Source of the DNA: a virus
Strand: one strand, 5' to 3'
Virus record (IMG/VR): IMGVR_UViG_3300031722_000008
Span: 32,001 to 96,000 of that record
DNA length: 64,000 nt
Shown in pieces: positions 1-64,000 of this stretch. A model generated the notes under the pieces. It was not told where the DNA came from, ran no database searches, and was given only the letters and a program-made list of their open reading frames with translations. The translations under genes were made by a program, and so were the position numbers. The first letter of the stretch is position 1, and the number at the start of each line of letters is the position of its first letter.

Positions 1-421
1 AGTCGAGTTGCTTTTGAGCAGAAGAGACTTCTTTAGTTGCCGCCCTACCTTCGCTATCAAATAAATTTTTTACAAAGCCTTGTTTTTGAGTTCTATCTAA
101 AATAGTTTTGTTTTTGATTTTTAAGCCATCAACATTCTTCTCTGCATCACCTATTTTTTTATTCAAATTAGGCAAATATTTATCTGTATCATTCAACTTG
201 CTATTAATCTTATCCATGTTATTTTTTATTGAATTGTATTCTGGACTACTATTCTTAAAATTATTGCCAAGAGATACCATATCATCTAATTTATTTTTGG
301 ATTCTTTCTTAGCTATTCCAGTAACATTAGATAGATACTTATTTTTCTTAACTAGCTTTGTTAGATTCTCAATAGAGTCATCTAATATTCCAGCAGTTTT
401 TTCAGGTTCACTTGGCTTTAT
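1..421 (-). CDS. Partial open frame, likely a -1 frameshift extension of the 418..1497 protein (runs off the window)
   Basis: Frame is stop-free from about 448 to 1 (IKPSEPEKTAGILDDSIENLTKLVKKNKY...). No start codon until about 280. Overlaps the slippery A-AAT-TTT-TTT site at 433-424. Confidence 0.65.
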   Translation of the reverse strand, partial: MKPSEPEKTAGILDDSIENLTKLVKKNKYLSNVTGIAKKESKNKLDDMVSLGNNFKNSSPEYNSIKNNMDKINSKLNDTDKYLPNLNKKIGDAEKNVDGLKIKNKTILDRTQKQGFVKNLFDSEGRAATKEVSSAQKQLD

Positions 422-1497
422 TGAAAAAAATTTTCTGGATCTAAAACCTCATCTGTAACTCCACAAGAAGCGCATTTTTCTCTTATTTTAATATATTCAT
501 CATTTTTTTCAGAAAGAGTATTTACACATTGTTTAAAGTCACTAGCTAATTTAACAATATCATCAATACTTCTTAACGACTTATTTGTAGATAAAAGAAT
601 ATTTGGTATTTCAGTATCACAAACAACACTTGCAATTTTGCTTAATGAATATTTACCTAGTGTAAATTTTTCACTAGCTTTTTTCTCAACATCAATATTG
701 TTTAGCTCAACCGAGAAATTATCATGTAGTGCCTTTCTTTCTTTGTACATAGCTATTCTTTCTTCGGTAGCTTCCTTAATTAAGCCTATTTCTCTCTCAT
801 TTAAATTAGCTGATTTTACTATTGCGGACATAACTTCATTAACATCTGAGCCTAATTTTTCAAGGCTTATAAAAGTATCTCCTAATTCATTACAATAATG
901 CATAACTTCTTTTGAGATTTTATTAAGTTCATCTTCTTTTCTATCTAGCGTTTCTGCTATTTTTTTTAAGAAGAAATCTCCTCTTGAATATTTCATATTA
1001 ACAGACAAATCACCGAAGCTATGATCAAGATTACCGTTAAATAAATCATAGTGTTCATCACTTGCGATTTTTTCCATATATTCATCATCGATTTTATTTT
1101 GCTCGAAAGCAACTTTTTCTGATTTTTTAGGTTCATCTGTAGGCTCTGTCTTATCGGAATCAGAAGATGAACTTTCACCTCTCATACATTTCTTTACACC
1201 ATCGATTGATGCTATATTAAATTCAACTTCTCTATCTGCACCAACTAACTTCTTGTATTTTATTAGGTATACTTGATTATTAACTTCTTCAACAATTCTA
1301 TGAATCTGATCATCATTCATGTTTTCTCTTTTAGCAATCTTTGCTATTGCTTGATTTAAGTCAATATTGAATTTTAGAAATTCGGAAATAACCACATCTC
1401 TATATTCTAATATTTTTCTTGAAAAATCAGTAGATAAATCTCTCTTGTTTTGTAGATCATAACTTCCATCTGACAATGCTTGTAATAATGTTGACAT
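418..1497 (-). CDS. Putative virion/head-associated protein with multiple KxA motifs
   Basis: Long ORF directly downstream of the terminase. Contains EKVAF, EKIAS, EKKAS, SKIAS, VKLAS and EKCAS. Confidence 0.5.
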   Translation of the reverse strand: MSTLLQALSDGSYDLQNKRDLSTDFSRKILEYRDVVISEFLKFNIDLNQAIAKIAKRENMNDDQIHRIVEEVNNQVYLIKYKKLVGADREVEFNIASIDGVKKCMRGESSSSDSDKTEPTDEPKKSEKVAFEQNKIDDEYMEKIASDEHYDLFNGNLDHSFGDLSVNMKYSRGDFFLKKIAETLDRKEDELNKISKEVMHYCNELGDTFISLEKLGSDVNEVMSAIVKSANLNEREIGLIKEATEERIAMYKERKALHDNFSVELNNIDVEKKASEKFTLGKYSLSKIASVVCDTEIPNILLSTNKSLRSIDDIVKLASDFKQCVNTLSEKNDEYIKIREKCASCGVTDEVLDPENFFQ

Positions 1498-1521
1498 TTT
1501 TATCACTTCTTTCTTATTTAT

Positions 1522-3153
1522 TTACCATCCACCACGTTCACTTTCATCAACGCCGCTAAATGCTATTGCTCCACTTCCTGTTTCTCTGAATATCTCTTCG
1601 GCCAATTTAGCATATACGCATGAATGAAGAGCATCATCTGGTTGACCTTCAGGATGAGTATACATCAAATCTTCTGATCGACCAGTTTTTTCAGATTTTC
1701 TATATTCAGCTTGTTCAGATAAATGATGGTCATATAACCAAGGAAACTCTGATTTATCTGCTCCTGGCCATAATATATCTTCTTTCTGAATCGAAGTAAC
1801 ATACTCTTGCATTACTTGAGTCCTGTTAACAATCCATCTTGCTTGATCCAAATCATATTTCTTTCTTAACTTTTGATTAAAAGAATAGTAACAAGCAACA
1901 ACCCTACTTACCCCAAATATATTTTGTAATTTTTTATATCTATCATAACCAAATCCCCAATCCACAACAGCCAAGCAGACGTTGTAGTTTTGCATCATAT
2001 AGCAAATATCGTTTATTTGATAGTCGGGGTCTAATTCTTCTCCGACAGCATATCTTTTTATAAATAATAATTGGAATTTACCATTACTGTTTCTTGCATA
2101 TATACTCACTACAGTATATGATTTTTCTCCAGTTCCCCAATCCACTCCCATATACACAGGAACATTTGCAAATTCTCCTTCACATCGATTAAACATTCTT
2201 TGATTGTTTGCACTGATTCTACCCAACATAACAGGGGTAAATGGCTTCGAAGCATTCTCATAACTTCTTCCAAGAACTTCGTTATGAAACTTATCTAACG
2301 AATAGTTATCTGCATACTTTGACCAAATATCCTCGGCAGTTATCCAAGGAACCATTAATTGAGATATTCTAAAACCTTTTAATTTTTTCTCTGGTGCAAG
2401 TGGCAACCAAAATCCATTAACAATGCTCATTTTTGGTAATTCCATCTCGCACTTTCTACATACAAATTGTTTCGGTCTTAGATTCTTAATTCCCATTATT
2501 TGGTACTTACCACAATGAGGGCATTTTACTACCCATTCATTTTGTGATGATTGGTCCCATTTTTGCTGAATTGTATTGGAGAATGTTTTAGGTGTTCCTG
2601 TATACCAAGTAACTCTCATTCTTGCTCCAGCTTCAAGTGCATGAGATTGACATTCCTTTATTACTGGTAATGCATCAATGTGGATATCTTGTATTTCATC
2701 TCCCCATATTCCATTAACAGTAATACCTCTTATATTATCCCCAAGTCCATAGCAATGCTTTAAGTATACAGTAGAATTAGTCTTTTTTATTGTTTTCATG
2801 AATACAGCTTGTGAATCATGCTTATCTATATAGTCTTTTTTGATAACATCTTGATTGCTGTATTCATACAATTTCCCTAATCTTTCATTTGAGAATTCCT
2901 TAACTTGTGATGTTAAGGGTGCGAAATATAAACCCTTAAAGTTTTCAAGAAGCAACGTATGGTTAGCCATATGAGTGGAATTAGTAGTAGATTTCTCAAC
3001 TTGTCTTCCACTCATAATAAGTCCTTCTTCTATCTGACCATTATATATAGGATCTAGATAATGCCTGTCACTTAATCTAAATGGTTTCCCATCTAATCGA
3101 TATATGGATTCGGCAAACGTAGAAGGCAGTACTTGTTTGATTTGTTTTTCCAT
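1522..3153 (-). CDS. terL: Terminase large subunit (GpA-like)
   Basis: Walker A-like GRQVEKST, Walker B WGDEIQD, coupling motif TGTP, CPHCG/CRKC Zn finger, nuclease GVDWG and C-terminal PDDALH. Confidence 0.85.
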   Translation of the reverse strand: MEKQIKQVLPSTFAESIYRLDGKPFRLSDRHYLDPIYNGQIEEGLIMSGRQVEKSTTNSTHMANHTLLLENFKGLYFAPLTSQVKEFSNERLGKLYEYSNQDVIKKDYIDKHDSQAVFMKTIKKTNSTVYLKHCYGLGDNIRGITVNGIWGDEIQDIHIDALPVIKECQSHALEAGARMRVTWYTGTPKTFSNTIQQKWDQSSQNEWVVKCPHCGKYQIMGIKNLRPKQFVCRKCEMELPKMSIVNGFWLPLAPEKKLKGFRISQLMVPWITAEDIWSKYADNYSLDKFHNEVLGRSYENASKPFTPVMLGRISANNQRMFNRCEGEFANVPVYMGVDWGTGEKSYTVVSIYARNSNGKFQLLFIKRYAVGEELDPDYQINDICYMMQNYNVCLAVVDWGFGYDRYKKLQNIFGVSRVVACYYSFNQKLRKKYDLDQARWIVNRTQVMQEYVTSIQKEDILWPGADKSEFPWLYDHHLSEQAEYRKSEKTGRSEDLMYTHPEGQPDDALHSCVYAKLAEEIFRETGSGAIAFSGVDESERGGW

Positions 3154-3162
3154 AGAATCACC

Positions 3163-4017
3163 CTACTCTTGCTGTTCTTGTTGTTTTTTTAATCTATGCT
3201 TCTTGAAATTTACTATATTTTCAGGAGTGGCAAAATAAGTAGGTAATGCTGCAACTTCTTGTGCGGCTGCCATAGGAGCTAATGCTGCTCCAACTTTAAG
3301 TGCGCGCTTTGCAACTCTAACTGAATTATCTCCCATTTTTTTACTTACCATTTTTTGGAATTCAGGATTACTTGCCGCATCTACTGTAGTTGCTTTATTT
3401 GATAGGTCTTTAAAATCTCTAGCAAATATCTTTCCACTGGCACCAACTCTTCCCAATGATTGTTCTAGGTTTTTACCTATTTCACCACGAATAGCCTTAC
3501 CTTTCTTTAATCCGTATAAACCTCCCCATAATGCTGCAACTGGTGCTGTGCTTGCGCCTATAGTTGCGGCGATACTTTTAGCATCAGGAGCTGTTCCAAA
3601 TTCTTCTTTGTGTTTTTTATATAATTGATAAGTAGGAATTGTTGCTCCTCCTGCGATATCACCAATTGCCATGCCTGCCATGCCACCATGAACCAAAGCT
3701 TTATTGAATGGCATCTTGCCTTTTTTCATAGCGAGAGCAGTACCAGCTATACCTCCAATTTTCATTGCAGTATCTTGTGCTTCGCCATTAACCATCCCTG
3801 TTGCAATACTCTTGCCTACTGTCTTTACACCACTTTTTATCTTAGCTTTACCTTCATCATTACTTAAAGCGTATGCGCTACCTAATGCTCCTGCACCTAC
3901 ACCTGTTCCTATTCCAACTTTTTTAATTAAACCTTTATTTTTGTTGAACATTTTAATTGCTTTTTCTTTTATGCTTGCAGTCTTTTCTATAGATTCAATA
4001 TAATATTCCTTATTCAT
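3163..4017 (-). CDS. Gly/Ala-rich hydrophobic protein with N-terminal YYIESIEKTA tag
   Basis: GGAGGTG RBS, glycine-zipper segments, tag at residues 5-14. Confidence 0.6.
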   Translation of the reverse strand: MNKEYYIESIEKTASIKEKAIKMFNKNKGLIKKVGIGTGVGAGALGSAYALSNDEGKAKIKSGVKTVGKSIATGMVNGEAQDTAMKIGGIAGTALAMKKGKMPFNKALVHGGMAGMAIGDIAGGATIPTYQLYKKHKEEFGTAPDAKSIAATIGASTAPVAALWGGLYGLKKGKAIRGEIGKNLEQSLGRVGASGKIFARDFKDLSNKATTVDAASNPEFQKMVSKKMGDNSVRVAKRALKVGAALAPMAAAQEVAALPTYFATPENIVNFKKHRLKKQQEQQE

Positions 4018-4121
4018 AACAATTATCACCTCCATCAAATTTATTATATATCAATCAATAGATTGTAACAACTTATTGATGAAAGGCTAATAATTGTGTA
4101 TGATTAATTTGAGGTGATAAT

Positions 4122-4757
4122 ATGGATAAAAATAATAACAAAGAAAATGAATTAAATATCGTAAAGTTTGAGGATAACGAAAATCCAATAGACAAAATAT
4201 CAGAATTAATTAAACAATGTTTTGATAGTCTTAAAGGACAAGACTTACTAATAACAAATAGGAGAATTAGTGGTGATTATTTTTCTACATTCGCTGACTC
4301 ATTATATGCGTATGAGAAAGGTATAGTTTTATTGGAGCGTTTCTTTAAAAAAGATAAATGTAAATGGATTGGACAGGAGTATAAGGAGTTTTCAGAAAAG
4401 GATAAAGAACTCTTAAAGGAGTTTGAAGAATTTGCTCATAATATCCCAACTTCTATTGATACAACTCAAGAGGAGAGAACTAAGTATTCTGACAAACTAG
4501 AGGGATATCAAGGAAGAATTAAGAATATAGCTCCCAAGATTGGTATAATTAATGATTATATGTATGATGATATAAGACTGATATTATTAGATGATGTTGA
4601 AGATGAGGGCTTAAAAAATTTAAGTAATTCATATAGTTCTTTCGGAATAGCAATGTTAACAACTCTTACATGGGGAAATATTAATGGATTATCTTTCGGA
4701 ATAACAACTATTAATTATGATGATTATGTGGATTTAATCTTAATACCAATAAAATAA
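4122..4757 (+). CDS. Hypothetical protein
   Basis: 211-aa ORF with GAGGTG RBS, followed by a terminator. Confidence 0.7.
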   Translation: MDKNNNKENELNIVKFEDNENPIDKISELIKQCFDSLKGQDLLITNRRISGDYFSTFADSLYAYEKGIVLLERFFKKDKCKWIGQEYKEFSEKDKELLKEFEEFAHNIPTSIDTTQEERTKYSDKLEGYQGRIKNIAPKIGIINDYMYDDIRLILLDDVEDEGLKNLSNSYSSFGIAMLTTLTWGNINGLSFGITTINYDDYVDLILIPIK

Positions 4758-4789
4758 AAGTGTGGCTCCAAGAGCCACACTTTTATTTT
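4751..4789. terminator. Bidirectional intrinsic terminator
   Basis: aaaataaaagtgtggctc-caa-gagccacacttttatttt between convergent genes. Confidence 0.85.
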
Positions 4790-6044
4790 ATCTTTCCTCG
4801 TCTTCATTGAAGTTTAATGCTATTTCATCTAAACCTTCAATTTCATCTAACTTTACATTGCCGTAATTTTCATCACCAGTTTGTTCAGCAACTCTTCTCT
4901 TATTTTCTTCAATAAGCTCTTCTTCTCTTTTTCCATATAATTGAAGAACCACTTCTTGAGAGTGTTTATCATTATTTCCACTTCTTCCCGACATAGCTCT
5001 GATTTCTTCCACCTTATCATGAGCGAAAGACATCATTTTAGCGGTTTTAAATAATGGGTCAACTACATCTCTATCCTTATCAGCATCCAATGAAACGAAT
5101 CGCTTGTATGCTTTACCTACAACATCAGCAAACATATCTTCGAAGCTTGCCTCATTCATTTCTGCTATATTAACTGCAGCATTTGTATACATCATATTCA
5201 AACCTTTTATGTTGTCTGATAATTCAGATACTCTTTTTTCGGTTTGATCGATAAGACTAACCCTGTCTCCCATACTTAATTCTTCGTAATCACCAATGCC
5301 ATCTTCCACATCTTTAAGTAATGTGTTCAAGGAATTTTTTTCAGTAACAAGAGAGTTTATTTTATCCTCGATTGTTTGAGTCTGTATATTAAAAAACATT
5401 GATTTATATAATTGGATATCCTGATCATAAACACTAAATTTTAATTGTTCTCTACAATATCTAGTTATTCTATCTGTAGGAACATTTTCCAATAAGAATT
5501 TATCTATTAGGTATCTTTTCTCAAATAACAATATTTTTTCAACAGCACCTTTTCCTCTAGTCGATGTTGATGATGTAAGTAATCTATTTCCTTTTTCATC
5601 AACAGGTAAATTAACTGCACTGCCATGGAATCTGTATATTTCTTGGCACCACATCTCATCTATATCTAGTGATTTTATTAATTTACAAAATTTAACTTGA
5701 CCATCTAAATCATCTCCTAAATCCAGTCTATAATTCAGGAGTTCTTTAGTATATGCACCTCTCTTTGATTTTGCTCTAAGAAGTTTATTTTTATAATCTG
5801 CATAAATATTCGCAAGTCCGAAATGTTTTATCAATGGATCCATAACAGCTAAATAATATAGTGTCAATGGTTTTTCGTGAGGTGCTGATAGTCCCAATTT
5901 TTGTAATTCTTTCTTTATAACTATTGGAGAATACCTTTTACTTAAAAGATATCTGATGTACTTAATGTGAGGCTTCTTCTCTATTCCTTCAATGGTTTGC
6001 CTATATTTAGGATCTAGTTTTTCAAAATCTATTTTTATACCCAC
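4788..6044 (-). CDS. Hypothetical helical/coiled-coil protein
   Basis: 418-aa ORF with GGAGG RBS. Upstream TTTACA-17-TATAAT. No clear EKxA tag. Confidence 0.7.
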   Translation of the reverse strand: MGIKIDFEKLDPKYRQTIEGIEKKPHIKYIRYLLSKRYSPIVIKKELQKLGLSAPHEKPLTLYYLAVMDPLIKHFGLANIYADYKNKLLRAKSKRGAYTKELLNYRLDLGDDLDGQVKFCKLIKSLDIDEMWCQEIYRFHGSAVNLPVDEKGNRLLTSSTSTRGKGAVEKILLFEKRYLIDKFLLENVPTDRITRYCREQLKFSVYDQDIQLYKSMFFNIQTQTIEDKINSLVTEKNSLNTLLKDVEDGIGDYEELSMGDRVSLIDQTEKRVSELSDNIKGLNMMYTNAAVNIAEMNEASFEDMFADVVGKAYKRFVSLDADKDRDVVDPLFKTAKMMSFAHDKVEEIRAMSGRSGNNDKHSQEVVLQLYGKREEELIEENKRRVAEQTGDENYGNVKLDEIEGLDEIALNFNEDEER

Positions 6045-6104
6045 GTTATTCCCTCCGTTTCTATTTCATTATAAATGCAAAGATAATTTTTGTAAAACAA
6101 GGCT

Positions 6105-7721
6105 CTAACTACTAAACTTATTTTTTATCTTTTGAATTAAACTTTCTTTTGGTCTCATTTTACGGTTATTTTCATCAAGTAAATTATATAGTAGTTGATT
6201 TTGTTTAGCCTTATTATCAGCTATTTCATAAATAACTTCATCAGGAGTCCTATATGGAGATTTAAATAAACCTAACGTTTTTGGCATAGTAGATAGATAC
6301 CTATTTACTTCGACCTTTCGTTCGCCCTCCGCCCGTTTCGATTGACCGAACGCTCTTATTCCTCTGGCTTCCATTTGCTTCATTCTTTCTGGATTATAGT
6401 GACCATCTAAGGCACCTTCCCATGTAGTATCTCCAAGAGATAATCCTTCTGCTCCTGCCCCACTTATAAGCATTACTCTTTTCTTTCTAGCATTATAATC
6501 ATTAACATCATTCTGTCTAGTTTCTTCTGTAACTCCTTTATTACCCTTACCTATAAACTTTCCATAACTTATTCCTCTATCCTTAAGTCCTGCTTCTAAT
6601 ACATCAGCTCCACCATTAATCATATTAGTTAGTAGTATTGCTTGACCATCAGGAGTTGTCTTTAAATGTTCTTGCATATCACTAAGCATCTTATCTGTTT
6701 TTGGTGATAGCCTTGAACTTTCTTTTAGTGATATTCCAGGAACTACTGAACCAACACTATTAACTAATTTTCTTGCTTCTATCATACGATTAAATGCTTT
6801 TGATATTTCATCATCTTTTAGGGTTTCTAATCTTTTTTGTTTTATTATTTCTCTTAGTTTAGGGTCATTCTTAATTAATTGCTTATAATATTTAGCTTGC
6901 TCTTTAGATAATGGAACTTTTTCGGTATGAGTTTCTTTAAGTGGAATCTTGGCCATAGGTCTAACATCATCAACGCTAGCATAGTCAACATATTTAGCTA
7001 AGTCACCTTGCAATCTTTTCTTATTGTTAAAACCAGTAACAGGAACTCTATTCTCCTTAAGTCCTTTATATTTAGGTGAAGTACTTCTCTTTAGATAATT
7101 CTTATCAAAATCTTTCGAAGTAGCACCTAGATGATGTTCGCCTTGTGAAGCTAAATCAACTAAATTGTACATATCAGGAATATGATTATTTACTATAGAG
7201 CCTGTTAATCCTATAAAATTCTTGTATTTATCTCTAGTGCTTTTGAAACTATCTAATGTCGCAGTATCATTATTTCTAAGCTTATGCATTTCATCAGCTA
7301 TGACTGTGTCAGCACCAGTATCCCTTAAGATAGCTTCAGGATTTTTCCTGAACATTTCATATGAAATTATATTATAGTCAGAATCTTTATTGGGTGCATG
7401 ACCTGTTCCTTTTGATATCTCACCCATATTACCCACAATATTATATTTACTGTCCGTAAATTTTTTTACACCATCATTTCCAAAATTATGTCTTAAACTT
7501 GCTGGAGTAACTACGAGTGCTTTGTTCGCTAAGCCTTTTTCTTTCATCTTTTCGAACTTAGCTATCGATGATAATGTTTTACCACTTCCAACATCGTGCG
7601 CAACAATCATACTGTTTGATGGATTATCAACTACACGTTTTTGAAACGGATTAAATTCTATATCATCATGAAGTTTTGCTTGTTTCTCTATTTGCTCTTT
7701 ATATTTATCTCTTTTCATCAC
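6105..7721 (-). CDS. SNF2-family (SF2) helicase/translocase with N-terminal YKEQIEKQA tag
   Basis: DVGSGKT, VVTPASL, DEMH, LTGS, GAEGLSL and QMEARGIR motifs. Confidence 0.85.
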   Translation of the reverse strand: MMKRDKYKEQIEKQAKLHDDIEFNPFQKRVVDNPSNSMIVAHDVGSGKTLSSIAKFEKMKEKGLANKALVVTPASLRHNFGNDGVKKFTDSKYNIVGNMGEISKGTGHAPNKDSDYNIISYEMFRKNPEAILRDTGADTVIADEMHKLRNNDTATLDSFKSTRDKYKNFIGLTGSIVNNHIPDMYNLVDLASQGEHHLGATSKDFDKNYLKRSTSPKYKGLKENRVPVTGFNNKKRLQGDLAKYVDYASVDDVRPMAKIPLKETHTEKVPLSKEQAKYYKQLIKNDPKLREIIKQKRLETLKDDEISKAFNRMIEARKLVNSVGSVVPGISLKESSRLSPKTDKMLSDMQEHLKTTPDGQAILLTNMINGGADVLEAGLKDRGISYGKFIGKGNKGVTEETRQNDVNDYNARKKRVMLISGAGAEGLSLGDTTWEGALDGHYNPERMKQMEARGIRAFGQSKRAEGERKVEVNRYLSTMPKTLGLFKSPYRTPDEVIYEIADNKAKQNQLLYNLLDENNRKMRPKESLIQKIKNKFSS

Positions 7722-8544
7722 TATGCCTCCTAAACTTACTTAATCCATAAGCTCCAAGTCCAATACCAGCTGTCCCGATTCCAATTCCAAGTGCAAGCTT
7801 TTTATTTATTCTTGATTTAGGTATATTTCTTATTTTATCTTTATATTTCTCTTTGTTTTTATAGCAATGATCAATTATTATTTTGTCATTATCTCTAGCT
7901 AGATAAGCTTGAAACGGTTTTTTCTGAACATAATCCATTCTTGATATTTCTAAGTCCTTTTTAAATTGATTACTCATATCCTTATTGACAGATATTTTTT
8001 TGCCATAATTTTTCAAACCATCATTTTTAGGATCTAATAGGCTTCTTGATAATTTCAATTTTTTAGGGAAAGATTTATTCTCGTAATATGGAGAGAATGC
8101 TCCCTCATTCATCATTTGAGCATCAAAACCATGAGTTCCCTTTACTATAGCATTTCTCTTCGAAACAGCATTATAGAGTTCTTTATCTCCCTTGCTTAAT
8201 TTTTTTACTCCTGAAAACTTATCAAATACATTTAACATTGCTTTCTCGGATTTACTCATGTTTGAGTTCTTGATATCAAAATCAGCAAGTGATTTTGGTG
8301 ATACTATATTTGTCTTACCACCCTTAGAATTTATTTGCTGAAATTCTTTATCATCCACAATATCATTCATATCCCATTTTTCTATTAAATTTTTATTCCC
8401 TAGTTCCACACCCTTTGCAATTTCGGAATTACTCTTTCCTACAGTTTTAATTAATTTATTTCGATTTTTATTTGATAACTCATGATATTTCTCTTTCCAT
8501 TTTGTTGCAGCTTGCTTTTCTATTTGCTCTTTATATCGATTCAA
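7705..8544 (-). CDS. Tagged protein (MNRYKEQIEKQA) with C-terminal Gly-rich hydrophobic segment
   Basis: TTG start with GAGGAG RBS. C-terminal LALGIGIGTAGIGLGAYGL. Confidence 0.65.
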   Translation of the reverse strand: MNRYKEQIEKQAATKWKEKYHELSNKNRNKLIKTVGKSNSEIAKGVELGNKNLIEKWDMNDIVDDKEFQQINSKGGKTNIVSPKSLADFDIKNSNMSKSEKAMLNVFDKFSGVKKLSKGDKELYNAVSKRNAIVKGTHGFDAQMMNEGAFSPYYENKSFPKKLKLSRSLLDPKNDGLKNYGKKISVNKDMSNQFKKDLEISRMDYVQKKPFQAYLARDNDKIIIDHCYKNKEKYKDKIRNIPKSRINKKLALGIGIGTAGIGLGAYGLSKFRRHSDEKR

Positions 8545-8616
8545 TTCAACTCACTCCTCTCTATCTAACACTAATTCTATCACACATATTTTTTAAATTA
8601 AATAAATGATATATTG

Positions 8617-8631
8617 GTATAAGATATTAAA
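8617..8631 (+). promoter_or_regulatory. First of 21 copies of the GTATAAGAYATTAAA putative phage promoter
   Basis: Copies start at 8617, 12160, 14262, 16432, 20924, 22294, 23742, 24035, 24290, 30307, 31924, 32815, 33240, 36422, 36856, 37117, 40906, 42631, 50383, 50899 and 56337. All are on + and upstream of + genes. The 12160 and 56337 copies end ...TATTTGTA; 37117 has A at the Y position. Confidence 0.75.
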
Positions 8632-8659
8632 GGAATAAAATAGAAAAGGAGAGATAAAT

Positions 8660-9193
8660 ATGGAAAAAATATTAAAAAATAAAAGTAACGTAATAGCAAT
8701 AATAGTGGCAATTTTTATAGTAGGTAGTGTAATGGGGATGAACATAGGAATAAGATATGAACAAACAATTAATACTCAAAGAGCAGCAGATGTAATTAAT
8801 GTGAATATACAAAAACAAATGAAAGAGAAAGAATATTTTGATATAGAGTTTAATAAAATAAAAAATGGATTCGTAGAATCAACAGGAGAATTATATAAAG
8901 AAACTAAGGACAAAACAGGATTTAATTTTGACAAGGATTCGAAACAAAGAATGGCAAATGCATTAGTTAAATTAGGAAACATAACAAAAGAAAGCAGTAA
9001 TTTGAAAGTACCAACAGATTTAGATAATATACAAATATATTCAGATATAAAGGATATAAGTAAATATATAGATAGATTTAGTATTAGATTTATTGATGGA
9101 GTTGATAATAAAAGCAAAGATAGTTTAGATCAAGCAGCAGAAGAAATAAAAAATATAAACAAAATAATTGATAATAACAAATTAAAACAATAA
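8660..9193 (+). CDS. N-terminally membrane-anchored protein (cassette gene)
   Basis: Hydrophobic VIAIIVAIFIVGSVMGM, upstream motif and downstream terminator. Confidence 0.7.
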   Translation: MEKILKNKSNVIAIIVAIFIVGSVMGMNIGIRYEQTINTQRAADVINVNIQKQMKEKEYFDIEFNKIKNGFVESTGELYKETKDKTGFNFDKDSKQRMANALVKLGNITKESSNLKVPTDLDNIQIYSDIKDISKYIDRFSIRFIDGVDNKSKDSLDQAAEEIKNINKIIDNNKLKQ

Positions 9194-9222
9194 AAATAAA
9201 GTGGCGAAAGCCACTTTATTTT
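9193..9222. terminator. Bidirectional terminator
   Basis: aaaataaagtggc-gaaa-gccactttatttt. Confidence 0.85.
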
Positions 9223-9223
9223 C

Positions 9224-10006
9224 TTAATAGTTTAATGAATATCTTGCCTCATTTCTTATTCTATCTAAGTTTGGAGATACCTTATTTTGTGCGTGATTAA
9301 AGGCACCATTTTGATCCATCGCTACTCCAGTTAATCTTCCGAAACCTGCTCCAAGTCCTGCACCTAATCCTCCAGAAAGAACAACTTTCCCTAGTCTATT
9401 AGTTGTTCCTCCTGCCAATCCTAATCCTAATCCTGCTAATGCTCCAACTCCAGTTCCAATCTTAAGACCTGTCTTTTTTGCAGTTAAACTATCATATTTA
9501 TTTTGATATTCTTTAGAGCTGTAGACATTACTTATTGATGAATCTAACTCTTTATATTTATTTAAAGTATCTTCACTAACCCTTTTATTAGTCTTATGAG
9601 CAACTAATACTTTCATAATATCTTCATTCATACCATTAACTAAAGCTGATTGTATATCATTTCTGATATGAGGTTTCAGATCATCTTGAAGAGAATTTGG
9701 TAGTCTCCTATACCAAATAGAATTAGTTACATCACTCAAATGTTTATCGGTCTTTTCGCGTATAGATAAGGCTTCATTATTAGTCTTTTGGTGTTTTGCT
9801 TCGTTGCTTCTCGTCGGAGTGCTCGTCGCATATCTCGTCGCACTCCTTGTATGTTGATTAATATCGTTCTTATATTGTTCTTTAGTCTTTTTGAACTGAC
9901 CACTTCTAAATCCACTATCTGCTGATTGATTGGAATTACCTCCAAAATCTCCGCTTCTGTATTCGCCAGTTACTGCCTCTTTTTCAATTTGTTCTTTGTA
10001 ATTCAT
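9224..10006 (-). CDS. Tagged protein (MNYKEQIEKEA) with C-terminal glycine zipper
   Basis: Tag at the start. GTGVGALAGLGLGLAGG and GGLGAGLGAGFG segments. Confidence 0.65.
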   Translation of the reverse strand: MNYKEQIEKEAVTGEYRSGDFGGNSNQSADSGFRSGQFKKTKEQYKNDINQHTRSATRYATSTPTRSNEAKHQKTNNEALSIREKTDKHLSDVTNSIWYRRLPNSLQDDLKPHIRNDIQSALVNGMNEDIMKVLVAHKTNKRVSEDTLNKYKELDSSISNVYSSKEYQNKYDSLTAKKTGLKIGTGVGALAGLGLGLAGGTTNRLGKVVLSGGLGAGLGAGFGRLTGVAMDQNGAFNHAQNKVSPNLDRIRNEARYSLNY

Positions 10007-10007
10007 A

Positions 10008-11591
10008 TTACAATACACCTTCCTCTTCGCCCATATTCGTTTTAAAAATTTTTGAACTTAAGTCATTAAACTTATCTCTTGCAGGCTGTAACTTATTTGA
10101 AATTGCCCTAATCTTATTCTTGGTATCACTTGCTATCATTGATGCCCTTGGCTTTGCAACCTGTAGTCCGTTTCTTATTCCTTCTTTAGCAATATCCAAA
10201 TCTCTTTGTGACATCGCTAAAAGTGGAAAGGGTGCATCAAAAAGAGTATCGAAAGCATTGTCCTTAACTATTTTAGTTACTTTTTGAACAACTGGAGATT
10301 CTCTTAATTTTTTTCCATACATTTTTCCTCCAGCAAATATTGCTTGTTTTTCTATTTCCTCTATATAGTATTCCTTAGATTTCTTCTCAAAGTTAGAAGA
10401 TTTTTTTCCTTTAAGCTGATTCATAATATGGCTTTCTGATACTTTAAATAGTTTTAATCCATATTCCTTTGCCATATCCTTAAAACTATTAAATTGTTCT
10501 TCAAAGACTATGTGTATATCTTTATTTGTAGTTATGCTCTCAATATCATTCTTATATCTTAGAGGCTTAAAATCACCTTTTATTTTGTACATCGAACAAG
10601 GTTTGTTTATATCTACATCACTAGTATATTTTAATACTGTGCCTGTGTAGTTGCTTTCCGTAGGAACTTTACTATCCTTAGTCAGTACATTGAATCTAGC
10701 AGTACCATCATTCCACTTTAATCCAAAAGCAGCAGAGAAAGAAGGATATTTAGACGCGAATAAAACATCTCCTTTGTTGTTTCCTGATGTATCTTCTGAT
10801 AATCTAAATTTCTTTATTCCTTGAACTGGTGAAGCATGATAATAAACATTTTCTCCAGCTTCTTTTTCAATACTATTATCATTATCCTCGCTAGCTGTGC
10901 TTTTGATGAAAGAAAACTTTCCTATAGCACCTTTTAATGTTGGTGCAGTAGCACATGCTCTATGAGTGTAGCAGAAGTATATAGTTTCTCCACTAGGCAT
11001 AAATGCTTTCGATATACCTAATTCTCCATTATTATACCAAACCGCCTTACCCTCTCTTACTATTTTCTTTTCATCAGAAGTTAAAGGTATTTGATATTTT
11101 TTAAGATCTTTCATTTTGTATCTTTTCTCGGCTACTTTATCAAATCCACTAAGTATCTCATTTGCTTTTTGTTCAATAAGTTCTTCTATGCTTTTTTCTG
11201 CTCCACCTGTGTATTTACCATAATATACAGGAACTTCTTTGATTCCTTTAAATTCGCAAGCTTCCTTTCTATGATGTCCATCAAGCAAAATAGAATGACC
11301 TTTTGTTTGAGGGGTAATTCCTTGGAATTTATCTACCACCATGAAAGGATTAATATTTCCAGGCTTTATAGTTTCTGCAATATTAAACACCTTTTCTTTA
11401 TTTACAGGTTTATCGATACCTTGTAGTTTATCTATCTTCATCATTTTCTTTTGCCATTTATAATTCTTTACAAGTTTTATTGCACCATCTTCATTAGGTG
11501 TCTTGTATTCATGGGAAGTAGCAATCATATAAGCTACTTCTCTATCAATGGAACCTTTCAGAAATGCCCTATCTATCTTCTCTAATTTCAT
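10008..11591 (-). CDS. Multi-module protein: ParB/Srx-like domain, small domain, ADP-ribosyltransferase-like domain and tail, separated by EKxA linkers
   Basis: ILLDGHHR (ParB/Srx) and YYHASPVQGIKKF...LFASK (ART-like). Linkers QKANEILSGFDKVA, IEKEAG and YYIEEIEKQA. Confidence 0.55.
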   Translation of the reverse strand: MKLEKIDRAFLKGSIDREVAYMIATSHEYKTPNEDGAIKLVKNYKWQKKMMKIDKLQGIDKPVNKEKVFNIAETIKPGNINPFMVVDKFQGITPQTKGHSILLDGHHRKEACEFKGIKEVPVYYGKYTGGAEKSIEELIEQKANEILSGFDKVAEKRYKMKDLKKYQIPLTSDEKKIVREGKAVWYNNGELGISKAFMPSGETIYFCYTHRACATAPTLKGAIGKFSFIKSTASEDNDNSIEKEAGENVYYHASPVQGIKKFRLSEDTSGNNKGDVLFASKYPSFSAAFGLKWNDGTARFNVLTKDSKVPTESNYTGTVLKYTSDVDINKPCSMYKIKGDFKPLRYKNDIESITTNKDIHIVFEEQFNSFKDMAKEYGLKLFKVSESHIMNQLKGKKSSNFEKKSKEYYIEEIEKQAIFAGGKMYGKKLRESPVVQKVTKIVKDNAFDTLFDAPFPLLAMSQRDLDIAKEGIRNGLQVAKPRASMIASDTKNKIRAISNKLQPARDKFNDLSSKIFKTNMGEEEGVL

Positions 11592-11611
11592 TGCGTTTCT
11601 CCTTTCATTTA

Positions 11612-12082
<471 letters not shown>

Positions 12083-12212
12083 TAATTTTCCTCCTATCAT
12101 ATAATTATCATAGGTTCATTATAACTTAATTTATTATTTTTTAAAAATAATAATAAATGGTATAAGATATTTGTAAATAGAACAAATAATAAAAGAAGGA
12201 AGGATGATTTAC

Positions 12213-12413
12213 ATGATAAACAAAATTAAGGAAAAAGTAGGGAAAGCAGGATTAATTGGAGGAGCAGCAATAGTAGTAGCAGGAATAGCAACAGGAGCAA
12301 TAACATTTATGGCAAGAAAAGACAAAAAGGATATAATAAACAAAATTAAAGAAAACAATGAAAAAGTTGAAGAGAAAGTTGAAAATGAAGAAGATCAATC
12401 AGAAACTAAATAA
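12213..12413 (+). CDS. Small single-pass membrane protein (cassette family)
   Basis: AGLIGGAAIVVAGIATGAITF, downstream of the motif at 12160. Confidence 0.65.
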   Translation: MINKIKEKVGKAGLIGGAAIVVAGIATGAITFMARKDKKDIINKIKENNEKVEEKVENEEDQSETK

Positions 12414-12495
12414 AGAATAATTTGGAAGAAATATATTAAGAATAAAGATGAAAATCTTTATTCTTTTTGTTCTCAAAAAAGAAAGGATGATATCG

Positions 12496-12942
12496 ATGAT
12501 CAATAAAGAAAAATTAACAGTGTATGGTATACTAGGAGGATTAACAATTATATCAGGAACAATAGGTGGAGCATTAACTGCTGTTATAATGACAAAAAGC
12601 AATAGAGCAAATAAAAAGGCTATAGCAGTAAATGAAAATAAGAATGAAATATTTAAGAATGAGATCTATGAATCATTAAATAAATATAGTGCTGACTTCG
12701 AGAGCAGTATTGAAATACTAGCTAAGTCAAATGATGTAATAGAAGAATCTATCACTAGAGCGAAAGATACAATAACAAAAGTAGCAGAAGCTGAAAATAA
12801 AGCTACAGAAAATATATCCAATGAATTAAAGAAAATAACTAATGATTCTATCATTAAAATACAGCAAGAAGGAAATCGAATTTTCGCTGAAACAAATGAA
12901 CACTTTGAAAAAAATAAACAAAAATATTGGGAAGAAAAATAA
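12496..12942 (+). CDS. Membrane-anchored coiled-coil protein (cassette family)
   Basis: VYGILGGLTIISGTIGGALTAVI followed by a coiled coil. Terminator at 12942-12975. Confidence 0.65.
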   Translation: MINKEKLTVYGILGGLTIISGTIGGALTAVIMTKSNRANKKAIAVNENKNEIFKNEIYESLNKYSADFESSIEILAKSNDVIEESITRAKDTITKVAEAENKATENISNELKKITNDSIIKIQQEGNRIFAETNEHFEKNKQKYWEEK

Positions 12943-12973
12943 ATAATAGCTGGGGTTCTGCCCCAGCTATTAT

Positions 12974-13654
12974 TTAATAGAAACTATTTATTTCATTTTT
13001 TCCTCTTTCAATATCATCATATAATCTACTTCTGTCATGATCAACATCATGAAGATCATCTCTTCTCTCTTGTGGCGCTTCTTTAGGCATTACACCACAC
13101 ATTGCTCCACATTGAGGGCATCTACCATCCTCACTATCAGGCTTTCCTGCATAGCCACATTGTTCACAATTAATATCACCCATATACCCCGAAAGCTTTA
13201 GTAGTGCTTGTTTCTCTATTTTATTTTTATAGTATTCTTTTTTTTCATCTTCTTCTGTTACGGAATTTACCATTCTTCTTTTCTCATCTTCATTTGGACT
13301 TTCTTGAACTTCCTTTTCCTCATCAGTCATCTTATTATCTTCGTCATGAGGAATTTCCATATCTGCTTTTTTGAATACCCCAAGAGCAGCAGAACCTAAT
13401 TTCTTAGCGGCACTAACACCTGGACCTGCTGCTAATCCACCAAGAGCTAATCCACCCATAACTCCACCAGCTATATTTCCAGCCTTTTCATCCGGAGAAG
13501 CACCAGGATTAGCTTCATTAGCTGATACACCCTTCATTGAGCCGATTCCAGCCCCAAGCAATGCTCCGCCAGTTGTTCTACCTAGAAATTTACCTACTTG
13601 AGCAAATCCAGCAGTTTTAAGTATTTCTTCACTTAAATTATTTATTTCATTCAT
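12974..13654 (-). CDS. Tagged two-module protein: glycine zipper plus Zn ribbon
   Basis: EEILKTAG and internal YYKNKIEKQA, followed by CEQC...CPQC. Confidence 0.6.
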   Translation of the reverse strand: MNEINNLSEEILKTAGFAQVGKFLGRTTGGALLGAGIGSMKGVSANEANPGASPDEKAGNIAGGVMGGLALGGLAAGPGVSAAKKLGSAALGVFKKADMEIPHDEDNKMTDEEKEVQESPNEDEKRRMVNSVTEEDEKKEYYKNKIEKQALLKLSGYMGDINCEQCGYAGKPDSEDGRCPQCGAMCGVMPKEAPQERRDDLHDVDHDRSRLYDDIERGKNEINSFY

Positions 13655-13723
13655 AACAATCGAACCTCCTTTATTAGTATAATTATATGATAAAAATAAT
13701 TCTTTGGAAAGGAAAGTGATTAT

Positions 13724-14236
13724 ATGTCAAGAATATCATTCTCTAGATGGGCTATGAATATAGCTGAGGAAACAAAAAGAAGAAGTACTTGTTGTTCCAG
13801 AAAAGTAGGTGCAATAATAGTAAAAGATAAAAACCTTATATCTACAGGATATAATGGCGCACCAAGTGGAGCAACTCACTGTACAGATATTGGTTACTGC
13901 AAAAGGAGAGAGATGGGATTTAAGTCAGGGGAGGGATTGGAGTTTTGTAGAGCTGGTCATGCTGAATCAAATGCAATAGATCAATGTGCAAAACATGGAA
14001 ATAGTTGTGATGGAGCAACTATGTATGTTACTACGCAACCATGTGTGTTTTGCACAATAAGACTCATTCAGGCAGGAATAAAAAAGGTTATATTTAAAGG
14101 AGAATATCCAACCAAACTAGCAAAGGAATTAGCTGATGAAAGTGGATTGGAATTTATTAAATATGGGGAGGACGTTTCGTACGAATTTTTGCCAGCTGAT
14201 AAAAATGCAGTAGTCCATCCTCTTAAGATTGATTAA
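13724..14236 (+). CDS. dCMP deaminase (ComEB-like)
   Basis: RSTC..RKVGA, STGYNG, HAESNA and PCVFC motifs. Confidence 0.9.
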   Translation: MSRISFSRWAMNIAEETKRRSTCCSRKVGAIIVKDKNLISTGYNGAPSGATHCTDIGYCKRREMGFKSGEGLEFCRAGHAESNAIDQCAKHGNSCDGATMYVTTQPCVFCTIRLIQAGIKKVIFKGEYPTKLAKELADESGLEFIKYGEDVSYEFLPADKNAVVHPLKID

Positions 14237-14286
14237 AACTTAATCAATCCACTATAAAATGGTATAAGATATTAAAGAGAAAGAAA

Positions 14287-14353
14287 TAAATTATAGCTCA
14301 GTTGGTTAGAGCGGTCTATATGACATGTCGTAGGTTCAAGTCCTACTGATTTA
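14287..14353 (+). ncRNA. tRNA-like RNA with truncated anticodon arm and extended acceptor stem
   Basis: TAGCTCAGTTGGTTAGAGC D arm, GTAGG-TTCAAGT-CCTAC T arm, acceptor TAAATTA/TGATTTA. Anticodon arm reduced to GTC-TATAT-GAC. No CCA. Confidence 0.7.
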
Positions 14354-14424
14354 TTTTTCTTTAATTTTTTATAGATTGGAGGTATACTAAATGAAAGATT
14401 AAAATTATGGGGGTATGAATAACT

Positions 14425-15042
14425 ATGAATACAAACATGGAAGTAATACTAAGAGAGCTAAGAAAAATGTTTATCGAATTTAATATCAAATATTTTGATG
14501 GGCAACTAAAAGAACCTATGATTGTGGTTCAAACTCATGGACAAAAGAAAAGTACATTAGGTTGGTGTTCAGTTCATCAGATATGGAGTGGAGAAAACGA
14601 GGACGAAAAAGAGTATGAAATTACAATGTGTGCAGAATACTTAAACAGAACCTTTCATGAACTTTGCGGAACAATGCAACATGAGATGGTTCATCTCTAT
14701 AATATTTATAACAATATCCAAGACGTCAATGCTAATGGAAAAACACATAATACAAAATTCAGAGATGCAGCAGAATCAAGAGGATTACACATAGAAAGAG
14801 CAGATAAAATTGGTTGGTCAGTAACAACACTAACTGATTCTATGCGAGAGTTTGTTGATTCTTTGGATATTGATAAGTCGGTGTTTTCATGGAAAAGAAC
14901 TAATTTTGTTGCTCCGAAGAAAACTAGAAAGCCATCGACTAAACTCAAATACGTGTGTCCTGATTGTGGAGCAAGCTTTGAGAGTAAAAAAGAAATCAAG
15001 GCTATATGTACAGATTGTGATACAATATTTAATCAAGCATAA
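14425..15042 (+). CDS. SprT-like zinc metalloprotease
   Basis: FN..YF, HEMVH, H...F motif, C-terminal CPDC/CTDC. Confidence 0.8.
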   Translation: MNTNMEVILRELRKMFIEFNIKYFDGQLKEPMIVVQTHGQKKSTLGWCSVHQIWSGENEDEKEYEITMCAEYLNRTFHELCGTMQHEMVHLYNIYNNIQDVNANGKTHNTKFRDAAESRGLHIERADKIGWSVTTLTDSMREFVDSLDIDKSVFSWKRTNFVAPKKTRKPSTKLKYVCPDCGASFESKKEIKAICTDCDTIFNQA

Positions 15043-15100
15043 TTAAAACAGTCATCAGAAATTGATGACTGTTTTTTATTTGAAAGGAATGAGATAATTC

Positions 15101-15721
15101 ATGAAGATAACAAAAAATACAATGCAAGAAAGTTTAGATAAAGCCCTAGAAATATTTTCGAAAAACGTAATAAAACCTAACTGTTCAGTCATAATAAAAT
15201 ATATCAATGACGAAGATTTCATAGCAAGTGCAAAGGATACACAATTCAATTCTATGCTAATTAATTCTAAATTCTACGAAGATTTCGATAAGGAATATAA
15301 AAGTTTTGCAGCAGTCTATCCGATGGACAAAACTCAAATAATTAAACTTATGGGATTACCTTATCGAATATCAATATCTTTAGACAGAGCCAAAAGAGTG
15401 CTTTCTAAAGAAAGCACTAAAAATACAAAGGAATATCTTTTACATGTTTTCTTCCATGAATTAACACATTTATTTGAGGACGAAATAAAAGATAAATACA
15501 GTGAATGCTATGATATAATTTCAAACAAATATAATAGTGAAAATCATATAAATGAAATGCTTGCAGAAACATTTTCTTATAAATATACTGACCATGTACG
15601 TTGCGATGAAATGGAGAAGAGATTGAATTACAAATTATATAAAAGGCTTAATAATCAGAGAATAAATATAGTGCATCATGATGATGAGAAAGAAATGACG
15701 GAATACATGAAATATATTTAA
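15101..15721 (+). CDS. Zincin-like (HExxH) protein
   Basis: FFHELTHL...EMLAETF. Confidence 0.55.
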   Translation: MKITKNTMQESLDKALEIFSKNVIKPNCSVIIKYINDEDFIASAKDTQFNSMLINSKFYEDFDKEYKSFAAVYPMDKTQIIKLMGLPYRISISLDRAKRVLSKESTKNTKEYLLHVFFHELTHLFEDEIKDKYSECYDIISNKYNSENHINEMLAETFSYKYTDHVRCDEMEKRLNYKLYKRLNNQRINIVHHDDEKEMTEYMKYI

Positions 15722-16029
15722 TTAATTTCAATGTTCCATCTAGCCTCAAAAGGCTTCTTTGTTTCTTTGATACCTTTTATATTTTTTGTTTTGAATCTCC
15801 TAATTTCATTTTTTGTAGTATCGAACCCCCAAAAATCATCACCTGAAAGTTTGTAGGGTTCAACCAATCTTTTTGTTTTAGTACCTTTTTTGTCTTTGTA
15901 AGATATCTCTAAGAGATTTTTATTGAGACCACAATTTTTAATTTTGTTGATTCTTTTATCATTCATAGTTAATTCTTGTGCCTGTTTTTCAATATAATCC
16001 TTATATTTATTTCTAAGATGAATATTCAT
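15718..16029 (-). CDS. Stand-alone WYL-domain protein with YKDYIEKQA tag
   Basis: LEISYKDKKGTKTKRLVEPYKL...GFD....IRRFK..NI matches the WYL pattern. Confidence 0.7.
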   Translation of the reverse strand: MNIHLRNKYKDYIEKQAQELTMNDKRINKIKNCGLNKNLLEISYKDKKGTKTKRLVEPYKLSGDDFWGFDTTKNEIRRFKTKNIKGIKETKKPFEARWNIEIN

Positions 16030-16098
16030 TAATATCAACTCCTTGATTCTTATTTTAATCAAGGAGTTGATTAGTATCAATAAGAAAGAGGGAGATTT

Positions 16099-16437
16099 AT
16101 GAAAATAATTAATTTAGTAGCACATAATATAAATGTATTAAACAAAGATGGCAAAGAAATAATAATTCCTCCTAGTGGGAAAATAGTAAGAGTAGAATTT
16201 GTTCAAGAAGAAATTAATAATGTAGATAATTTTTCTATCTTTAAGAAAAGTTATAACAATGTAAAGTTTCCTATTGATATAGAAAGTGATAAATTCTACA
16301 TCGTCAGTAGAGAGGTGCTTAAAGCTCTACAAGAGCAAGATTATCCTATGGTTAATAACTTTATGTCTCCGAACACAACGAAGGCTAAGAAAGACGAGAA
16401 TGGGGTTATTTTAAACGTTAGGGGCTTTACTGTATAA
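16099..16437 (+). CDS. Hypothetical phage protein
   Basis: ORF with GAGGGAG RBS. Confidence 0.6.
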   Translation: MKIINLVAHNINVLNKDGKEIIIPPSGKIVRVEFVQEEINNVDNFSIFKKSYNNVKFPIDIESDKFYIVSREVLKALQEQDYPMVNNFMSPNTTKAKKDENGVILNVRGFTV

Positions 16438-16468
16438 GATATTAAAAAGAAGAAAGAGAGTGATAGTA

Positions 16469-16867
16469 ATGAAAATGACAGAAAATAACAAAAACAAAAA
16501 AATATTAAAGGGATTAATTAAAGAGTACAAATCAATGACAAAAAAATATGAAAAGGAGAGATTTGCTCATCCAGGATTAAAAAATGATATAAATCAATTA
16601 GGAAATGATATATTGGAATTAAATTCAAAAATAAAACATAACAGTATTATTGTAAATATAGAAAAAAGAAAAACAATTAAAGAGTGTGACAAGAAGATAG
16701 ACAATATGGTATTGGATTACAAAGCAATGAATAAATCATTAGATAAGTATGAAAAAGAAGGTAGTGAATTTAGTAAGAAAAAAGCAGATAAGTTAAAAAT
16801 TAAAATTAAGAAAATAGAAAAAGATATTTTAAGAATAAATGAAGAAAAAGAATTAGCAGCAAAATAA
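16469..16867 (+). CDS. Lys-rich coiled-coil protein (cassette gene)
   Basis: Motif at 16432 with leader. Purine-rich. Hairpin downstream. Confidence 0.6.
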   Translation: MKMTENNKNKKILKGLIKEYKSMTKKYEKERFAHPGLKNDINQLGNDILELNSKIKHNSIIVNIEKRKTIKECDKKIDNMVLDYKAMNKSLDKYEKEGSEFSKKKADKLKIKIKKIEKDILRINEEKELAAK

Positions 16868-16923
16868 ATTAGGGGAACAGCAATGTTCCTTATTTTTTGC
16901 TTTAATATGAGGGGGAGATTAAA

Positions 16924-18614
16924 ATGTCAAAATATATTTATCAAACAGTTCAAGAAAATGAATATCTAGATGTATATAGGATAACTGAGGGAGTACTCTT
17001 AAAAGTTTACAAAGTTAGAGCAATAGAAGGAGTTTATTTTATTGACATAAATAAGAGAAAAATGGAGAAGATATCTAAAGATATATATAAGCTCAAAGAA
17101 AAGAACAGTGTCTACGGAACTATTCTAGAAGCTGGAACTATAGTACTTGAAAATGTACCAGTAAAAATAACGGAATTAAAGAATTATAGATATGAAATAA
17201 AAACAACAGGAAACTCATTAGGAGGCTCTGCAATTAATTTCTCTAGGTACTTAGATACAATTAATCATCTAATAAATAAAACTCAAAATCCGAGCCAATA
17301 TGAATGGGAGAATGGAAATCCTGAATACATGCAGGGAGGACAAAAATGAAGAAAGTTATCATAATAGGCGTTGCAAGTGTAGGCTTCGAGGGGAGAGCTT
17401 TTTTACTTGAAGCTATAGCGAATGGGGAACTTGTAATTCCGGCTGAGAAACCTGTAAAGAAAGAGGATATGATACTTAACACTATGGATAGATTTGAAGT
17501 AATGGATGATTTTGATTTTAAGAAGATAGGTAACGAGGTAGGCAAGGCTAACAAGAAAGGTAAGTCAATTAAAAATTGGAATAAGAATAAATTTTGGCAA
17601 GGGTGATATGATGGCAGTGTGTAATAATTTTTTTGATGGAATGAGAATAGCTAATTTTGGAAACATTTCATTACATGGATTAGAGGTAATAGAAAACGTA
17701 CAACTTACTGATGGATTCTTAGAATACCCATCTAAAAGAAATAAGAACAAAAGGATACAAAAGAAATGGATCAAGAAATATGGATATAAACGCAAGCCAA
17801 TCCCAAATAAAAATATCTATATTTTTGAGAATAAGATATTGATGGCACATCCAGCAATTATTAAGAAAATGATGAAAGGAATGAATAAGGTTGAGAAAAG
17901 TACAGGAATCAATAACAAAAATATTTAAAGATTTTAAGTCCTTAAATAATCTTGATTTAAATAGTGAAAGGCACGAAGTAATAGAAGTATTGAATTTATT
18001 GGAAAAAGATATATCAAAAACAAAGGAAATGATAAATAATCAAGAAGGAGATTTTAAGCAATATTTAGAGTGCATGGCTTGCGGACACAAAAGCGTTCCA
18101 ATTAAGAGTGATTGTTTTGTTCTTCAGATGAGTAAATGTGAAGATTGCAATATAGAATTTTCTGTTAGGATGTTTAAAAGTGGTAGATTTAGAATGAGGA
18201 ATATGGGGGTAAAAAATGAGCGAAGTTCGTGAATCATTAGAAAAGAAAAAGAATAAAAAGGTTCTATTGGATAGAGAAATCATAAATACAATGCTTAGAG
18301 CTATCACTAAAGATGAAGATGTAGTAAGGAGATGGAACAACAAATGCAGATCAATTAAACAAAAACAGAAATCTATAAGGCGAATTGATAGACATATTCG
18401 TAGATTGGAAAAACTAGCAAAACCATTTTAGGGAGGAATTAATATGTCTGATAACAAGAAAAATCCTATCATTGGAGAAACTATCAGTGATGTCCATTAT
18501 GGCAATCCTATGATTATAGAATTTGAGAGTGGAGATAAAATAGAAATGGAATTTTGCAGAGTAGATGGAGAAAACACTGCTCTTACGAAATATATAAAAA
18601 AAGAAAATAAATAA
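16924..18614 (+). other. Run of six small hypothetical genes (16924-17349, 17346-17606, 17608-17928, 17891-18232, 18216-18431, 18444-18614)
   Basis: Abutting ORFs with RBSs. 17891-18232 has CxxC...CxxC. Ends at a terminator at 18614-18650. Confidence 0.6.
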
Positions 18615-18771
18615 AATAATAGCGTGGCGATAAGCCACGCTATTATTTTTCGAGGTGCTACTTCATAAAATCCCTCACATAATCGATATAGTTTCAGTTT
18701 ACCATGCAGATTGTTATCTGACAAAGATATCAATTATTTTTACTTGTGGGCTGCAACGGCCACAAGCGAAG

Positions 18772-18890
18772 TCTTTTTTGTAGGGTTCGAACCCACTAAA
18801 CAGTATCATTCTTCACTATACAAATGCACCGTTTTTTCGCCGAGGTCAAGGATTAGAAGTCCTAGCCTATACCGGAGAGAACTAAAGCAA
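18772..18890 (-). pseudogene. Degenerate tRNA-like element
   Basis: T arm GTGGG-TTCGAAC-CCTAC and a separate AGGA-CTTCTAA-TCCT anticodon-like arm (TCT) about 55 nt apart. No clean cloverleaf. Confidence 0.35.
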
Positions 18891-18933
18891 AAGTACACGA
18901 ATGCTGATATGAGAAACCCACTGTTTCTGCCAC

Positions 18934-19009
18934 TGGCCAAGGGAGCAAGGTTCGAACTTGCGCATACATATTCTAAGAATACAGCTCTACCACATTAAGC
19001 TATCCCCTG
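18934..19009 (-). tRNA. Atypical tRNA with an ambiguous anticodon (TAG in a weak stem, or TTA in an alternative fold)
   Basis: CAGGGGA/TCCCTTG acceptor, G73, CCA, good D and T arms. The short variable loop is unlike normal tRNA-Leu. Confidence 0.6.
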
Positions 19010-19127
19010 AAAATCTTTTTTGGTATCCATTGCGGTATTTCCGCTAGTCCAATACCTGTATGATAAATCATACTAAATGTCACGATTTGAGCATGTCGTG
19101 AAATGACAGAGGCTTGTGAGGCTCTTT

Positions 19128-19222
19128 TGGCGGAGCGACAGAGATTCGAACTCTGGCATCGGTGACTAACCGACCTAGCAGTTTTCAAGACTGCCCCCTT
19201 ATAGCCACTTGGGTATCGCTCC
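19128..19222 (-). tRNA. tRNA-Ser(TGA)
   Basis: GCAGT-CT-TGA-AA-ACTGC, long variable arm, G73, CCA. Confidence 0.92.
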
Positions 19223-19231
19223 ATATGTACG

Positions 19232-19344
19232 ACCAGTGAGGGATTTGAACCGCCTACTCAAATTTAAATCTTTAAATAACCCAATCCGGAAAAGTTAAGT
19301 TAGTGTTTTAAATCGTGCTTTAACCAAACATAAGCTACACTGGG
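19232..19344 (-). ncRNA. tRNA-like RNA with about 40 nt inserted in the anticodon arm
   Basis: CCAGTG/CACTGG acceptor, TAGCTTA..GGTTAAAGC D arm, GGTTCAAATCC T loop. Extended arm GATTTAAA...TTTAAATT with inner TAACTTAA/TTGGGTTA. Confidence 0.6.
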
Positions 19345-19569
19345 CATGTAAGAGTAAATTAATACTCTAAATATAATACTAGGCTTGCAGAAGTTAACAA
19401 TACTGCAAGATGATGCCTTACTAATCTCGCCTTTATTCGCAAAACTAGGTTTACCTACTTCTTTCTTCTCATACTTCCTAATATTCTATTTACAATATTA
19501 ATTTTATGCCCCACATCATCTTAGCATTTTTAAGTATAAACTTAAAACATTGAATCAGCAGAGCAAGCA

Positions 19570-19717
19570 GAGAATAAGAGGATTCGAACCTCCAATGGAT
19601 TTCCCATGTATAATTTCAACACAGCCAGATTATGAATCATCTGACAAGCTAATCTTATCAGTTTAGTACAAAGCACTAAACTGACTTAGCAGCGTATGCC
19701 CATTCCGCCATATTCTC
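19570..19717 (-). ncRNA. tRNA-scaffolded RNA with extra hairpins
   Basis: GAGAATA/TATTCTC acceptor, Leu-like D arm TGGCGGAATGGGCATACGC, GCTAA/TTAGC stem holding a 10-bp hairpin, 2-3 extra arms, GGAGG-TTCGAAT-CCTCT T arm. Confidence 0.65.
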
Positions 19718-19896
19718 TGTACTTAGTCCCAACCTACTAAGTGATGAGCTCCTCATGAACTCTCCGAAATTTTCTCCTATTTAGGTACCTAACGGTGGAA
19801 ACTCATGACCTCTTGCGGTGCAGTACTACACATATTTACCAAGATCACTTATTCTCTTTAAGTCGAGGAGACATAATTTCTGAAACCTTTTGACTT

Positions 19897-19969
19897 TGGT
19901 GGACGATTGAGGATTCGAACCTCCGACTTTCAGACCAGCTGACACGCTTTACCCTTAAGCTATTCGCCC
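19897..19969 (-). tRNA. tRNA-like gene with a 5-nt anticodon loop (CTGGT; possibly Thr-GGT derived)
   Basis: D and T arms and ACCA present. Anticodon arm TCAG-CTGGT-CTGA. Confidence 0.55.
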
Positions 19970-20118
19970 ATATTAAATCCAGTCTTTCCTGGAAGTCACC
20001 TAAAATACTGATTACTCGACAATGGTTATGCCGTTATAACTCCGTATCAGCTTGGAGAGTTTCCTTATACACATCGTAGCCAATCCTAACCGCAAAAGCG
20101 CGGTGTGTACGGATTTAT

Positions 20119-20205
20119 TGGTGGAGCGAGTAGGACTTGAACCTACAATGAGCGAACTCAACAGATTTACAGTCTGCCTGCCTTTTCCAATTTGCATATC
20201 TCTCC
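20119..20205 (-). tRNA. tRNA-Tyr(GTA)
   Basis: GCAGA-CT-GTA-AA-TCTGT, variable arm, A73, CCA. Confidence 0.9.
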
Positions 20206-20266
20206 ATAGTGAGAGTTTCTAATTATTTGACCTAGCCCGGAAACTCAATAAGGTAAATGGCTATTT

Positions 20267-20355
20267 TGGCGGAGAAGAAAGGACTCGAACCTCCATGCCG
20301 ATTTCTCGACAATAGCTTAGCAAGCTATCGTGGCTACCAATTTCACCACTTCTCC
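20267..20355 (-). tRNA. tRNA-Ser(GCT)
   Basis: ATAGC-TT-GCT-AA-GCTAT, variable arm, G73, CCA. Confidence 0.9.
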
Positions 20356-20439
20356 AAGTTGTTTCTAATTATTTTCGTAACTTCTTTTCGTCGTTACTTT
20401 CTAAGCCTAGAAACCTTTCAAATATGGCTCGTATTGTAT

Positions 20440-20514
20440 TGGTGCAAAGAGTAGGAATCAAACCCACTACACTTGATTATTAGTCAAGCGGTTTACCAAT
20501 AAGCCTATCTCCGC
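20440..20514 (-). tRNA. tRNA with AAT anticodon (nominally Ile, A34)
   Basis: CTTGA-CT-AAT-AA-TCAAG, GCGGAGA/TCTTTGC acceptor, ACCA. Variant T loop TTTGATT. Confidence 0.75.
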
Positions 20515-20589
20515 ATATTATTTTGGCTTAGCGCCAACCGATAATTATCAGTCAACACTAATTGGTAACTTGCTGGATACCAAGCCTTC

Positions 20590-20677
20590 TGGTGCAAGTC
20601 ATGGGATTTCAACCTCATAATCTCTAAGTCACGTTAATGAAGCTTCCTTAGTGTTCTATCATCGAACTAATACTTGC
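20590..20677 (-). ncRNA. tRNA-like RNA with an 18-nt anticodon loop
   Basis: GCAAGT/ACTTGC acceptor plus ACCA. CTAAG-(GAAGCTTCATTAACGTGA)-CTTAG. Confidence 0.6.
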
Positions 20678-20683
20678 ATAAAA

Positions 20684-20757
20684 TAGTGGGGCTAGATGGA
20701 ATCGAACCATCAACACCAGGCTTACGGCCTGTGCTCTACCGTTTGAGCTATAGTCCC
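20684..20757 (-). ncRNA. tRNA-like RNA with a 5-nt anticodon loop
   Basis: Canonical TAGCTCAAACGGTAGAGC and GATGG-TTCGATT-CCATC arms. CAGGC-CGTAA-GCCTG. Ends ACTA. Confidence 0.65.
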
Positions 20758-20761
20758 TATA

Positions 20762-20855
20762 ATGCAGAAATGACTGGATTCGAACCAGTAAATATCAAGA
20801 TATACAATTCTAGAAATTGCAAAGCCTCTCCTCTGACTATATCGCGTTCCCACAT
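20762..20855 (-). ncRNA. tRNA-like RNA with CTA (amber) loop and extended acceptor stem
   Basis: ACTGG-TTCGAAT-CCAGT T arm, TGCAAT-TT-CTA-GA-ATTGTA arm, about 11-bp terminal stem, no CCA. Confidence 0.5.
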
Positions 20856-20865
20856 CATGTATAAT

Positions 20866-20895
20866 AATATATCATTTCTAAAAATACTTTGTCAA
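20866..20895 (-). promoter_or_regulatory. SigmaA-type promoter of the tRNA cluster
   Basis: TTGACA-18 nt-TATATT with an extended TG, about 10 nt before the first tRNA-like unit. Confidence 0.7.
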
Positions 20896-20966
20896 TACTA
20901 TTTTTTAAAATAGTATAAATAGGGTATAAGATATTAAATAAAAAACAGAAAGAGAGAGTGATAAAC

Positions 20967-21305
20967 ATGAAAAAATTTATAGTAAACAGTTTAGCAGTAA
21001 TCGGAGGATTAACAGTAGTAGGAACAATAGCAGGAATGATGATAACAAAGAAAGCAATTAAAGGAATTAATGAAACAATGACACAAGAAGGTTTAGGAGA
21101 TTTAAGTCAAGTAATTAAAAAGGCAAGTGAAGATCATAAAATGAATGAGGAATTAAATAGACATGCAGAAAAATATGAAATTAAAATAGCAAAGAGTGAT
21201 AATGGATCAATAACGTTTATAAAAGATGGAGAAATTAGAGATGAATATGATAGTTTAGAGCAAGCATATAATTATGTAACAGAACATGAGGAAATTAATA
21301 AATAA
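20967..21305 (+). CDS. Membrane-anchored cassette protein
   Basis: Motif at 20924 with leader. FIVNSLAVIGGLTVVGTIAGMMI. Hairpin gtgggc-gaaa-gcccac downstream. Confidence 0.7.
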   Translation: MKKFIVNSLAVIGGLTVVGTIAGMMITKKAIKGINETMTQEGLGDLSQVIKKASEDHKMNEELNRHAEKYEIKIAKSDNGSITFIKDGEIRDEYDSLEQAYNYVTEHEEINK

Positions 21306-21327
21306 GAAGTGGGCGAAAGCCCACAAA

Positions 21328-22263
21328 TTATTTTCCTGCAATTTTTTCAAAACATTCTTCGATGATTTCATTTGCTTCTTTGTGATGAGGATTTTTTGTC
21401 TTTTTGAAAGAATCAGCTAACAGTTTTCCCCCTATAGCTATTGGGATTGCTCCTAATCCTACATGTCCAAGACCTTTAGCAAAATGTTTAGGGTTTTCCT
21501 TTATGAACCGACCAATACCTTTTAATGTTTGTTTCTCATAACCCTTTCCACCCTTTACATATTTTGATGCTATATCTCCTTGAATAACATCTGTTTGTGG
21601 ACCTAACTGATTAAATCCACTTCTAGCTACATTCATAGGAATTTTTTGACCCATATACATGATATTGCCATCCACTTTCTTTTGAAGAATTTTTTGAAAT
21701 TCTTTAGCATTCTTAGCTCCCATTAATTCTGGATTGTCTACTTTATGCATACCCTTATAATCCTTAACAGGAATATTAACTTTTAGTGTTTCTTGAGTTT
21801 TCTTTGCACCAAAAAGATCTGGCATAAGTCTTCCGTTATCAATTTGATCTCTTCTCATTCCTATTCCATCAGCTACACCTTTCTTTTTCGCCATATAAGT
21901 TTTACCTGCTTGTTCTTCTTTTCCTATACCTGCTGCCATAGAAGTTAGGTTATCAGGGTCCATAGCTTTATTTGATAATATTCCATGTTCTTTGATTCCA
22001 CTAACATTATCTTTCTTCGTATTGTGATATCTTCTAACTACACCATCTAGCATTCCTTCTTGCCTTGCCTTATTTATAACGTTTGCTCCGACTGCTCCAC
22101 CAACAATTCCTGCTCCACCCTTAGCAACTTTTTTATTATGTTCTTTTTCAGCATAGTCGAGATCTTTATTTGAAATTTCATCTACAGAAACTCCCCACTT
22201 TTTCGCAAGTTGTTTTTTTGTATATTCTACTGCTGTTTTTTCTATTTGATTTCTATAATTCAT
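21328..22263 (-). CDS. Tagged protein with an ADP-ribosyltransferase-like core flanked by Gly-rich helices
   Basis: MNYRNQIEKTA start, RRYHNTKKDNVSGIKEHGI...TYMA core, C-terminal KEANEIIEECFEKIA. Confidence 0.5.
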   Translation of the reverse strand: MNYRNQIEKTAVEYTKKQLAKKWGVSVDEISNKDLDYAEKEHNKKVAKGGAGIVGGAVGANVINKARQEGMLDGVVRRYHNTKKDNVSGIKEHGILSNKAMDPDNLTSMAAGIGKEEQAGKTYMAKKKGVADGIGMRRDQIDNGRLMPDLFGAKKTQETLKVNIPVKDYKGMHKVDNPELMGAKNAKEFQKILQKKVDGNIMYMGQKIPMNVARSGFNQLGPQTDVIQGDIASKYVKGGKGYEKQTLKGIGRFIKENPKHFAKGLGHVGLGAIPIAIGGKLLADSFKKTKNPHHKEANEIIEECFEKIAGK

Positions 22264-22333
22264 ATATTCTCCTCCTAATGTTTTATATTTATAGTATAAG
22301 ATATTAAACAAGATATAGAAAGAGGTGAAATTA

Positions 22334-22483
22334 ATGAAAAACAAAACAGTAGCAATAGTATTGGGATTAGGAATACTAGGAATAGTAGCATACAGAAAAA
22401 TAGAAGGAGTGATGTTTCAGAAATACTATTTAATCGCACAAGGCGAAGAAATAAGTAAATATAGAGATTCAATAAAGAAATAA
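22334..22483 (+). CDS. 49-aa single-pass membrane protein (not in the ORF track)
   Basis: MKNKTVAIVLGLGILGIVAYRK..., GAGGTG RBS, motif at 22294, terminator at 22483-22510. Confidence 0.65.
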   Translation: MKNKTVAIVLGLGILGIVAYRKIEGVMFQKYYLIAQGEEISKYRDSIKK

Positions 22484-22506
22484 AGAGTTGGGCAATGCCC
22501 AACTCT

Positions 22507-23697
22507 TTATTTCTTTTCAATTATGTCATTAACTATATCCATAGCTGTTTTTGCTAAAGCTTTTTTTGTAGATATAACACCTGCTCCATGAGTTAAGTTA
22601 TTTTTCTTACCTCTTTCAGCTTCTTCATTTTTTACAATTGTAGCTTTAGAAAGTTTATGATCTAATCCTTTTTCAGCTTCTTCTTTTCTTACACTTTCAG
22701 CTTTGCCAAGCTTATGATTTAATCCATGATGTTCTTCTTCCTTTTTCGTGATAGTAGCTTTCGCAATTGGAGAAGTTACACTTCTTGCAGCTTCTTCTTT
22801 TTTTGTGATTTCAGCTTTAGGTACTGGCGATTTCAAGCCTCTTTCTCTTTCTTCATTTAGTGTAATTGTAGCTTGAGCGATTTTTTCAAAAGTATCACTA
22901 ACTACAGTGCTTGCTTCTTTTTCAGCTAATGCTCTTCTTCTTTTCTTTTGAATTACAGCTTCTGGTGTTGTTCCAAGACTTGCTGCTAATCCTACTAATC
23001 CCATACCAGGAGCATGTTGACTTAATCCACTAGCAGCATAATTAGCAGCACCACCTAATTGTGTTTTTAAGTGCTCTTCCTTGCCTGCTTTTCCTCCGAT
23101 ATATTTTTCATGCAACTTATTAGTATCGTGAGCCCTAAATGCTGCATTTGCTCCAGCACTACCTATCCCCAATACTCCTAATTGCTTTGCACTTAACTGA
23201 CCCATATTTCCTTTACTATGAGAATGCGCCATCATTGCTATTCCAACAGGTAACATTGCTCCGAAAGTTTTAAAGCCTCTTCCGAATTCTGGAGCAATTC
23301 TATCTCTCCACATTCTAGTTTCAGTATCATCATCTCTATCTCTTGCAATTTTTTCGAATTGATCTTCGATTATATCGCTAGCCGTTTTTTGTTTTTTACT
23401 TCCAGCAGCATATCCTGCTCCAGTTGCACCTGCAAGACTTGCTGCACCTACTCCAGTAGCCACCCTTGCGTTCTTTGTCGCAGAACTTGTACTGTCAGCT
23501 TTAGCTTTAGCTTTATCAGCTATATCGCTTATTCTTTGCATGTGAGCTCCTTGATTAGATAAATTTTTGCTTCCATTTGCTGGATCAGTAAGTCTTGTTG
23601 ATGCTTTATCTAATGCTCCCTCTGCTTTATTGAGCGCTCCTTTTGCCTTTTTCAATGTCTTTCCTGTGATTAAATTTTTGTATTCGTTGAAACCCAT
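22507..23697 (-). CDS. Three-module tagged polyprotein-like protein
   Basis: Linkers QKTASDIIEDQFEKIA, EKEASTVVSDTFEKIA and KTAMDIVNDIIEKK. The last module has KATITKKEE-type repeats. Confidence 0.6.
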   Translation of the reverse strand: MGFNEYKNLITGKTLKKAKGALNKAEGALDKASTRLTDPANGSKNLSNQGAHMQRISDIADKAKAKADSTSSATKNARVATGVGAASLAGATGAGYAAGSKKQKTASDIIEDQFEKIARDRDDDTETRMWRDRIAPEFGRGFKTFGAMLPVGIAMMAHSHSKGNMGQLSAKQLGVLGIGSAGANAAFRAHDTNKLHEKYIGGKAGKEEHLKTQLGGAANYAASGLSQHAPGMGLVGLAASLGTTPEAVIQKKRRRALAEKEASTVVSDTFEKIAQATITLNEERERGLKSPVPKAEITKKEEAARSVTSPIAKATITKKEEEHHGLNHKLGKAESVRKEEAEKGLDHKLSKATIVKNEEAERGKKNNLTHGAGVISTKKALAKTAMDIVNDIIEKK

Positions 23698-23782
23698 AAT
23701 ATGATCCTCCTTTTTATTCTTTAATCTTTAATCTATTTATAGTATAAGACATTAAACAATAAAATAAAAGGGAATGATTATA

Positions 23783-23869
23783 ATGGAAAGGATGATAGCA
23801 ACGATAATGGTTTTAATAGTGGTTAGTATAGCAACAAAATATATTAAAAATAAGAAGGAGAATGATTAA
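23783..23869 (+). CDS. 28-aa membrane peptide (not in the ORF track)
   Basis: MERMIATIMVLIVVSIATKYIKNKKEND, downstream of the motif at 23742. Confidence 0.5.
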   Translation: MERMIATIMVLIVVSIATKYIKNKKEND

Positions 23870-23870
23870 G

Positions 23871-24002
23871 ATGATTAAAAGAGGAATAGTAGCAGGAATA
23901 GAAATAGGAATAGCAATAGTAGTAGCAAATTTAGTGATGGCAGGGGCATATCATATGTCAGAAAAAGCAAAAAGAAAAATAAAAGAAAATATAAAAAATT
24001 AA
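23871..24002 (+). CDS. 43-aa membrane peptide (not in the ORF track)
   Basis: MIKRGIVAGIEIGIAIVVANLVMAGAY..., AAGGAG RBS. Confidence 0.55.
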   Translation: MIKRGIVAGIEIGIAIVVANLVMAGAYHMSEKAKRKIKENIKN

Positions 24003-24067
24003 GGTGAGGGGTTAAAATCCCTCACAATATTCTCGTATAAGATATTAAAAAGAACGGAGTAGATAAT

Positions 24068-24253
24068 ATGGGATACGAAATAAATAAAAATGAATTTGAA
24101 GAATATGAAACAAAGATGAATAAATTGGAAGATATACATAATAGGTTTGATAGTAAAATTAGATTATTAACAAGAAATGGTAAATGTACAAAGACATTAG
24201 ATAAGTTAGATTACATAGAATATAAAAAAGAATTAATGATTGAAGAATTATGA
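24068..24253 (+). CDS. Small hypothetical cassette protein
   Basis: Motif at 24035 and a hairpin downstream. Confidence 0.55.
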   Translation: MGYEINKNEFEEYETKMNKLEDIHNRFDSKIRLLTRNGKCTKTLDKLDYIEYKKELMIEEL

Positions 24254-24376
24254 TTAATGGGGATAAATCCCCATTAATATTTTTTATTAGTATAAGATAT
24301 TAAATAAAAGACTTGAAGTATTTCAAGCTTTATTTCATAATATTAGTAAATGAACTAATATTATGAAGGAGTTAGA

Positions 24377-25282
24377 GTGAGAATGAAGAGAGAAAAAATA
24401 TTTCAAGCTTTTAACTGGAGGATAAGTGATATTATAGATAACTTAAGAAAAATAGCTAGTCAAGGTTTTACAATTATACAAGTAAGTCCGCTTCAAGGAA
24501 CGAAACAGTGGATTGGTCCCTGGTGGATTTATTACCAACCTACCAATTTTAGGATTGGTAATTTTTTAGGGAATGAAAATGATTTAAGAGAACTTTGCGA
24601 AAAGGCAAATGAATACGGTATTAGAATTATAGTTGATGTGGTTTTCAATCATGTCGCTAATGCAGGTGATGGCTTAAATTCATTTATCCCTCACGAAAAT
24701 GTAGATCCATCAATCAGAAACAATCCTAATTTTTTTCATGAACGAAGAGGTATAGAAAATTATAACGATAGGTGGCAAGTTACTCATTGGGGAATAAATC
24801 TACCTGATTTAAATACAAGTAATGAGGAACTTCAATTTATTATGATTAGATATCTTCATGACTTACTTGGATGTGGAGTAAAAGGATTTAGGTTCGATGC
24901 AGCTAAGCACATAGAATTGCCTGATGATTTTGATGGGTCTAATTTTTGGCCAATGATACTGTCGGGATTAAAAGGTAGGGATTTATTTGTCTATGGTGAA
25001 GTTATAATGGCAGACAAAGAAACTGTTGATAGGTATACTAAATATATAAATGTGGGAACAGATGGATATGGCAGTGATAAGAATAAATTAATATTGTGGT
25101 CGTTTAGTCATGACGAGGACTTAACATTTAATAAGTTATCTAATTTAACTAGAGATATGACTATTAATGAGTGGTCCAATTTATTGCAAGATAACAAAGA
25201 GAGCCATGTTTTATTTTATCCAAGACAATTTGATGATACTTGGACAGATAATAGAATAAGAGAAATAAATGAAAAGTATTGA
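24377..25282 (+). CDS. GH13 alpha-amylase (catalytic domain only, no signal peptide)
   Basis: QVSP, YQP, DVVFNH, LPDLN, GFRFDAAKH, YGEV and SHD conserved regions. Confidence 0.9.
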   Translation: MRMKREKIFQAFNWRISDIIDNLRKIASQGFTIIQVSPLQGTKQWIGPWWIYYQPTNFRIGNFLGNENDLRELCEKANEYGIRIIVDVVFNHVANAGDGLNSFIPHENVDPSIRNNPNFFHERRGIENYNDRWQVTHWGINLPDLNTSNEELQFIMIRYLHDLLGCGVKGFRFDAAKHIELPDDFDGSNFWPMILSGLKGRDLFVYGEVIMADKETVDRYTKYINVGTDGYGSDKNKLILWSFSHDEDLTFNKLSNLTRDMTINEWSNLLQDNKESHVLFYPRQFDDTWTDNRIREINEKY

Positions 25283-25358
25283 AAATTCAATAAGATAAGC
25301 TATAATTATAGCTTATCTTATTTTTATATACAAAATAAAAGAATGGGGGATCATCAAA

Positions 25359-26319
25359 ATGATGAATATAGTAAAAGATAGTGAAGAAATTATTAAAGAA
25401 ATACGTAACCGAATACGGGGGATAACAAATCAATTCGTTAATAAGCCGATGACTAGCGATACTTTGGCATGTATAAGTTCAAATCTTAATTCGTTTCTAA
25501 AAAGTATTATTAGTCAGGGTAGACTTGATGATGGAATAAGCGCAAAAGTTGATGGAGATAAAGATACTGCTAATATACATTTTTATTATGGCGATAAGGA
25601 ATTGTATTTAGTTGATATATCGAATTTAATTGATTTTAATCCTAATGATTATTATTATGTTGAGAATGATCAAATATATCACTATTGCCCTAATAGCATA
25701 ACATTCACACTGTCATTGGATGAAGAAAAACCAACTAAGATGATACAGATTCATGAATGTAAAAAATGCCCATATATGCAACTTAGAAGTAAACGTAGAA
25801 ATCTTGGAGTTTGTGATAACCTTGATTTAGATTTATCTCATGATGAAGAAAACTTTGAACTCAAGGATAATTATATTCCCGATTGGTGTCCACTTGAAAA
25901 TTATAAGAAAGTTGATGAGGTGAAGAATAATGAAAAATAATAACGAAGAATTTGTAAAAGAGTTAGATATAATTGTTAAAGATGTTTGGCAACAAATAAT
26001 AGATAGGCTTGCTATTGATAAGGAGATAGCAATAATAACAGATGTGAATTTCTTCATCGAAGATAAAAGAGTTAAAGAGCTCCTAACTAAATATGAATTA
26101 AAAGCAGATAAATTTGATATAAAAATGGAAACTTCAAAAAATAAATATATTGGAAACAAGTGTAAATATTATTACAATGAAATGGAAATGAAACCAGTAT
26201 GTCATTATATTCAACCTAAAGATCGTAGAGAAGTAACATTATTGCAAATGCTAAGAGAATGTGAGAAGCAAGACACTCATACTCCTGACATCAAGCACTT
26301 GGAAGAACCTGAAAAATAA
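25359..26319 (+). other. Two hypothetical genes (25359-25940, 25930-26319)
   Basis: Overlapping ORFs with RBSs. The first ends in CKKCPY...IPDWCPL. Confidence 0.6.
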
Positions 26320-26337
26320 AACATATTGGGGGAGGAA

Positions 26338-27783
26338 ATGGAGAGAAAATCTATAAAATTAAAGATAGATTCAAAGGAAGAAATAAGGGAAATGTCTATA
26401 GATGAAGTTTATGAACAATTTAAAAACTTCATCTATAAGTCCTGTCAATCATGGCTCAGACAATATGAATTTGATGATTTATGCCAAATTGCATCAATAG
26501 GATTAACAAAAGCTTATAATAAATATGACGTAAGTAAGGATATATTATTCCTAACATATGCAGCAAGAATAGTGCAAAATGAAATTCTCATGTACAATAG
26601 AAAAAATAAAGAGAATTATTTTTGTGATAGCCTTAATAGAACAATACTTGGAAAAGATGATAGTGAGGAAGAGTTACAATCTTTTATTCCTGACAGTATC
26701 AATATAGAAGATGATGTTGTTCAAAAATATCAATGTATTGAATTACAAGAAGTAATAGAGAATCTAACAGATAGAGATAAAGAGATAGTGACAGAGATTG
26801 CTTTTAATGAAAAGACACAGCTTCAATTATCGGAGAAGTTAGGCTTGTCCCAATCTTACGTATCAAGAATATATAGCAGAACATTAAAAACAATAAAGGG
26901 TAGAATGGAGAATGATGATATGCCTCACGAATTAAAAATAACAAGAGAACAATTACTCAAAGATTGCTTAGTTCTTGGCACTAGCAAAACAGCACAACAA
27001 ATAATTGCTGATACTTATGGATTCTCGAACCGATTAACTGTCGGTAATTATATTTCTAAGTTTAAAATAAAGGAGGAAATGGTAAAAATCAAAGAGAAAG
27101 AAATGAAAGATGAGGGGGAGGATATTAAAGTGAGAAAAGAAGATGCAAAAATAACAAGAGAGCAATTACTCAAGGAATGCATGGCTGTCGGAACCAGTTG
27201 GTCATCAGCTAAAAAAATAGCTGATAAATACGGATTGGCTCACGCAACCATAGGTAATTATATCAATAGAATGAAAATCAGAGAAGAAATTGATAAGATG
27301 GATAATAATAAAAAACCTGAAGAAATTGATAAGATGGATAATAATAAAAAACCTGAAGAAAATAATGTAGTTGAGAATCCTATTCTTGATAATAGGATTT
27401 CTAAAGAGATTGTTAGTGATAATATAAAGCTTTCAAAAACAATAAATAGAAATCCTGCGCTATCAAAGGACAATATTGTTATGAGAGACTATAAACCTAA
27501 AACATGGGATGAATACGCGAAAGACCATGATGGCGATGTTCCTAGACAAAAGATTCTGGAGAATAGATCAAAATTAAGATCTATTCTCCGAGGTAATATT
27601 GGTGAATATGATATTACAGGTGAATTGATAGCAGCAAAAATTAATGGTTCTAGTATAATTATAGATGAATCAGAGATACCAGAACTAATCGAAGAACTTC
27701 AAGAATTAATGAAAGCAATGAAAGGTATGGCTTATGTGAACTATCTAAAGAATGATACAGAAAGGAAAGTAAGTAATGATTAG
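26338..27783 (+). CDS. Sigma-70 family (sporulation-sigma-like) factor with a long C-terminal extension
   Basis: DDLCQIASIGLTKAYNKYD...FLTYAARIVQNEILMY (region 2) and TQLQLSEKLGLSQSYVSRI (region 4.2), then two KITREQLLK-C repeats. Confidence 0.85.
   Translation: MERKSIKLKIDSKEEIREMSIDEVYEQFKNFIYKSCQSWLRQYEFDDLCQIASIGLTKAYNKYDVSKDILFLTYAARIVQNEILMYNRKNKENYFCDSLNRTILGKDDSEEELQSFIPDSINIEDDVVQKYQCIELQEVIENLTDRDKEIVTEIAFNEKTQLQLSEKLGLSQSYVSRIYSRTLKTIKGRMENDDMPHELKITREQLLKDCLVLGTSKTAQQIIADTYGFSNRLTVGNYISKFKIKEEMVKIKEKEMKDEGEDIKVRKEDAKITREQLLKECMAVGTSWSSAKKIADKYGLAHATIGNYINRMKIREEIDKMDNNKKPEEIDKMDNNKKPEENNVVENPILDNRISKEIVSDNIKLSKTINRNPALSKDNIVMRDYKPKTWDEYAKDHDGDVPRQKILENRSKLRSILRGNIGEYDITGELIAAKINGSSIIIDESEIPELIEELQELMKAMKGMAYVNYLKNDTERKVSND
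27283..27354 (+). repeat. Exact 36-bp in-frame tandem duplication
   Basis: (gaagaaattgataagatggataataataaaaaacct)x2 = EEIDKMDNNKKP x2. Confidence 0.9.
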
Positions 27784-29061
27784 AAATAAATATGAGAGTG
27801 ATTATGAAATAAAAAGACTTGGATTAAATAGAATGCTAGAGGGAATATTTACAAAAGATTCAAAGACAGAAGACCTTGAAAAGTTCTTAGATGATAATGT
27901 TTTTGAATATTACAATATAAGAGATAAATCAGTATCATCCGGTAAATTCCTATATAAGCTTACTAGAGAAGAAATTCTAGAAGCAAGTAAGAATTACACC
28001 AAGTTTGCAGTTTATGAAAGCCTAGCGTTGGCAGACGATAGATTAGTGCTGCAAGGAGATATAGAAATAGATAAGGATTTTGTTATGAGGGCATCGCTTA
28101 GTGATATAAAGAATATGTCCAATAGACTGGCGATGCAAGAGCCAGTCTATCATATTTATAATCATGATTTGAGAGAGCGAAAAGAACCATCGATATATGG
28201 TCTATCAAAAGTTATAGATTATATAGCCAGTAAAGAATTAATTGGAATGGTGGTAGAGTTTTCCCTATTTGAGATACCAGTTGGAATAAATAGGGAACAT
28301 TTGATAATATGGGAATTAAGAAATTATTAGGAGGAAACAGATGAAAGAAATTATAAGAATAAAAAGAAGTACGTTCGAAACACGAAGTAAATTCTTAACT
28401 TTGGTTGCTATAGATTCGAACACATTTATATATAAGAAAAGATTTAAATACAAAATTAAAACCTTTTTAAAGGTAATAGGTATGATATTATGGATACCTA
28501 TTAATATACCTTACTCATTAGTAGTGGCAATACTGTTTACTTTGGCTGAATGGTGGGTAGATATGATTGATAGTTTCAGAGGTAATGACATTAAAGAATG
28601 GTGTCAAGATATCAAGTCAGAATTTAAGTCTATTCAAGATTGTATTTTTGAGATTGAAGATTAGGAGGAATAAATGGATTGCAATGTTAGCTGTAAATGT
28701 AAAGAATGTGGAAAATTAATGGAATTTGATACCACAAATGAGGCGTTCAATCTACGGATATTGATGAAAGCTTTAGAAGGAATAGGGCATAAATGTATGC
28801 AATGTGCATTGAGAGATTTAAGCATAGAGGCGCAGGAATCAATATAATAAAAGAAATCTAGATGGGGGTAATGGTATGAGAATAATTGTAGGTATGATAA
28901 CAGGGTTAGGAGTAACAGCAGGAATAGTATCAGAGAGAGAAGATGTAAAATTAATAAATAAAGTACAGAAGATAGAGCCAATAAGTGAATCTCAAAGAAC
29001 AGCATATGATGATAAGTTTCAGAGATTATTAGATAGAAGCAAGAGAAATGTAGGGTTGTAA
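27776..29061 (+). other. Hypothetical genes (27776-28330, 28341-28664 membrane protein, a small Cys-rich ORF from about 28674, 28876-29061)
   Basis: Coupled ORFs with GGAGG RBSs. Terminator at 29061-29091. Confidence 0.55.
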
Positions 29062-29090
29062 AAATAGAGGTGGCTTAGCCACCTCTATTT

Positions 29091-30236
29091 TTACCTTTTC
29101 TTTTTTTGTTCATCAAGCATTGATTTTGTTTTCATTCCTGTATTATATTGCATATGAGAAGATGATGCATTCAATGCTCCCCCAGCTACTCCTGTTCCTA
29201 GAGTAGTTAATGCGGTAAGCGCTCTTTCTCCACCTTCTGATACTTTCTTTCCACCGTAATAGTTTTTAGAAAGGTCCTCACCTACATCTTGCAATTTAGA
29301 ATTTATATCTCTAACTCTTTTACCTGAATCAGCCATACCTTTCATGTGATTTAATGCTTCTTCCTGTTCTTTCTTTGATAACCTCTTGCCCTTTTTAGCT
29401 GCATTAAATAGTTGTTCGGCTTTATCTACGCCACCCATTGTTTTATTAGATTCCCTCATTAAATCGCCACCAAGTCCTTGGAATTCGGATAGCTTACCTA
29501 GTGATTTAGTGTATTTCATTACTCTTTTTGGATTAAAGGAATCCATACTTCCTTTTGCCATATTCATAAGATTATGTGATAACCCTGGCATTTTCTTTCT
29601 TACTGCAAGTGCTGCTGCCCCTGTCATTGCTGCTGGCATTAATGCGCCTGTTGCTGCTCCACTAATAAATCCACTGGCGTCTCCTACAGCTTTATGAATC
29701 TTATGATGCTTTTCATTTTGCAGAGAGTTTCTAAATGTACTAACTCCTGTTGGGTCAAACCCCGATACAAAATCTTTCATATATGATGATTCTGCTAATT
29801 TTTCACAAGCTATCTTTTCTATTTGTTCTTTATAATTCATATTTGCCTCCTTATTCATCCAATTATTAAATTTACCTATTTGCTCAATCAAGTGTTTCGG
29901 ATTACCATCAAAGCATACTGCATTATCATCGACATACATTATTGCTGGTGGTTTTTCTTTTGCCACCCCATCTACTTTAATATCATATTTTTCTAGCCAT
30001 TTTTTAATAGCATCTATCCCACCTTTTTGGAAACATCTGGTAGATACAACAACGATTTTATAATCTTGCCTTAATTTATCTATAGCTTCTTTTATTCCCT
30101 CTACTGGTTTATCAGGTATATTGGTTGTTCCTTTCCAACCACTAATATAGGAGTGAATCACTCCGTCAAAATCAAACACTATGGTTTTTTTAGCGCTTGC
30201 TATTTTTTCTATTAATTTCTTATAATTCAACATCAT
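29091..30236 (-). CDS. Two-module tagged protein: HAD-like phosphatase plus Gly-rich module
   Basis: NYKKLIEKIAS start, FDFDGV...VVVSTR...YVDD (HAD motifs), internal KEANMNYKEQIEKIACEKLA. Confidence 0.7.
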   Translation of the reverse strand: MMLNYKKLIEKIASAKKTIVFDFDGVIHSYISGWKGTTNIPDKPVEGIKEAIDKLRQDYKIVVVSTRCFQKGGIDAIKKWLEKYDIKVDGVAKEKPPAIMYVDDNAVCFDGNPKHLIEQIGKFNNWMNKEANMNYKEQIEKIACEKLAESSYMKDFVSGFDPTGVSTFRNSLQNEKHHKIHKAVGDASGFISGAATGALMPAAMTGAAALAVRKKMPGLSHNLMNMAKGSMDSFNPKRVMKYTKSLGKLSEFQGLGGDLMRESNKTMGGVDKAEQLFNAAKKGKRLSKKEQEEALNHMKGMADSGKRVRDINSKLQDVGEDLSKNYYGGKKVSEGGERALTALTTLGTGVAGGALNASSSHMQYNTGMKTKSMLDEQKKKR

Positions 30237-30374
30237 CAACTCCCTTCCTCCTTAGTATAAAATAAAAATAAGAAATAAGAAAGCTAATAAACTTTCGAAA
30301 TTTATGGTATAAGATATTAAAGCAGAAGAGCAACGATATCGTTGCTCTTCTCTAATTTTATGGAGGTATTAAAA

Positions 30375-30764
30375 ATGGAGAGAGTATCATTCAAAGAAGC
30401 AATAATAGAAAGTGCAAAAGATATGATTACAGATTTTACAGTGGACGGTGAGTGCTCAAATTGTGGTAATTGCTGTACTAATTTACTACCAATGAGCAAG
30501 GAAGAAATAAAGAGAGTCCAAAAGTATGTCACAGATAATAATATAAAGGAGCAGTCCAATATCAATCCATTAGAAAAATATCCACCAATAGATATGGTAT
30601 GTCCTTTCAGAAACAATAAGAATAAGTCTTGCAATATCCATGATGTTAGACCAAAAGTATGTAGAAAATTTATCTGCAACAAACCAGTAGAAGCTAAGAA
30701 AAATAGAGATTTATTCAGCAGAACATTACAGATAATTAATTGCAGAGCTACATTTTTTAAGTAG
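30375..30764 (+). CDS. YkgJ-like Cys-cluster (CxxCxxCC) protein
   Basis: CSNCGNCC...CPF...CNIHDVRPKVCRKFIC. Confidence 0.8.
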   Translation: MERVSFKEAIIESAKDMITDFTVDGECSNCGNCCTNLLPMSKEEIKRVQKYVTDNNIKEQSNINPLEKYPPIDMVCPFRNNKNKSCNIHDVRPKVCRKFICNKPVEAKKNRDLFSRTLQIINCRATFFK

Positions 30765-30776
30765 GGGGAATTAAAT

Positions 30777-30968
30777 ATGAAATTTGTAGGAATTATAAAA
30801 TTGAAAAATGGACACAATATACCAGTAAAAATAGATGCTGATAATGAAATTAAAGCGAAAGATGAAATTAAGGAAAACATTAGTCAAGTTACTAACCAAG
30901 AAGTAGAAGATATTATTTGTGCGAGTTTAAATTTTGGATTCAATATTATCACAAGGGGGCATCAATAG
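30777..30968 (+). CDS. Hypothetical protein
   Basis: ORF with GGGGA RBS. Confidence 0.5.
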   Translation: MKFVGIIKLKNGHNIPVKIDADNEIKAKDEIKENISQVTNQEVEDIICASLNFGFNIITRGHQ

Positions 30969-30970
30969 AA

Positions 30971-31657
30971 ATGCAATTATATTTATATGATCCAATGAAC
31001 AATGTTAAAACGCCAACCAGCTACAAATTATTATCAGGAATAACAGGAATGAACAAAGGAGATTTAGCAGTCTATAAGTCTAGACGTAATAAGCTTGGAG
31101 CTCTACATCGCTACATTGTTGATGAAAAAACAACCAAAGAAGAACTCTATGAATTAATGCTTAAAGAGAAACCTAAAGATGAAATATGGAAGAATGTTGA
31201 GAATGAATATCAAATAAGTAATTATGGTAGATTCAGAAGATTGTATAAATCTAAAGGACCAAGACTTCTGATGCCATACAGGAAGAAAAATAAGTGGCTA
31301 GTAGTAAAGATACATGGTAAGGAAGTAGAGATTCATAAGTTAGTTGCCCATGCATTCTTAGAAGTTCCTGAGGGCAAATGTATATATCATAAGAATGAAA
31401 ATATTTGGTACAACCATGTAAGTAATATAGGTTTTGCAACAAGAAAAGAACTTGGCGAAATGTTTGGTGGTAGTAGTTCAAAAGGAATCCCTGTATCAAA
31501 GATAGATTTAGATACAGGCGAAGTCTTAGATGAATATGATAACATGGCTGTCGCAGGTAGAGAAAATTATATGAGTAGAGAAGCTATAAGATTGGCCATT
31601 GAGGAAAATAGACCATCTTGTGGATTCGGTTGGAAGAAATGTGCTAATTGGGACTAA
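30971..31657 (+). CDS. NUMOD4/HNH-like/NUMOD1 homing-endonuclease-type protein
   Basis: EIWKNV..YQISNYGR (NUMOD4), IHKLVAHAFL...HKN...NHVSN, and a C-terminal DLDTGEVL..Y...AG module. Confidence 0.7.
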   Translation: MQLYLYDPMNNVKTPTSYKLLSGITGMNKGDLAVYKSRRNKLGALHRYIVDEKTTKEELYELMLKEKPKDEIWKNVENEYQISNYGRFRRLYKSKGPRLLMPYRKKNKWLVVKIHGKEVEIHKLVAHAFLEVPEGKCIYHKNENIWYNHVSNIGFATRKELGEMFGGSSSKGIPVSKIDLDTGEVLDEYDNMAVAGRENYMSREAIRLAIEENRPSCGFGWKKCANWD

Positions 31658-31681
31658 GTACCTAGTAAGGAGGAATTAATT

Positions 31682-31924
31682 ATGAAAAAAGATAAAATGT
31701 ATTGTGGTAAGGTATATATTGACGAGGAATTAAAAAATGTTCTGATTGAATATGGGGTAATAATATTAGGTATCTATGACAAGAAACTTAAATGTTATGA
31801 AAATTGTTTGATGTCAATCCCAGTCTTTAATAAGCTAATGTTATTAGCGAAGAAAGGTGCATTATATTTCGACGGTTCTTTAATGGCCAATGTAGATGAG
31901 TTACAAAAACATATTTCTTTATAG
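31682..31924 (+). CDS. Hypothetical protein
   Basis: AGGAGG RBS. Confidence 0.55.
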   Translation: MKKDKMYCGKVYIDEELKNVLIEYGVIILGIYDKKLKCYENCLMSIPVFNKLMLLAKKGALYFDGSLMANVDELQKHISL

Positions 31925-31966
31925 TATAAGATATTAAATAAAAATGAGGAAGAGAGTGTGGTAAAC

Positions 31967-32428
31967 ATGAAAAAAGAAATAATGATAGTAATAGGAATGG
32001 GAGTAACAGCAGTAGCAGGAACAATAACAACAGGAATTATAATGATGAACAGATTAAATAAAAATAATGAAGAATGGAGAGAAATTGTAATCAAAATAGA
32101 AAATGAATTAAAAGAGAAATTAAGTGATAAAGATATATCAGTAAAGGAATTAAGTGAAACAATAACTAGAAAGGAAAAAGTAATAAGAAACAGAAATGAA
32201 AAAATAAAACAACTAGAAGAAGATTTCAGAGATATAAATCATGAATTAGAAGAAGATTTAGAATTAAAGCATAGTACAATAGGTAGTTTAGAGAAGGAAG
32301 TTAAAAAATTAGAAGATGAATTAGATGATTCAATGAAAATAATATTAGAAAGGAATAATGAAATAAAGGAATTAAAAGATAGTATAGAAGAAACAAAGAA
32401 CATTAAAAATAATGAAGGGGATAAATAA
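31967..32428 (+). CDS. Membrane-anchored coiled-coil cassette protein
   Basis: Motif at 31924, IMIVIGMGVTAVAGTITTGII, heptad-rich tail. Confidence 0.7.
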   Translation: MKKEIMIVIGMGVTAVAGTITTGIIMMNRLNKNNEEWREIVIKIENELKEKLSDKDISVKELSETITRKEKVIRNRNEKIKQLEEDFRDINHELEEDLELKHSTIGSLEKEVKKLEDELDDSMKIILERNNEIKELKDSIEETKNIKNNEGDK

Positions 32429-32432
32429 AAAG

Positions 32433-32448
32433 GAGGGCGAAAGCCCTC
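32433..32448. terminator. GAGGGC-GAAA-GCCCTC hairpin (repeated family)
   Basis: The same hairpin followed by aaaatctt occurs at about 32433, 36386, 36820 and 37081. An inverted copy is at about 37531. Confidence 0.75.
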
Positions 32449-32457
32449 AAAATCTTT

Positions 32458-32781
32458 TTACATCTTTTCAAAAGCTTCATCAACTATATCACTAGCTGTC
32501 TTTTGATTAGAAGCATATGCACCTCCAGCAGTTAATGCTCCAACACCTGCTCCTGTCCCAATCCTAGCTTTGTTTGTTGCTGACTTCGTAGCTTTCATAG
32601 CTTTCTCTGCATTCATTCTTTGTTCTGTAGCTCTATCAACTATAGCTGAACTTTTTAAATCTCCAGTCATATGCCTACCTTGTAAATAAGCATGATTTTT
32701 ACTTGTAGCTTCAAAAAGCCCCTCTGCCTCTTTTAATGATTTTCCATTGATTAAGTTCTTATAGGCGTTAAGTTTTCCCAT
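32458..32781 (-). CDS. Small tagged protein, paralog of module 1 of 22507..23697
   Basis: YKNLINGKSLKEA vs YKNLITGKTLKKA, and QKTASDIVDEAFEKM vs QKTASDIIEDQFEKIA. Confidence 0.7.
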   Translation of the reverse strand: MGKLNAYKNLINGKSLKEAEGLFEATSKNHAYLQGRHMTGDLKSSAIVDRATEQRMNAEKAMKATKSATNKARIGTGAGVGALTAGGAYASNQKTASDIVDEAFEKM

Positions 32782-32855
32782 ATTGATTCCTCCTTATTTT
32801 TTGATCTATTCTTAGTATAAGACATTAAAGAAAAATAAGAAAGAGAGTGATAAAA

Positions 32856-33197
32856 ATGAATGAACAAATATTAACATTAATAAACGAATTAGGAGAAGAA
32901 AGAGCAATTAGAGCTTTAGATAGAGAAATTAAATTAATAAAGAGAATTGAGAAGAATAAGCAACAAGAAATAGAAGATAGTAAGAAAATAAAACATATAG
33001 ACTTAGAAAAGGCTAGAATAGAAGAACTAGATTTACCAGGAGCAATATATATGGGATTACTTAACATAAAAGTATTTAACGTAAAAGATTTAATTAAATA
33101 TACAAGAGAAGAATTATTGAAAGTAAAAAGGTTAACTGAATATAGAGTAAGTAAAATAGAAGAACAATTAAAGAAATTTGGATTGAAATTAAAGTAA
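32856..33197 (+). CDS. RNA polymerase alpha-CTD-like domain protein
   Basis: IEELDL...LL..KVFNVKDLIKYTREELLKVKRL....SKIEEQLKKFGLKL aligns by eye with RpoA-CTD. Confidence 0.7.
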   Translation: MNEQILTLINELGEERAIRALDREIKLIKRIEKNKQQEIEDSKKIKHIDLEKARIEELDLPGAIYMGLLNIKVFNVKDLIKYTREELLKVKRLTEYRVSKIEEQLKKFGLKLK

Positions 33198-33279
33198 GAA
33201 TAAAGCGAGAGCCTTATTTTTATTAGTTCTTTTTTCTTAGTATAAGACATTAAAGAATAAAAGAAAGAGAGTGATAATT

Positions 33280-33450
33280 ATGAAAATAACAGATGGAATA
33301 GTGGCAGGAGCAGCAATAGGTTTAGGAATAGCAACAACAACAGTAATATTATTGGTAACAACAATAGGTATTGGAGCAGCAATGAAAGCAAATGAAGAAA
33401 AGATAAATGAGATAGCAGGCATAAACAAAAATGAAAGCGAGGTAAAATAA
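33280..33450 (+). CDS. 56-aa membrane cassette protein (not in the ORF track)
   Basis: MKITDGIVAGAAIGLGIATTTVILLVTTIGIGAAM, downstream of the motif at 33240. Confidence 0.65.
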   Translation: MKITDGIVAGAAIGLGIATTTVILLVTTIGIGAAMKANEEKINEIAGINKNESEVK

Positions 33451-33451
33451 T

Positions 33452-33736
33452 ATGAAAAAAGGATTAGTAGGAGCAGTAATGATAACATTAGGATTAGGAG
33501 TGACAGCAGCAATAGCAAATAAAAGCATAGACAAGGAATTAAATGAAACAGATTTTAAGGAACAACCAATAAAAAAAGGTTTAAAGATTATGGGAAAGAA
33601 AGCAGCAGTAGTAGCAACAGAAATAATGGCAATAACAATGGGACTAGCAGTGATAATAACAGCAGTAGCAAAAGATGATGATGAAGATTTTAATGAAGAA
33701 TTAGAAGAAGAAAAAGTAGAAACAATAGAAGAGTAA
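33452..33736 (+). CDS. Two-TM cassette protein with an acidic tail
   Basis: Two hydrophobic segments, coupled to the previous ORF. Confidence 0.65.
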   Translation: MKKGLVGAVMITLGLGVTAAIANKSIDKELNETDFKEQPIKKGLKIMGKKAAVVATEIMAITMGLAVIITAVAKDDDEDFNEELEEEKVETIEE

Positions 33737-33806
33737 AAAGAACAAAGTGGCGTAAAGTCACCTGTTCTTTTTACTTATATTTTAAATTTGAAAGGAAGTA
33801 ATTGAT

Positions 33807-36382
33807 ATGGAATATTCTGAAATGAAAAAGTTTTTAAAAGATAACAACACTACCGAGGAAGAAATGCAAGAGATGTGGGATTATTGTTTAGAAAGTGATC
33901 ACAAATTAATTGTTCAATTAGATAGGTGTGGAAAGTCATGGAGTGATATGAATACTCAAGCTTTATCAACATTAAGAACTGAATATGGGAAATTAAAACA
34001 CAAACTAAAGATTGGGTTTGTAGTGCCTGTATGGAGAAATAAGCCATTCGATGAATTTTCTGATGAAGAGTTATTAGAGTATTGGTTCAGATTAAGATTA
34101 GTAGCTAAAGTAAATGGGTGTGAAGTTATCACTAAAGATAGTTCCAGCGCAGATATGTATGTTGCTGAACTACAAAACCAAATATTAGGAAGAATGAGTA
34201 AAGATAAAGGAGCTGAATAGTATATGTTTATCTTGAGATTACTGTTTGTATATTTTGTAGTGTTCATTGCATATGCAGTTAAAGGAGTATTTTATGTTTT
34301 AAATACTCCTTTTCGCCTATTCAAAAATAATAGATAAGAGGGAGAAGTGTTATGAATAATATCGGATTAGTTAATAGATTAAACGATGCTAAGGGGCAAA
34401 TAGGAGCAGACAAAATAGTTCATGATTTAATGACTTTTTGTGATTCAGATTTTATAGAATTATTTGTAGAGTTCTTGGAAGAAGAAAATGAAATAAGTAC
34501 AAGTAAAGAGGGGGATAGTTATGGGAGAAAAAGTAATTAGAAAATTTTCTCAAGATTCAGCAACATATTCAGGAAGAATGGCAATAGAAGAAAATGATTA
34601 TGAAGATGAGATAACCATTATGCTTTATGATGAGAAAACTAATCTCATTGGAGAAATTACAGTACAATGGGTGTTATCTGATGCCCAAGTAATACCTAAA
34701 ATGACTGTGTTTAACGATGCATGGAAAGCATTATCTAAGTGTTATGACTTAATAGGTTTACTAAGTCAACATGATAATGAGAAAACAAGTCCTGAACAGT
34801 TCCGTAAATATTTAATAGATCTTGGATTCGAAGAATCATAAGGAGGAGAGATAGTTATGTTTAGGTATTCCATTAAGTATTTAAATCATTCAATTAAAAA
34901 TAAGAGATTGGGGTTAATAGCAGGTGTTCCAGATGAAAGTACTCGCAAAATAAAGTTATTTTGGGAGGAATCTCGCAAGGACAGACAATATAGATTAAGA
35001 AAATCTATAGGTAAAGATAAGTATGATAAAAAGCAAATAAGGAGAGATATGTTATGCAAATAATATTAAGCAAACAAGAATATGACAAGCTATCAGAGGG
35101 TGGCAAGAATAATTTAATACCAGGAATTAAAGATATGAGAACTAAGGAGATAAAGAAAAAGAAGAAAGAAAGCCAATATGTAGTTACTCTTGATGGTAAT
35201 GATAGAGATGTTTTATATACACTTCAAACGTTATTAGCTGTTCAAGGAGCAAGAGATACTTTAGATACATTAACCAATTATACTAGCAAGATCAAGAGGA
35301 TAAACTTAGAGAATTTCAGTATTACCAAGCCATTGGAATTTATTGATTATACTGAAGGATGGAAAGACTCATTAGGTAATGACGATGAAGTTAAAGTTGT
35401 AACTGGGTTTTTTCATGATCCCAATCCATCGGATAATTCAGCGTATCAAGTAAAACTTGGATTACCTCGTAAATTTAGGCAAGGATTTTTAACGTCTAAC
35501 CCATTGGATCGTATGCATGATGATGAATTTCAGCAATTTTTGAAACGAGTAGGTATGTCAGATAGACCTAGAATTTCTGACATGCAAAATAAACAAGATG
35601 AAACCATAGAGCAATGGACAGCTAAACAAGTGTCCGAATCTATGATTCCTGAAATTCTTAGAAAAGAGGAGTTAGAGAGACTTCAAAGATTCATGTGTCC
35701 AGACAAGCATAGAGTACCTGATGTTGATTACTTTGATATGCCATTCCAATTTAGTAAAGATATTCAGATTGAAATGAATCAGCTCCTGAATCGATATCCT
35801 CGAACTTGTTGCGATTACATGAAAAATAAGAACGATGATGTCAAAATAATTTGGGAAAAAGATACTTTTATTAATAGGCACTGGATTGAACGTTCAGAAG
35901 TTATTTCAGAGAATCGCAGAGATTGGACAGTAACTGTCAACGGAAAATATACTATTGTTTTCTCCAGAAATATCAATATTACAAAAAGAGATTTAGAGAA
36001 TGAATTGGTTGAGTGCAAGACTATGGGTGAATTATATAAGATGTGGCTTGATAGAGATGGCAAAAAAAGAGATGAATCCACACTAACTAGTTACTTCGAT
36101 GATTCTTTGTTCGATGAGACCAAGCCAAACAAATATAATAAAGCTTGGGACAGAAATACAATCATCAACGAATATGAAGTGACAGGCGAACCCCATATCA
36201 CTAACAATAATAGTATATGGAAAATTATAGTAAATAAAAAATATGAAATCATATTGATGAGAAAAAATGATGAGACTAAGGAAAATCTAGAAAGAGCTAT
36301 TAGTACATGCTCTAAGTTTCAGGATTTACTTAGAGTTACTCGTACTGTATTCATGCCAGTTAATGAAATAAAGGAAAAATAG
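33807..36382 (+). other. Hypothetical genes (33807-34220, 34352-34540, 34521-34841, 34857-35063, 35054-36382)
   Basis: Coupled ORFs with RBSs. The 442-aa protein has an internal repeat (W.KDT.IN...W...VN.KY.I...R). Confidence 0.6.
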
Positions 36383-36461
36383 AATGAGGGCGAAAGCCCT
36401 CAAAATCTTTGCTATTTTCTTGTATAAGACATTAAAGAATAAAAGAAAGAGAGTGATTAAT

Positions 36462-36677
36462 ATGAAAAAAGATAAAATGATAATTGGATATGTAGTAGGA
36501 GTAGTAGCGGTGATAACAGCACAAAAAGTAAGTGAACATATAATAAAAAATAAGACAAATGAAGGTGTAAAAGCAGTATTATATTTAGCAGTACATGCAG
36601 GGATAGGATTAGCAGCAGGATTAGTAATGAGAGCATTAGATACAAACAATAATGAAATTGAAGGCGAGGTAGAATAA
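36462..36677 (+). CDS. Two-TM cassette protein
   Basis: Motif and leader at 36422. The likely start is ATG 36462, not 36384. Confidence 0.65.
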   Translation: MKKDKMIIGYVVGVVAVITAQKVSEHIIKNKTNEGVKAVLYLAVHAGIGLAAGLVMRALDTNNNEIEGEVE

Positions 36678-36678
36678 T

Positions 36679-36816
36679 ATGAAAAAAGATATAATATTAG
36701 CAATAGGAATATCAGCAATAGTTGGGTTCGTAGCAGGAACAATAGTAACAATACAAGATGTAAGAGGTGATGTAGATAAATTAAGAGGAAAAATTAAAGA
36801 TTATGAAAATAAATAA
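36679..36816 (+). CDS. 45-aa membrane cassette protein (not in the ORF track)
   Basis: MKKDIILAIGISAIVGFVAGTIVTIQ... Confidence 0.6.
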   Translation: MKKDIILAIGISAIVGFVAGTIVTIQDVRGDVDKLRGKIKDYENK

Positions 36817-36895
36817 AAAGAGGGCGAAAGCCCTCAAAATCTTCGCTTATTTATAGTATAAGACATTAAAGAATAAAAGAAAGAGAGTGATAGAT

Positions 36896-37075
36896 ATGAG
36901 TAGATTAGAACAAATAAATGCAGAGATTAGTAGAATAGATAGTAAAGTTAAAGTGATAACAGAAAGACCGTTCAGAAGTGAAAAAGATGAAGAAAGTAGA
37001 GAATTAGCAGTAAATGGATTAATGGATGAAAGAGATGAATTATTTAAAGAAAAAACAAAATTAGAAGCAAAATAA
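36896..37075 (+). CDS. Small helical-hairpin cassette protein
   Basis: Motif and leader at 36856, hairpin downstream. Confidence 0.6.
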   Translation: MSRLEQINAEISRIDSKVKVITERPFRSEKDEESRELAVNGLMDERDELFKEKTKLEAK

Positions 37076-37168
37076 AAAAGGAGGGCGAAAGCCCTCAAAA
37101 TCTTTGCTATCTTGTGGTATAAGAAATTAAAGAATACGTAATAAATAAAAAGAAAGAGAGTGATAAAT

Positions 37169-37525
37169 ATGAAAGATAAGATAATATTAGCAGTAGTAGC
37201 AGGGGTAACAGTATTAGGAGGAATAGTAGCAACAGCATTATTAATATCAAATACAAAAGCAAATAAAGAGCGAATGGAATTGGATAAGGCAACAGAAGAA
37301 TTAGATAGGTCAACAGAAGAATCAATAGATAGAGTAACTGAAATTATAGTTAAAGAAGTAGGAGTAGATGCATTAGATCAATGTAAAAATGAAATAGTAA
37401 GAAGTTATATTAAGAGCATAGCAAAAAATGATAGCAGGATACTAACAATTGAAGAGCAGAAAATAGTAGAAGATGAAATTACAAAATCAATAGACAGAAT
37501 GAAACAAAAATATAAAGCAATATAA
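37169..37525 (+). CDS. Membrane-anchored cassette protein
   Basis: Motif at 37117, IILAVVAGVTVLGGIVATALLI. Confidence 0.7.
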   Translation: MKDKIILAVVAGVTVLGGIVATALLISNTKANKERMELDKATEELDRSTEESIDRVTEIIVKEVGVDALDQCKNEIVRSYIKSIAKNDSRILTIEEQKIVEDEITKSIDRMKQKYKAI

Positions 37526-37568
37526 AAAAGGAGGGCTTTCGCCCTCAATATCTTTTTTTCTTTTATAT

Positions 37569-40500
37569 TTACATTGCACCGCCATTGTTTACGTTTGGTT
37601 GAGGTATTGTAGATAATGTGCCTGCTGCTCCATTCACATTTTTAACTGCTTTAGAAGCTGCATCAGTAGTTGCTCCGAACATTGTATCTGTCCCTGCTTC
37701 TTTTTCTTCTTTATCTTTATCTGATTTCTTGCTAAAGTCTAACTTATCTTTATCAATAGATTCATCTAAGCATTTAGCTATCTTATAGATGTTATCGATA
37801 GTTGCTACAGCACGATTAATATCATTCTTATCAACACCTGTATCGATATTGTGATAAGTTCCATTAACCTTGAGTGCAGTTAAATCATAAGCTATCTTTT
37901 CTAATACTGGTCTTGCAAGGCTTATATCAGATACAACTTCTTTGATGTTTGGATATAAATTATTGTTATCCTCAATTATAGTTGCAAGCTTTTCAGATAA
38001 ATTATATCCGATACCTAATATTCTAGCTACATCTAAGTATTCTTCTGACTCATGTGTTTGAGCATACTTTTCAAACTTAGGTGATAACTCTGCAGTTTCA
38101 TTAGCTAATTTACCTAGAATATTTCCAGCCTTAAATACAGCACCACCTGGTGTAGCCATATTAACAACAGATTTGGTAATCATAGCTCCCATAACTGTCG
38201 AAGCCAATGTCTTAGCAATATCTAGTGGGTTTACATATTTTTGAACAATATTCTTAACTGCTCGAGTAGATACATTTGTCATTGCTCCACCTTGAAGTTT
38301 TTGAATATCTTGTGCAGTACATTCAGCTGGTATTGGGTAACTAGCTCTTGGTTCATTCTTAGCTTTGTATATAATTTCATTTAGCTTATTTCCTTGGAAT
38401 CTAAGTATTCTAAGAACAGCACGAACTTTACCCTCTTTAATTCTATTGAAGTTTTGATTTCTTAGATTAAAGAATCTTTGATTAGTATCCTTATAATCAA
38501 CAAAGACGTTGTATATGCCTACTCTTCTATCAACACATTCAACAACTACAGTGTTAAGAGCAAAGGCAACCTTTTCTACATCATAACCTGCATCATGTAA
38601 TTGATTCTTTGTATCAAACTCATTTTGGTCCTTAAAGTTAGTTGTTATAATTCCAGCAATTTTAATTACTTTTGAATGAGGATCTGCAACAACTACTTCT
38701 TTTTGAGTTCTACCTGAATAACTCATTAGTGAATTGATGATATCTTCCGATAACCCTGATTCCTTTGCTTTCGCAGTTAAGAAATCTTCATGTGATACTT
38801 GTTCAAACTTGTGTTCATCTAGAGTATAGATATCTGTGCTGTCTGAGTTCACAGTCTTTCCACTAAATAAACTGTTTGTATATCCTGAATTGATTGGCTT
38901 ACAGTTATAGTAATAACCAACAGTACTTATCTTATTTTCTCCTATTGAATTTCCATAAGATAAATTACCTATAAATCCAATGTTTAATGGGATTGTAACC
39001 TTATCGCCATTAAGTGCAAAGAAGTTATCATTATTTTGTAGAGCCCTAAGTTCTGTAGTTACAAGTTTGAAAGCTGAATCTACTTTCTTACATAAGAATG
39101 CATCTTTTTCTAAGATTTTAATTCTTCCATCGTTCGCACATACAAACTTAAACCCAGCAGTTTTTCCACTCATGAATGATGTATCAAGGTTAGATAAAAC
39201 TATTCCTGGTGTCATAGAAACTTGACCATCTTTTATTTCAGGGAATACAATAAATGTTCCATGATCGAAATGTCTTGCATCTTCAAATTTAAACTTGACC
39301 ATTTTTTCAGCATTGTCCAGGTCTTTTCTAGTAGGTGTTTGCTTTTCTTCATCAGCTGCTAATTTTTCAAGTTCATCTCTAGTATTCATGGCTGCTCTTT
39401 TATTTAAAACAAATGCAATAGTATTCATTTCTTCTTCTGTCATAGGTTTTAAACTGGCAACTTTTTCCATGATTGCATTTAAATCAGTAACGACGAAAGT
39501 TTCACCTGCATGTTTCTTGAATTGATTTCTAAGAGAGCCTAATTCTTCTAAGCCTTCGTTAGAGTGTGGTTTCTTTGTGAAATTACCAAATATTGCCTTG
39601 AAGTTATTTTTACCATCCTCAACGAAACGCTTCATGTGATCACTAGCTTCTTTATCTATATTTCCATTATCAAGTTTCATTCCGGATTCTCTTAGTATTG
39701 TTTTGACTGCATCTTCCCCATCCATTGGTGCTGGTACTGTTGACTTTTCTCTTTCAACATCTTGAAGTGCCTTATCGAATCCATCAGCTAAATCTTTTCT
39801 ATGAGAACTCCAACCAAGTCCCATAGCATCATATTCATCAGCAGATTTTTCTAATAATCCAGCTGGTGTAGGATTAGAGTTACCAATAAATTCTATTTCA
39901 CCTAACATATTTTCTGATGCAGTCTTATCTGTACCATCAGCTAAATCTTTCTTTAGATTTTCATAAAACTCATGAGTTGAAGATTTCTTTTCAGCTTTAT
40001 TTTTTGCTTGGCATTGTTCATGGAACTCTGCTTCTTTAATTAAATCGTCCAAGGTTTCGCTTGCTGACTTCAATTGAGAATGAGTATCGAATGATAAATC
40101 TCCATCTTTATTGAGAACACTTATCATTTGGTCAGTTGTTAAATCTTGGATATTCTTTTCACTGTAGTTACTAGCAGTCTTCTCTAGTTCTGTGAACTCT
40201 GATGACGCAGTGACGTATCTGCCTGACCCTGGAGTGTAACTTTGAGAATCTCTAATAGACAGCACATCTCCCATGAATCCGGGTGCTGTTGATGGATTGG
40301 TATAATCTGCCAATCCTTGGTATGGTGAGCCATCGCTTTCGCCTGACTGTTCTTTCTCAAGCTGTCTGTCTAGGTTGATTATAATTTTTTGCAGATTTTC
40401 CCTAGAATATGGAACTCTTTGGTTGTCCATTTGAATGACATCAAAAGGCTCTAAATCACCTCCATGAATCATAAAGGGAAGTTCCACTATTTTGCTTCTA

Positions 40501-40817
40501 ACCTTGACTTGTACGGCACCTGTGCCATCTTCTACGAGGTTTTTTCGCACCTTGTCAAAACTAGAGGGTATAAAGGATACACCCACTTCCAGAACTCTTG
40601 GAAAGAAAGTAAGTTCATTATACATGTATTTTCTAATAAAGTCTTCTATATTTTCTTGAGTAGGGTTATCAATATAGATTCCAGCTATCTTTTCTAAACA
40701 AGTATTTTGAACTGAACTGGCTACCTTATCTATCTTTTCGTGATCTACTGTTTCATAATCAGAAGTTAGTGCTAATGAAGCCATCATAGCTTCACTCACG
40801 TTAATTGCTCTTTTCAT
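37569..40817 (-). CDS. Large putative virion protein with more than 15 KxA motifs
   Basis: 1082 aa with AGGAGG RBS. Contains DKVAS, EKIAG, EKTAS, DKTAS, EKSAD, DKEAS, EKVAS, EKLAA, EKVAF, EKIAY, EKEAG and others. Confidence 0.6.
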   Translation of the reverse strand: MKRAINVSEAMMASLALTSDYETVDHEKIDKVASSVQNTCLEKIAGIYIDNPTQENIEDFIRKYMYNELTFFPRVLEVGVSFIPSSFDKVRKNLVEDGTGAVQVKVRSKIVELPFMIHGGDLEPFDVIQMDNQRVPYSRENLQKIIINLDRQLEKEQSGESDGSPYQGLADYTNPSTAPGFMGDVLSIRDSQSYTPGSGRYVTASSEFTELEKTASNYSEKNIQDLTTDQMISVLNKDGDLSFDTHSQLKSASETLDDLIKEAEFHEQCQAKNKAEKKSSTHEFYENLKKDLADGTDKTASENMLGEIEFIGNSNPTPAGLLEKSADEYDAMGLGWSSHRKDLADGFDKALQDVEREKSTVPAPMDGEDAVKTILRESGMKLDNGNIDKEASDHMKRFVEDGKNNFKAIFGNFTKKPHSNEGLEELGSLRNQFKKHAGETFVVTDLNAIMEKVASLKPMTEEEMNTIAFVLNKRAAMNTRDELEKLAADEEKQTPTRKDLDNAEKMVKFKFEDARHFDHGTFIVFPEIKDGQVSMTPGIVLSNLDTSFMSGKTAGFKFVCANDGRIKILEKDAFLCKKVDSAFKLVTTELRALQNNDNFFALNGDKVTIPLNIGFIGNLSYGNSIGENKISTVGYYYNCKPINSGYTNSLFSGKTVNSDSTDIYTLDEHKFEQVSHEDFLTAKAKESGLSEDIINSLMSYSGRTQKEVVVADPHSKVIKIAGIITTNFKDQNEFDTKNQLHDAGYDVEKVAFALNTVVVECVDRRVGIYNVFVDYKDTNQRFFNLRNQNFNRIKEGKVRAVLRILRFQGNKLNEIIYKAKNEPRASYPIPAECTAQDIQKLQGGAMTNVSTRAVKNIVQKYVNPLDIAKTLASTVMGAMITKSVVNMATPGGAVFKAGNILGKLANETAELSPKFEKYAQTHESEEYLDVARILGIGYNLSEKLATIIEDNNNLYPNIKEVVSDISLARPVLEKIAYDLTALKVNGTYHNIDTGVDKNDINRAVATIDNIYKIAKCLDESIDKDKLDFSKKSDKDKEEKEAGTDTMFGATTDAASKAVKNVNGAAGTLSTIPQPNVNNGGAM

Positions 40818-40966
40818 AATCTTTTCTACCTCCTTTAATTTCTATCTTTATTTTAGATTAAAAAGAGGTTTGTTACAAGTTATTATATATTATCTATTAA
40901 ATCTTGTATAAGATATTAAAGAAAATGATATATCATTTTCGAAATTACTTTCGGGAGGAATTAAAT

Positions 40967-41731
40967 ATGAAGACAAAACGTATCGAAGGATTGGTGAGAA
41001 AAGCTATGTTATCAAAAACAAAGGATGAGTCAGCAAGAAAAGTGGTTTACTCTGATGGAGGTAGGCTTGAAAAAACTTTAGTTAAATCAGGAATAACTAT
41101 AATTGAAGAGCATCCAGTAATTAAAAGTGAACTACAAAAAGAAAATGAGGATCTAAAAAAAGAGAATGAAGAACTTACAGAGAGTGAAGCTAATTGGTCG
41201 AAGAAATATAATGAATTACTAGGAAAATTTAATGAAAGAGGAAGAGAAGTTAGAAGTTTACTTAATAGAAATACCAATCTAGTACATGAACTTGATAGAA
41301 AAACTAAGGTAGCTAATGAGTTTGAAAGTGCATATGAGAAAAAACTTGATGAACTTGTAAGAAAAACTAAAGTAGCTAATAATCTTAATTCAAATTATAA
41401 TAAATCAATAGAGGAAGTTCATGAATTAAAGATATATAATAAACAATTAAATCTCACTAATTCTTCACTTAATTCTCAGCTAGCAAAAGCTAATAAATCT
41501 ATGCCTATTGAACTAGTAATTAAAGATGTACGTGATTTTCTACGTAATTCTACTAAAGAAGGATTGTTCAGTGTTTCTTGTGAAGGTTTGTATGAATATT
41601 ATAAAACATCTAGAAATCATATGTACTATCTTCCTGAATTAGAAACTTTCGATGCTATTATGCTACAATTTGGCTATTGCACAGTAGTTGATGATGATAA
41701 TTCATGGTTTGGATTGACTGTCGTACAATAA
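40967..41731 (+). CDS. Coiled-coil protein with a C-terminal D5/P4-alpha-type winged-helix-like domain (candidate origin binder)
   Basis: VSCEGLYEYYK...F..IM..FGY.......WFGL resembles the primase-helicase C-terminal wHTH. Adjacent to the iterons. Confidence 0.4.
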   Translation: MKTKRIEGLVRKAMLSKTKDESARKVVYSDGGRLEKTLVKSGITIIEEHPVIKSELQKENEDLKKENEELTESEANWSKKYNELLGKFNERGREVRSLLNRNTNLVHELDRKTKVANEFESAYEKKLDELVRKTKVANNLNSNYNKSIEEVHELKIYNKQLNLTNSSLNSQLAKANKSMPIELVIKDVRDFLRNSTKEGLFSVSCEGLYEYYKTSRNHMYYLPELETFDAIMLQFGYCTVVDDDNSWFGLTVVQ

Positions 41732-41827
41732 AATTCATTTGAATACCGATTGGAGGGCAATTGCCCTCCAATTTTTCATTTTAGGTTCAAAATCATCAAC
41801 TAATTGATAATCATTTCTAATTGACAA

Positions 41828-42346
41828 TGGACACTTTTAAAATCAAAGTGTCCATTTTGGACTTTTCATATAATTGAGAAATTTCTAGTCCAGGAAAAGA
41901 AAAATAAAAAGTGGACAGATGGAAATAAATGGGTGTCCACAAAGTGTCCAAGCTTTTTTCTTGTCCCAAAAAGGATTCTCACTAAAAATGATGAATTTGG
42001 ACACTTTTTAGCTAAGGGTATCCCCCTTTATGTAAAAATTCTTTAAAAAAATCTTAAAATAAGAGAGAATTTAAAGGAAAAGGAGTGAATTAAAAAATTA
42101 CCCCTATATAGTTTATCTTAAAGTGTCCTAATATATATATATTATTATATTATATTATATATATATAACCTATAAGTAAGTGTCCATAAGGGTTTCCCCA
42201 AAAATGATTTACCAAATATTATCATTACTGGTGGACACTTACTGGACACTTGAGGACACCCTTATTTTTCCAAAGCAATTATTTCCTTTCAGAGAGCCAC
42301 GCCCACCATGTCCACAAGGACACTTACAGAAATTGTAAGTGTCCAC
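41828..42346. repeat. Iteron array around an AT-rich core: putative replication origin
   Basis: 12 exact GGACAC/GTGTCC cores (consensus TGGACACTT) in both orientations. Near-pure A/T tract at 42129-42168. Confidence 0.7.
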
Positions 42347-42694
42347 ATTATAGTTTTTTATTATACTGATGAGTACAAATTATCAGAGTATTCTATGTTT
42401 TTGTACTGACGAGTATAAATTGCGCTCAATTTTGCATTTTAGTATATTTTCCACGCAAGCCATGACATAGATGATACAATATAAAACAGAACGGAGGTGT
42501 AAGCCATGAAAACTGTAGTAATAGGAATCATCATTTATATAGTATTGCTGATTATCACGCTAGCATTTGTGCGAGGTGCAAGTGGCAAGGAGAGCAAGGA
42601 ATGAAATTCATCAAAGTCTTGGATTAATTAGTATAAGACATTAAAGAAGAAAGAGCTTAAGACTAAGTTTATTTCTTCTTTAATATTTTGTTTT

Positions 42695-44805
42695 ATGATT
42701 GGAGGGATTTGTATAAAATGTTGTGTCGAGGGTTGCGAGAACGAAGCAATCAAAACTATTCCTTTTGTTTGTACTAATTCAAGTTTAGATTTAAGGCTCC
42801 ATGATGGTGAAACCTTTAATTTGTCTGTATGTGCGAAGCATGAGGAGAAAATAATAATACCAACAGAAATAAGTTATGAAATCAAATGGGAGGGAGAAAA
42901 TCATGAGTCAATATAAATATTCTATAGATTTTAAAGTAATGAATCCAGAAAGTGTAGAGCTTATAAACAAAGGATTCAACATGAATCAATCATCAATGAT
43001 AAATTCAGCAGTAGTGGAATCAATCACTACTGCTTTGAATTTAAAACAAACAGCTTTTATTATAACAGATTCTCAATTAATTAAGGATGATACAGTAATC
43101 GGAATAGAAGACAGAAATGAGCCACGAATGATAGAAGATTTAGTAAGTATTAATAATCTTCTTGCTGTAATTGATTTGAGTGATGAGTTTAATGATCATG
43201 TATTTGAATTGGAAAGATTATACAACAAAAAGATGGAAGGTCGAATAGGTTTTATGACATGGCTAAATTATTATATAAAAATTGATTACAGTTCCGTTGG
43301 ATTTAAAGACAAAGCAATAGCAGCTATAAGAAAAGCTGATGAATTGATAGGAAAAAATAAAATCAAATGGGAGGGCGAAAATAGTGAGAATAAGTGATGA
43401 TAAAATGAATGAAATAGTTAAGGAAGTGGTAGGTGAAGTCACTTCAAACTACGAAATCGGAGAAATATGGAATGGACTTGATGAGCCATATAAAGAAGAT
43501 GTTGAGAATAAAGTATTTGGAATAATTAAAAATGGAATTAATAATGAAGAATTTGGAAGTATATCCGATGAAGAACTTAGTGAGTGGGGATTCACTGAAA
43601 ATCAAAAAGAGATTATTAAAAAGATGTATGCAACTCATAAGAAAGGAACTTTTCCAAACCCTAGATGTGCACTGTATTAAGGAGGCAAATTAATGAAATC
43701 AACAGAATTAATAAAAAGATCAGATGCTGATATTTTACCAATTAAAACAGGTGTTCCTTATACAAAGGAAGTTTTATGGGATTATATCAAAGAAAATGAA
43801 AATCAAAAGAAAGAAGATGTCTTTATCGATAAAGGAGAAAAAACCAGTTATCTATGTCATTTATCGCTAGAAACTTTCAGTCTTTGTTTTTTACTCAATG
43901 CAAGTAAATTAAAAGAAACAGATAAAATAATAGTAACCTTAGACGGAAATAGGTTAAGTATAAAAGAGATTGAAGGTGACAGTAATGGTTCAATGTAAAA
44001 TATCAATAAATAATGAAGAGGGTTGCATCAACTGCTGTGATTTCTGTACTTCACAGTGTGAGAAGAAATGTATTTTTACTAAAAGAGGATTGGCTTGCGA
44101 CAATAAACTGATTGGCAAGGAGAGTGAGAACGATGAGTGAAGCTGCTAAAAAAATAGCCTTGATAGTAACTTTAACTAATGGGAAAAGATATGCTATTGC
44201 ATCTGATACATCACCATTAGTTTTTATTGCATCACTGAATGGTGATGGATTTAAATATTATGAATTATATACAGATCAAATGGATTATAATGTCCATTGT
44301 AAACTCAATAGAGTTGCTATCAATGCTAGGGATATATCTTCAGTAGAATATTATGAAAAGACAGGTGATGAAGATGGAGTTAAAGAGTAGCGAAGAATTA
44401 TATCCTGGATGGGAAGATGCTAACAAAACTATAGATAAGATAAATAATATGTTTGCAGTATCAATACAATGTGGAGGTTGTACTGATATAAGTTTCTTTC
44501 CACAAGGAATAGATTCAATAGTTCCAATGAAATATCAGTATCAAGTTCATAATAGAACTTTAGCTTTTAATAAGTGGCTTATTATGCAATTAAAGATTGG
44601 ACACTTTTGGCATCTTCCTAATTTAGGATATTCCGGTGCAGTAGCTAAAATAATATTAAATAAGATTAAGTCATATGAGAAAGAAAATCATTTAGATATA
44701 AGCAAACTTTACAAAACAGTTATGGGAGTATGGAGTGGTCCTGATTTTGTTCCACTTCCTGAGTCACTAACACGTTTCATTAAATTATATGAGATAGAGA
44801 GGTAG
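42695..44805 (+). other. Run of small hypothetical genes (42695-42916, 42903-43397, 43384-43680, 43693-43998, about 44133-44390, about 44374-44805)
   Basis: Coupled ORFs with RBSs. Confidence 0.55.
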
Positions 44806-44813
44806 GAAATAAT

Positions 44814-45362
44814 ATGAAGATATGTTTTACAGGCCATCGTCCAGATAAACTTGGAGGGTACAATAGAGATTCTGATAAAAATCTAAGAATAAAAGAAAAA
44901 ATAAAAAATACGGTGCTTGAAATAATTAAAGATCAATACAACGTATGCACTGTAATCGTTGGTGGAGCGCTTGGTACTGACCAAATGGCTTTCGACGCGT
45001 GCCATGAAATAAAGTGGCCACTAACTATTGAAATAGCAATACCATTTGGTCAGCAGTATATAAAATGGACACCAAAACAACAAGAATATTATCTAGAACA
45101 ACTCAAACTAGCAGATGAAGTTACCGCAGTAGATTATGTAGAGGGGTATGAAGTAAAAGGAATCGATAAAGATATTTACCATCCAGGCAAAATGGATAAG
45201 AGAAATAGATACATGGTAGATAACGCTGACATTGTTATCGCTGTATGGAATGGTGACGAGAAAAGTAAAAGTGGCACTTGGAACTGCATTAAATATGCAA
45301 GAAAAAAAGGTAAGAAGATCATTTATATAGATCCTAATAATTTGGAGGAGGCAGCAAGATGA
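44814..45362 (+). CDS. SLOG-superfamily (YspA/DUF1273-like) protein
   Basis: FTGHRP, GGALGTD, RNRYMVDNAD...AVWNG...SGT..CIKYA. Confidence 0.8.
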   Translation: MKICFTGHRPDKLGGYNRDSDKNLRIKEKIKNTVLEIIKDQYNVCTVIVGGALGTDQMAFDACHEIKWPLTIEIAIPFGQQYIKWTPKQQEYYLEQLKLADEVTAVDYVEGYEVKGIDKDIYHPGKMDKRNRYMVDNADIVIAVWNGDEKSKSGTWNCIKYARKKGKKIIYIDPNNLEEAAR

Positions 45363-45698
45363 GTAAAGAAATTGATAATGCAGTAAAATTACTAAGGGAT
45401 AATGGGTATGCAGTTAAAAAATTAACCAATTCAATGAAAAAAGATAGCCAAAAATGTGCAGAGTTAAGTGCTAAAGGAAAAGAAATGGAGTGCTTTGGAT
45501 GCGCTTGTAGTATCTGTATAGCTCAATAAATAGGAGGAGGAAAATTAAGATGAAATTAAGAGATAAATACGGATGGCCGATAGAAACAGTTAAAGGAAAC
45601 CATGTAGTAAATTTCTTCAGAACACTATTTCTTATAAATTTAAGAAAAACCTATAATAAAAGGAATGATAAATAATTTAGAAAGCGAGGAATAATAAA

Positions 45699-48600
45699 AT
45701 GGCAATGAAAGATGGAATATTTCTACATGATTACCTTCATGTAGAAACAGATAGTTTTGGAAATCAAGATGAAGAACAAGTAAAAGTAGGGTTAGTTAAT
45801 TTTGGTAGTGAGGGCAAAAGACACTACTCTTTTGATGAAGTAAAGGAAATGATTGAGAGTGGTGAACTAAAAGATGATAATATCAAAATAAATGAAAAGG
45901 GTGAAGTTCAGCTACGCGGTCACTACTTAACTTATTGCAAAGCATTCAATGTTGTTTGCGGCAGACCAATTAATGTTAAAAATGAGGAAGATAGTAAGAA
46001 AATTATAGAATATGGAAGAAAGATAGGTATAATCCATGATGATTTTGTTCCTATGGAAGGTTGGTTTGGAACAAAAGAAGTAAAGGAAGATTTAATTATT
46101 GTAGATTACAATGAAGAAGAGCCTGAAAAAACTTTTACAATCACATATACCTTTAAGAACAAGGAATTAGATGATAATTTTGCAGAGGATATTTGTATTG
46201 GTGCGATAAAGAAGTTAGCTGGCCACAGAGTTACAGTTCATAGAGGTGAACCTGAACCAGACATAGAAAAGATATTTGAATGTTCAGATGTATGGTTTAA
46301 TAAGGAAGAGAAGAAACTTATAATTAGTGGAGTCAAAGCACAGTGGATGACAAAGCACATTGAGTTCGCAATTAAGAATTTGGATTTAGAATTATGGATG
46401 TTATTTAATCCTAATAAATTATGGAATAGATTCTTCTACGCAGCAACGCAAGCAGTGAGAGATAGAAATCAAGAGCATTGGTTCAACGATTTGATCCAAC
46501 CAAAGAGTGAAACTAAGAGAAATACTGAATGGAAAGATAAAAAGCTTGGAAAAACATGGGAGGGCAAGGAATAATTATGGATAGTGTAAAATGGGCGCTC
46601 GCATCTTCACTGAATACAAGTCCAGATAAGACTGTAGTGAAATCAACATCCAATTCAATTAGTGTCAAGAACAAAGGTTGCAAAGGCACAATGAGGAAAA
46701 GGAGTCAATGTACTACATGCGGTAGGAAAGGCACTTATCAAATGGGAATATTTGCATGGGGAGCTTGTTGCAATAGAGATGATGGTTGGAGAAGACTTGA
46801 GGGCGAATTAAAAAAGGATAAGCCATGTGAATTCTATATAATAAAGGAGAGTAAGGAAGATGTTAGATAGAGGCGAAAATGGAAAATTAAAATTAGATAC
46901 GAATAGCTTAGCATTATTTATAAATGAATTGTATAGCCAATGTAAAACCCAAGAAGAAGTAGACTTTCTAAAAGAAAATCTAGTAAGTGTATCTGAATGT
47001 GAAGCAGAAACAAGAGAAGAGGAGATAGAAGATGGTAAGGACAATAATTAATTCAACAAAAACAAGAAGACAACCAATGCCAAATCAATGTGAAATATGC
47101 GGTAATTATAAAGCAGAAAAGAAAGAAAACAGAGATATTACTGATAGCACTAAAAATAAATGTTTCAAACAATGGGAAAGAGGAAACAATAAGTATGCAC
47201 CATTCACTAACAGTAAAAGAGAAATAGAGCTTACATGTAATGAATTTAGTCATATGAGAGTATTAAAAGCATGGTAGGAGGAATTAATTATGCCAAAAAT
47301 TAAAAATCAAAGAGAAACCGAAAGAGCAGTAAGTGAAATATCTTCACTTGTAGGATATATTAAAGTTGCCGATGAGTTCATCACTAAAAAGTTCAGTGGA
47401 GATGAGTATTCAGTAGGCTTTTCTATTCCAGTTCCAGGTGATTATTCTGATAAATTTGAATCTGCAATGATTTGCAAAAATAAAAGAATTATAAATTCAA
47501 TGGTAAGGCAATACAAGAATGAATCAAGAGCAAAGATTATAAGTATACTGGAGAAACACCCAGAAATAGAATTAGATGATGAAGAAATGAGTCTAGTATA
47601 CGTAAAGAAAGATAATAAACTGTTATATGCGATTTGGGTAGACGAAAACAATCCATTCTTAATAGGATCTATTTATATACTGCAAGACCTAGATAATGAA
47701 TGTTACTATGTTAAACAGGGAAATTGCGATGCTGTAGCTAAGGATTCTGTCACATTAATATCAAAAGAATTTTATGAATTATTATTTCAATCACAACAAA
47801 GTATTTACAATAACATTAAACTAATGGACTTACTTCCTGTAGCAAAAGAGCATTTAACTGGAATATGTAAATTGAAAAATGTACACAGAAAGGATGATGA
47901 TAGTGAAAGATAAAAGAGCAGAGCTATTAGAGAGATGGGGCAAGTTGGGAGTTATTTGTGTGCGTGGAGTAAACCCCTACTCTCACCCACTAGATAAATT
48001 AGAAGAAGTAATTGATTGGCTAGAAAAGAAGAAGGCGAAAGATGAGGCGAATAAATAATGGGTATCGATAGATGCAAAATAGTATGCAGTAGAGATGGAG
48101 GACCAAACACAATAACTTTTGGACAAGTGTATGAAGCGGTTTTTGCTAATATGCTAGAAGACCGCTCAAAATGCACACAATACTTTATTATTAATGATAA
48201 AAATGAAGGGGAAATAGTCAGTGGATTTAATTTTTTATACTATACTGAATCTAGAAGTTTTGATAGCGCAATAAAATGGTTTAGTGATAGCGATATAGAT
48301 AAAGTACTTTTTGTTCCGGGTAAAATAAGAATTTATAAAGAAAAAGTAAAAGAAGACAGTATTTTCAATCTTAATTATATGGTCAGTTGTGAAACCGGAG
48401 GAACTAAGAAGTTTGAAGATATTGATGATATTGAACTTAAATTATCTCTATTAAAAGAAGATTGGATGATATGTAGATTGAATCCACTTTCTCACGCATA
48501 GGAGGAAATTATGAAAATAGTATTAGTTAAAGAGCAAGGAACAGTTAGAATACTAGAGGGTAAAGGTAAAGTAGATGGCAATGCGCTAGCATTGAGGTCT

Positions 48601-50337
48601 AAGTTTGCTGGTGGAGATTTGAAATACTATGAGTTAGATTATGAAGAGAGAGAAGGGTGTCCATTAGAGGGATATATAGTGGTATTGAATGAGCATCCTA
48701 ACCTGCTTAACACATCTAAGATGATAAGGGAGTTGTAATATCTATGGGGGTATGCAAAATTGAATTATTAAAAAATATAATCAAAGAAAGTATCAGTAAC
48801 AAGTGTAAACTACTAGAGGATAGAAAATTAAAAAATCTTCATAAAAGAATGAGAGAAGAGTTAAGCACATTAAATACTTTAAATAGTATAATAACAGATA
48901 TTGATAGTGAATGTTTCTATACTATTACGAATGGTGATAAATATTTAAACTCAAGTATCACAAAGAAAGATACAGGGGATATATGTGAAGCCATGAGATT
49001 CAGAGAAGAAGATGGAGCAAAAAGATTTAGTTCAACATTAACTGATGATTATAAACCAGTAAAGGTAAGTTTTATTATCAGTGATATTTAAAGAAAGGTG
49101 GCAAATAATATGATATCAACAAAAAGAGTAGCTGAAATTTTAAGCGATTGTTTCTTAAAGAAAGAGGAAATTGTAGATGATAAACCAATCATTGAACCTA
49201 TTTATGTAGAGAGTATTAAAATAACATTTGGACTTCATCCAGAAAGAATCAAGGCACACGCAGAAGAAATTGGTACTATGGTAAATGAACTTCCAGATAA
49301 ATTTAAGGAGGGGAGTTCATTCTTAGATATGTGCATAACGAAAGATGGTAAGCTCTGGACAGGCTTTCAACAACAAATGGAACAATTAATGATACTTGGT
49401 GTTGCTGCTGGAAAGTTAGAATATTGCGCTCCTAAAAAGGATTGGTATGCACTTCCTGGTGGTATGCCATATGTAAGGATTACTAAGGAGAGTAAAGATG
49501 AAGAATAGGGTACCAATAGAAAAATTCTTTGAATTGACTGATGAGCAAATATTTGGGCTTTTTAAAACTATGTCATTTATCTCCTTGAATTTAAAAACAC
49601 CCGAAGATATAGGTAAAGCAAGAAGAGTTTTTGTAAATATGGGAGTAACTCATACTGCAATAGATGCATTACACCATGGATTAAATATGACAACTATTTT
49701 AGATATCCTTACTAAAAATCATACAGTTAAAGCAATGGAGCAACAATGTATTATTCATAATGAACCAGACTACGGATTCAAATGGTATATAGAATTATTC
49801 CACGACATCGACGTTCCCCTTGTAACTGCAGAAGATTAAGAATTAATATATGCTTTATGGGAGTTGTTAAAGAAAGTATATATAGTATAATTATATTATT
49901 ATACACAAAGGAGTGAACTTATGGATAACAATAACAATATTAATATTGATCAAGCAATGAATGGGTTAACATTGTGGCATGGAGAAATCTCTAGCTTCGA
50001 CAACAACGTAAGAGATGAAACGGATAATCTTAGGATAGTATGTTTAAATCTGCAAATGGAAGGCAGTAGATATCAAATACCAACAATAGAACCAATAGCA
50101 AAAAACCTTGCTGCTACTATTGTAAAATTAAATACCCAATGCAATCTATTAATAAATAAAGGTAGAAAAGAATTGGGGGAATTTACTAAATTCATATTTG
50201 ATTATATAAAAGAATGTCAAAAAGAAATACAATTATTAAAGACAGAAATAAACAGCTCATATGAAAGAAATGAATTACTGGCTAAGGAAAATGCAGAGCT
50301 TAAAAAAGAAATAGAGGAATTAAAGAATAGACAATAA
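45699..50337 (+). other. Dense run of about a dozen hypothetical genes
   Basis: ORFs 45699-46574, 46577-46870, 46860-47051, 47032-47277, 47290-47913, 48058-48501, 48511-48738, 48744-49091, 49098-49508, 49498-49839 and 49921-50337, with RBSs or overlaps. Confidence 0.55.
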
Positions 50338-50422
50338 TAACGTGGGCCATATGGCCCACGTTATTATTTTGCCCTTTATATCGTATAAGATATTAAAGAA
50401 TAAAAGAAAGAGAGTGATAAAT

Positions 50423-50782
50423 ATGAATTTTGAAGAAAAATTAAAAATGTTCGGTATAGGAGCAATAGTAACAAGTTTAACAGGAATAATATGTACAGCA
50501 ATAATAACAGGAAATGCAAAAGAAAAGGAGCAAATAATAAAGGATAATGATTTAGAAAGAGTTGAAATAGAAAGACAAAAGAATGATTTGAGTTTAAGTT
50601 ATATAAAGTGTAAAGAAACAAAAGAGAAGTTAGAAAAGAGAGAATTAGATTTAAAGAGTAAAGAAGTAGATTTAAAAGAAAGAGAGAACCATGTAAAAGT
50701 GTGTGAGCAGAATTTAGAGTGTTCAATTAGGGATATGAAAAATTATATAAAATATGAATTGAAAGAGAAAAAAGAAGAATAA
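50423..50782 (+). CDS. Membrane-anchored coiled-coil cassette protein
   Basis: Motif and leader at 50383, FGIGAIVTSLTGIICTAII. Confidence 0.7.
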   Translation: MNFEEKLKMFGIGAIVTSLTGIICTAIITGNAKEKEQIIKDNDLERVEIERQKNDLSLSYIKCKETKEKLEKRELDLKSKEVDLKERENHVKVCEQNLECSIRDMKNYIKYELKEKKEE

Positions 50783-50967
50783 AAAAAGAAGGCGATGAGC
50801 CTTCTTTTAATTTAGGGGGCATTGTAACGAGAACAATAACATATGGACAATTTCATTATAACACGAGATTTTGTTTTTTTCAAAATATAGTTTTTCTTGT
50901 ATAAGATATTAAATAAAGAAGAGTTAGGAAAATTCTATCTTTATTTAATTTTTTGCTTTAGAAAGGA

Positions 50968-52468
50968 ATGAGATTGATGATTAAAGTCTGTATTTGTTGC
51001 GCAGTGATAGGTGTTACACTAGAAATAGGTAACAGATTCTGTATCGCACGCAACGAAAAAAATCCTAGCAGTAAATATCGATTAATACAGAAAGGTATTA
51101 ATGGTACGCTAAAATATCTTAAAATGGGCGTTGGTTCCTATGCAGTTGTAAAAACTGGAATAAATTTAATGAAGGAGAGATAATTATGATTTTTGTAGCA
51201 TTAACAGGGTTATTAATAGGTTCAGTTGGAGGTTCAGTCATTGGGAATGGAATAAAAGTAAATGATGAAAACAAATTAAGAGTTGATTTCAAGAAAGGCT
51301 GGGCAGAATCAAATAGATATGGTCTTTTATCTGAATTATTAGTTACAGCAGCTTTTTGTGCGCTAAGTGGAGCAGGAGAAGTTGTTAATGAAGCATTTGA
51401 TGATACTAAGAAAGAATTATACGAAAGAAAAGATGAGATAGCAGGGAAAGTAGCTGATACTAGACTTGAAAAAGAAAAAAGCAGTATATTAAAGACTTAC
51501 AGTAGAATTTATAATGCTCAAGATCCCAATAATGAAATCAATTCAATATCTGAAGAACAAGGTATTGATAAGTTCAAACTTTATGGAATTAAATCATTAG
51601 AAGAGGGAGACATATGCAATATAATTGATGAGAAGAAAGAGGATTTAAAATCACTAGAGAACTTAACACTTGCTTATAGCTTTAATCATGCAATGAACTT
51701 TGATGATTTAGAAAGAATACAAAGAAGTTATAATTACGCAGAGGAAGAATACAACAAAATAAATAGATAAGATGACATTCAGGGGGATGAGTATTATGCA
51801 ATTTATATCAGATAAAGAATTCAAAGAAGCAGAAAAAATAGTTCAAGAGGAATTGGAAGATGCGTGGGAATTTAATGTCGGCGACTTATATATGTTAAAG
51901 AGTGATTTGGAAACAAATCCAGAGCATGCAAATATATATGCAGTTAGTCTAATCCAAAAAGAATTATTAGAAAAAGACTTTCCTCACTTAAAAAAAGAGA
52001 AGATGTTCCACCTTTGGACAGAAGGTGAACTTAGAACCTATATAGAAAAGAAAACAGGTAATTCGGTAGACCTTGATTATTTCGCTAATAACATTAAGTA
52101 TTCTAATGATGGATATAAGATAAGAAGATTTAATATTGAGAATGAGAAAACAAAATGTTATCCAAATTTAGGTCACAGCGCAATCCATGCTTATTGGCAA
52201 GTAACACAAAAAGTAGCAAGGATGGGAGGTGCGAATAATGGAAAATGATAATCCTATATATATAGTTACTATAGTAGCTTATGAAAAGATCACTAATCTT
52301 CAACCTTTTTCAAGTCCTAGTCTTGCAGTAAATTTCCTAAATTCATGTATAAATACTCAATTTGAGACTCAGGATTTAACAGAGTATAAAATAAGAGATA
52401 AGCTTGCAACAACAGAATTTCGAGGAACAGATATCTTTATAAGGTTTATTAATGAGAATGCTAGTTAG
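50968..52468 (+). other. Hypothetical genes (50968-51183, 51186-51770 membrane protein, 51772-52248, 52229-52468)
   Basis: Coupled ORFs downstream of the motif at 50899. Confidence 0.55.
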
Positions 52469-52481
52469 GTCGTGATTCATA

Positions 52482-52916
52482 ATGAGGGGTACAGTTTTAT
52501 TTTTCAATAAGACTTATGGATTTATAAGGGCTGACAACAATGAACTAGAAGAAGATATTTTTTTTAGATATAAAGATATAATTACTGAGACTTCATTTAA
52601 GCAAGCTTCTCAAGGAGATATAGTTGAATTCGAAATAGAATTAGAGAAAGAGAGGCTCAAAGCTAAAGATGTTAAAATCATGGAAGAAATAATAAATGGA
52701 AAGAAAGTAATAAGGGTTTGTATATATCCAATCAAGGACAACACATTCCCTCTTTTTTCTTTCTATGAACAAGTGATATCTAAAACAGCAGTAGGACTAA
52801 AGCATGCCTTTATATTTAACGACAAAATTATCGCTACATCTGAAAAGATAGATAAGAATATGGCGATGGACATAATTAATAATAAAAATGATGATTATAT
52901 ATTTAAATTTATATAA
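52482..52916 (+). CDS. Cold-shock (OB) domain protein with a C-terminal extension
   Basis: GTVLFFNKTYGFI...DIFF...GDIVEFEI...AKDV. Confidence 0.75.
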   Translation: MRGTVLFFNKTYGFIRADNNELEEDIFFRYKDIITETSFKQASQGDIVEFEIELEKERLKAKDVKIMEEIINGKKVIRVCIYPIKDNTFPLFSFYEQVISKTAVGLKHAFIFNDKIIATSEKIDKNMAMDIINNKNDDYIFKFI

Positions 52917-52933
52917 AAGGAGGAACTGATGAT

Positions 52934-55270
52934 ATGGCAATAGCAAAAAAAGAAAGATTCGAAAATAAAGGAATAAAACAAAAGCTAAATATTCCAGGAG
53001 CTAATTTTCCACCAGATAAAATAACTTATGGTGATATGAAGCTAACATTTTTAGGTACCTCAAATAAAGAAGATTTATTTCCACCAAGTACTCAAGATGC
53101 TGATTTAATAAATCCAATAATGGAGGGTAATATCGGACAGTATATTTATTCGGCACCAAATGCAGACCTATATGATTTACTTATCTATAAGGATGAAGTT
53201 GATCAAATATTCTTGCATAGCATAAAAACTAGACTGCAATAAGGAGGCGGAGAAATTGCCAAAAAAAATGACAGAACTTGAAAAGCGCAGGCAACGCACA
53301 CAAGAATTCCTAAATGAGCTTGGAGTAAAAATGCCAATCGTTAAATTCTCAACTCCAACGAAAGAGGCTGACCTAATTAACAACAAAAATTTCATTAGTG
53401 TAGCGAGTGAGATTATTTTTGATAAAGTAATGGATTCAGCAATGAACGAACCTAAACTGCACACAGCTGTATTTAAAAATTCATTCAAGAGGAAGTTTCT
53501 ATGTAAGACATGGGCAAAAACAAAACTTCCAATGATAACAAATAGTATTTATGCTGAAGTAATAAATACTCTGCAAGATACCATTATTGTTGATTCATTG
53601 GAAGGAGAAGAAAAAGAGTGGCTAGATGTAGACTATCCTCTTTACATGGTATGTGACAGTAAATACTTTCAATCAAACTTTTGGGAGTTCAGAGACCAAG
53701 AATTAAAAAGTATAGAAGTTGCTGCACAGGATTTTATTGATTATACATCACTACTTGTATGTAAATACATCTTTTCTTTTACAAGAGATTTAGATGATTC
53801 ATCTAAAGAGCAGATACTTGGGAATATAGGTGGACTTGATGACATAAGGAATGCTGTAAAAATAACATTCCTCGGTAAGCTACTATCATACAGTAGTGTC
53901 CTTGCATGGTATGATTCCTTTCTAAAACATTACGAAGTCTGTATACTGTTAGGGAAAGATGAATTTGAGAAAGGAGTTAGTAAGATTGAGGAAATGCCAA
54001 GAAGTAGAAGTAGAAATAGAAAGGAGAAAATAGTTAAATGAGTAAAGTAGATTTAATAATAACTGAGAAACCAGTTCAAGATGTTGCGGTATATCCAGGA
54101 GGCGTTATTTATGGAGAAATAATTGTGGATGGTGAAATAAGAGATATAAATGATCCTACAATAATAATAACACCTGCAGTAAAAAAGAATAAGAGCCTCT
54201 TTATAGTTTCTTATGAACTTGGAGAGAAATTCATTCTTGTTGATTTAGAAGATAACATTGGTAATTTAGATGATAATGAATTAATTAGGGCAACACCTAA
54301 CATACTTATGTTTTCAGAAATAGTTACTGAATTAGTAAAATTATATCCTGGCTCTATATGGAAATATGCATCACATACAGATGTATCTATAGATTTAAAT
54401 ATATTGGTCTAATAAAACAGGATTACATTGCGTAATCCTGTTTTATTTATAAAAGGAGGGACTAATCTTGAGTAGAAAGCAATTAGATTTCAGTAGTGAC
54501 GAAGTAATTATTGATGTGCTTGGATGTGCGAATGGAGTTTATGGAGGTGGTATAGCTGTTCCAATAGATGGAGGACATCCATGTGGATGGGAATGGATAG
54601 ATTTCAAAGACGTTGAAGATATATTAGAGCATAAATTTGAAGATTGTGAAATAAGTGATGGTTGCAGCAATGGAGATTTCACAGATAAAACATTAAAAGA
54701 AATATTAAAAATAACAGAAGGCAAATTCGCATTCGAGGTAAATAGAAATTCTATAGATTGGGAAACAGATTAATATTATAAAGAAATGGGGTACCAAAAA
54801 TGAAAATGCAAGAAGTAGGAACAATAATATTTACAAGTTTAGCTGTTGCGGAAAAAAATCTAAGAGATTTATTAGAATCAACAGAAGCTATTAAGGAAAT
54901 GAAAAATATTCTTTCTCATATGACAGAGAAGGAACAGGATGAGTTTTTATTAGACCCATCTAAGGTTAAAAAGGTTGAGCAAGCATTAGAGTATGCTTTT
55001 GGGAATCCTTCTGAAGATAAATTTATAGAGGCTATTAGTTCTTCCGCTGAATTGATCTCGGTTGACAATGCGCTAAATGAAATGATGCATAATTTCACCA
55101 AGGAGAAACGCATTCCAAACCCAAAAGCTATAGCAAGATTATCAAAATCTTTTGTCACATATATAGAGATACTCAATGATTTTTATGATAAGACACTAGG
55201 CGATAATAAAATCAACGCTATTAAAGAAGAATTCCTTAAAATGTTAATAGTTACCACAATAGAACTTTAG
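52934..55270 (+). other. Hypothetical genes (52934-53242, 53256-54041, 54038-54412, 54468-54773, 54800-55270)
   Basis: ORFs with GGAGG-type RBSs. Confidence 0.6.
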
Positions 55271-55279
55271 GAGGGCATT

Positions 55280-56305
55280 ATGAAGATAATATATTTTACA
55301 GATCCACATGGAAAAGCAGGTAATCCATCAGTCCGTTTAGATAACTTTTCTGAAACAATTCTCAATAAATTCAAATATGTTGGGAAGTATGCTGAACAGA
55401 TTAAAGCAGCAGCTATACTTATTGGTGGAGATTTACTTGATACTCCCGATGTATCTCAAAACTTTATCAGTGAACTTTCTTATATAATACAGAATTATCC
55501 ATGTGAAACAGATGTGATACTCGGAAACCACGACATCTATGGATACAATCCCGAAACTTTCTTAAGAACATCATTGAACATTTCTAATAAATTAAATGCT
55601 TTTAATCGATTGGGTAAGGAACCTAAAGTTGTACAAAATATGCTTGAAGGTCCAATAGCTGCCATAACAGGTCAAGACAGCTACGTTCACTTAGATAAAC
55701 CTGAGAACATTGGAGATTATGCAGACTCAAAGGTAATTGATGGAGCAGTTAACATTCATATGGTACATGGAATGCTTGTAGAAAAAGTATGGCCACAGGT
55801 TAAGTATTGCACTACACTTGAGCAAGTTATGGAGGCTAATCCTAATGCAGATATAATACTAAGTGGACATGAACACACTGGCTATGGAATTAAAATATTT
55901 TACAGATCAGATGGAAGAAAAGTTATCTTCTGTAATCCAGGAAGTCTTGCAAGAGTTACATCTAGTACTGGAGACTTGCGTAAAGATGTAAGAATGGCTG
56001 TTATAACTATTGAGAATGGCGAATATGATATCGAGTTAGTAAATCTACCTCTTGATATTGCAAGACCTGCTAATGAGGTTATAGATTGGGAAAGAGTAGC
56101 TCTAGAAAAAGCTAATAAAGAAAAGTTACAGAACTTACTTACAAATATAAGTAAACCAGAATTAGCTACTGACCTAAATTACTTTGAAGCCCTAAATCAG
56201 TTAGTCGAAAGAAGTGAAGTTCCTATCGATGAAAGAGTTATAGCTGAATGTATAAAACAACTACAAGCAGCAGAAGAAGCATTAAAAATGGATAAAGAGG
56301 ACTAG
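55280..56305 (+). CDS. SbcD/Mre11-like metallophosphoesterase nuclease
   Basis: DPH, GGDLLD, GNHD, HG, SGHEH and NPGSL motifs. Confidence 0.85.
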   Translation: MKIIYFTDPHGKAGNPSVRLDNFSETILNKFKYVGKYAEQIKAAAILIGGDLLDTPDVSQNFISELSYIIQNYPCETDVILGNHDIYGYNPETFLRTSLNISNKLNAFNRLGKEPKVVQNMLEGPIAAITGQDSYVHLDKPENIGDYADSKVIDGAVNIHMVHGMLVEKVWPQVKYCTTLEQVMEANPNADIILSGHEHTGYGIKIFYRSDGRKVIFCNPGSLARVTSSTGDLRKDVRMAVITIENGEYDIELVNLPLDIARPANEVIDWERVALEKANKEKLQNLLTNISKPELATDLNYFEALNQLVERSEVPIDERVIAECIKQLQAAEEALKMDKED

Positions 56306-56392
56306 TATAAATTTTAAAAAGACTAGACAAAATGTAGTATAAGATATTTGTAAGAGGAACAAACTATATAATAAAAAATGGAGGAATGAAGG

Positions 56393-56638
56393 ATGAAAGC
56401 AACAGGAATAGTAAGAAAGATCGATGAATTAGGAAGGGTAGTAATACCAATGGAATTAAGAAGGACTTTAGGAATTAAAGAAAAAGATGGAATGGAAATT
56501 ATGGTAGATGGAGAGAGTATTGTACTTAGAAAGTATGAACCAGCATGTATATTCTGCGCAGAAGCAGGAGACACAATAAACTATAAAGGAAAAAATATAT
56601 GTAATAAATGTTTTGAAGAAATTAAAAAACAAAAATAA
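56393..56638 (+). CDS. abrB: AbrB-family transition-state regulator
   Basis: MKATGIVRKIDELGRVVIPMELRRTLGI...LRKYEPACIFC. Confidence 0.9.
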   Translation: MKATGIVRKIDELGRVVIPMELRRTLGIKEKDGMEIMVDGESIVLRKYEPACIFCAEAGDTINYKGKNICNKCFEEIKKQK

Positions 56639-56719
56639 AACAAATAGGAAGAAATATTAAGGTGGAGTAAAATCCACCTTATTAACTTTGCTAAAATTTT
56701 TTGATGGGGGAATGTAAAA

Positions 56720-58068
56720 ATGAAACAAATGCAATTTAGAAGTAAAAGTGTAGCAGCACCAAAGGGACCACAAATGATAGGTAATAATGCTCTTAAAACT
56801 CAATTATTTAAGAGTGCAAGCGGTAAAGTAGTAAGTATGGACACTAAAAGAAAACTAAATACAAAATTAGATTTAAAAGCAAAGATGGCAAACAATAAAC
56901 CAGTATTTGAGACAGGAGATAATTGCAAAAACAGAACAGTGAAGAGAGGTTATTTAGGTTCTGATGAAGTTAATATTTTCATGAATATGTTTGCTTGTGT
57001 TCAATTGGTTGAGGGCGTTAGGAATTTAGAATATAAGGAATCTTCAGAAGCATGGGGTATATGGAAAGAAAAAGGCATTATAACTCCAGAGCAACAAAAG
57101 AACTTAAAGTTGTTTGTGACTTATGGAGCTAAATTTTTGAATGATGTTTTTAATAATAATCTTGATTCAGGAACAAAAGATTCTCTTAGTAAGAAATTAT
57201 TAAATTATGATTATAGAATTACTGACGATTATACATTAAGAAAAGTATATGCAATGTTTGAAGGTGATAAAGAATATAGCATATCGAAAGATAATTTCTT
57301 TGACATGGTTGAATCTAAGATGATAACTGATTGTAAGGGTTGCACTAAATGTAGAGATAATTGCGATACTTTTAAATTGTTCGATGATTATTTAGTTCCA
57401 CCAGTATCAGAAAATAGCGCTTGTACTCAACCTAACTGTGAGTATGCTTATGTATAACGAAGAATGGGAGCAATCAATACAAATAGCAAGAGAGGCTGTA
57501 TGTAGGAACCCAGAATTTTACGAGATGTTTATGAAAGATCCTTTGTTTCGTAATGCTATGCAATTTCTTAATAGAAATAAAGTTAAGGAATCTGAATTAA
57601 TAAAATTAATCTATGATTTGTGTAAGAGTAACGAAGAGCTTACTCGCAAATTGATTGAGATTGATATAAAGAAACCAAGAGTATATATAATAGACAAAGA
57701 AATGTTTGTACCTTATAAGGGGGAATTAAATGAAAACAACGATAGAGGAAGTAGTAGCGAGAGCATTGAGACCCAAGAACAACTTAAAAGAGATACTTTC
57801 AAAGATTAATCCTGAAACAATAATCGATGTAAAAATACCAAGAACAATAAATGGCTATGAGGTGTTTTTTTCATATATAACTATAAGAGGAAATAAAAAA
57901 GAAAACAAAAGGAAAGTACTCTTAGTAGAACATGATTTTTATCCTGGTCATTTAGAGAAAAAGTTTTATGAGTGGATAGATAAATACAATAAAGAACATG
58001 AGGGTAGGCCATATCTAAAGGTAAAGTTTCTTAGATATGAGTTCCTTGGTTCTATGATAGAAGATTAA
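56720..58068 (+). other. Hypothetical genes (56720-57457 with a C-terminal Cys cluster, 57438-57809, 57730-58068)
   Basis: Overlapping ORFs. Confidence 0.55.
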
Positions 58069-58290
58069 TATCTTCTATCATCATTTCCTTCTGATACCTC
58101 GGAGCTGAGGGTTGGTTTAGTGAAATAGATATTAACCAGTATCTATTTCACGTATATCTTGGCATAAACCGTAGAATGGATTCGCCTATGTATTTTGAAA
58201 GTAATATATCGAATTGCTCGAGAAAGTTTTAAAATCAAGTAAATCTTTTTTCCTTACTTAATTGGTAATAAATTAAGTAAGGTGAAGGAA

Positions 58291-59313
58291 ATGAAAAAAA
58301 TCGAACTACAAATGTTACAAGCATTACCACTAGAAATAAAGATAGCAAAAACCATAAGACGGATTATTGAATGGGTTGAATTTTACGGAGAAGAACACTG
58401 CTATATAAGTTTCAGTGGAGGAAAAGACTCTGTAGTATTAACTCATTTAGTTAGAAAATTATATCCAAACATTCCTCTTGTATTCGCTGATACTGGACTT
58501 GAGTATCCCGAAATAAGAGATTTTGTAAAGAAACAAAGTAATGTAACTATGGTTAAACCTAAAATGACCATATCAGAAGTTATCACTAGATATGGATTTC
58601 CAGTTGTAAGTAAGGCAGTATCAGGAAATATATATAAAGTAAGATTTCAAAATCTATGTGCAAGATTTAAGAACTATTTATTGAATGGTGATGAGAGAGG
58701 AAAATTTGGAACAATACCAAAGAAGTGGCAATTTCTTTTAAATGTAGATTTCAAAATAGGTAATGGATGTTGTAATGCCATGAAGAAAGCTCCAATTAAA
58801 CGGTATGAAAAGAAGAGCGGAAGATATGCTATGTTTACAGGAGAAACAGCAGATGAGAGCAGAGATAGAGAGAAAACTTATCTTAAATGGGGCTGTAATG
58901 CATTTTCTAGAAAGTCAGGTCCCAAAAGCACACCAATTGGATTTTGGACAAATAATGATGTACTCGAATATATACATAGAAATCACTTGGAGATTTCAGA
59001 AATATATGGAGATATAATCATTAAAGATTACAGAACACTCCCTGACGAAAGTAAGTATCCTATTTATGATACAACAGGAGAGAAAAGGACAGGATGTATG
59101 TTTTGTTTGTATGGCATTCATATGGAAGATAGTCCTCATAGAATAGATAGAATGCTTACTACTCATCCAAGAATAAGAGATTATTGTTTGAGGGGTGGAA
59201 AATATAATGATGAGGGATTATGGGTACCACATCAAGGATTAGGCTTTGCTCATGTATTGGAAGTTTTAAAAATACCATTTATAAAGATAGGAGAGATTAT
59301 TAATGGAAAATAA
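58291..59313 (+). CDS. PAPS-reductase-family (PP-loop) protein
   Basis: SFSGGKDS, DTGLEYPE, CC..MKK.P and RTGCMFC motifs. Confidence 0.85.
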   Translation: MKKIELQMLQALPLEIKIAKTIRRIIEWVEFYGEEHCYISFSGGKDSVVLTHLVRKLYPNIPLVFADTGLEYPEIRDFVKKQSNVTMVKPKMTISEVITRYGFPVVSKAVSGNIYKVRFQNLCARFKNYLLNGDERGKFGTIPKKWQFLLNVDFKIGNGCCNAMKKAPIKRYEKKSGRYAMFTGETADESRDREKTYLKWGCNAFSRKSGPKSTPIGFWTNNDVLEYIHRNHLEISEIYGDIIIKDYRTLPDESKYPIYDTTGEKRTGCMFCLYGIHMEDSPHRIDRMLTTHPRIRDYCLRGGKYNDEGLWVPHQGLGFAHVLEVLKIPFIKIGEIINGK

Positions 59314-61005
59314 AATAAGAATCTTAGGAAAACCAATAGATGTTGAGAAAATGGAACATGCATTATCGGAGTTAGATATGTCTAAAAAGGAAAGTGAATT
59401 AAGACTAGAAATTCAAGATATAATCGATAACAATAAATTAAATGTGAAAGTTTTATGTAACGGAAATGGTATAGTGTCTTACAAAAGAACAATCAAAGAA
59501 TATGAGAAATATAAGAAAGCAGGCACACTAGATAGGCTTTCTGATCATTTCTATAAATTTCTAACATTAGATTGTAATGATATAGCTCATTACAATAAGC
59601 TTGGATATATTGATTACTATGATAATGACTTTAATCTTGTCCAAAAAGAGGTTATTGATAGGACTCTTGCACCTAGATGGAAAACAGATGTAATAAAAAT
59701 ACTAAATGAAATTCAATCGAAAGTGAGGGTATGGTAATGACAATAGATGATGCGAAAAATAATATAGGAAATAAGGTTATCTATGAGCGCGCTCATTGCA
59801 AGGCAGAATATGGAGTAATTACATCAGTAAATAGCAGGACTGTTTTTGTTAGATATGGTACTAATGTAAATTCTCAAGGTACTGATCCCGAAGACTTAAC
59901 ATTAGATAAATAAGGGGATGATGGCATGGATTTGATGAATGAGGAAATAATAGGAGTACTACCATTAAGTAATGTCATGGCTATCATGATAGCCATGACA
60001 GAAGAAGAAGATTATATTTATTATCAATGGTCAGATGAAAATGAAGCTATTAAAACTGATTTATTTTGTGATGGTGATGGACAAGCTTATTTTGAAGTAG
60101 AGGGTGGAGACAAATATTATACAAGAGATTTTGTAAAAATAGATAAGAGGGTGAGAGAGTTATGTCAGAAGTAATAATAATAGATGGTATTCCTTATACA
60201 AAATCAAATAAGAGAATGAGATATAATCCTGAATTTTGCGAAAATCATGGAGAGCCATATACTGATGATGATTTAATATATATCTGTTCTGTTAGCGAAG
60301 GCATGAAAAAAGGGGATATAGCTATGGCCATTGGGAAAACTCATGGTTCAATATTGAATAAACTTTATTTATTAAAACATCGCTATTTCAATAAAGAAAA
60401 AGAAATAACAATGTTTGATTATTATAAAGGAGTGGCAGATGGTAAATATGAGCAAATTGATTTGAAGAGAAGATATCGATCAGATTTACCAAATAACGGA
60501 AAAGCTTATAAAACTGAAGAATTAATATATATGTGTTTTAATTATGATAAATTATCAAAAAATGAAATAGCCATTGAAATAGGAAAAACTCAAGTAGGGA
60601 TAAGAGGTAAGGTTGGCAAATTAAAACATGAATATTTCAATAAAGAAAAGAAAATAACAATGTTCGATTATTATAAAGATTTGGGGGATAAAAAATATGG
60701 CAAAGAAAAAGATAATGATTCAGATACCATTGATAAAGTATCTTAAAGAGATAACAAAAGATTGGGGAAAATCAGAGCAAATATTTGTAACAAAAACTTA
60801 CGGTGGCTGGGTAATAATATCTGATGAAGAACCACCAACATTAGATAAGGCAGAGGGACCTAATCATTATGAGTTTGATAATTGTATGGCATGGATGAAG
60901 TTACCTAGAGAAATACATGAGCATATCGATTTGAAGCGTGGCGAAAATAAGACATTAGATAAAGTACTTTATGAATTAGATGAGAAAGAAAAGAATTTGA
61001 AATAG
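59303..61005 (+). other. Hypothetical genes (59303-59737, 59731-59913, 59926-60174, 60162-60746, 60697-61005)
   Basis: Coupled ORFs. 60162-60746 has two HTH-like repeats (IA..IGKT...I..K...LKH.YFNKEK.ITMFDYYK). Confidence 0.6.
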
Positions 61006-61013
61006 AGGTGCTT

Positions 61014-61553
61014 ATGGAAGAAAAATATATACACATCGATGATTTAAATGTTCATGCAGCAATCACTATGTTTTTACTTAAAAATATAAAAGAAGCAATG
61101 AAGTTGGAAAAGGATATTTTTATCTGTGCCTATGCAATAGATAAAAATATAGGTGATTCGGTTGGTCCACTCGTGGGATATAAAATAAGGAACATGAATC
61201 AAAATAAAATGATTGTTTGTGGTTCACTTGAGAATACATTTCAAGCTCTAAATATTGAAACTGTCCACAATACTATATCCAATAGTTTTGATAATTTATA
61301 TATAATAGCTATAGATGCTTGTTTAGGTGATTATAGGGATATAGGAAAAATACTTTTAAAATATGGCTCGGTACGACCTGGTGCAGGTGTTAATAAAAAA
61401 ATTCCTCCAGTAGGCGATATAAGTATAAAAGCTATTGTTGATGATTCTGATGATTATGAATTCTTTCCTCATAAACCTATGAGATTAAATTTCATAATGA
61501 GATTTGCTGATATTATCTCGGAGGCTATACTGAAAGTGAATAGTATCATATAA
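61014..61553 (+). CDS. yyaC: Spore protease YyaC-like protein
   Basis: GDSVGPLVG, IIAIDACLG and PGAGVNKKIPPVGDISI motifs. Confidence 0.8.
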   Translation: MEEKYIHIDDLNVHAAITMFLLKNIKEAMKLEKDIFICAYAIDKNIGDSVGPLVGYKIRNMNQNKMIVCGSLENTFQALNIETVHNTISNSFDNLYIIAIDACLGDYRDIGKILLKYGSVRPGAGVNKKIPPVGDISIKAIVDDSDDYEFFPHKPMRLNFIMRFADIISEAILKVNSII

Positions 61554-61627
61554 TATCTGTACGGGACTACAATTTGGTGGTAAACTTAATGTCATGCGGG
61601 TGGGAATGATAAGAATTGAGGTGAAAA

Positions 61628-62379
61628 GTGATGGAAAAATACGCAGTAGATTCAGCAATGATAGTAGCATCAGATGACCAATTATCAACAATTAAACAGT
61701 TAGTTAACGTAGTTGGTTCAGATGAAGCAGGTGATATCACAGTAAAAACAGCTAGCCAAGCAGAAAAGGTAATCAAAGATTTAGAAAGTAAAGTAAGGAG
61801 ATGTCAAAATGGCAGAAACAAATAGGAATCTTTTCAATGCATTTCCTACATTAGAACAATATGAAGCAGATGAACATTATTGCGTTAATGACAGAGACTT
61901 AAATAAATGCACAGGTAAACAGAGAGCCTACATTCATGGACTATTAGATAAAGCTCATATGGACGAAGAAGAACTTTTCCAAAGCTTAGGTATTGATGCT
62001 GAAACACTGAAAGACTTTACTATTGAAAATGCAGGAGAAGCAATAGATTATCTTAAAAGTGAATTAGGTTGGAATTAAATTCGAGGGGGGAACTTAAGTG
62101 TCAATAGAAATTACAAGAGGATCAGAAAGTAAAACTAAAATCATTCAAGATGCTATAGACTTACTAAGTAAAGCTATCTTAAATGGAGATTTAGTAATAA
62201 ATGTTAAAAATAACTTAAATCAAGATATAGTACTCTACGTTAAAGAAGTATCTAATAGAACAGTAAATCTAGAGATACTTGAACCAAATACCAAGATGCA
62301 CATTCAATGCGAAAATGTTGAAAAACTTACATTATTGGATAGCAATATTCAACTATCAATTAAAATAGTTTTAAATTAA
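61628..62379 (+). other. Three small hypothetical genes (61628-61825, 61809-62078, 62098-62379)
   Basis: ORFs with RBSs. Confidence 0.55.
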
Positions 62380-62396
62380 ATTTGAGGGGGATAACT

Positions 62397-63302
62397 ATGA
62401 ATATCAATGAATTATTAACAAAGACAACAGGAGAACAAGTAACATTTAAGGCTGTATTAACTAAGAAGGATTTAGCTCCAAAGAATGGTGGAGGGAACTT
62501 TTTAAATATCGGACTTACAGATGCCGATAAAAGATTTACTTTTCCTATATTCGATGAAGTTGAAAAATATGATAAAGGGTTAGTGCAAGGCGTAGCTTAT
62601 TTAGTTGCTGGAACAGTTAATATATGGAACGGTAATCTTCAATTGAAAAATGTGAGATTTAGATCATTAAAGCAAGACGAATATACTGCTGGTGAATTTA
62701 TATCTAGTTATGAAGTTTCTGATGCACTTATCCAAAACTTCAAAAATACAATCAATGATCTTTGTGAGCCTTATAAGACAATTGCTGAACATGCATTTGG
62801 ATTAAAGGGTGATGCAGAAAGATGGACAAAATTCATGACTTGCCCATCAGCAGAAAGTAAACATGGAAATAAAATTGCTGGTCTATTTCTTCATTCAATG
62901 GGTGTTCTAGGAAATATAGTCAATATGAGAAAAATGTACGAAAAGTTAGATATGTACGGAAATGTAGATCAAGCAATTAACTGGGATAGATTAAAACTTA
63001 AAGCTATGATTCATGATTATAAGAAAGTTGATGAATATGAGTATGACACATATATAAGAAGAATACCTAGTGTTGTTGGACATATTTATGATGGAGTAGC
63101 TTATATAGATGAGATAAACAAGGAATGTGATAATATCTTATCTAGAGAAGAGTTAGAAAATATTAAGACAGCTATACTTTCTCATCATGGACAATATGGA
63201 CCTCAACAACCTAAGAGTGAAGAAGACATGTTACTTCACTTATCAGACATGATAGATTCAAGAATAGTTGGTAGAATGGAAGACTGTTCCTTAGAACAAT
63301 AA
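62397..63302 (+). CDS. YhaM-like OB-fold/HD-domain 3'-5' exoribonuclease
   Basis: N-terminal OB fold, PSA..KH....GLFLHS, HDYKK, GH, ILSHHG and LHLSDMIDS motifs. Confidence 0.8.
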   Translation: MNINELLTKTTGEQVTFKAVLTKKDLAPKNGGGNFLNIGLTDADKRFTFPIFDEVEKYDKGLVQGVAYLVAGTVNIWNGNLQLKNVRFRSLKQDEYTAGEFISSYEVSDALIQNFKNTINDLCEPYKTIAEHAFGLKGDAERWTKFMTCPSAESKHGNKIAGLFLHSMGVLGNIVNMRKMYEKLDMYGNVDQAINWDRLKLKAMIHDYKKVDEYEYDTYIRRIPSVVGHIYDGVAYIDEINKECDNILSREELENIKTAILSHHGQYGPQQPKSEEDMLLHLSDMIDSRIVGRMEDCSLEQ

Positions 63303-63434
63303 AAAAATATGGGGTTGCGATAATCGCAACTCCATATTAATAAAAAAAGGAGGAACTCAAAAAATAACACTTAGTAAGAAGACCTTATATTCATTTTAGA
63401 CCTATATTACACATAAAGCAAGGAGGCGATTAGT

Positions 63435-63701
63435 GTGGATGAAAATAAAGTTGAAAACACTAATGAAGTTGCAGACAGTAATGAAGAAATCCAATATATG
63501 GACGAGGCAACGTTCAAGGAACATTTAAAGCAAACCTTTGGTGAAGTATATACATTGAAGGGTTTAAAAAAGAAATATGTTATTGAAAGCGTGGCATATG
63601 GAGGAGTGTTATGTACCAATAAAAAAACAGGATCCATGTGTATATTTATGGACGTAAAATCTGAGACAACACAGTATTTTTATAAATCTGGGGGATTATA
63701 A
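63435..63701 (+). CDS. Hypothetical protein
   Basis: AGGAGG RBS with GTG start. Confidence 0.55.
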   Translation: MDENKVENTNEVADSNEEIQYMDEATFKEHLKQTFGEVYTLKGLKKKYVIESVAYGGVLCTNKKTGSMCIFMDVKSETTQYFYKSGGL

Positions 63702-63845
63702 ATGTTTTTAATTGCAACATTAGTTTTAACTGTATTAAGTTGTTTTAATTTTGCTATCGCTAAAAAGAAAAATGGTATAGCGATTTTCGCAGGAATAGGA
63801 TGCTTACTTTTAGCAGTATTAGTATTAATAATTGGGACTATGTAA
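63702..63845 (+). CDS. 47-aa two-TM protein (not in the ORF track)
   Basis: MFLIATLVLTVLSCFNFAIAKKKNGIAIFAGIGCLLLAVLVLIIGTM. Confidence 0.5.
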   Translation: MFLIATLVLTVLSCFNFAIAKKKNGIAIFAGIGCLLLAVLVLIIGTM

Positions 63846-63864
63846 ATCGAGGGAGAGGATAATA

Positions 63865-64000
63865 TTGAAATCAATTATAAGAGTGACATATATCAATTTC
63901 AAATGTCACAAGTATCTAGTTTTAGACTTCTCTAAATTAACCTGTTTAGTTGGCGCTTCGGACAAAGGTAAGTCAGCTAGTATCAAGGGAATTAAATGGT
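63865..64000 (+). CDS. SbcC/Rad50-like ATPase, 5' partial
   Basis: TTG start after GGGAGAGG. INFKCH...LTCLVGASDKGKSA Walker A. Confidence 0.7.
   Translation, partial: MKSIIRVTYINFKCHKYLVLDFSKLTCLVGASDKGKSASIKGIKW

What the first reader, a model, noticed from the sequence alone, without database searches (positions are those of the whole stretch)
418..40817. Shared YKxxIEKxA / FEKxA tag on unrelated minus-strand proteins: candidate capsid-loading and maturation system
Seen: at least 13 otherwise unrelated minus-strand proteins carry the same short helix ending in E-K-x-A. N-terminal examples are YYIESIEKTA (4017), DKYKEQIEKQA (SNF2), MNRYKEQIEKQA, MNYKEQIEKEA, LYKQEIEKQA, KYKDYIEKQA (WYL), MNYRNQIEKTA and NYKKLIEKIA (HAD). 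A second form, KxAsdii...FEKxA, occurs internally or at C-termini. I did not see the full tag in the terminase or in plus-strand proteins. Known: T4 internal proteins use a roughly 10-aa N-terminal capsid-targeting sequence (MKTYQEFIAE-like) removed by the prohead protease, and jumbo-phage head proteins are multiply cleaved at short motifs. Inference: this is an analogous portable address label cut after K-x-A, which packages a SNF2 translocase, ART-like, WYL, HAD and ParB domains and Gly-zipper proteins for injection with the DNA.
Basis: partly seen in the sequence, partly recalled or inferred. Interest (0 to 1): 0.9.

Follow-up and report, generated by a model that had tools for sequence, protein, structure and literature searches.

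The report
Protease-site leader tags on phage cargo
An uncultured 160-kb phage puts the same short peptide ending Glu-Lys-x-Ala on its head proteins and on about ten unrelated enzymes and small proteins; it is most likely the cutting site of the phage's own T4-type head protease and a loading label for proteins carried in the capsid, a known kind of system in a version not yet described, with neither cutting nor packaging measured.

Summary
In the whole 160,540-bp genome, [ILVMF]-E-K-x-A occurs 37 times in head and neighbouring minus-strand proteins, against 1.6 in shuffles. It occurs 0 times in the tail module on the same strand and is at background on the plus strand. Thirteen unrelated window proteins carry it. 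Eight start with an 11-17-residue leader (M..YKEQIEKQA).

The motif also lies at residue 30 of the major capsid protein, at residue 28 of the portal, and in three disordered linkers of a 785-aa protein. That protein's N-terminal domain has the T4 gp21 protease fold (Z 9.8).

Four related phage genomes keep the E-K-x-A core, but each has its own leader flavour. Cultured phages G, Arash and Vibrio D69 have K-x-A-S right after their homologous protease domains. Arash virions contain the SNF2 homologue and tagged proteins.

Best reading: a T4-CTS-like propeptide and cut-site code with a Lys-x-Ala core. This is a new variant of a known kind. Cleavage, the scissile bond, packaging and injection are all inferred. 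The ART label was not confirmed; ParB and HAD rest on sequence motifs or a sub-threshold match. This scan has noted similar tag systems on other phage DNA, including a [KR]-x-Ala one.

The parts
418..1506 (-). 362-aa head-region protein beside the terminase gene, with four EKxA sites (residues 130, 145, 274, 343) and five KxAS
   Evidence: Homologous to the Arash virion protein Gp220, which has EKTAS and EKAAS sites.
3163..4038 (-). Gly-zipper protein of about 284 aa with N-terminal leader MNKEYYIESIEKTA
   Evidence: ribosome-binding site plus ATG; Ala at residue 14. No Pfam or PHROG match.
6105..7721 (-). SNF2-family helicase with leader M(M)KRDKYKEQIEKQA
   Evidence: Pfam SNF2-rel_dom 2.4e-22. 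Among 120 homologues an E-K-x-A site lies N-terminal of Walker A in 49, in most of them exactly 32 aa before it; many of the rest show h-x-K-x-A there with Tyr, Ala, Ile or Val for Glu. 28.6% identical to Arash helicase Gp217, which was detected in virions.
7705..8544 (-). 279-aa protein with leader (M)NRYKEQIEKQA and a C-terminal Gly-zipper
9224..10018 (-). Protein of about 260 aa with leader MNYKEQIEKEA and a C-terminal Gly-zipper
10008..11591 (-). 527-aa protein with a ParB-like DGHHR motif; internal sites SIEKEA (residue 242) and a full tag KEYYIEEIEKQA (residue 414)
   Evidence: No Pfam or PHROG hit. An 882-aa homologue in G002 (65.6% local BLAST identity) also has sites.
11612..12100 (-). 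Gly/Ala-rich protein of about 156 aa with leader MSIELYKQEIEKQA
12974..13654 (-). 226-aa protein with an N-terminal Gly-zipper, an internal full tag KEYYKNKIEKQA (residue 147) and a C-terminal Cys4 zinc-ribbon-like part
   Evidence: Weak PHROG 342 'internal virion protein' match, E 0.0036.
15718..16080 (-). WYL-domain protein of about 103 aa with leader MNIHLRNKYKDYIEKQA
   Evidence: Pfam WYL, 23.9 bits against a cut-off of 21.8.
21328..22344 (-). Protein of about 311 aa with leader MNYRNQIEKTA and a C-terminal second-form module KEANEIIEECFEKIAGK
   Evidence: No family match.
22507..23697 (-). 396-aa protein with three second-form modules (residues 104, 260 and 383, the last at the C-terminus) and a Gly-zipper
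29091..30239 (-). 382-aa ORF made of leader M(M)LNYKKLIEKIA, a HAD-like domain, a second full tag MNYKEQIEKIA behind an in-frame AAGGAGG and ATG, and a Gly-rich tail
   Evidence: HAD_SAK_2 E 0.0038, below the cut-off.
32458..32781 (-). 107-aa paralogue of the first ~118 aa of 22507-23697, ending in KTASDIVDEAFEKM
   Evidence: 35% identity, E 1e-12.
37569..40817 (-). 1082-aa protein with 11 EKxA and 6 KxAS sites; a candidate multiply cut internal head or ejection polyprotein
   Evidence: Homologues in G001, G002 and G003 carry 4-8 sites each. No Pfam, PHROG or Atlas match.

Best explanation
E-K-x-A (invariant core Lys-x-Ala, with a hydrophobic residue before the Glu and mostly Ser, Gly or Ala after the Ala) is the recognition site of this phage's T4 gp21-type prohead protease. 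The protease is the N-terminal domain of a 785-aa polyprotein (genome 299-2656, outside the window). It would cut itself free at linker sites, trim about 30 residues from the capsid and portal proteins, and chop the internal head proteins, including the 1082-aa and 362-aa window proteins. About ten unrelated proteins carry an 11-17-residue N-terminal amphipathic leader that ends in this site: the SNF2 helicase, the WYL and HAD-like proteins, and several Gly-zipper proteins. By analogy with the T4 capsid-targeting sequence, the leader would dock them to the scaffolding core of the prohead and then be removed, leaving the mature proteins inside the head to leave with the DNA. Shown: motif statistics, its location, its conservation, the protease fold, and virion presence of homologues in a cultured cousin. 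Inferred: cleavage itself, the scissile bond (probably Ala|Ser, as in herpesvirus assemblins), the targeting role of the leader, and injection.
For: Enrichment and specificity: 37 against 1.6 in head and cargo proteins, 0 in 11,095 aa of tail proteins on the same strand, plus strand at background, control motifs at background.
Head proteins carry it: the capsid protein (phrog_2522) has FEKFA at residues 30-34, and 116 of 120 homologues (down to 53% identity) have E-K-x-A near that position. The portal has QEKVAS at residue 28.
Protease: residues 33-197 of the 785-aa protein match T4 gp21 (5jbl) at Z 9.8, rmsd 3.0 A over 126 residues, with herpesvirus proteases at Z 5-6.5. It also hits phrog_18299, head maturation protease. 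Sites 223 and 556 lie in low-confidence linkers (196-262, 551-574) and site 717 lies just before the 724-756 one. 114 of 120 homologues have EKxA at residues 190-290; K224, A226, K557 and A559 are invariant.
Across the wider protease family, 90 of 95 distant representatives have x-K-x-A within 90 aa after the domain, against 37 in shuffles.
Cultured cousins: phage G gp19 has ILEKVAS after the domain, Arash gp222 VLEKVAN and Vibrio D69 VLQKVAS, with many sites in neighbouring head proteins.
Relatives G001-G004 are enriched on their structural strand. Each has its own leader flavour (MSQLLMEKIA, MEKISMEKIA); leader identity within a genome is 0.30 against 0.11 between genomes, reached by 0 of 5000 permutations.
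In longer SNF2 homologues the site lies between an extra N-terminal domain and the helicase, in most cases 32 aa before Walker A.
Arash virion mass spectrometry lists Gp97, Gp100 (which starts MEKQAS), Gp242 and helicase Gp217 (PMC10585845).
The T4 precedent for a roughly 10-residue propeptide that targets and is cut off is in PMC9026906.
Against: No proteomic or biochemical datum shows a cut at any of these sites in any phage of the lineage.
The virion RNA polymerase (2328 aa) has no site, and Arash packages its helicase homologue without a leader, so a leader is not required for packaging.
In the capsid protein and the SNF2 helicase the motif sits in a stretch that is conserved as a whole, so it could be structural there.
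The capsid protein model was too poor (pLDDT 56) to place the site relative to the fold.
Three second-form modules sit at extreme C-termini, where a cut after the last Ala would remove two residues or none. This suggests the peptide also has a binding role.
Leader-bearing genes are not more variable between relatives than other genes.
Confidence: 0.65

Rival explanations
1. Cut site only. K-x-A is the protease site, but the short leader is merely a removable cap, for example keeping enzymes inactive until they are inside the head. Loading would depend on something else: the Gly-zipper segments, the acidic K-x-A-S-D-I-I-E-x-x-F-E-K helix, or binding to DNA, RNA polymerase or scaffold.
For: RNA polymerase and the Arash helicase homologue reach virions without a leader. 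Nine tagged window proteins share Gly-zipper segments. The second-form module lies at C-termini, where cutting is pointless but docking is not.
Against: The part of the leader upstream of EKxA is homogenised within each genome and differs between genomes. This is expected for a peptide that binds a co-evolving partner and is not needed for a bare cut site. In T4 the equivalent 10 residues are sufficient for loading (PMC9026906).
Confidence: 0.2
2. Docking motif without cleavage. h-E-K-x-A is a short linear motif bound by a common partner (scaffold, portal, capsid interior or a chaperone) and is not cut.
For: Amphipathic helical context. Copies at extreme C-termini. No direct evidence of cutting.
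Against: The motif sits in predicted disordered linkers of the protease polyprotein and directly after the protease domain across hundreds of homologues, as self-release sites do in T4 gp21, SPN3US gp245 and herpesvirus proteases (PMC10052503). It occurs up to 11 times in one protein, and at domain junctions of fused SNF2 homologues.
Confidence: 0.1
3. By-product. The motif reflects Glu/Lys/Ala-rich helices of late proteins, recent duplication of a 5' gene segment, or an mRNA element for translation start.
For: The genome has 31.7% G+C and its proteins are rich in Lys and Glu. Several tags sit at gene starts.
Against: Composition-preserving shuffles give 1.6 against 37 observed. The reversed and near-miss motifs are at background. 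Tail proteins on the same strand have none. Upstream DNA is unrelated and tag codons vary synonymously. Internal and C-terminal copies exist. The motif is kept in relatives of 30-46% G+C and in Salmonella and Vibrio phages.
Confidence: 0.03

Closest known systems
Phage T4 capsid-targeting sequence (CTS, MKTYQEFIAE) of IPI-III and Alt, removed by prohead protease gp21
   Same: An N-terminal leader of about 10-17 residues on unrelated proteins. The leader ends in the motif that the head protease also finds in capsid, portal, core proteins and itself. The protease has the gp21 fold (Z 9.8). The cargo includes enzymes.
   Different: The motif is h-E-K-x-A with a Lys-x-Ala core, not L/I-x-Glu. The protease is fused to a helical region of about 560 aa in one polyprotein. 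About ten leaders occur per genome, and there is also an internal or C-terminal acidic module flanked by K-x-A. Nothing has been measured here.
Giant-phage prohead proteases and propeptides (SPN3US gp245 and phiKZ gp175; cut after A/S/G-x-Glu)
   Same: Many head and ejection proteins are cut, some several times. The protease removes its own C-terminal part. Both short (20-24 aa) and long propeptides occur (PMC10052503).
   Different: A different motif (P1 Glu there). Those phages do not show one uniform short leader on many unrelated enzymes.
Herpesvirus assemblin (cuts (V/L/I)-x-Ala|Ser at release and maturation sites; from my own knowledge, no paper retrieved here)
   Same: Same protease fold superfamily (Z 5-6.5). 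Here Ala is invariant and Ser is the commonest next residue (239 of the 558 sites tallied). There is a site directly after the protease domain within a protease-scaffold polyprotein.
   Different: Lys is fixed two residues before the Ala. This is a phage, not a herpesvirus. The scissile bond is not known here.
Head modules of Bacillus phage G (gp19) and Salmonella phage Arash (Gp222)
   Same: Homologous proteases (37% and 35% identity) with ILEKVAS and VLEKVAN after the domain. K-x-A sites occur in neighbouring head proteins. Arash packages the RNA polymerase, a helicase homologous to the window SNF2, and tagged Gp97, Gp100 and Gp242.
   Different: The Arash paper and the phage G preprint showed no described cleavage motif (Arash: 'protease' 0, 'cleav' 0; preprint: 'cleav' once), and a full-text search for 'EKxA' gave nothing on phages. 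Arash has few N-terminal leaders (MEKQAS, MEKVAS), whereas this phage has about ten long ones.

Membership tests
T4-type capsid-targeting-sequence (CTS) system | The phage encodes a prohead protease of the gp21/assemblin fold | tested here: met
   AF2 model residues 33-197 against 5jbl: Z 9.8, rmsd 3.0 A, 126 residues, 20% identity, well above the next row at 7.1. Hit to phrog_18299.
T4-type capsid-targeting-sequence (CTS) system | A short N-terminal leader shared by otherwise unrelated proteins | tested here: met
   Eight window proteins (ten in the genome) with a ribosome-binding-site-supported start and the Ala at residue 11-19. No similarity once the tags are masked.
T4-type capsid-targeting-sequence (CTS) system | The leader ends in the motif also present at processing positions of the capsid protein, the portal, core proteins and the protease itself | tested here: met
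   Capsid protein residue 30, portal residue 28, protease linkers at 223, 556 and 717, conserved in homologues. This shows the motif is present; it does not show cleavage.
T4-type capsid-targeting-sequence (CTS) system | The leader is cut off by the protease and is sufficient to load a foreign protein into the head | not testable with these tools
   Needs virion N-terminomics and leader-reporter fusions.
T4-type capsid-targeting-sequence (CTS) system | Cleavage motif L/I-x-Glu | tested here: not met
   The consensus here is [LMIF]-E-K-[VTI]-A-[SKG]; Lys and Ala are invariant and Glu is replaceable. It therefore works like a CTS system but does not use the T4 code.
Assemblin-type serine protease (MEROPS S21/S77-like) | Conserved catalytic His and Ser | tested here: inconclusive
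   H82, H87, S138 (in DVSMGC), H164 and H189 are invariant in 36 homologues. I did not map them onto the gp21 catalytic residues.
Herpesvirus-like Ala|Ser specificity | Ala at P1 and Ser at P1' | tested here: inconclusive
   Ala is invariant. The next residue is Ser in 239 of the 558 sites tallied in protease homologues and in 16 of 49 sites in this genome. The scissile bond is unknown.

The most novel reading that the evidence does not exclude
A very large clade of tailed phages shares a head protease that cuts after Lys-x-Ala, as herpesvirus proteases cut Ala|Ser, rather than after Glu. The clade's protease family counts 3963 representative clusters and includes megaphage G, Salmonella phage Arash, Vibrio phages and these Clostridia-associated 150-170-kb phages. 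These phages would use two portable signals to load a changeable set of enzymes and membrane-active proteins next to the virion RNA polymerase: a lineage-specific N-terminal leader and an acidic helix flanked by K-x-A. The enzymes include an SNF2 helicase, WYL and HAD-like proteins, and ART fusions in relatives.
Probability: 0.3. Interest if true: 0.7.

Novelty: new variant of a known kind. Interest (0 to 1): 0.55.

Why it matters
If the reading holds, one short motif lets the head-internal and probably injected proteome of a large, mostly uncultured phage lineage be read from sequence alone. It would extend the known specificities of gp21/assemblin-type proteases in phages from Glu to a Lys-x-Ala site that resembles the herpesvirus one. 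It would also supply a ready tag for loading foreign proteins into the heads of cultivable members (phage G, Arash), as the T4 CTS does for T4. The tagged set (SNF2 helicase, WYL, HAD-like and Gly-zipper proteins) is a list of candidate early host-takeover or anti-defence factors delivered before any phage gene is expressed.

Tried and rejected
Related genomes were reached instead through the search for related loci with a capsid-protein alignment and the fetch from genomes.
- A single-sequence capsid-protein scan of viral contigs found nothing.
- A back-translated YKEQIEKQA DNA pattern found nothing in viral contigs. The looser pattern Y-x3-I-E-K-x-A found only three single hits in four relatives. 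This showed that the leader flavour is lineage-specific.
- The capsid protein AF2 model was too poor (pLDDT 56) to place the site in the fold.
- phmmer of the protease domain against PDB sequences gave nothing useful; only fold comparison did.
- Pfam and PHROGs gave no support for the ParB or ART labels.
- The ESM Atlas gave nothing for the 1082-aa protein.
- I tried to use the 'coverage' column of Arash Table 2 to test loss of propeptides. It is not usable: Gp011 shows 100% with two peptides. The supplement holds only the feature table.
- Gonzalez et al. 2020 on phage G (PMC7316594) is not held.
- A search for 'EKxA' found no phage paper. Two searches for a paper giving the herpesvirus cleavage consensus failed, so that point rests on my own knowledge.
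- A test of whether leader genes are hypervariable between relatives was neutral.
- Mycobacteriophage Cali gp93 has a homologous protease domain with no clear K-x-A after it, so the code does not cover the whole protease family.
Full report
WHAT THE DNA IS. The window is bases 32001-96000 of a single 160,540-bp contig whose ends overlap, so it is a complete phage genome with 31.7% G+C. The terminase is only about 31% identical to any cultured phage terminase. Contigs that carry homologues were binned with Clostridia (Herbinix, Anaerovoracaceae, Paraclostridium). Tail and head genes lie on the minus strand at 123.6-160.5 kb. The head module runs across the contig ends. More minus-strand genes are scattered through 0-73 kb among plus-strand genes.

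Thirteen minus-strand window proteins carry E-K-x-A. Eight begin with a leader whose start codon has a ribosome-binding site and whose Ala falls at residue 11-17, typically M-N-Y-K-E-Q-I-E-K-Q-A. Three further full copies are internal.

In the whole genome, [ILVMF]EKxA occurs 37 times in minus-strand proteins against 2.7 +- 1.6 in composition-preserving shuffles, and 4 times against 3.0 on the plus strand. The reversed motif and four near-miss motifs are at background.

The enrichment is not a property of late genes or of the strand. The head-and-cargo set has 37 against 1.6, the tail module (29 proteins, 11,095 aa, same strand) has 0 against 0.8, and the RNA polymerase plus terminase have 0. 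With the tags masked, the tagged proteins share no detectable similarity. Upstream DNA is unrelated and tag codons differ at synonymous positions.

The second form, K-x-A-[ST]-[DE]-I-I-[DE]-x-x-F-E-K, occurs five times against 0.02 expected, three of them at C-termini.

WHERE ELSE THE MOTIF SITS. Outside the window:
- The major capsid protein (genome 157747-158778; phrog_2522) has F-E-K-F-A at residues 30-34.
- The portal (genome 25630-27501, homologous to Arash Gp204) has Q-E-K-V-A-S at residue 28.
- A 785-aa protein (genome 299-2656) has three sites.
- Of 120 capsid-protein homologues, down to 53% identity, 116 have E-K-x-A near that position.

THE PROTEASE. The AF2 model of the 785-aa protein has a confident N-terminal domain (residues 31-195, pLDDT about 90) followed by helical regions. 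These are separated by low-confidence linkers at 196-262, 551-574, 601-646 and 724-756. Sites 223 and 556 fall in such linkers, and site 717 sits just before the 724-756 one.

The domain matches the T4 capsid assembly protease gp21 first: Foldseek probability 1.00; VIA-align Z 9.8, rmsd 3.0 A, 126 residues, next unrelated row 7.1. Herpesvirus proteases follow at Z 5-6.5.

In 114 of 120 homologues an EKxA lies at residues 190-290, directly after the domain. K224, A226, K557 and A559 are invariant in a 36-sequence alignment. The site consensus is [LMIF]-E-K-[VTI]-A-[S>K>G].

The family is large, with 3963 representative clusters at E<=1e-3. Among distant members, 90 of 95 have x-K-x-A within 90 residues after the last strand, against 37 in shuffled tails. 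The typical form is L-x-K-V-A-S, 18 residues after the anchor. A self-release site right after the catalytic domain is what T4 gp21, SPN3US gp245 and herpesvirus proteases have (PMC9026906; PMC10052503).

RELATIVES. Four related IMG/VR genomes (capsid protein 57-71% identical) were fetched whole.
- All are enriched for EKxA on their structural strand.
- Orthologous head proteins keep their sites.
- Each genome has its own leader flavour ending in the same core: M-S-Q-L-L-M-E-K-I-A (about 12 proteins in G004), M-E-K-I-S-M-E-K-I-A (G003) and M-D-K-I-A-M-E-K-V-A (G001).
- The five residues before EKxA are 0.30 identical within genomes and 0.11 between genomes, a difference reached by 0 of 5000 label permutations.

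That homogeneity is expected if the leader binds a partner that co-evolves, or if leaders spread within a genome by recombination. A bare cut site would not need it.

In the 120 SNF2 homologues listed, an E-K-x-A site lies N-terminal of Walker A in 49, in most of them exactly 32 residues before it. In many other lineages Glu is replaced by Tyr, Ala, Ile or Val while Lys-x-Ala stays. In longer homologues with an extra N-terminal domain (PF18905, PF13619, or PF00644 of the PARP/ART type) the site lies at the junction.

CULTURED COUSINS. The closest cultured proteases are Bacillus phage G gp19 (37%), Salmonella phage Arash Gp222 (35%) and Vibrio phage D69 (36%).
- Phage G gp19 has I-L-E-K-V-A-S after the domain, and its portal has E-E-K-I-A-S near the C-terminus.
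- Arash Gp222 has V-L-E-K-V-A-N plus three more sites, and Gp218, 220, 221, 223 and 225 carry sites.
- D69 has V-L-Q-K-V-A-S and many [EDV]-K-x-A-S sites in neighbouring proteins.
- In Arash, EKxA totals 34 against 15.6 expected. It is concentrated in the head module and in Gp97, Gp100 (which begins M-E-K-Q-A-S) and Gp242, which lie outside that module.
- All of these, and helicase Gp217 (28.6% identical to the window SNF2, E 5e-35), are listed in the Arash virion proteome with hundreds to over a thousand spectra (PMC10585845).

This is the only experimental support available. It shows presence in particle preparations, not cleavage, and that preparation contained 116 of 272 proteins.

MECHANISM, WITH WHAT IS INFERRED. 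I read the system as a T4-CTS-like code. The protease polyprotein, scaffold-like proteins and tagged cargo co-assemble in the prohead. The protease then cuts at K-x-A. This would release itself, trim the capsid and portal proteins, fragment the internal proteins, and remove the leaders.

The scissile bond is unknown. I favour Ala|Ser because Lys and Ala are the fixed positions, because Ser, Gly or Ala follows, and because the related herpesvirus proteases cut (V/L/I)-x-Ala|Ser. That last point is from my own knowledge. A cut after Lys or after Glu is not excluded.

The targeting role of the leader is inferred from the T4 precedent and from the within-genome homogeneity.

Against a strict requirement for the leader: the 2328-aa RNA polymerase has no site, and the Arash helicase homologue has no leader.

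The C-terminal copies of the acidic second-form module suggest a second docking peptide that can be clipped off.

Injection of the cargo and any anti-defence role are speculation.

COMPARISON AND NOVELTY. The kind is known: the T4 CTS with gp21, and giant-phage propeptides. Three things are new here:
- the motif, with a Lys-x-Ala core in place of x-Glu;
- its reach across a very large protease clade that includes cultivable phages in which it could be tested at once;
- the combination of about ten uniform leaders, internal full tags at apparent gene-fusion joints, and a second acidic module.

The Arash paper and the phage G preprint showed no described cleavage motif, and no phage paper holds 'EKxA'. 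This scan has already noted many CTS-like tag systems on other phage DNA, including a [KR]-x-Ala one and an Ala-cutting one, so the general phenomenon is recurrent. I class this finding as a new variant of a known kind.

Noticed in passing
window 29780-29860 (inside ORF 29091-30239, minus strand): The internal second tag MNYKEQIEKIA is preceded in frame by AAGGAGG and an ATG. Either two tagged genes have fused or there is an internal translation start. G004 has a similar internal MSQLLMEKVA behind a Met.
   Followed up: partly
window 32458-32781 and 22507-23697 (minus strand): The 107-aa ORF is a paralogue of the first ~118 residues of the 396-aa protein (35% identity, E 1e-12). The shared unit is an N-terminal helix, a Gly-zipper and KTASDI[IV][DE]xxFEK.
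   Followed up: yes
whole genome, plus strand; in the window at 8617, 14262, 16432, 20924, 22294, 24035, 24290, 30307, 31924, 40906, 50383 and 50899: The 15-mer GTATAAGATATTAAA occurs 18 times, all on the plus strand, and never before the tagged minus-strand genes.
   Followed up: partly
genome 299-2656 (L001:299-2656, minus strand), outside the window: The head protease is not a stand-alone protein. It is the first ~200 residues of a 785-aa polyprotein whose remaining ~560 residues are helical and separated by conserved K-x-A linkers, possibly a fused scaffold. Homologues range from 690 to 1247 aa.
   Followed up: partly
SNF2 homologues P0245-P0349: Relatives fuse extra N-terminal domains to the SNF2 helicase (PF18905, PF13619, and PF00644 of the PARP/ART type in P0337), usually with a K-x-A site at the joint.
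   Followed up: partly
Salmonella phage Arash OQ632216.1 172528-172995 (minus strand): An unannotated 154-aa ORF starting MEKVAS lies between gp240 and gp241. It is a possible missed tagged gene.
   Followed up: no
PMC10585845, Table 2: The column headed 'Coverage' cannot be true sequence coverage (for example 100% for Gp011 with two unique peptides), so it should not be used to infer processing.
   Followed up: yes
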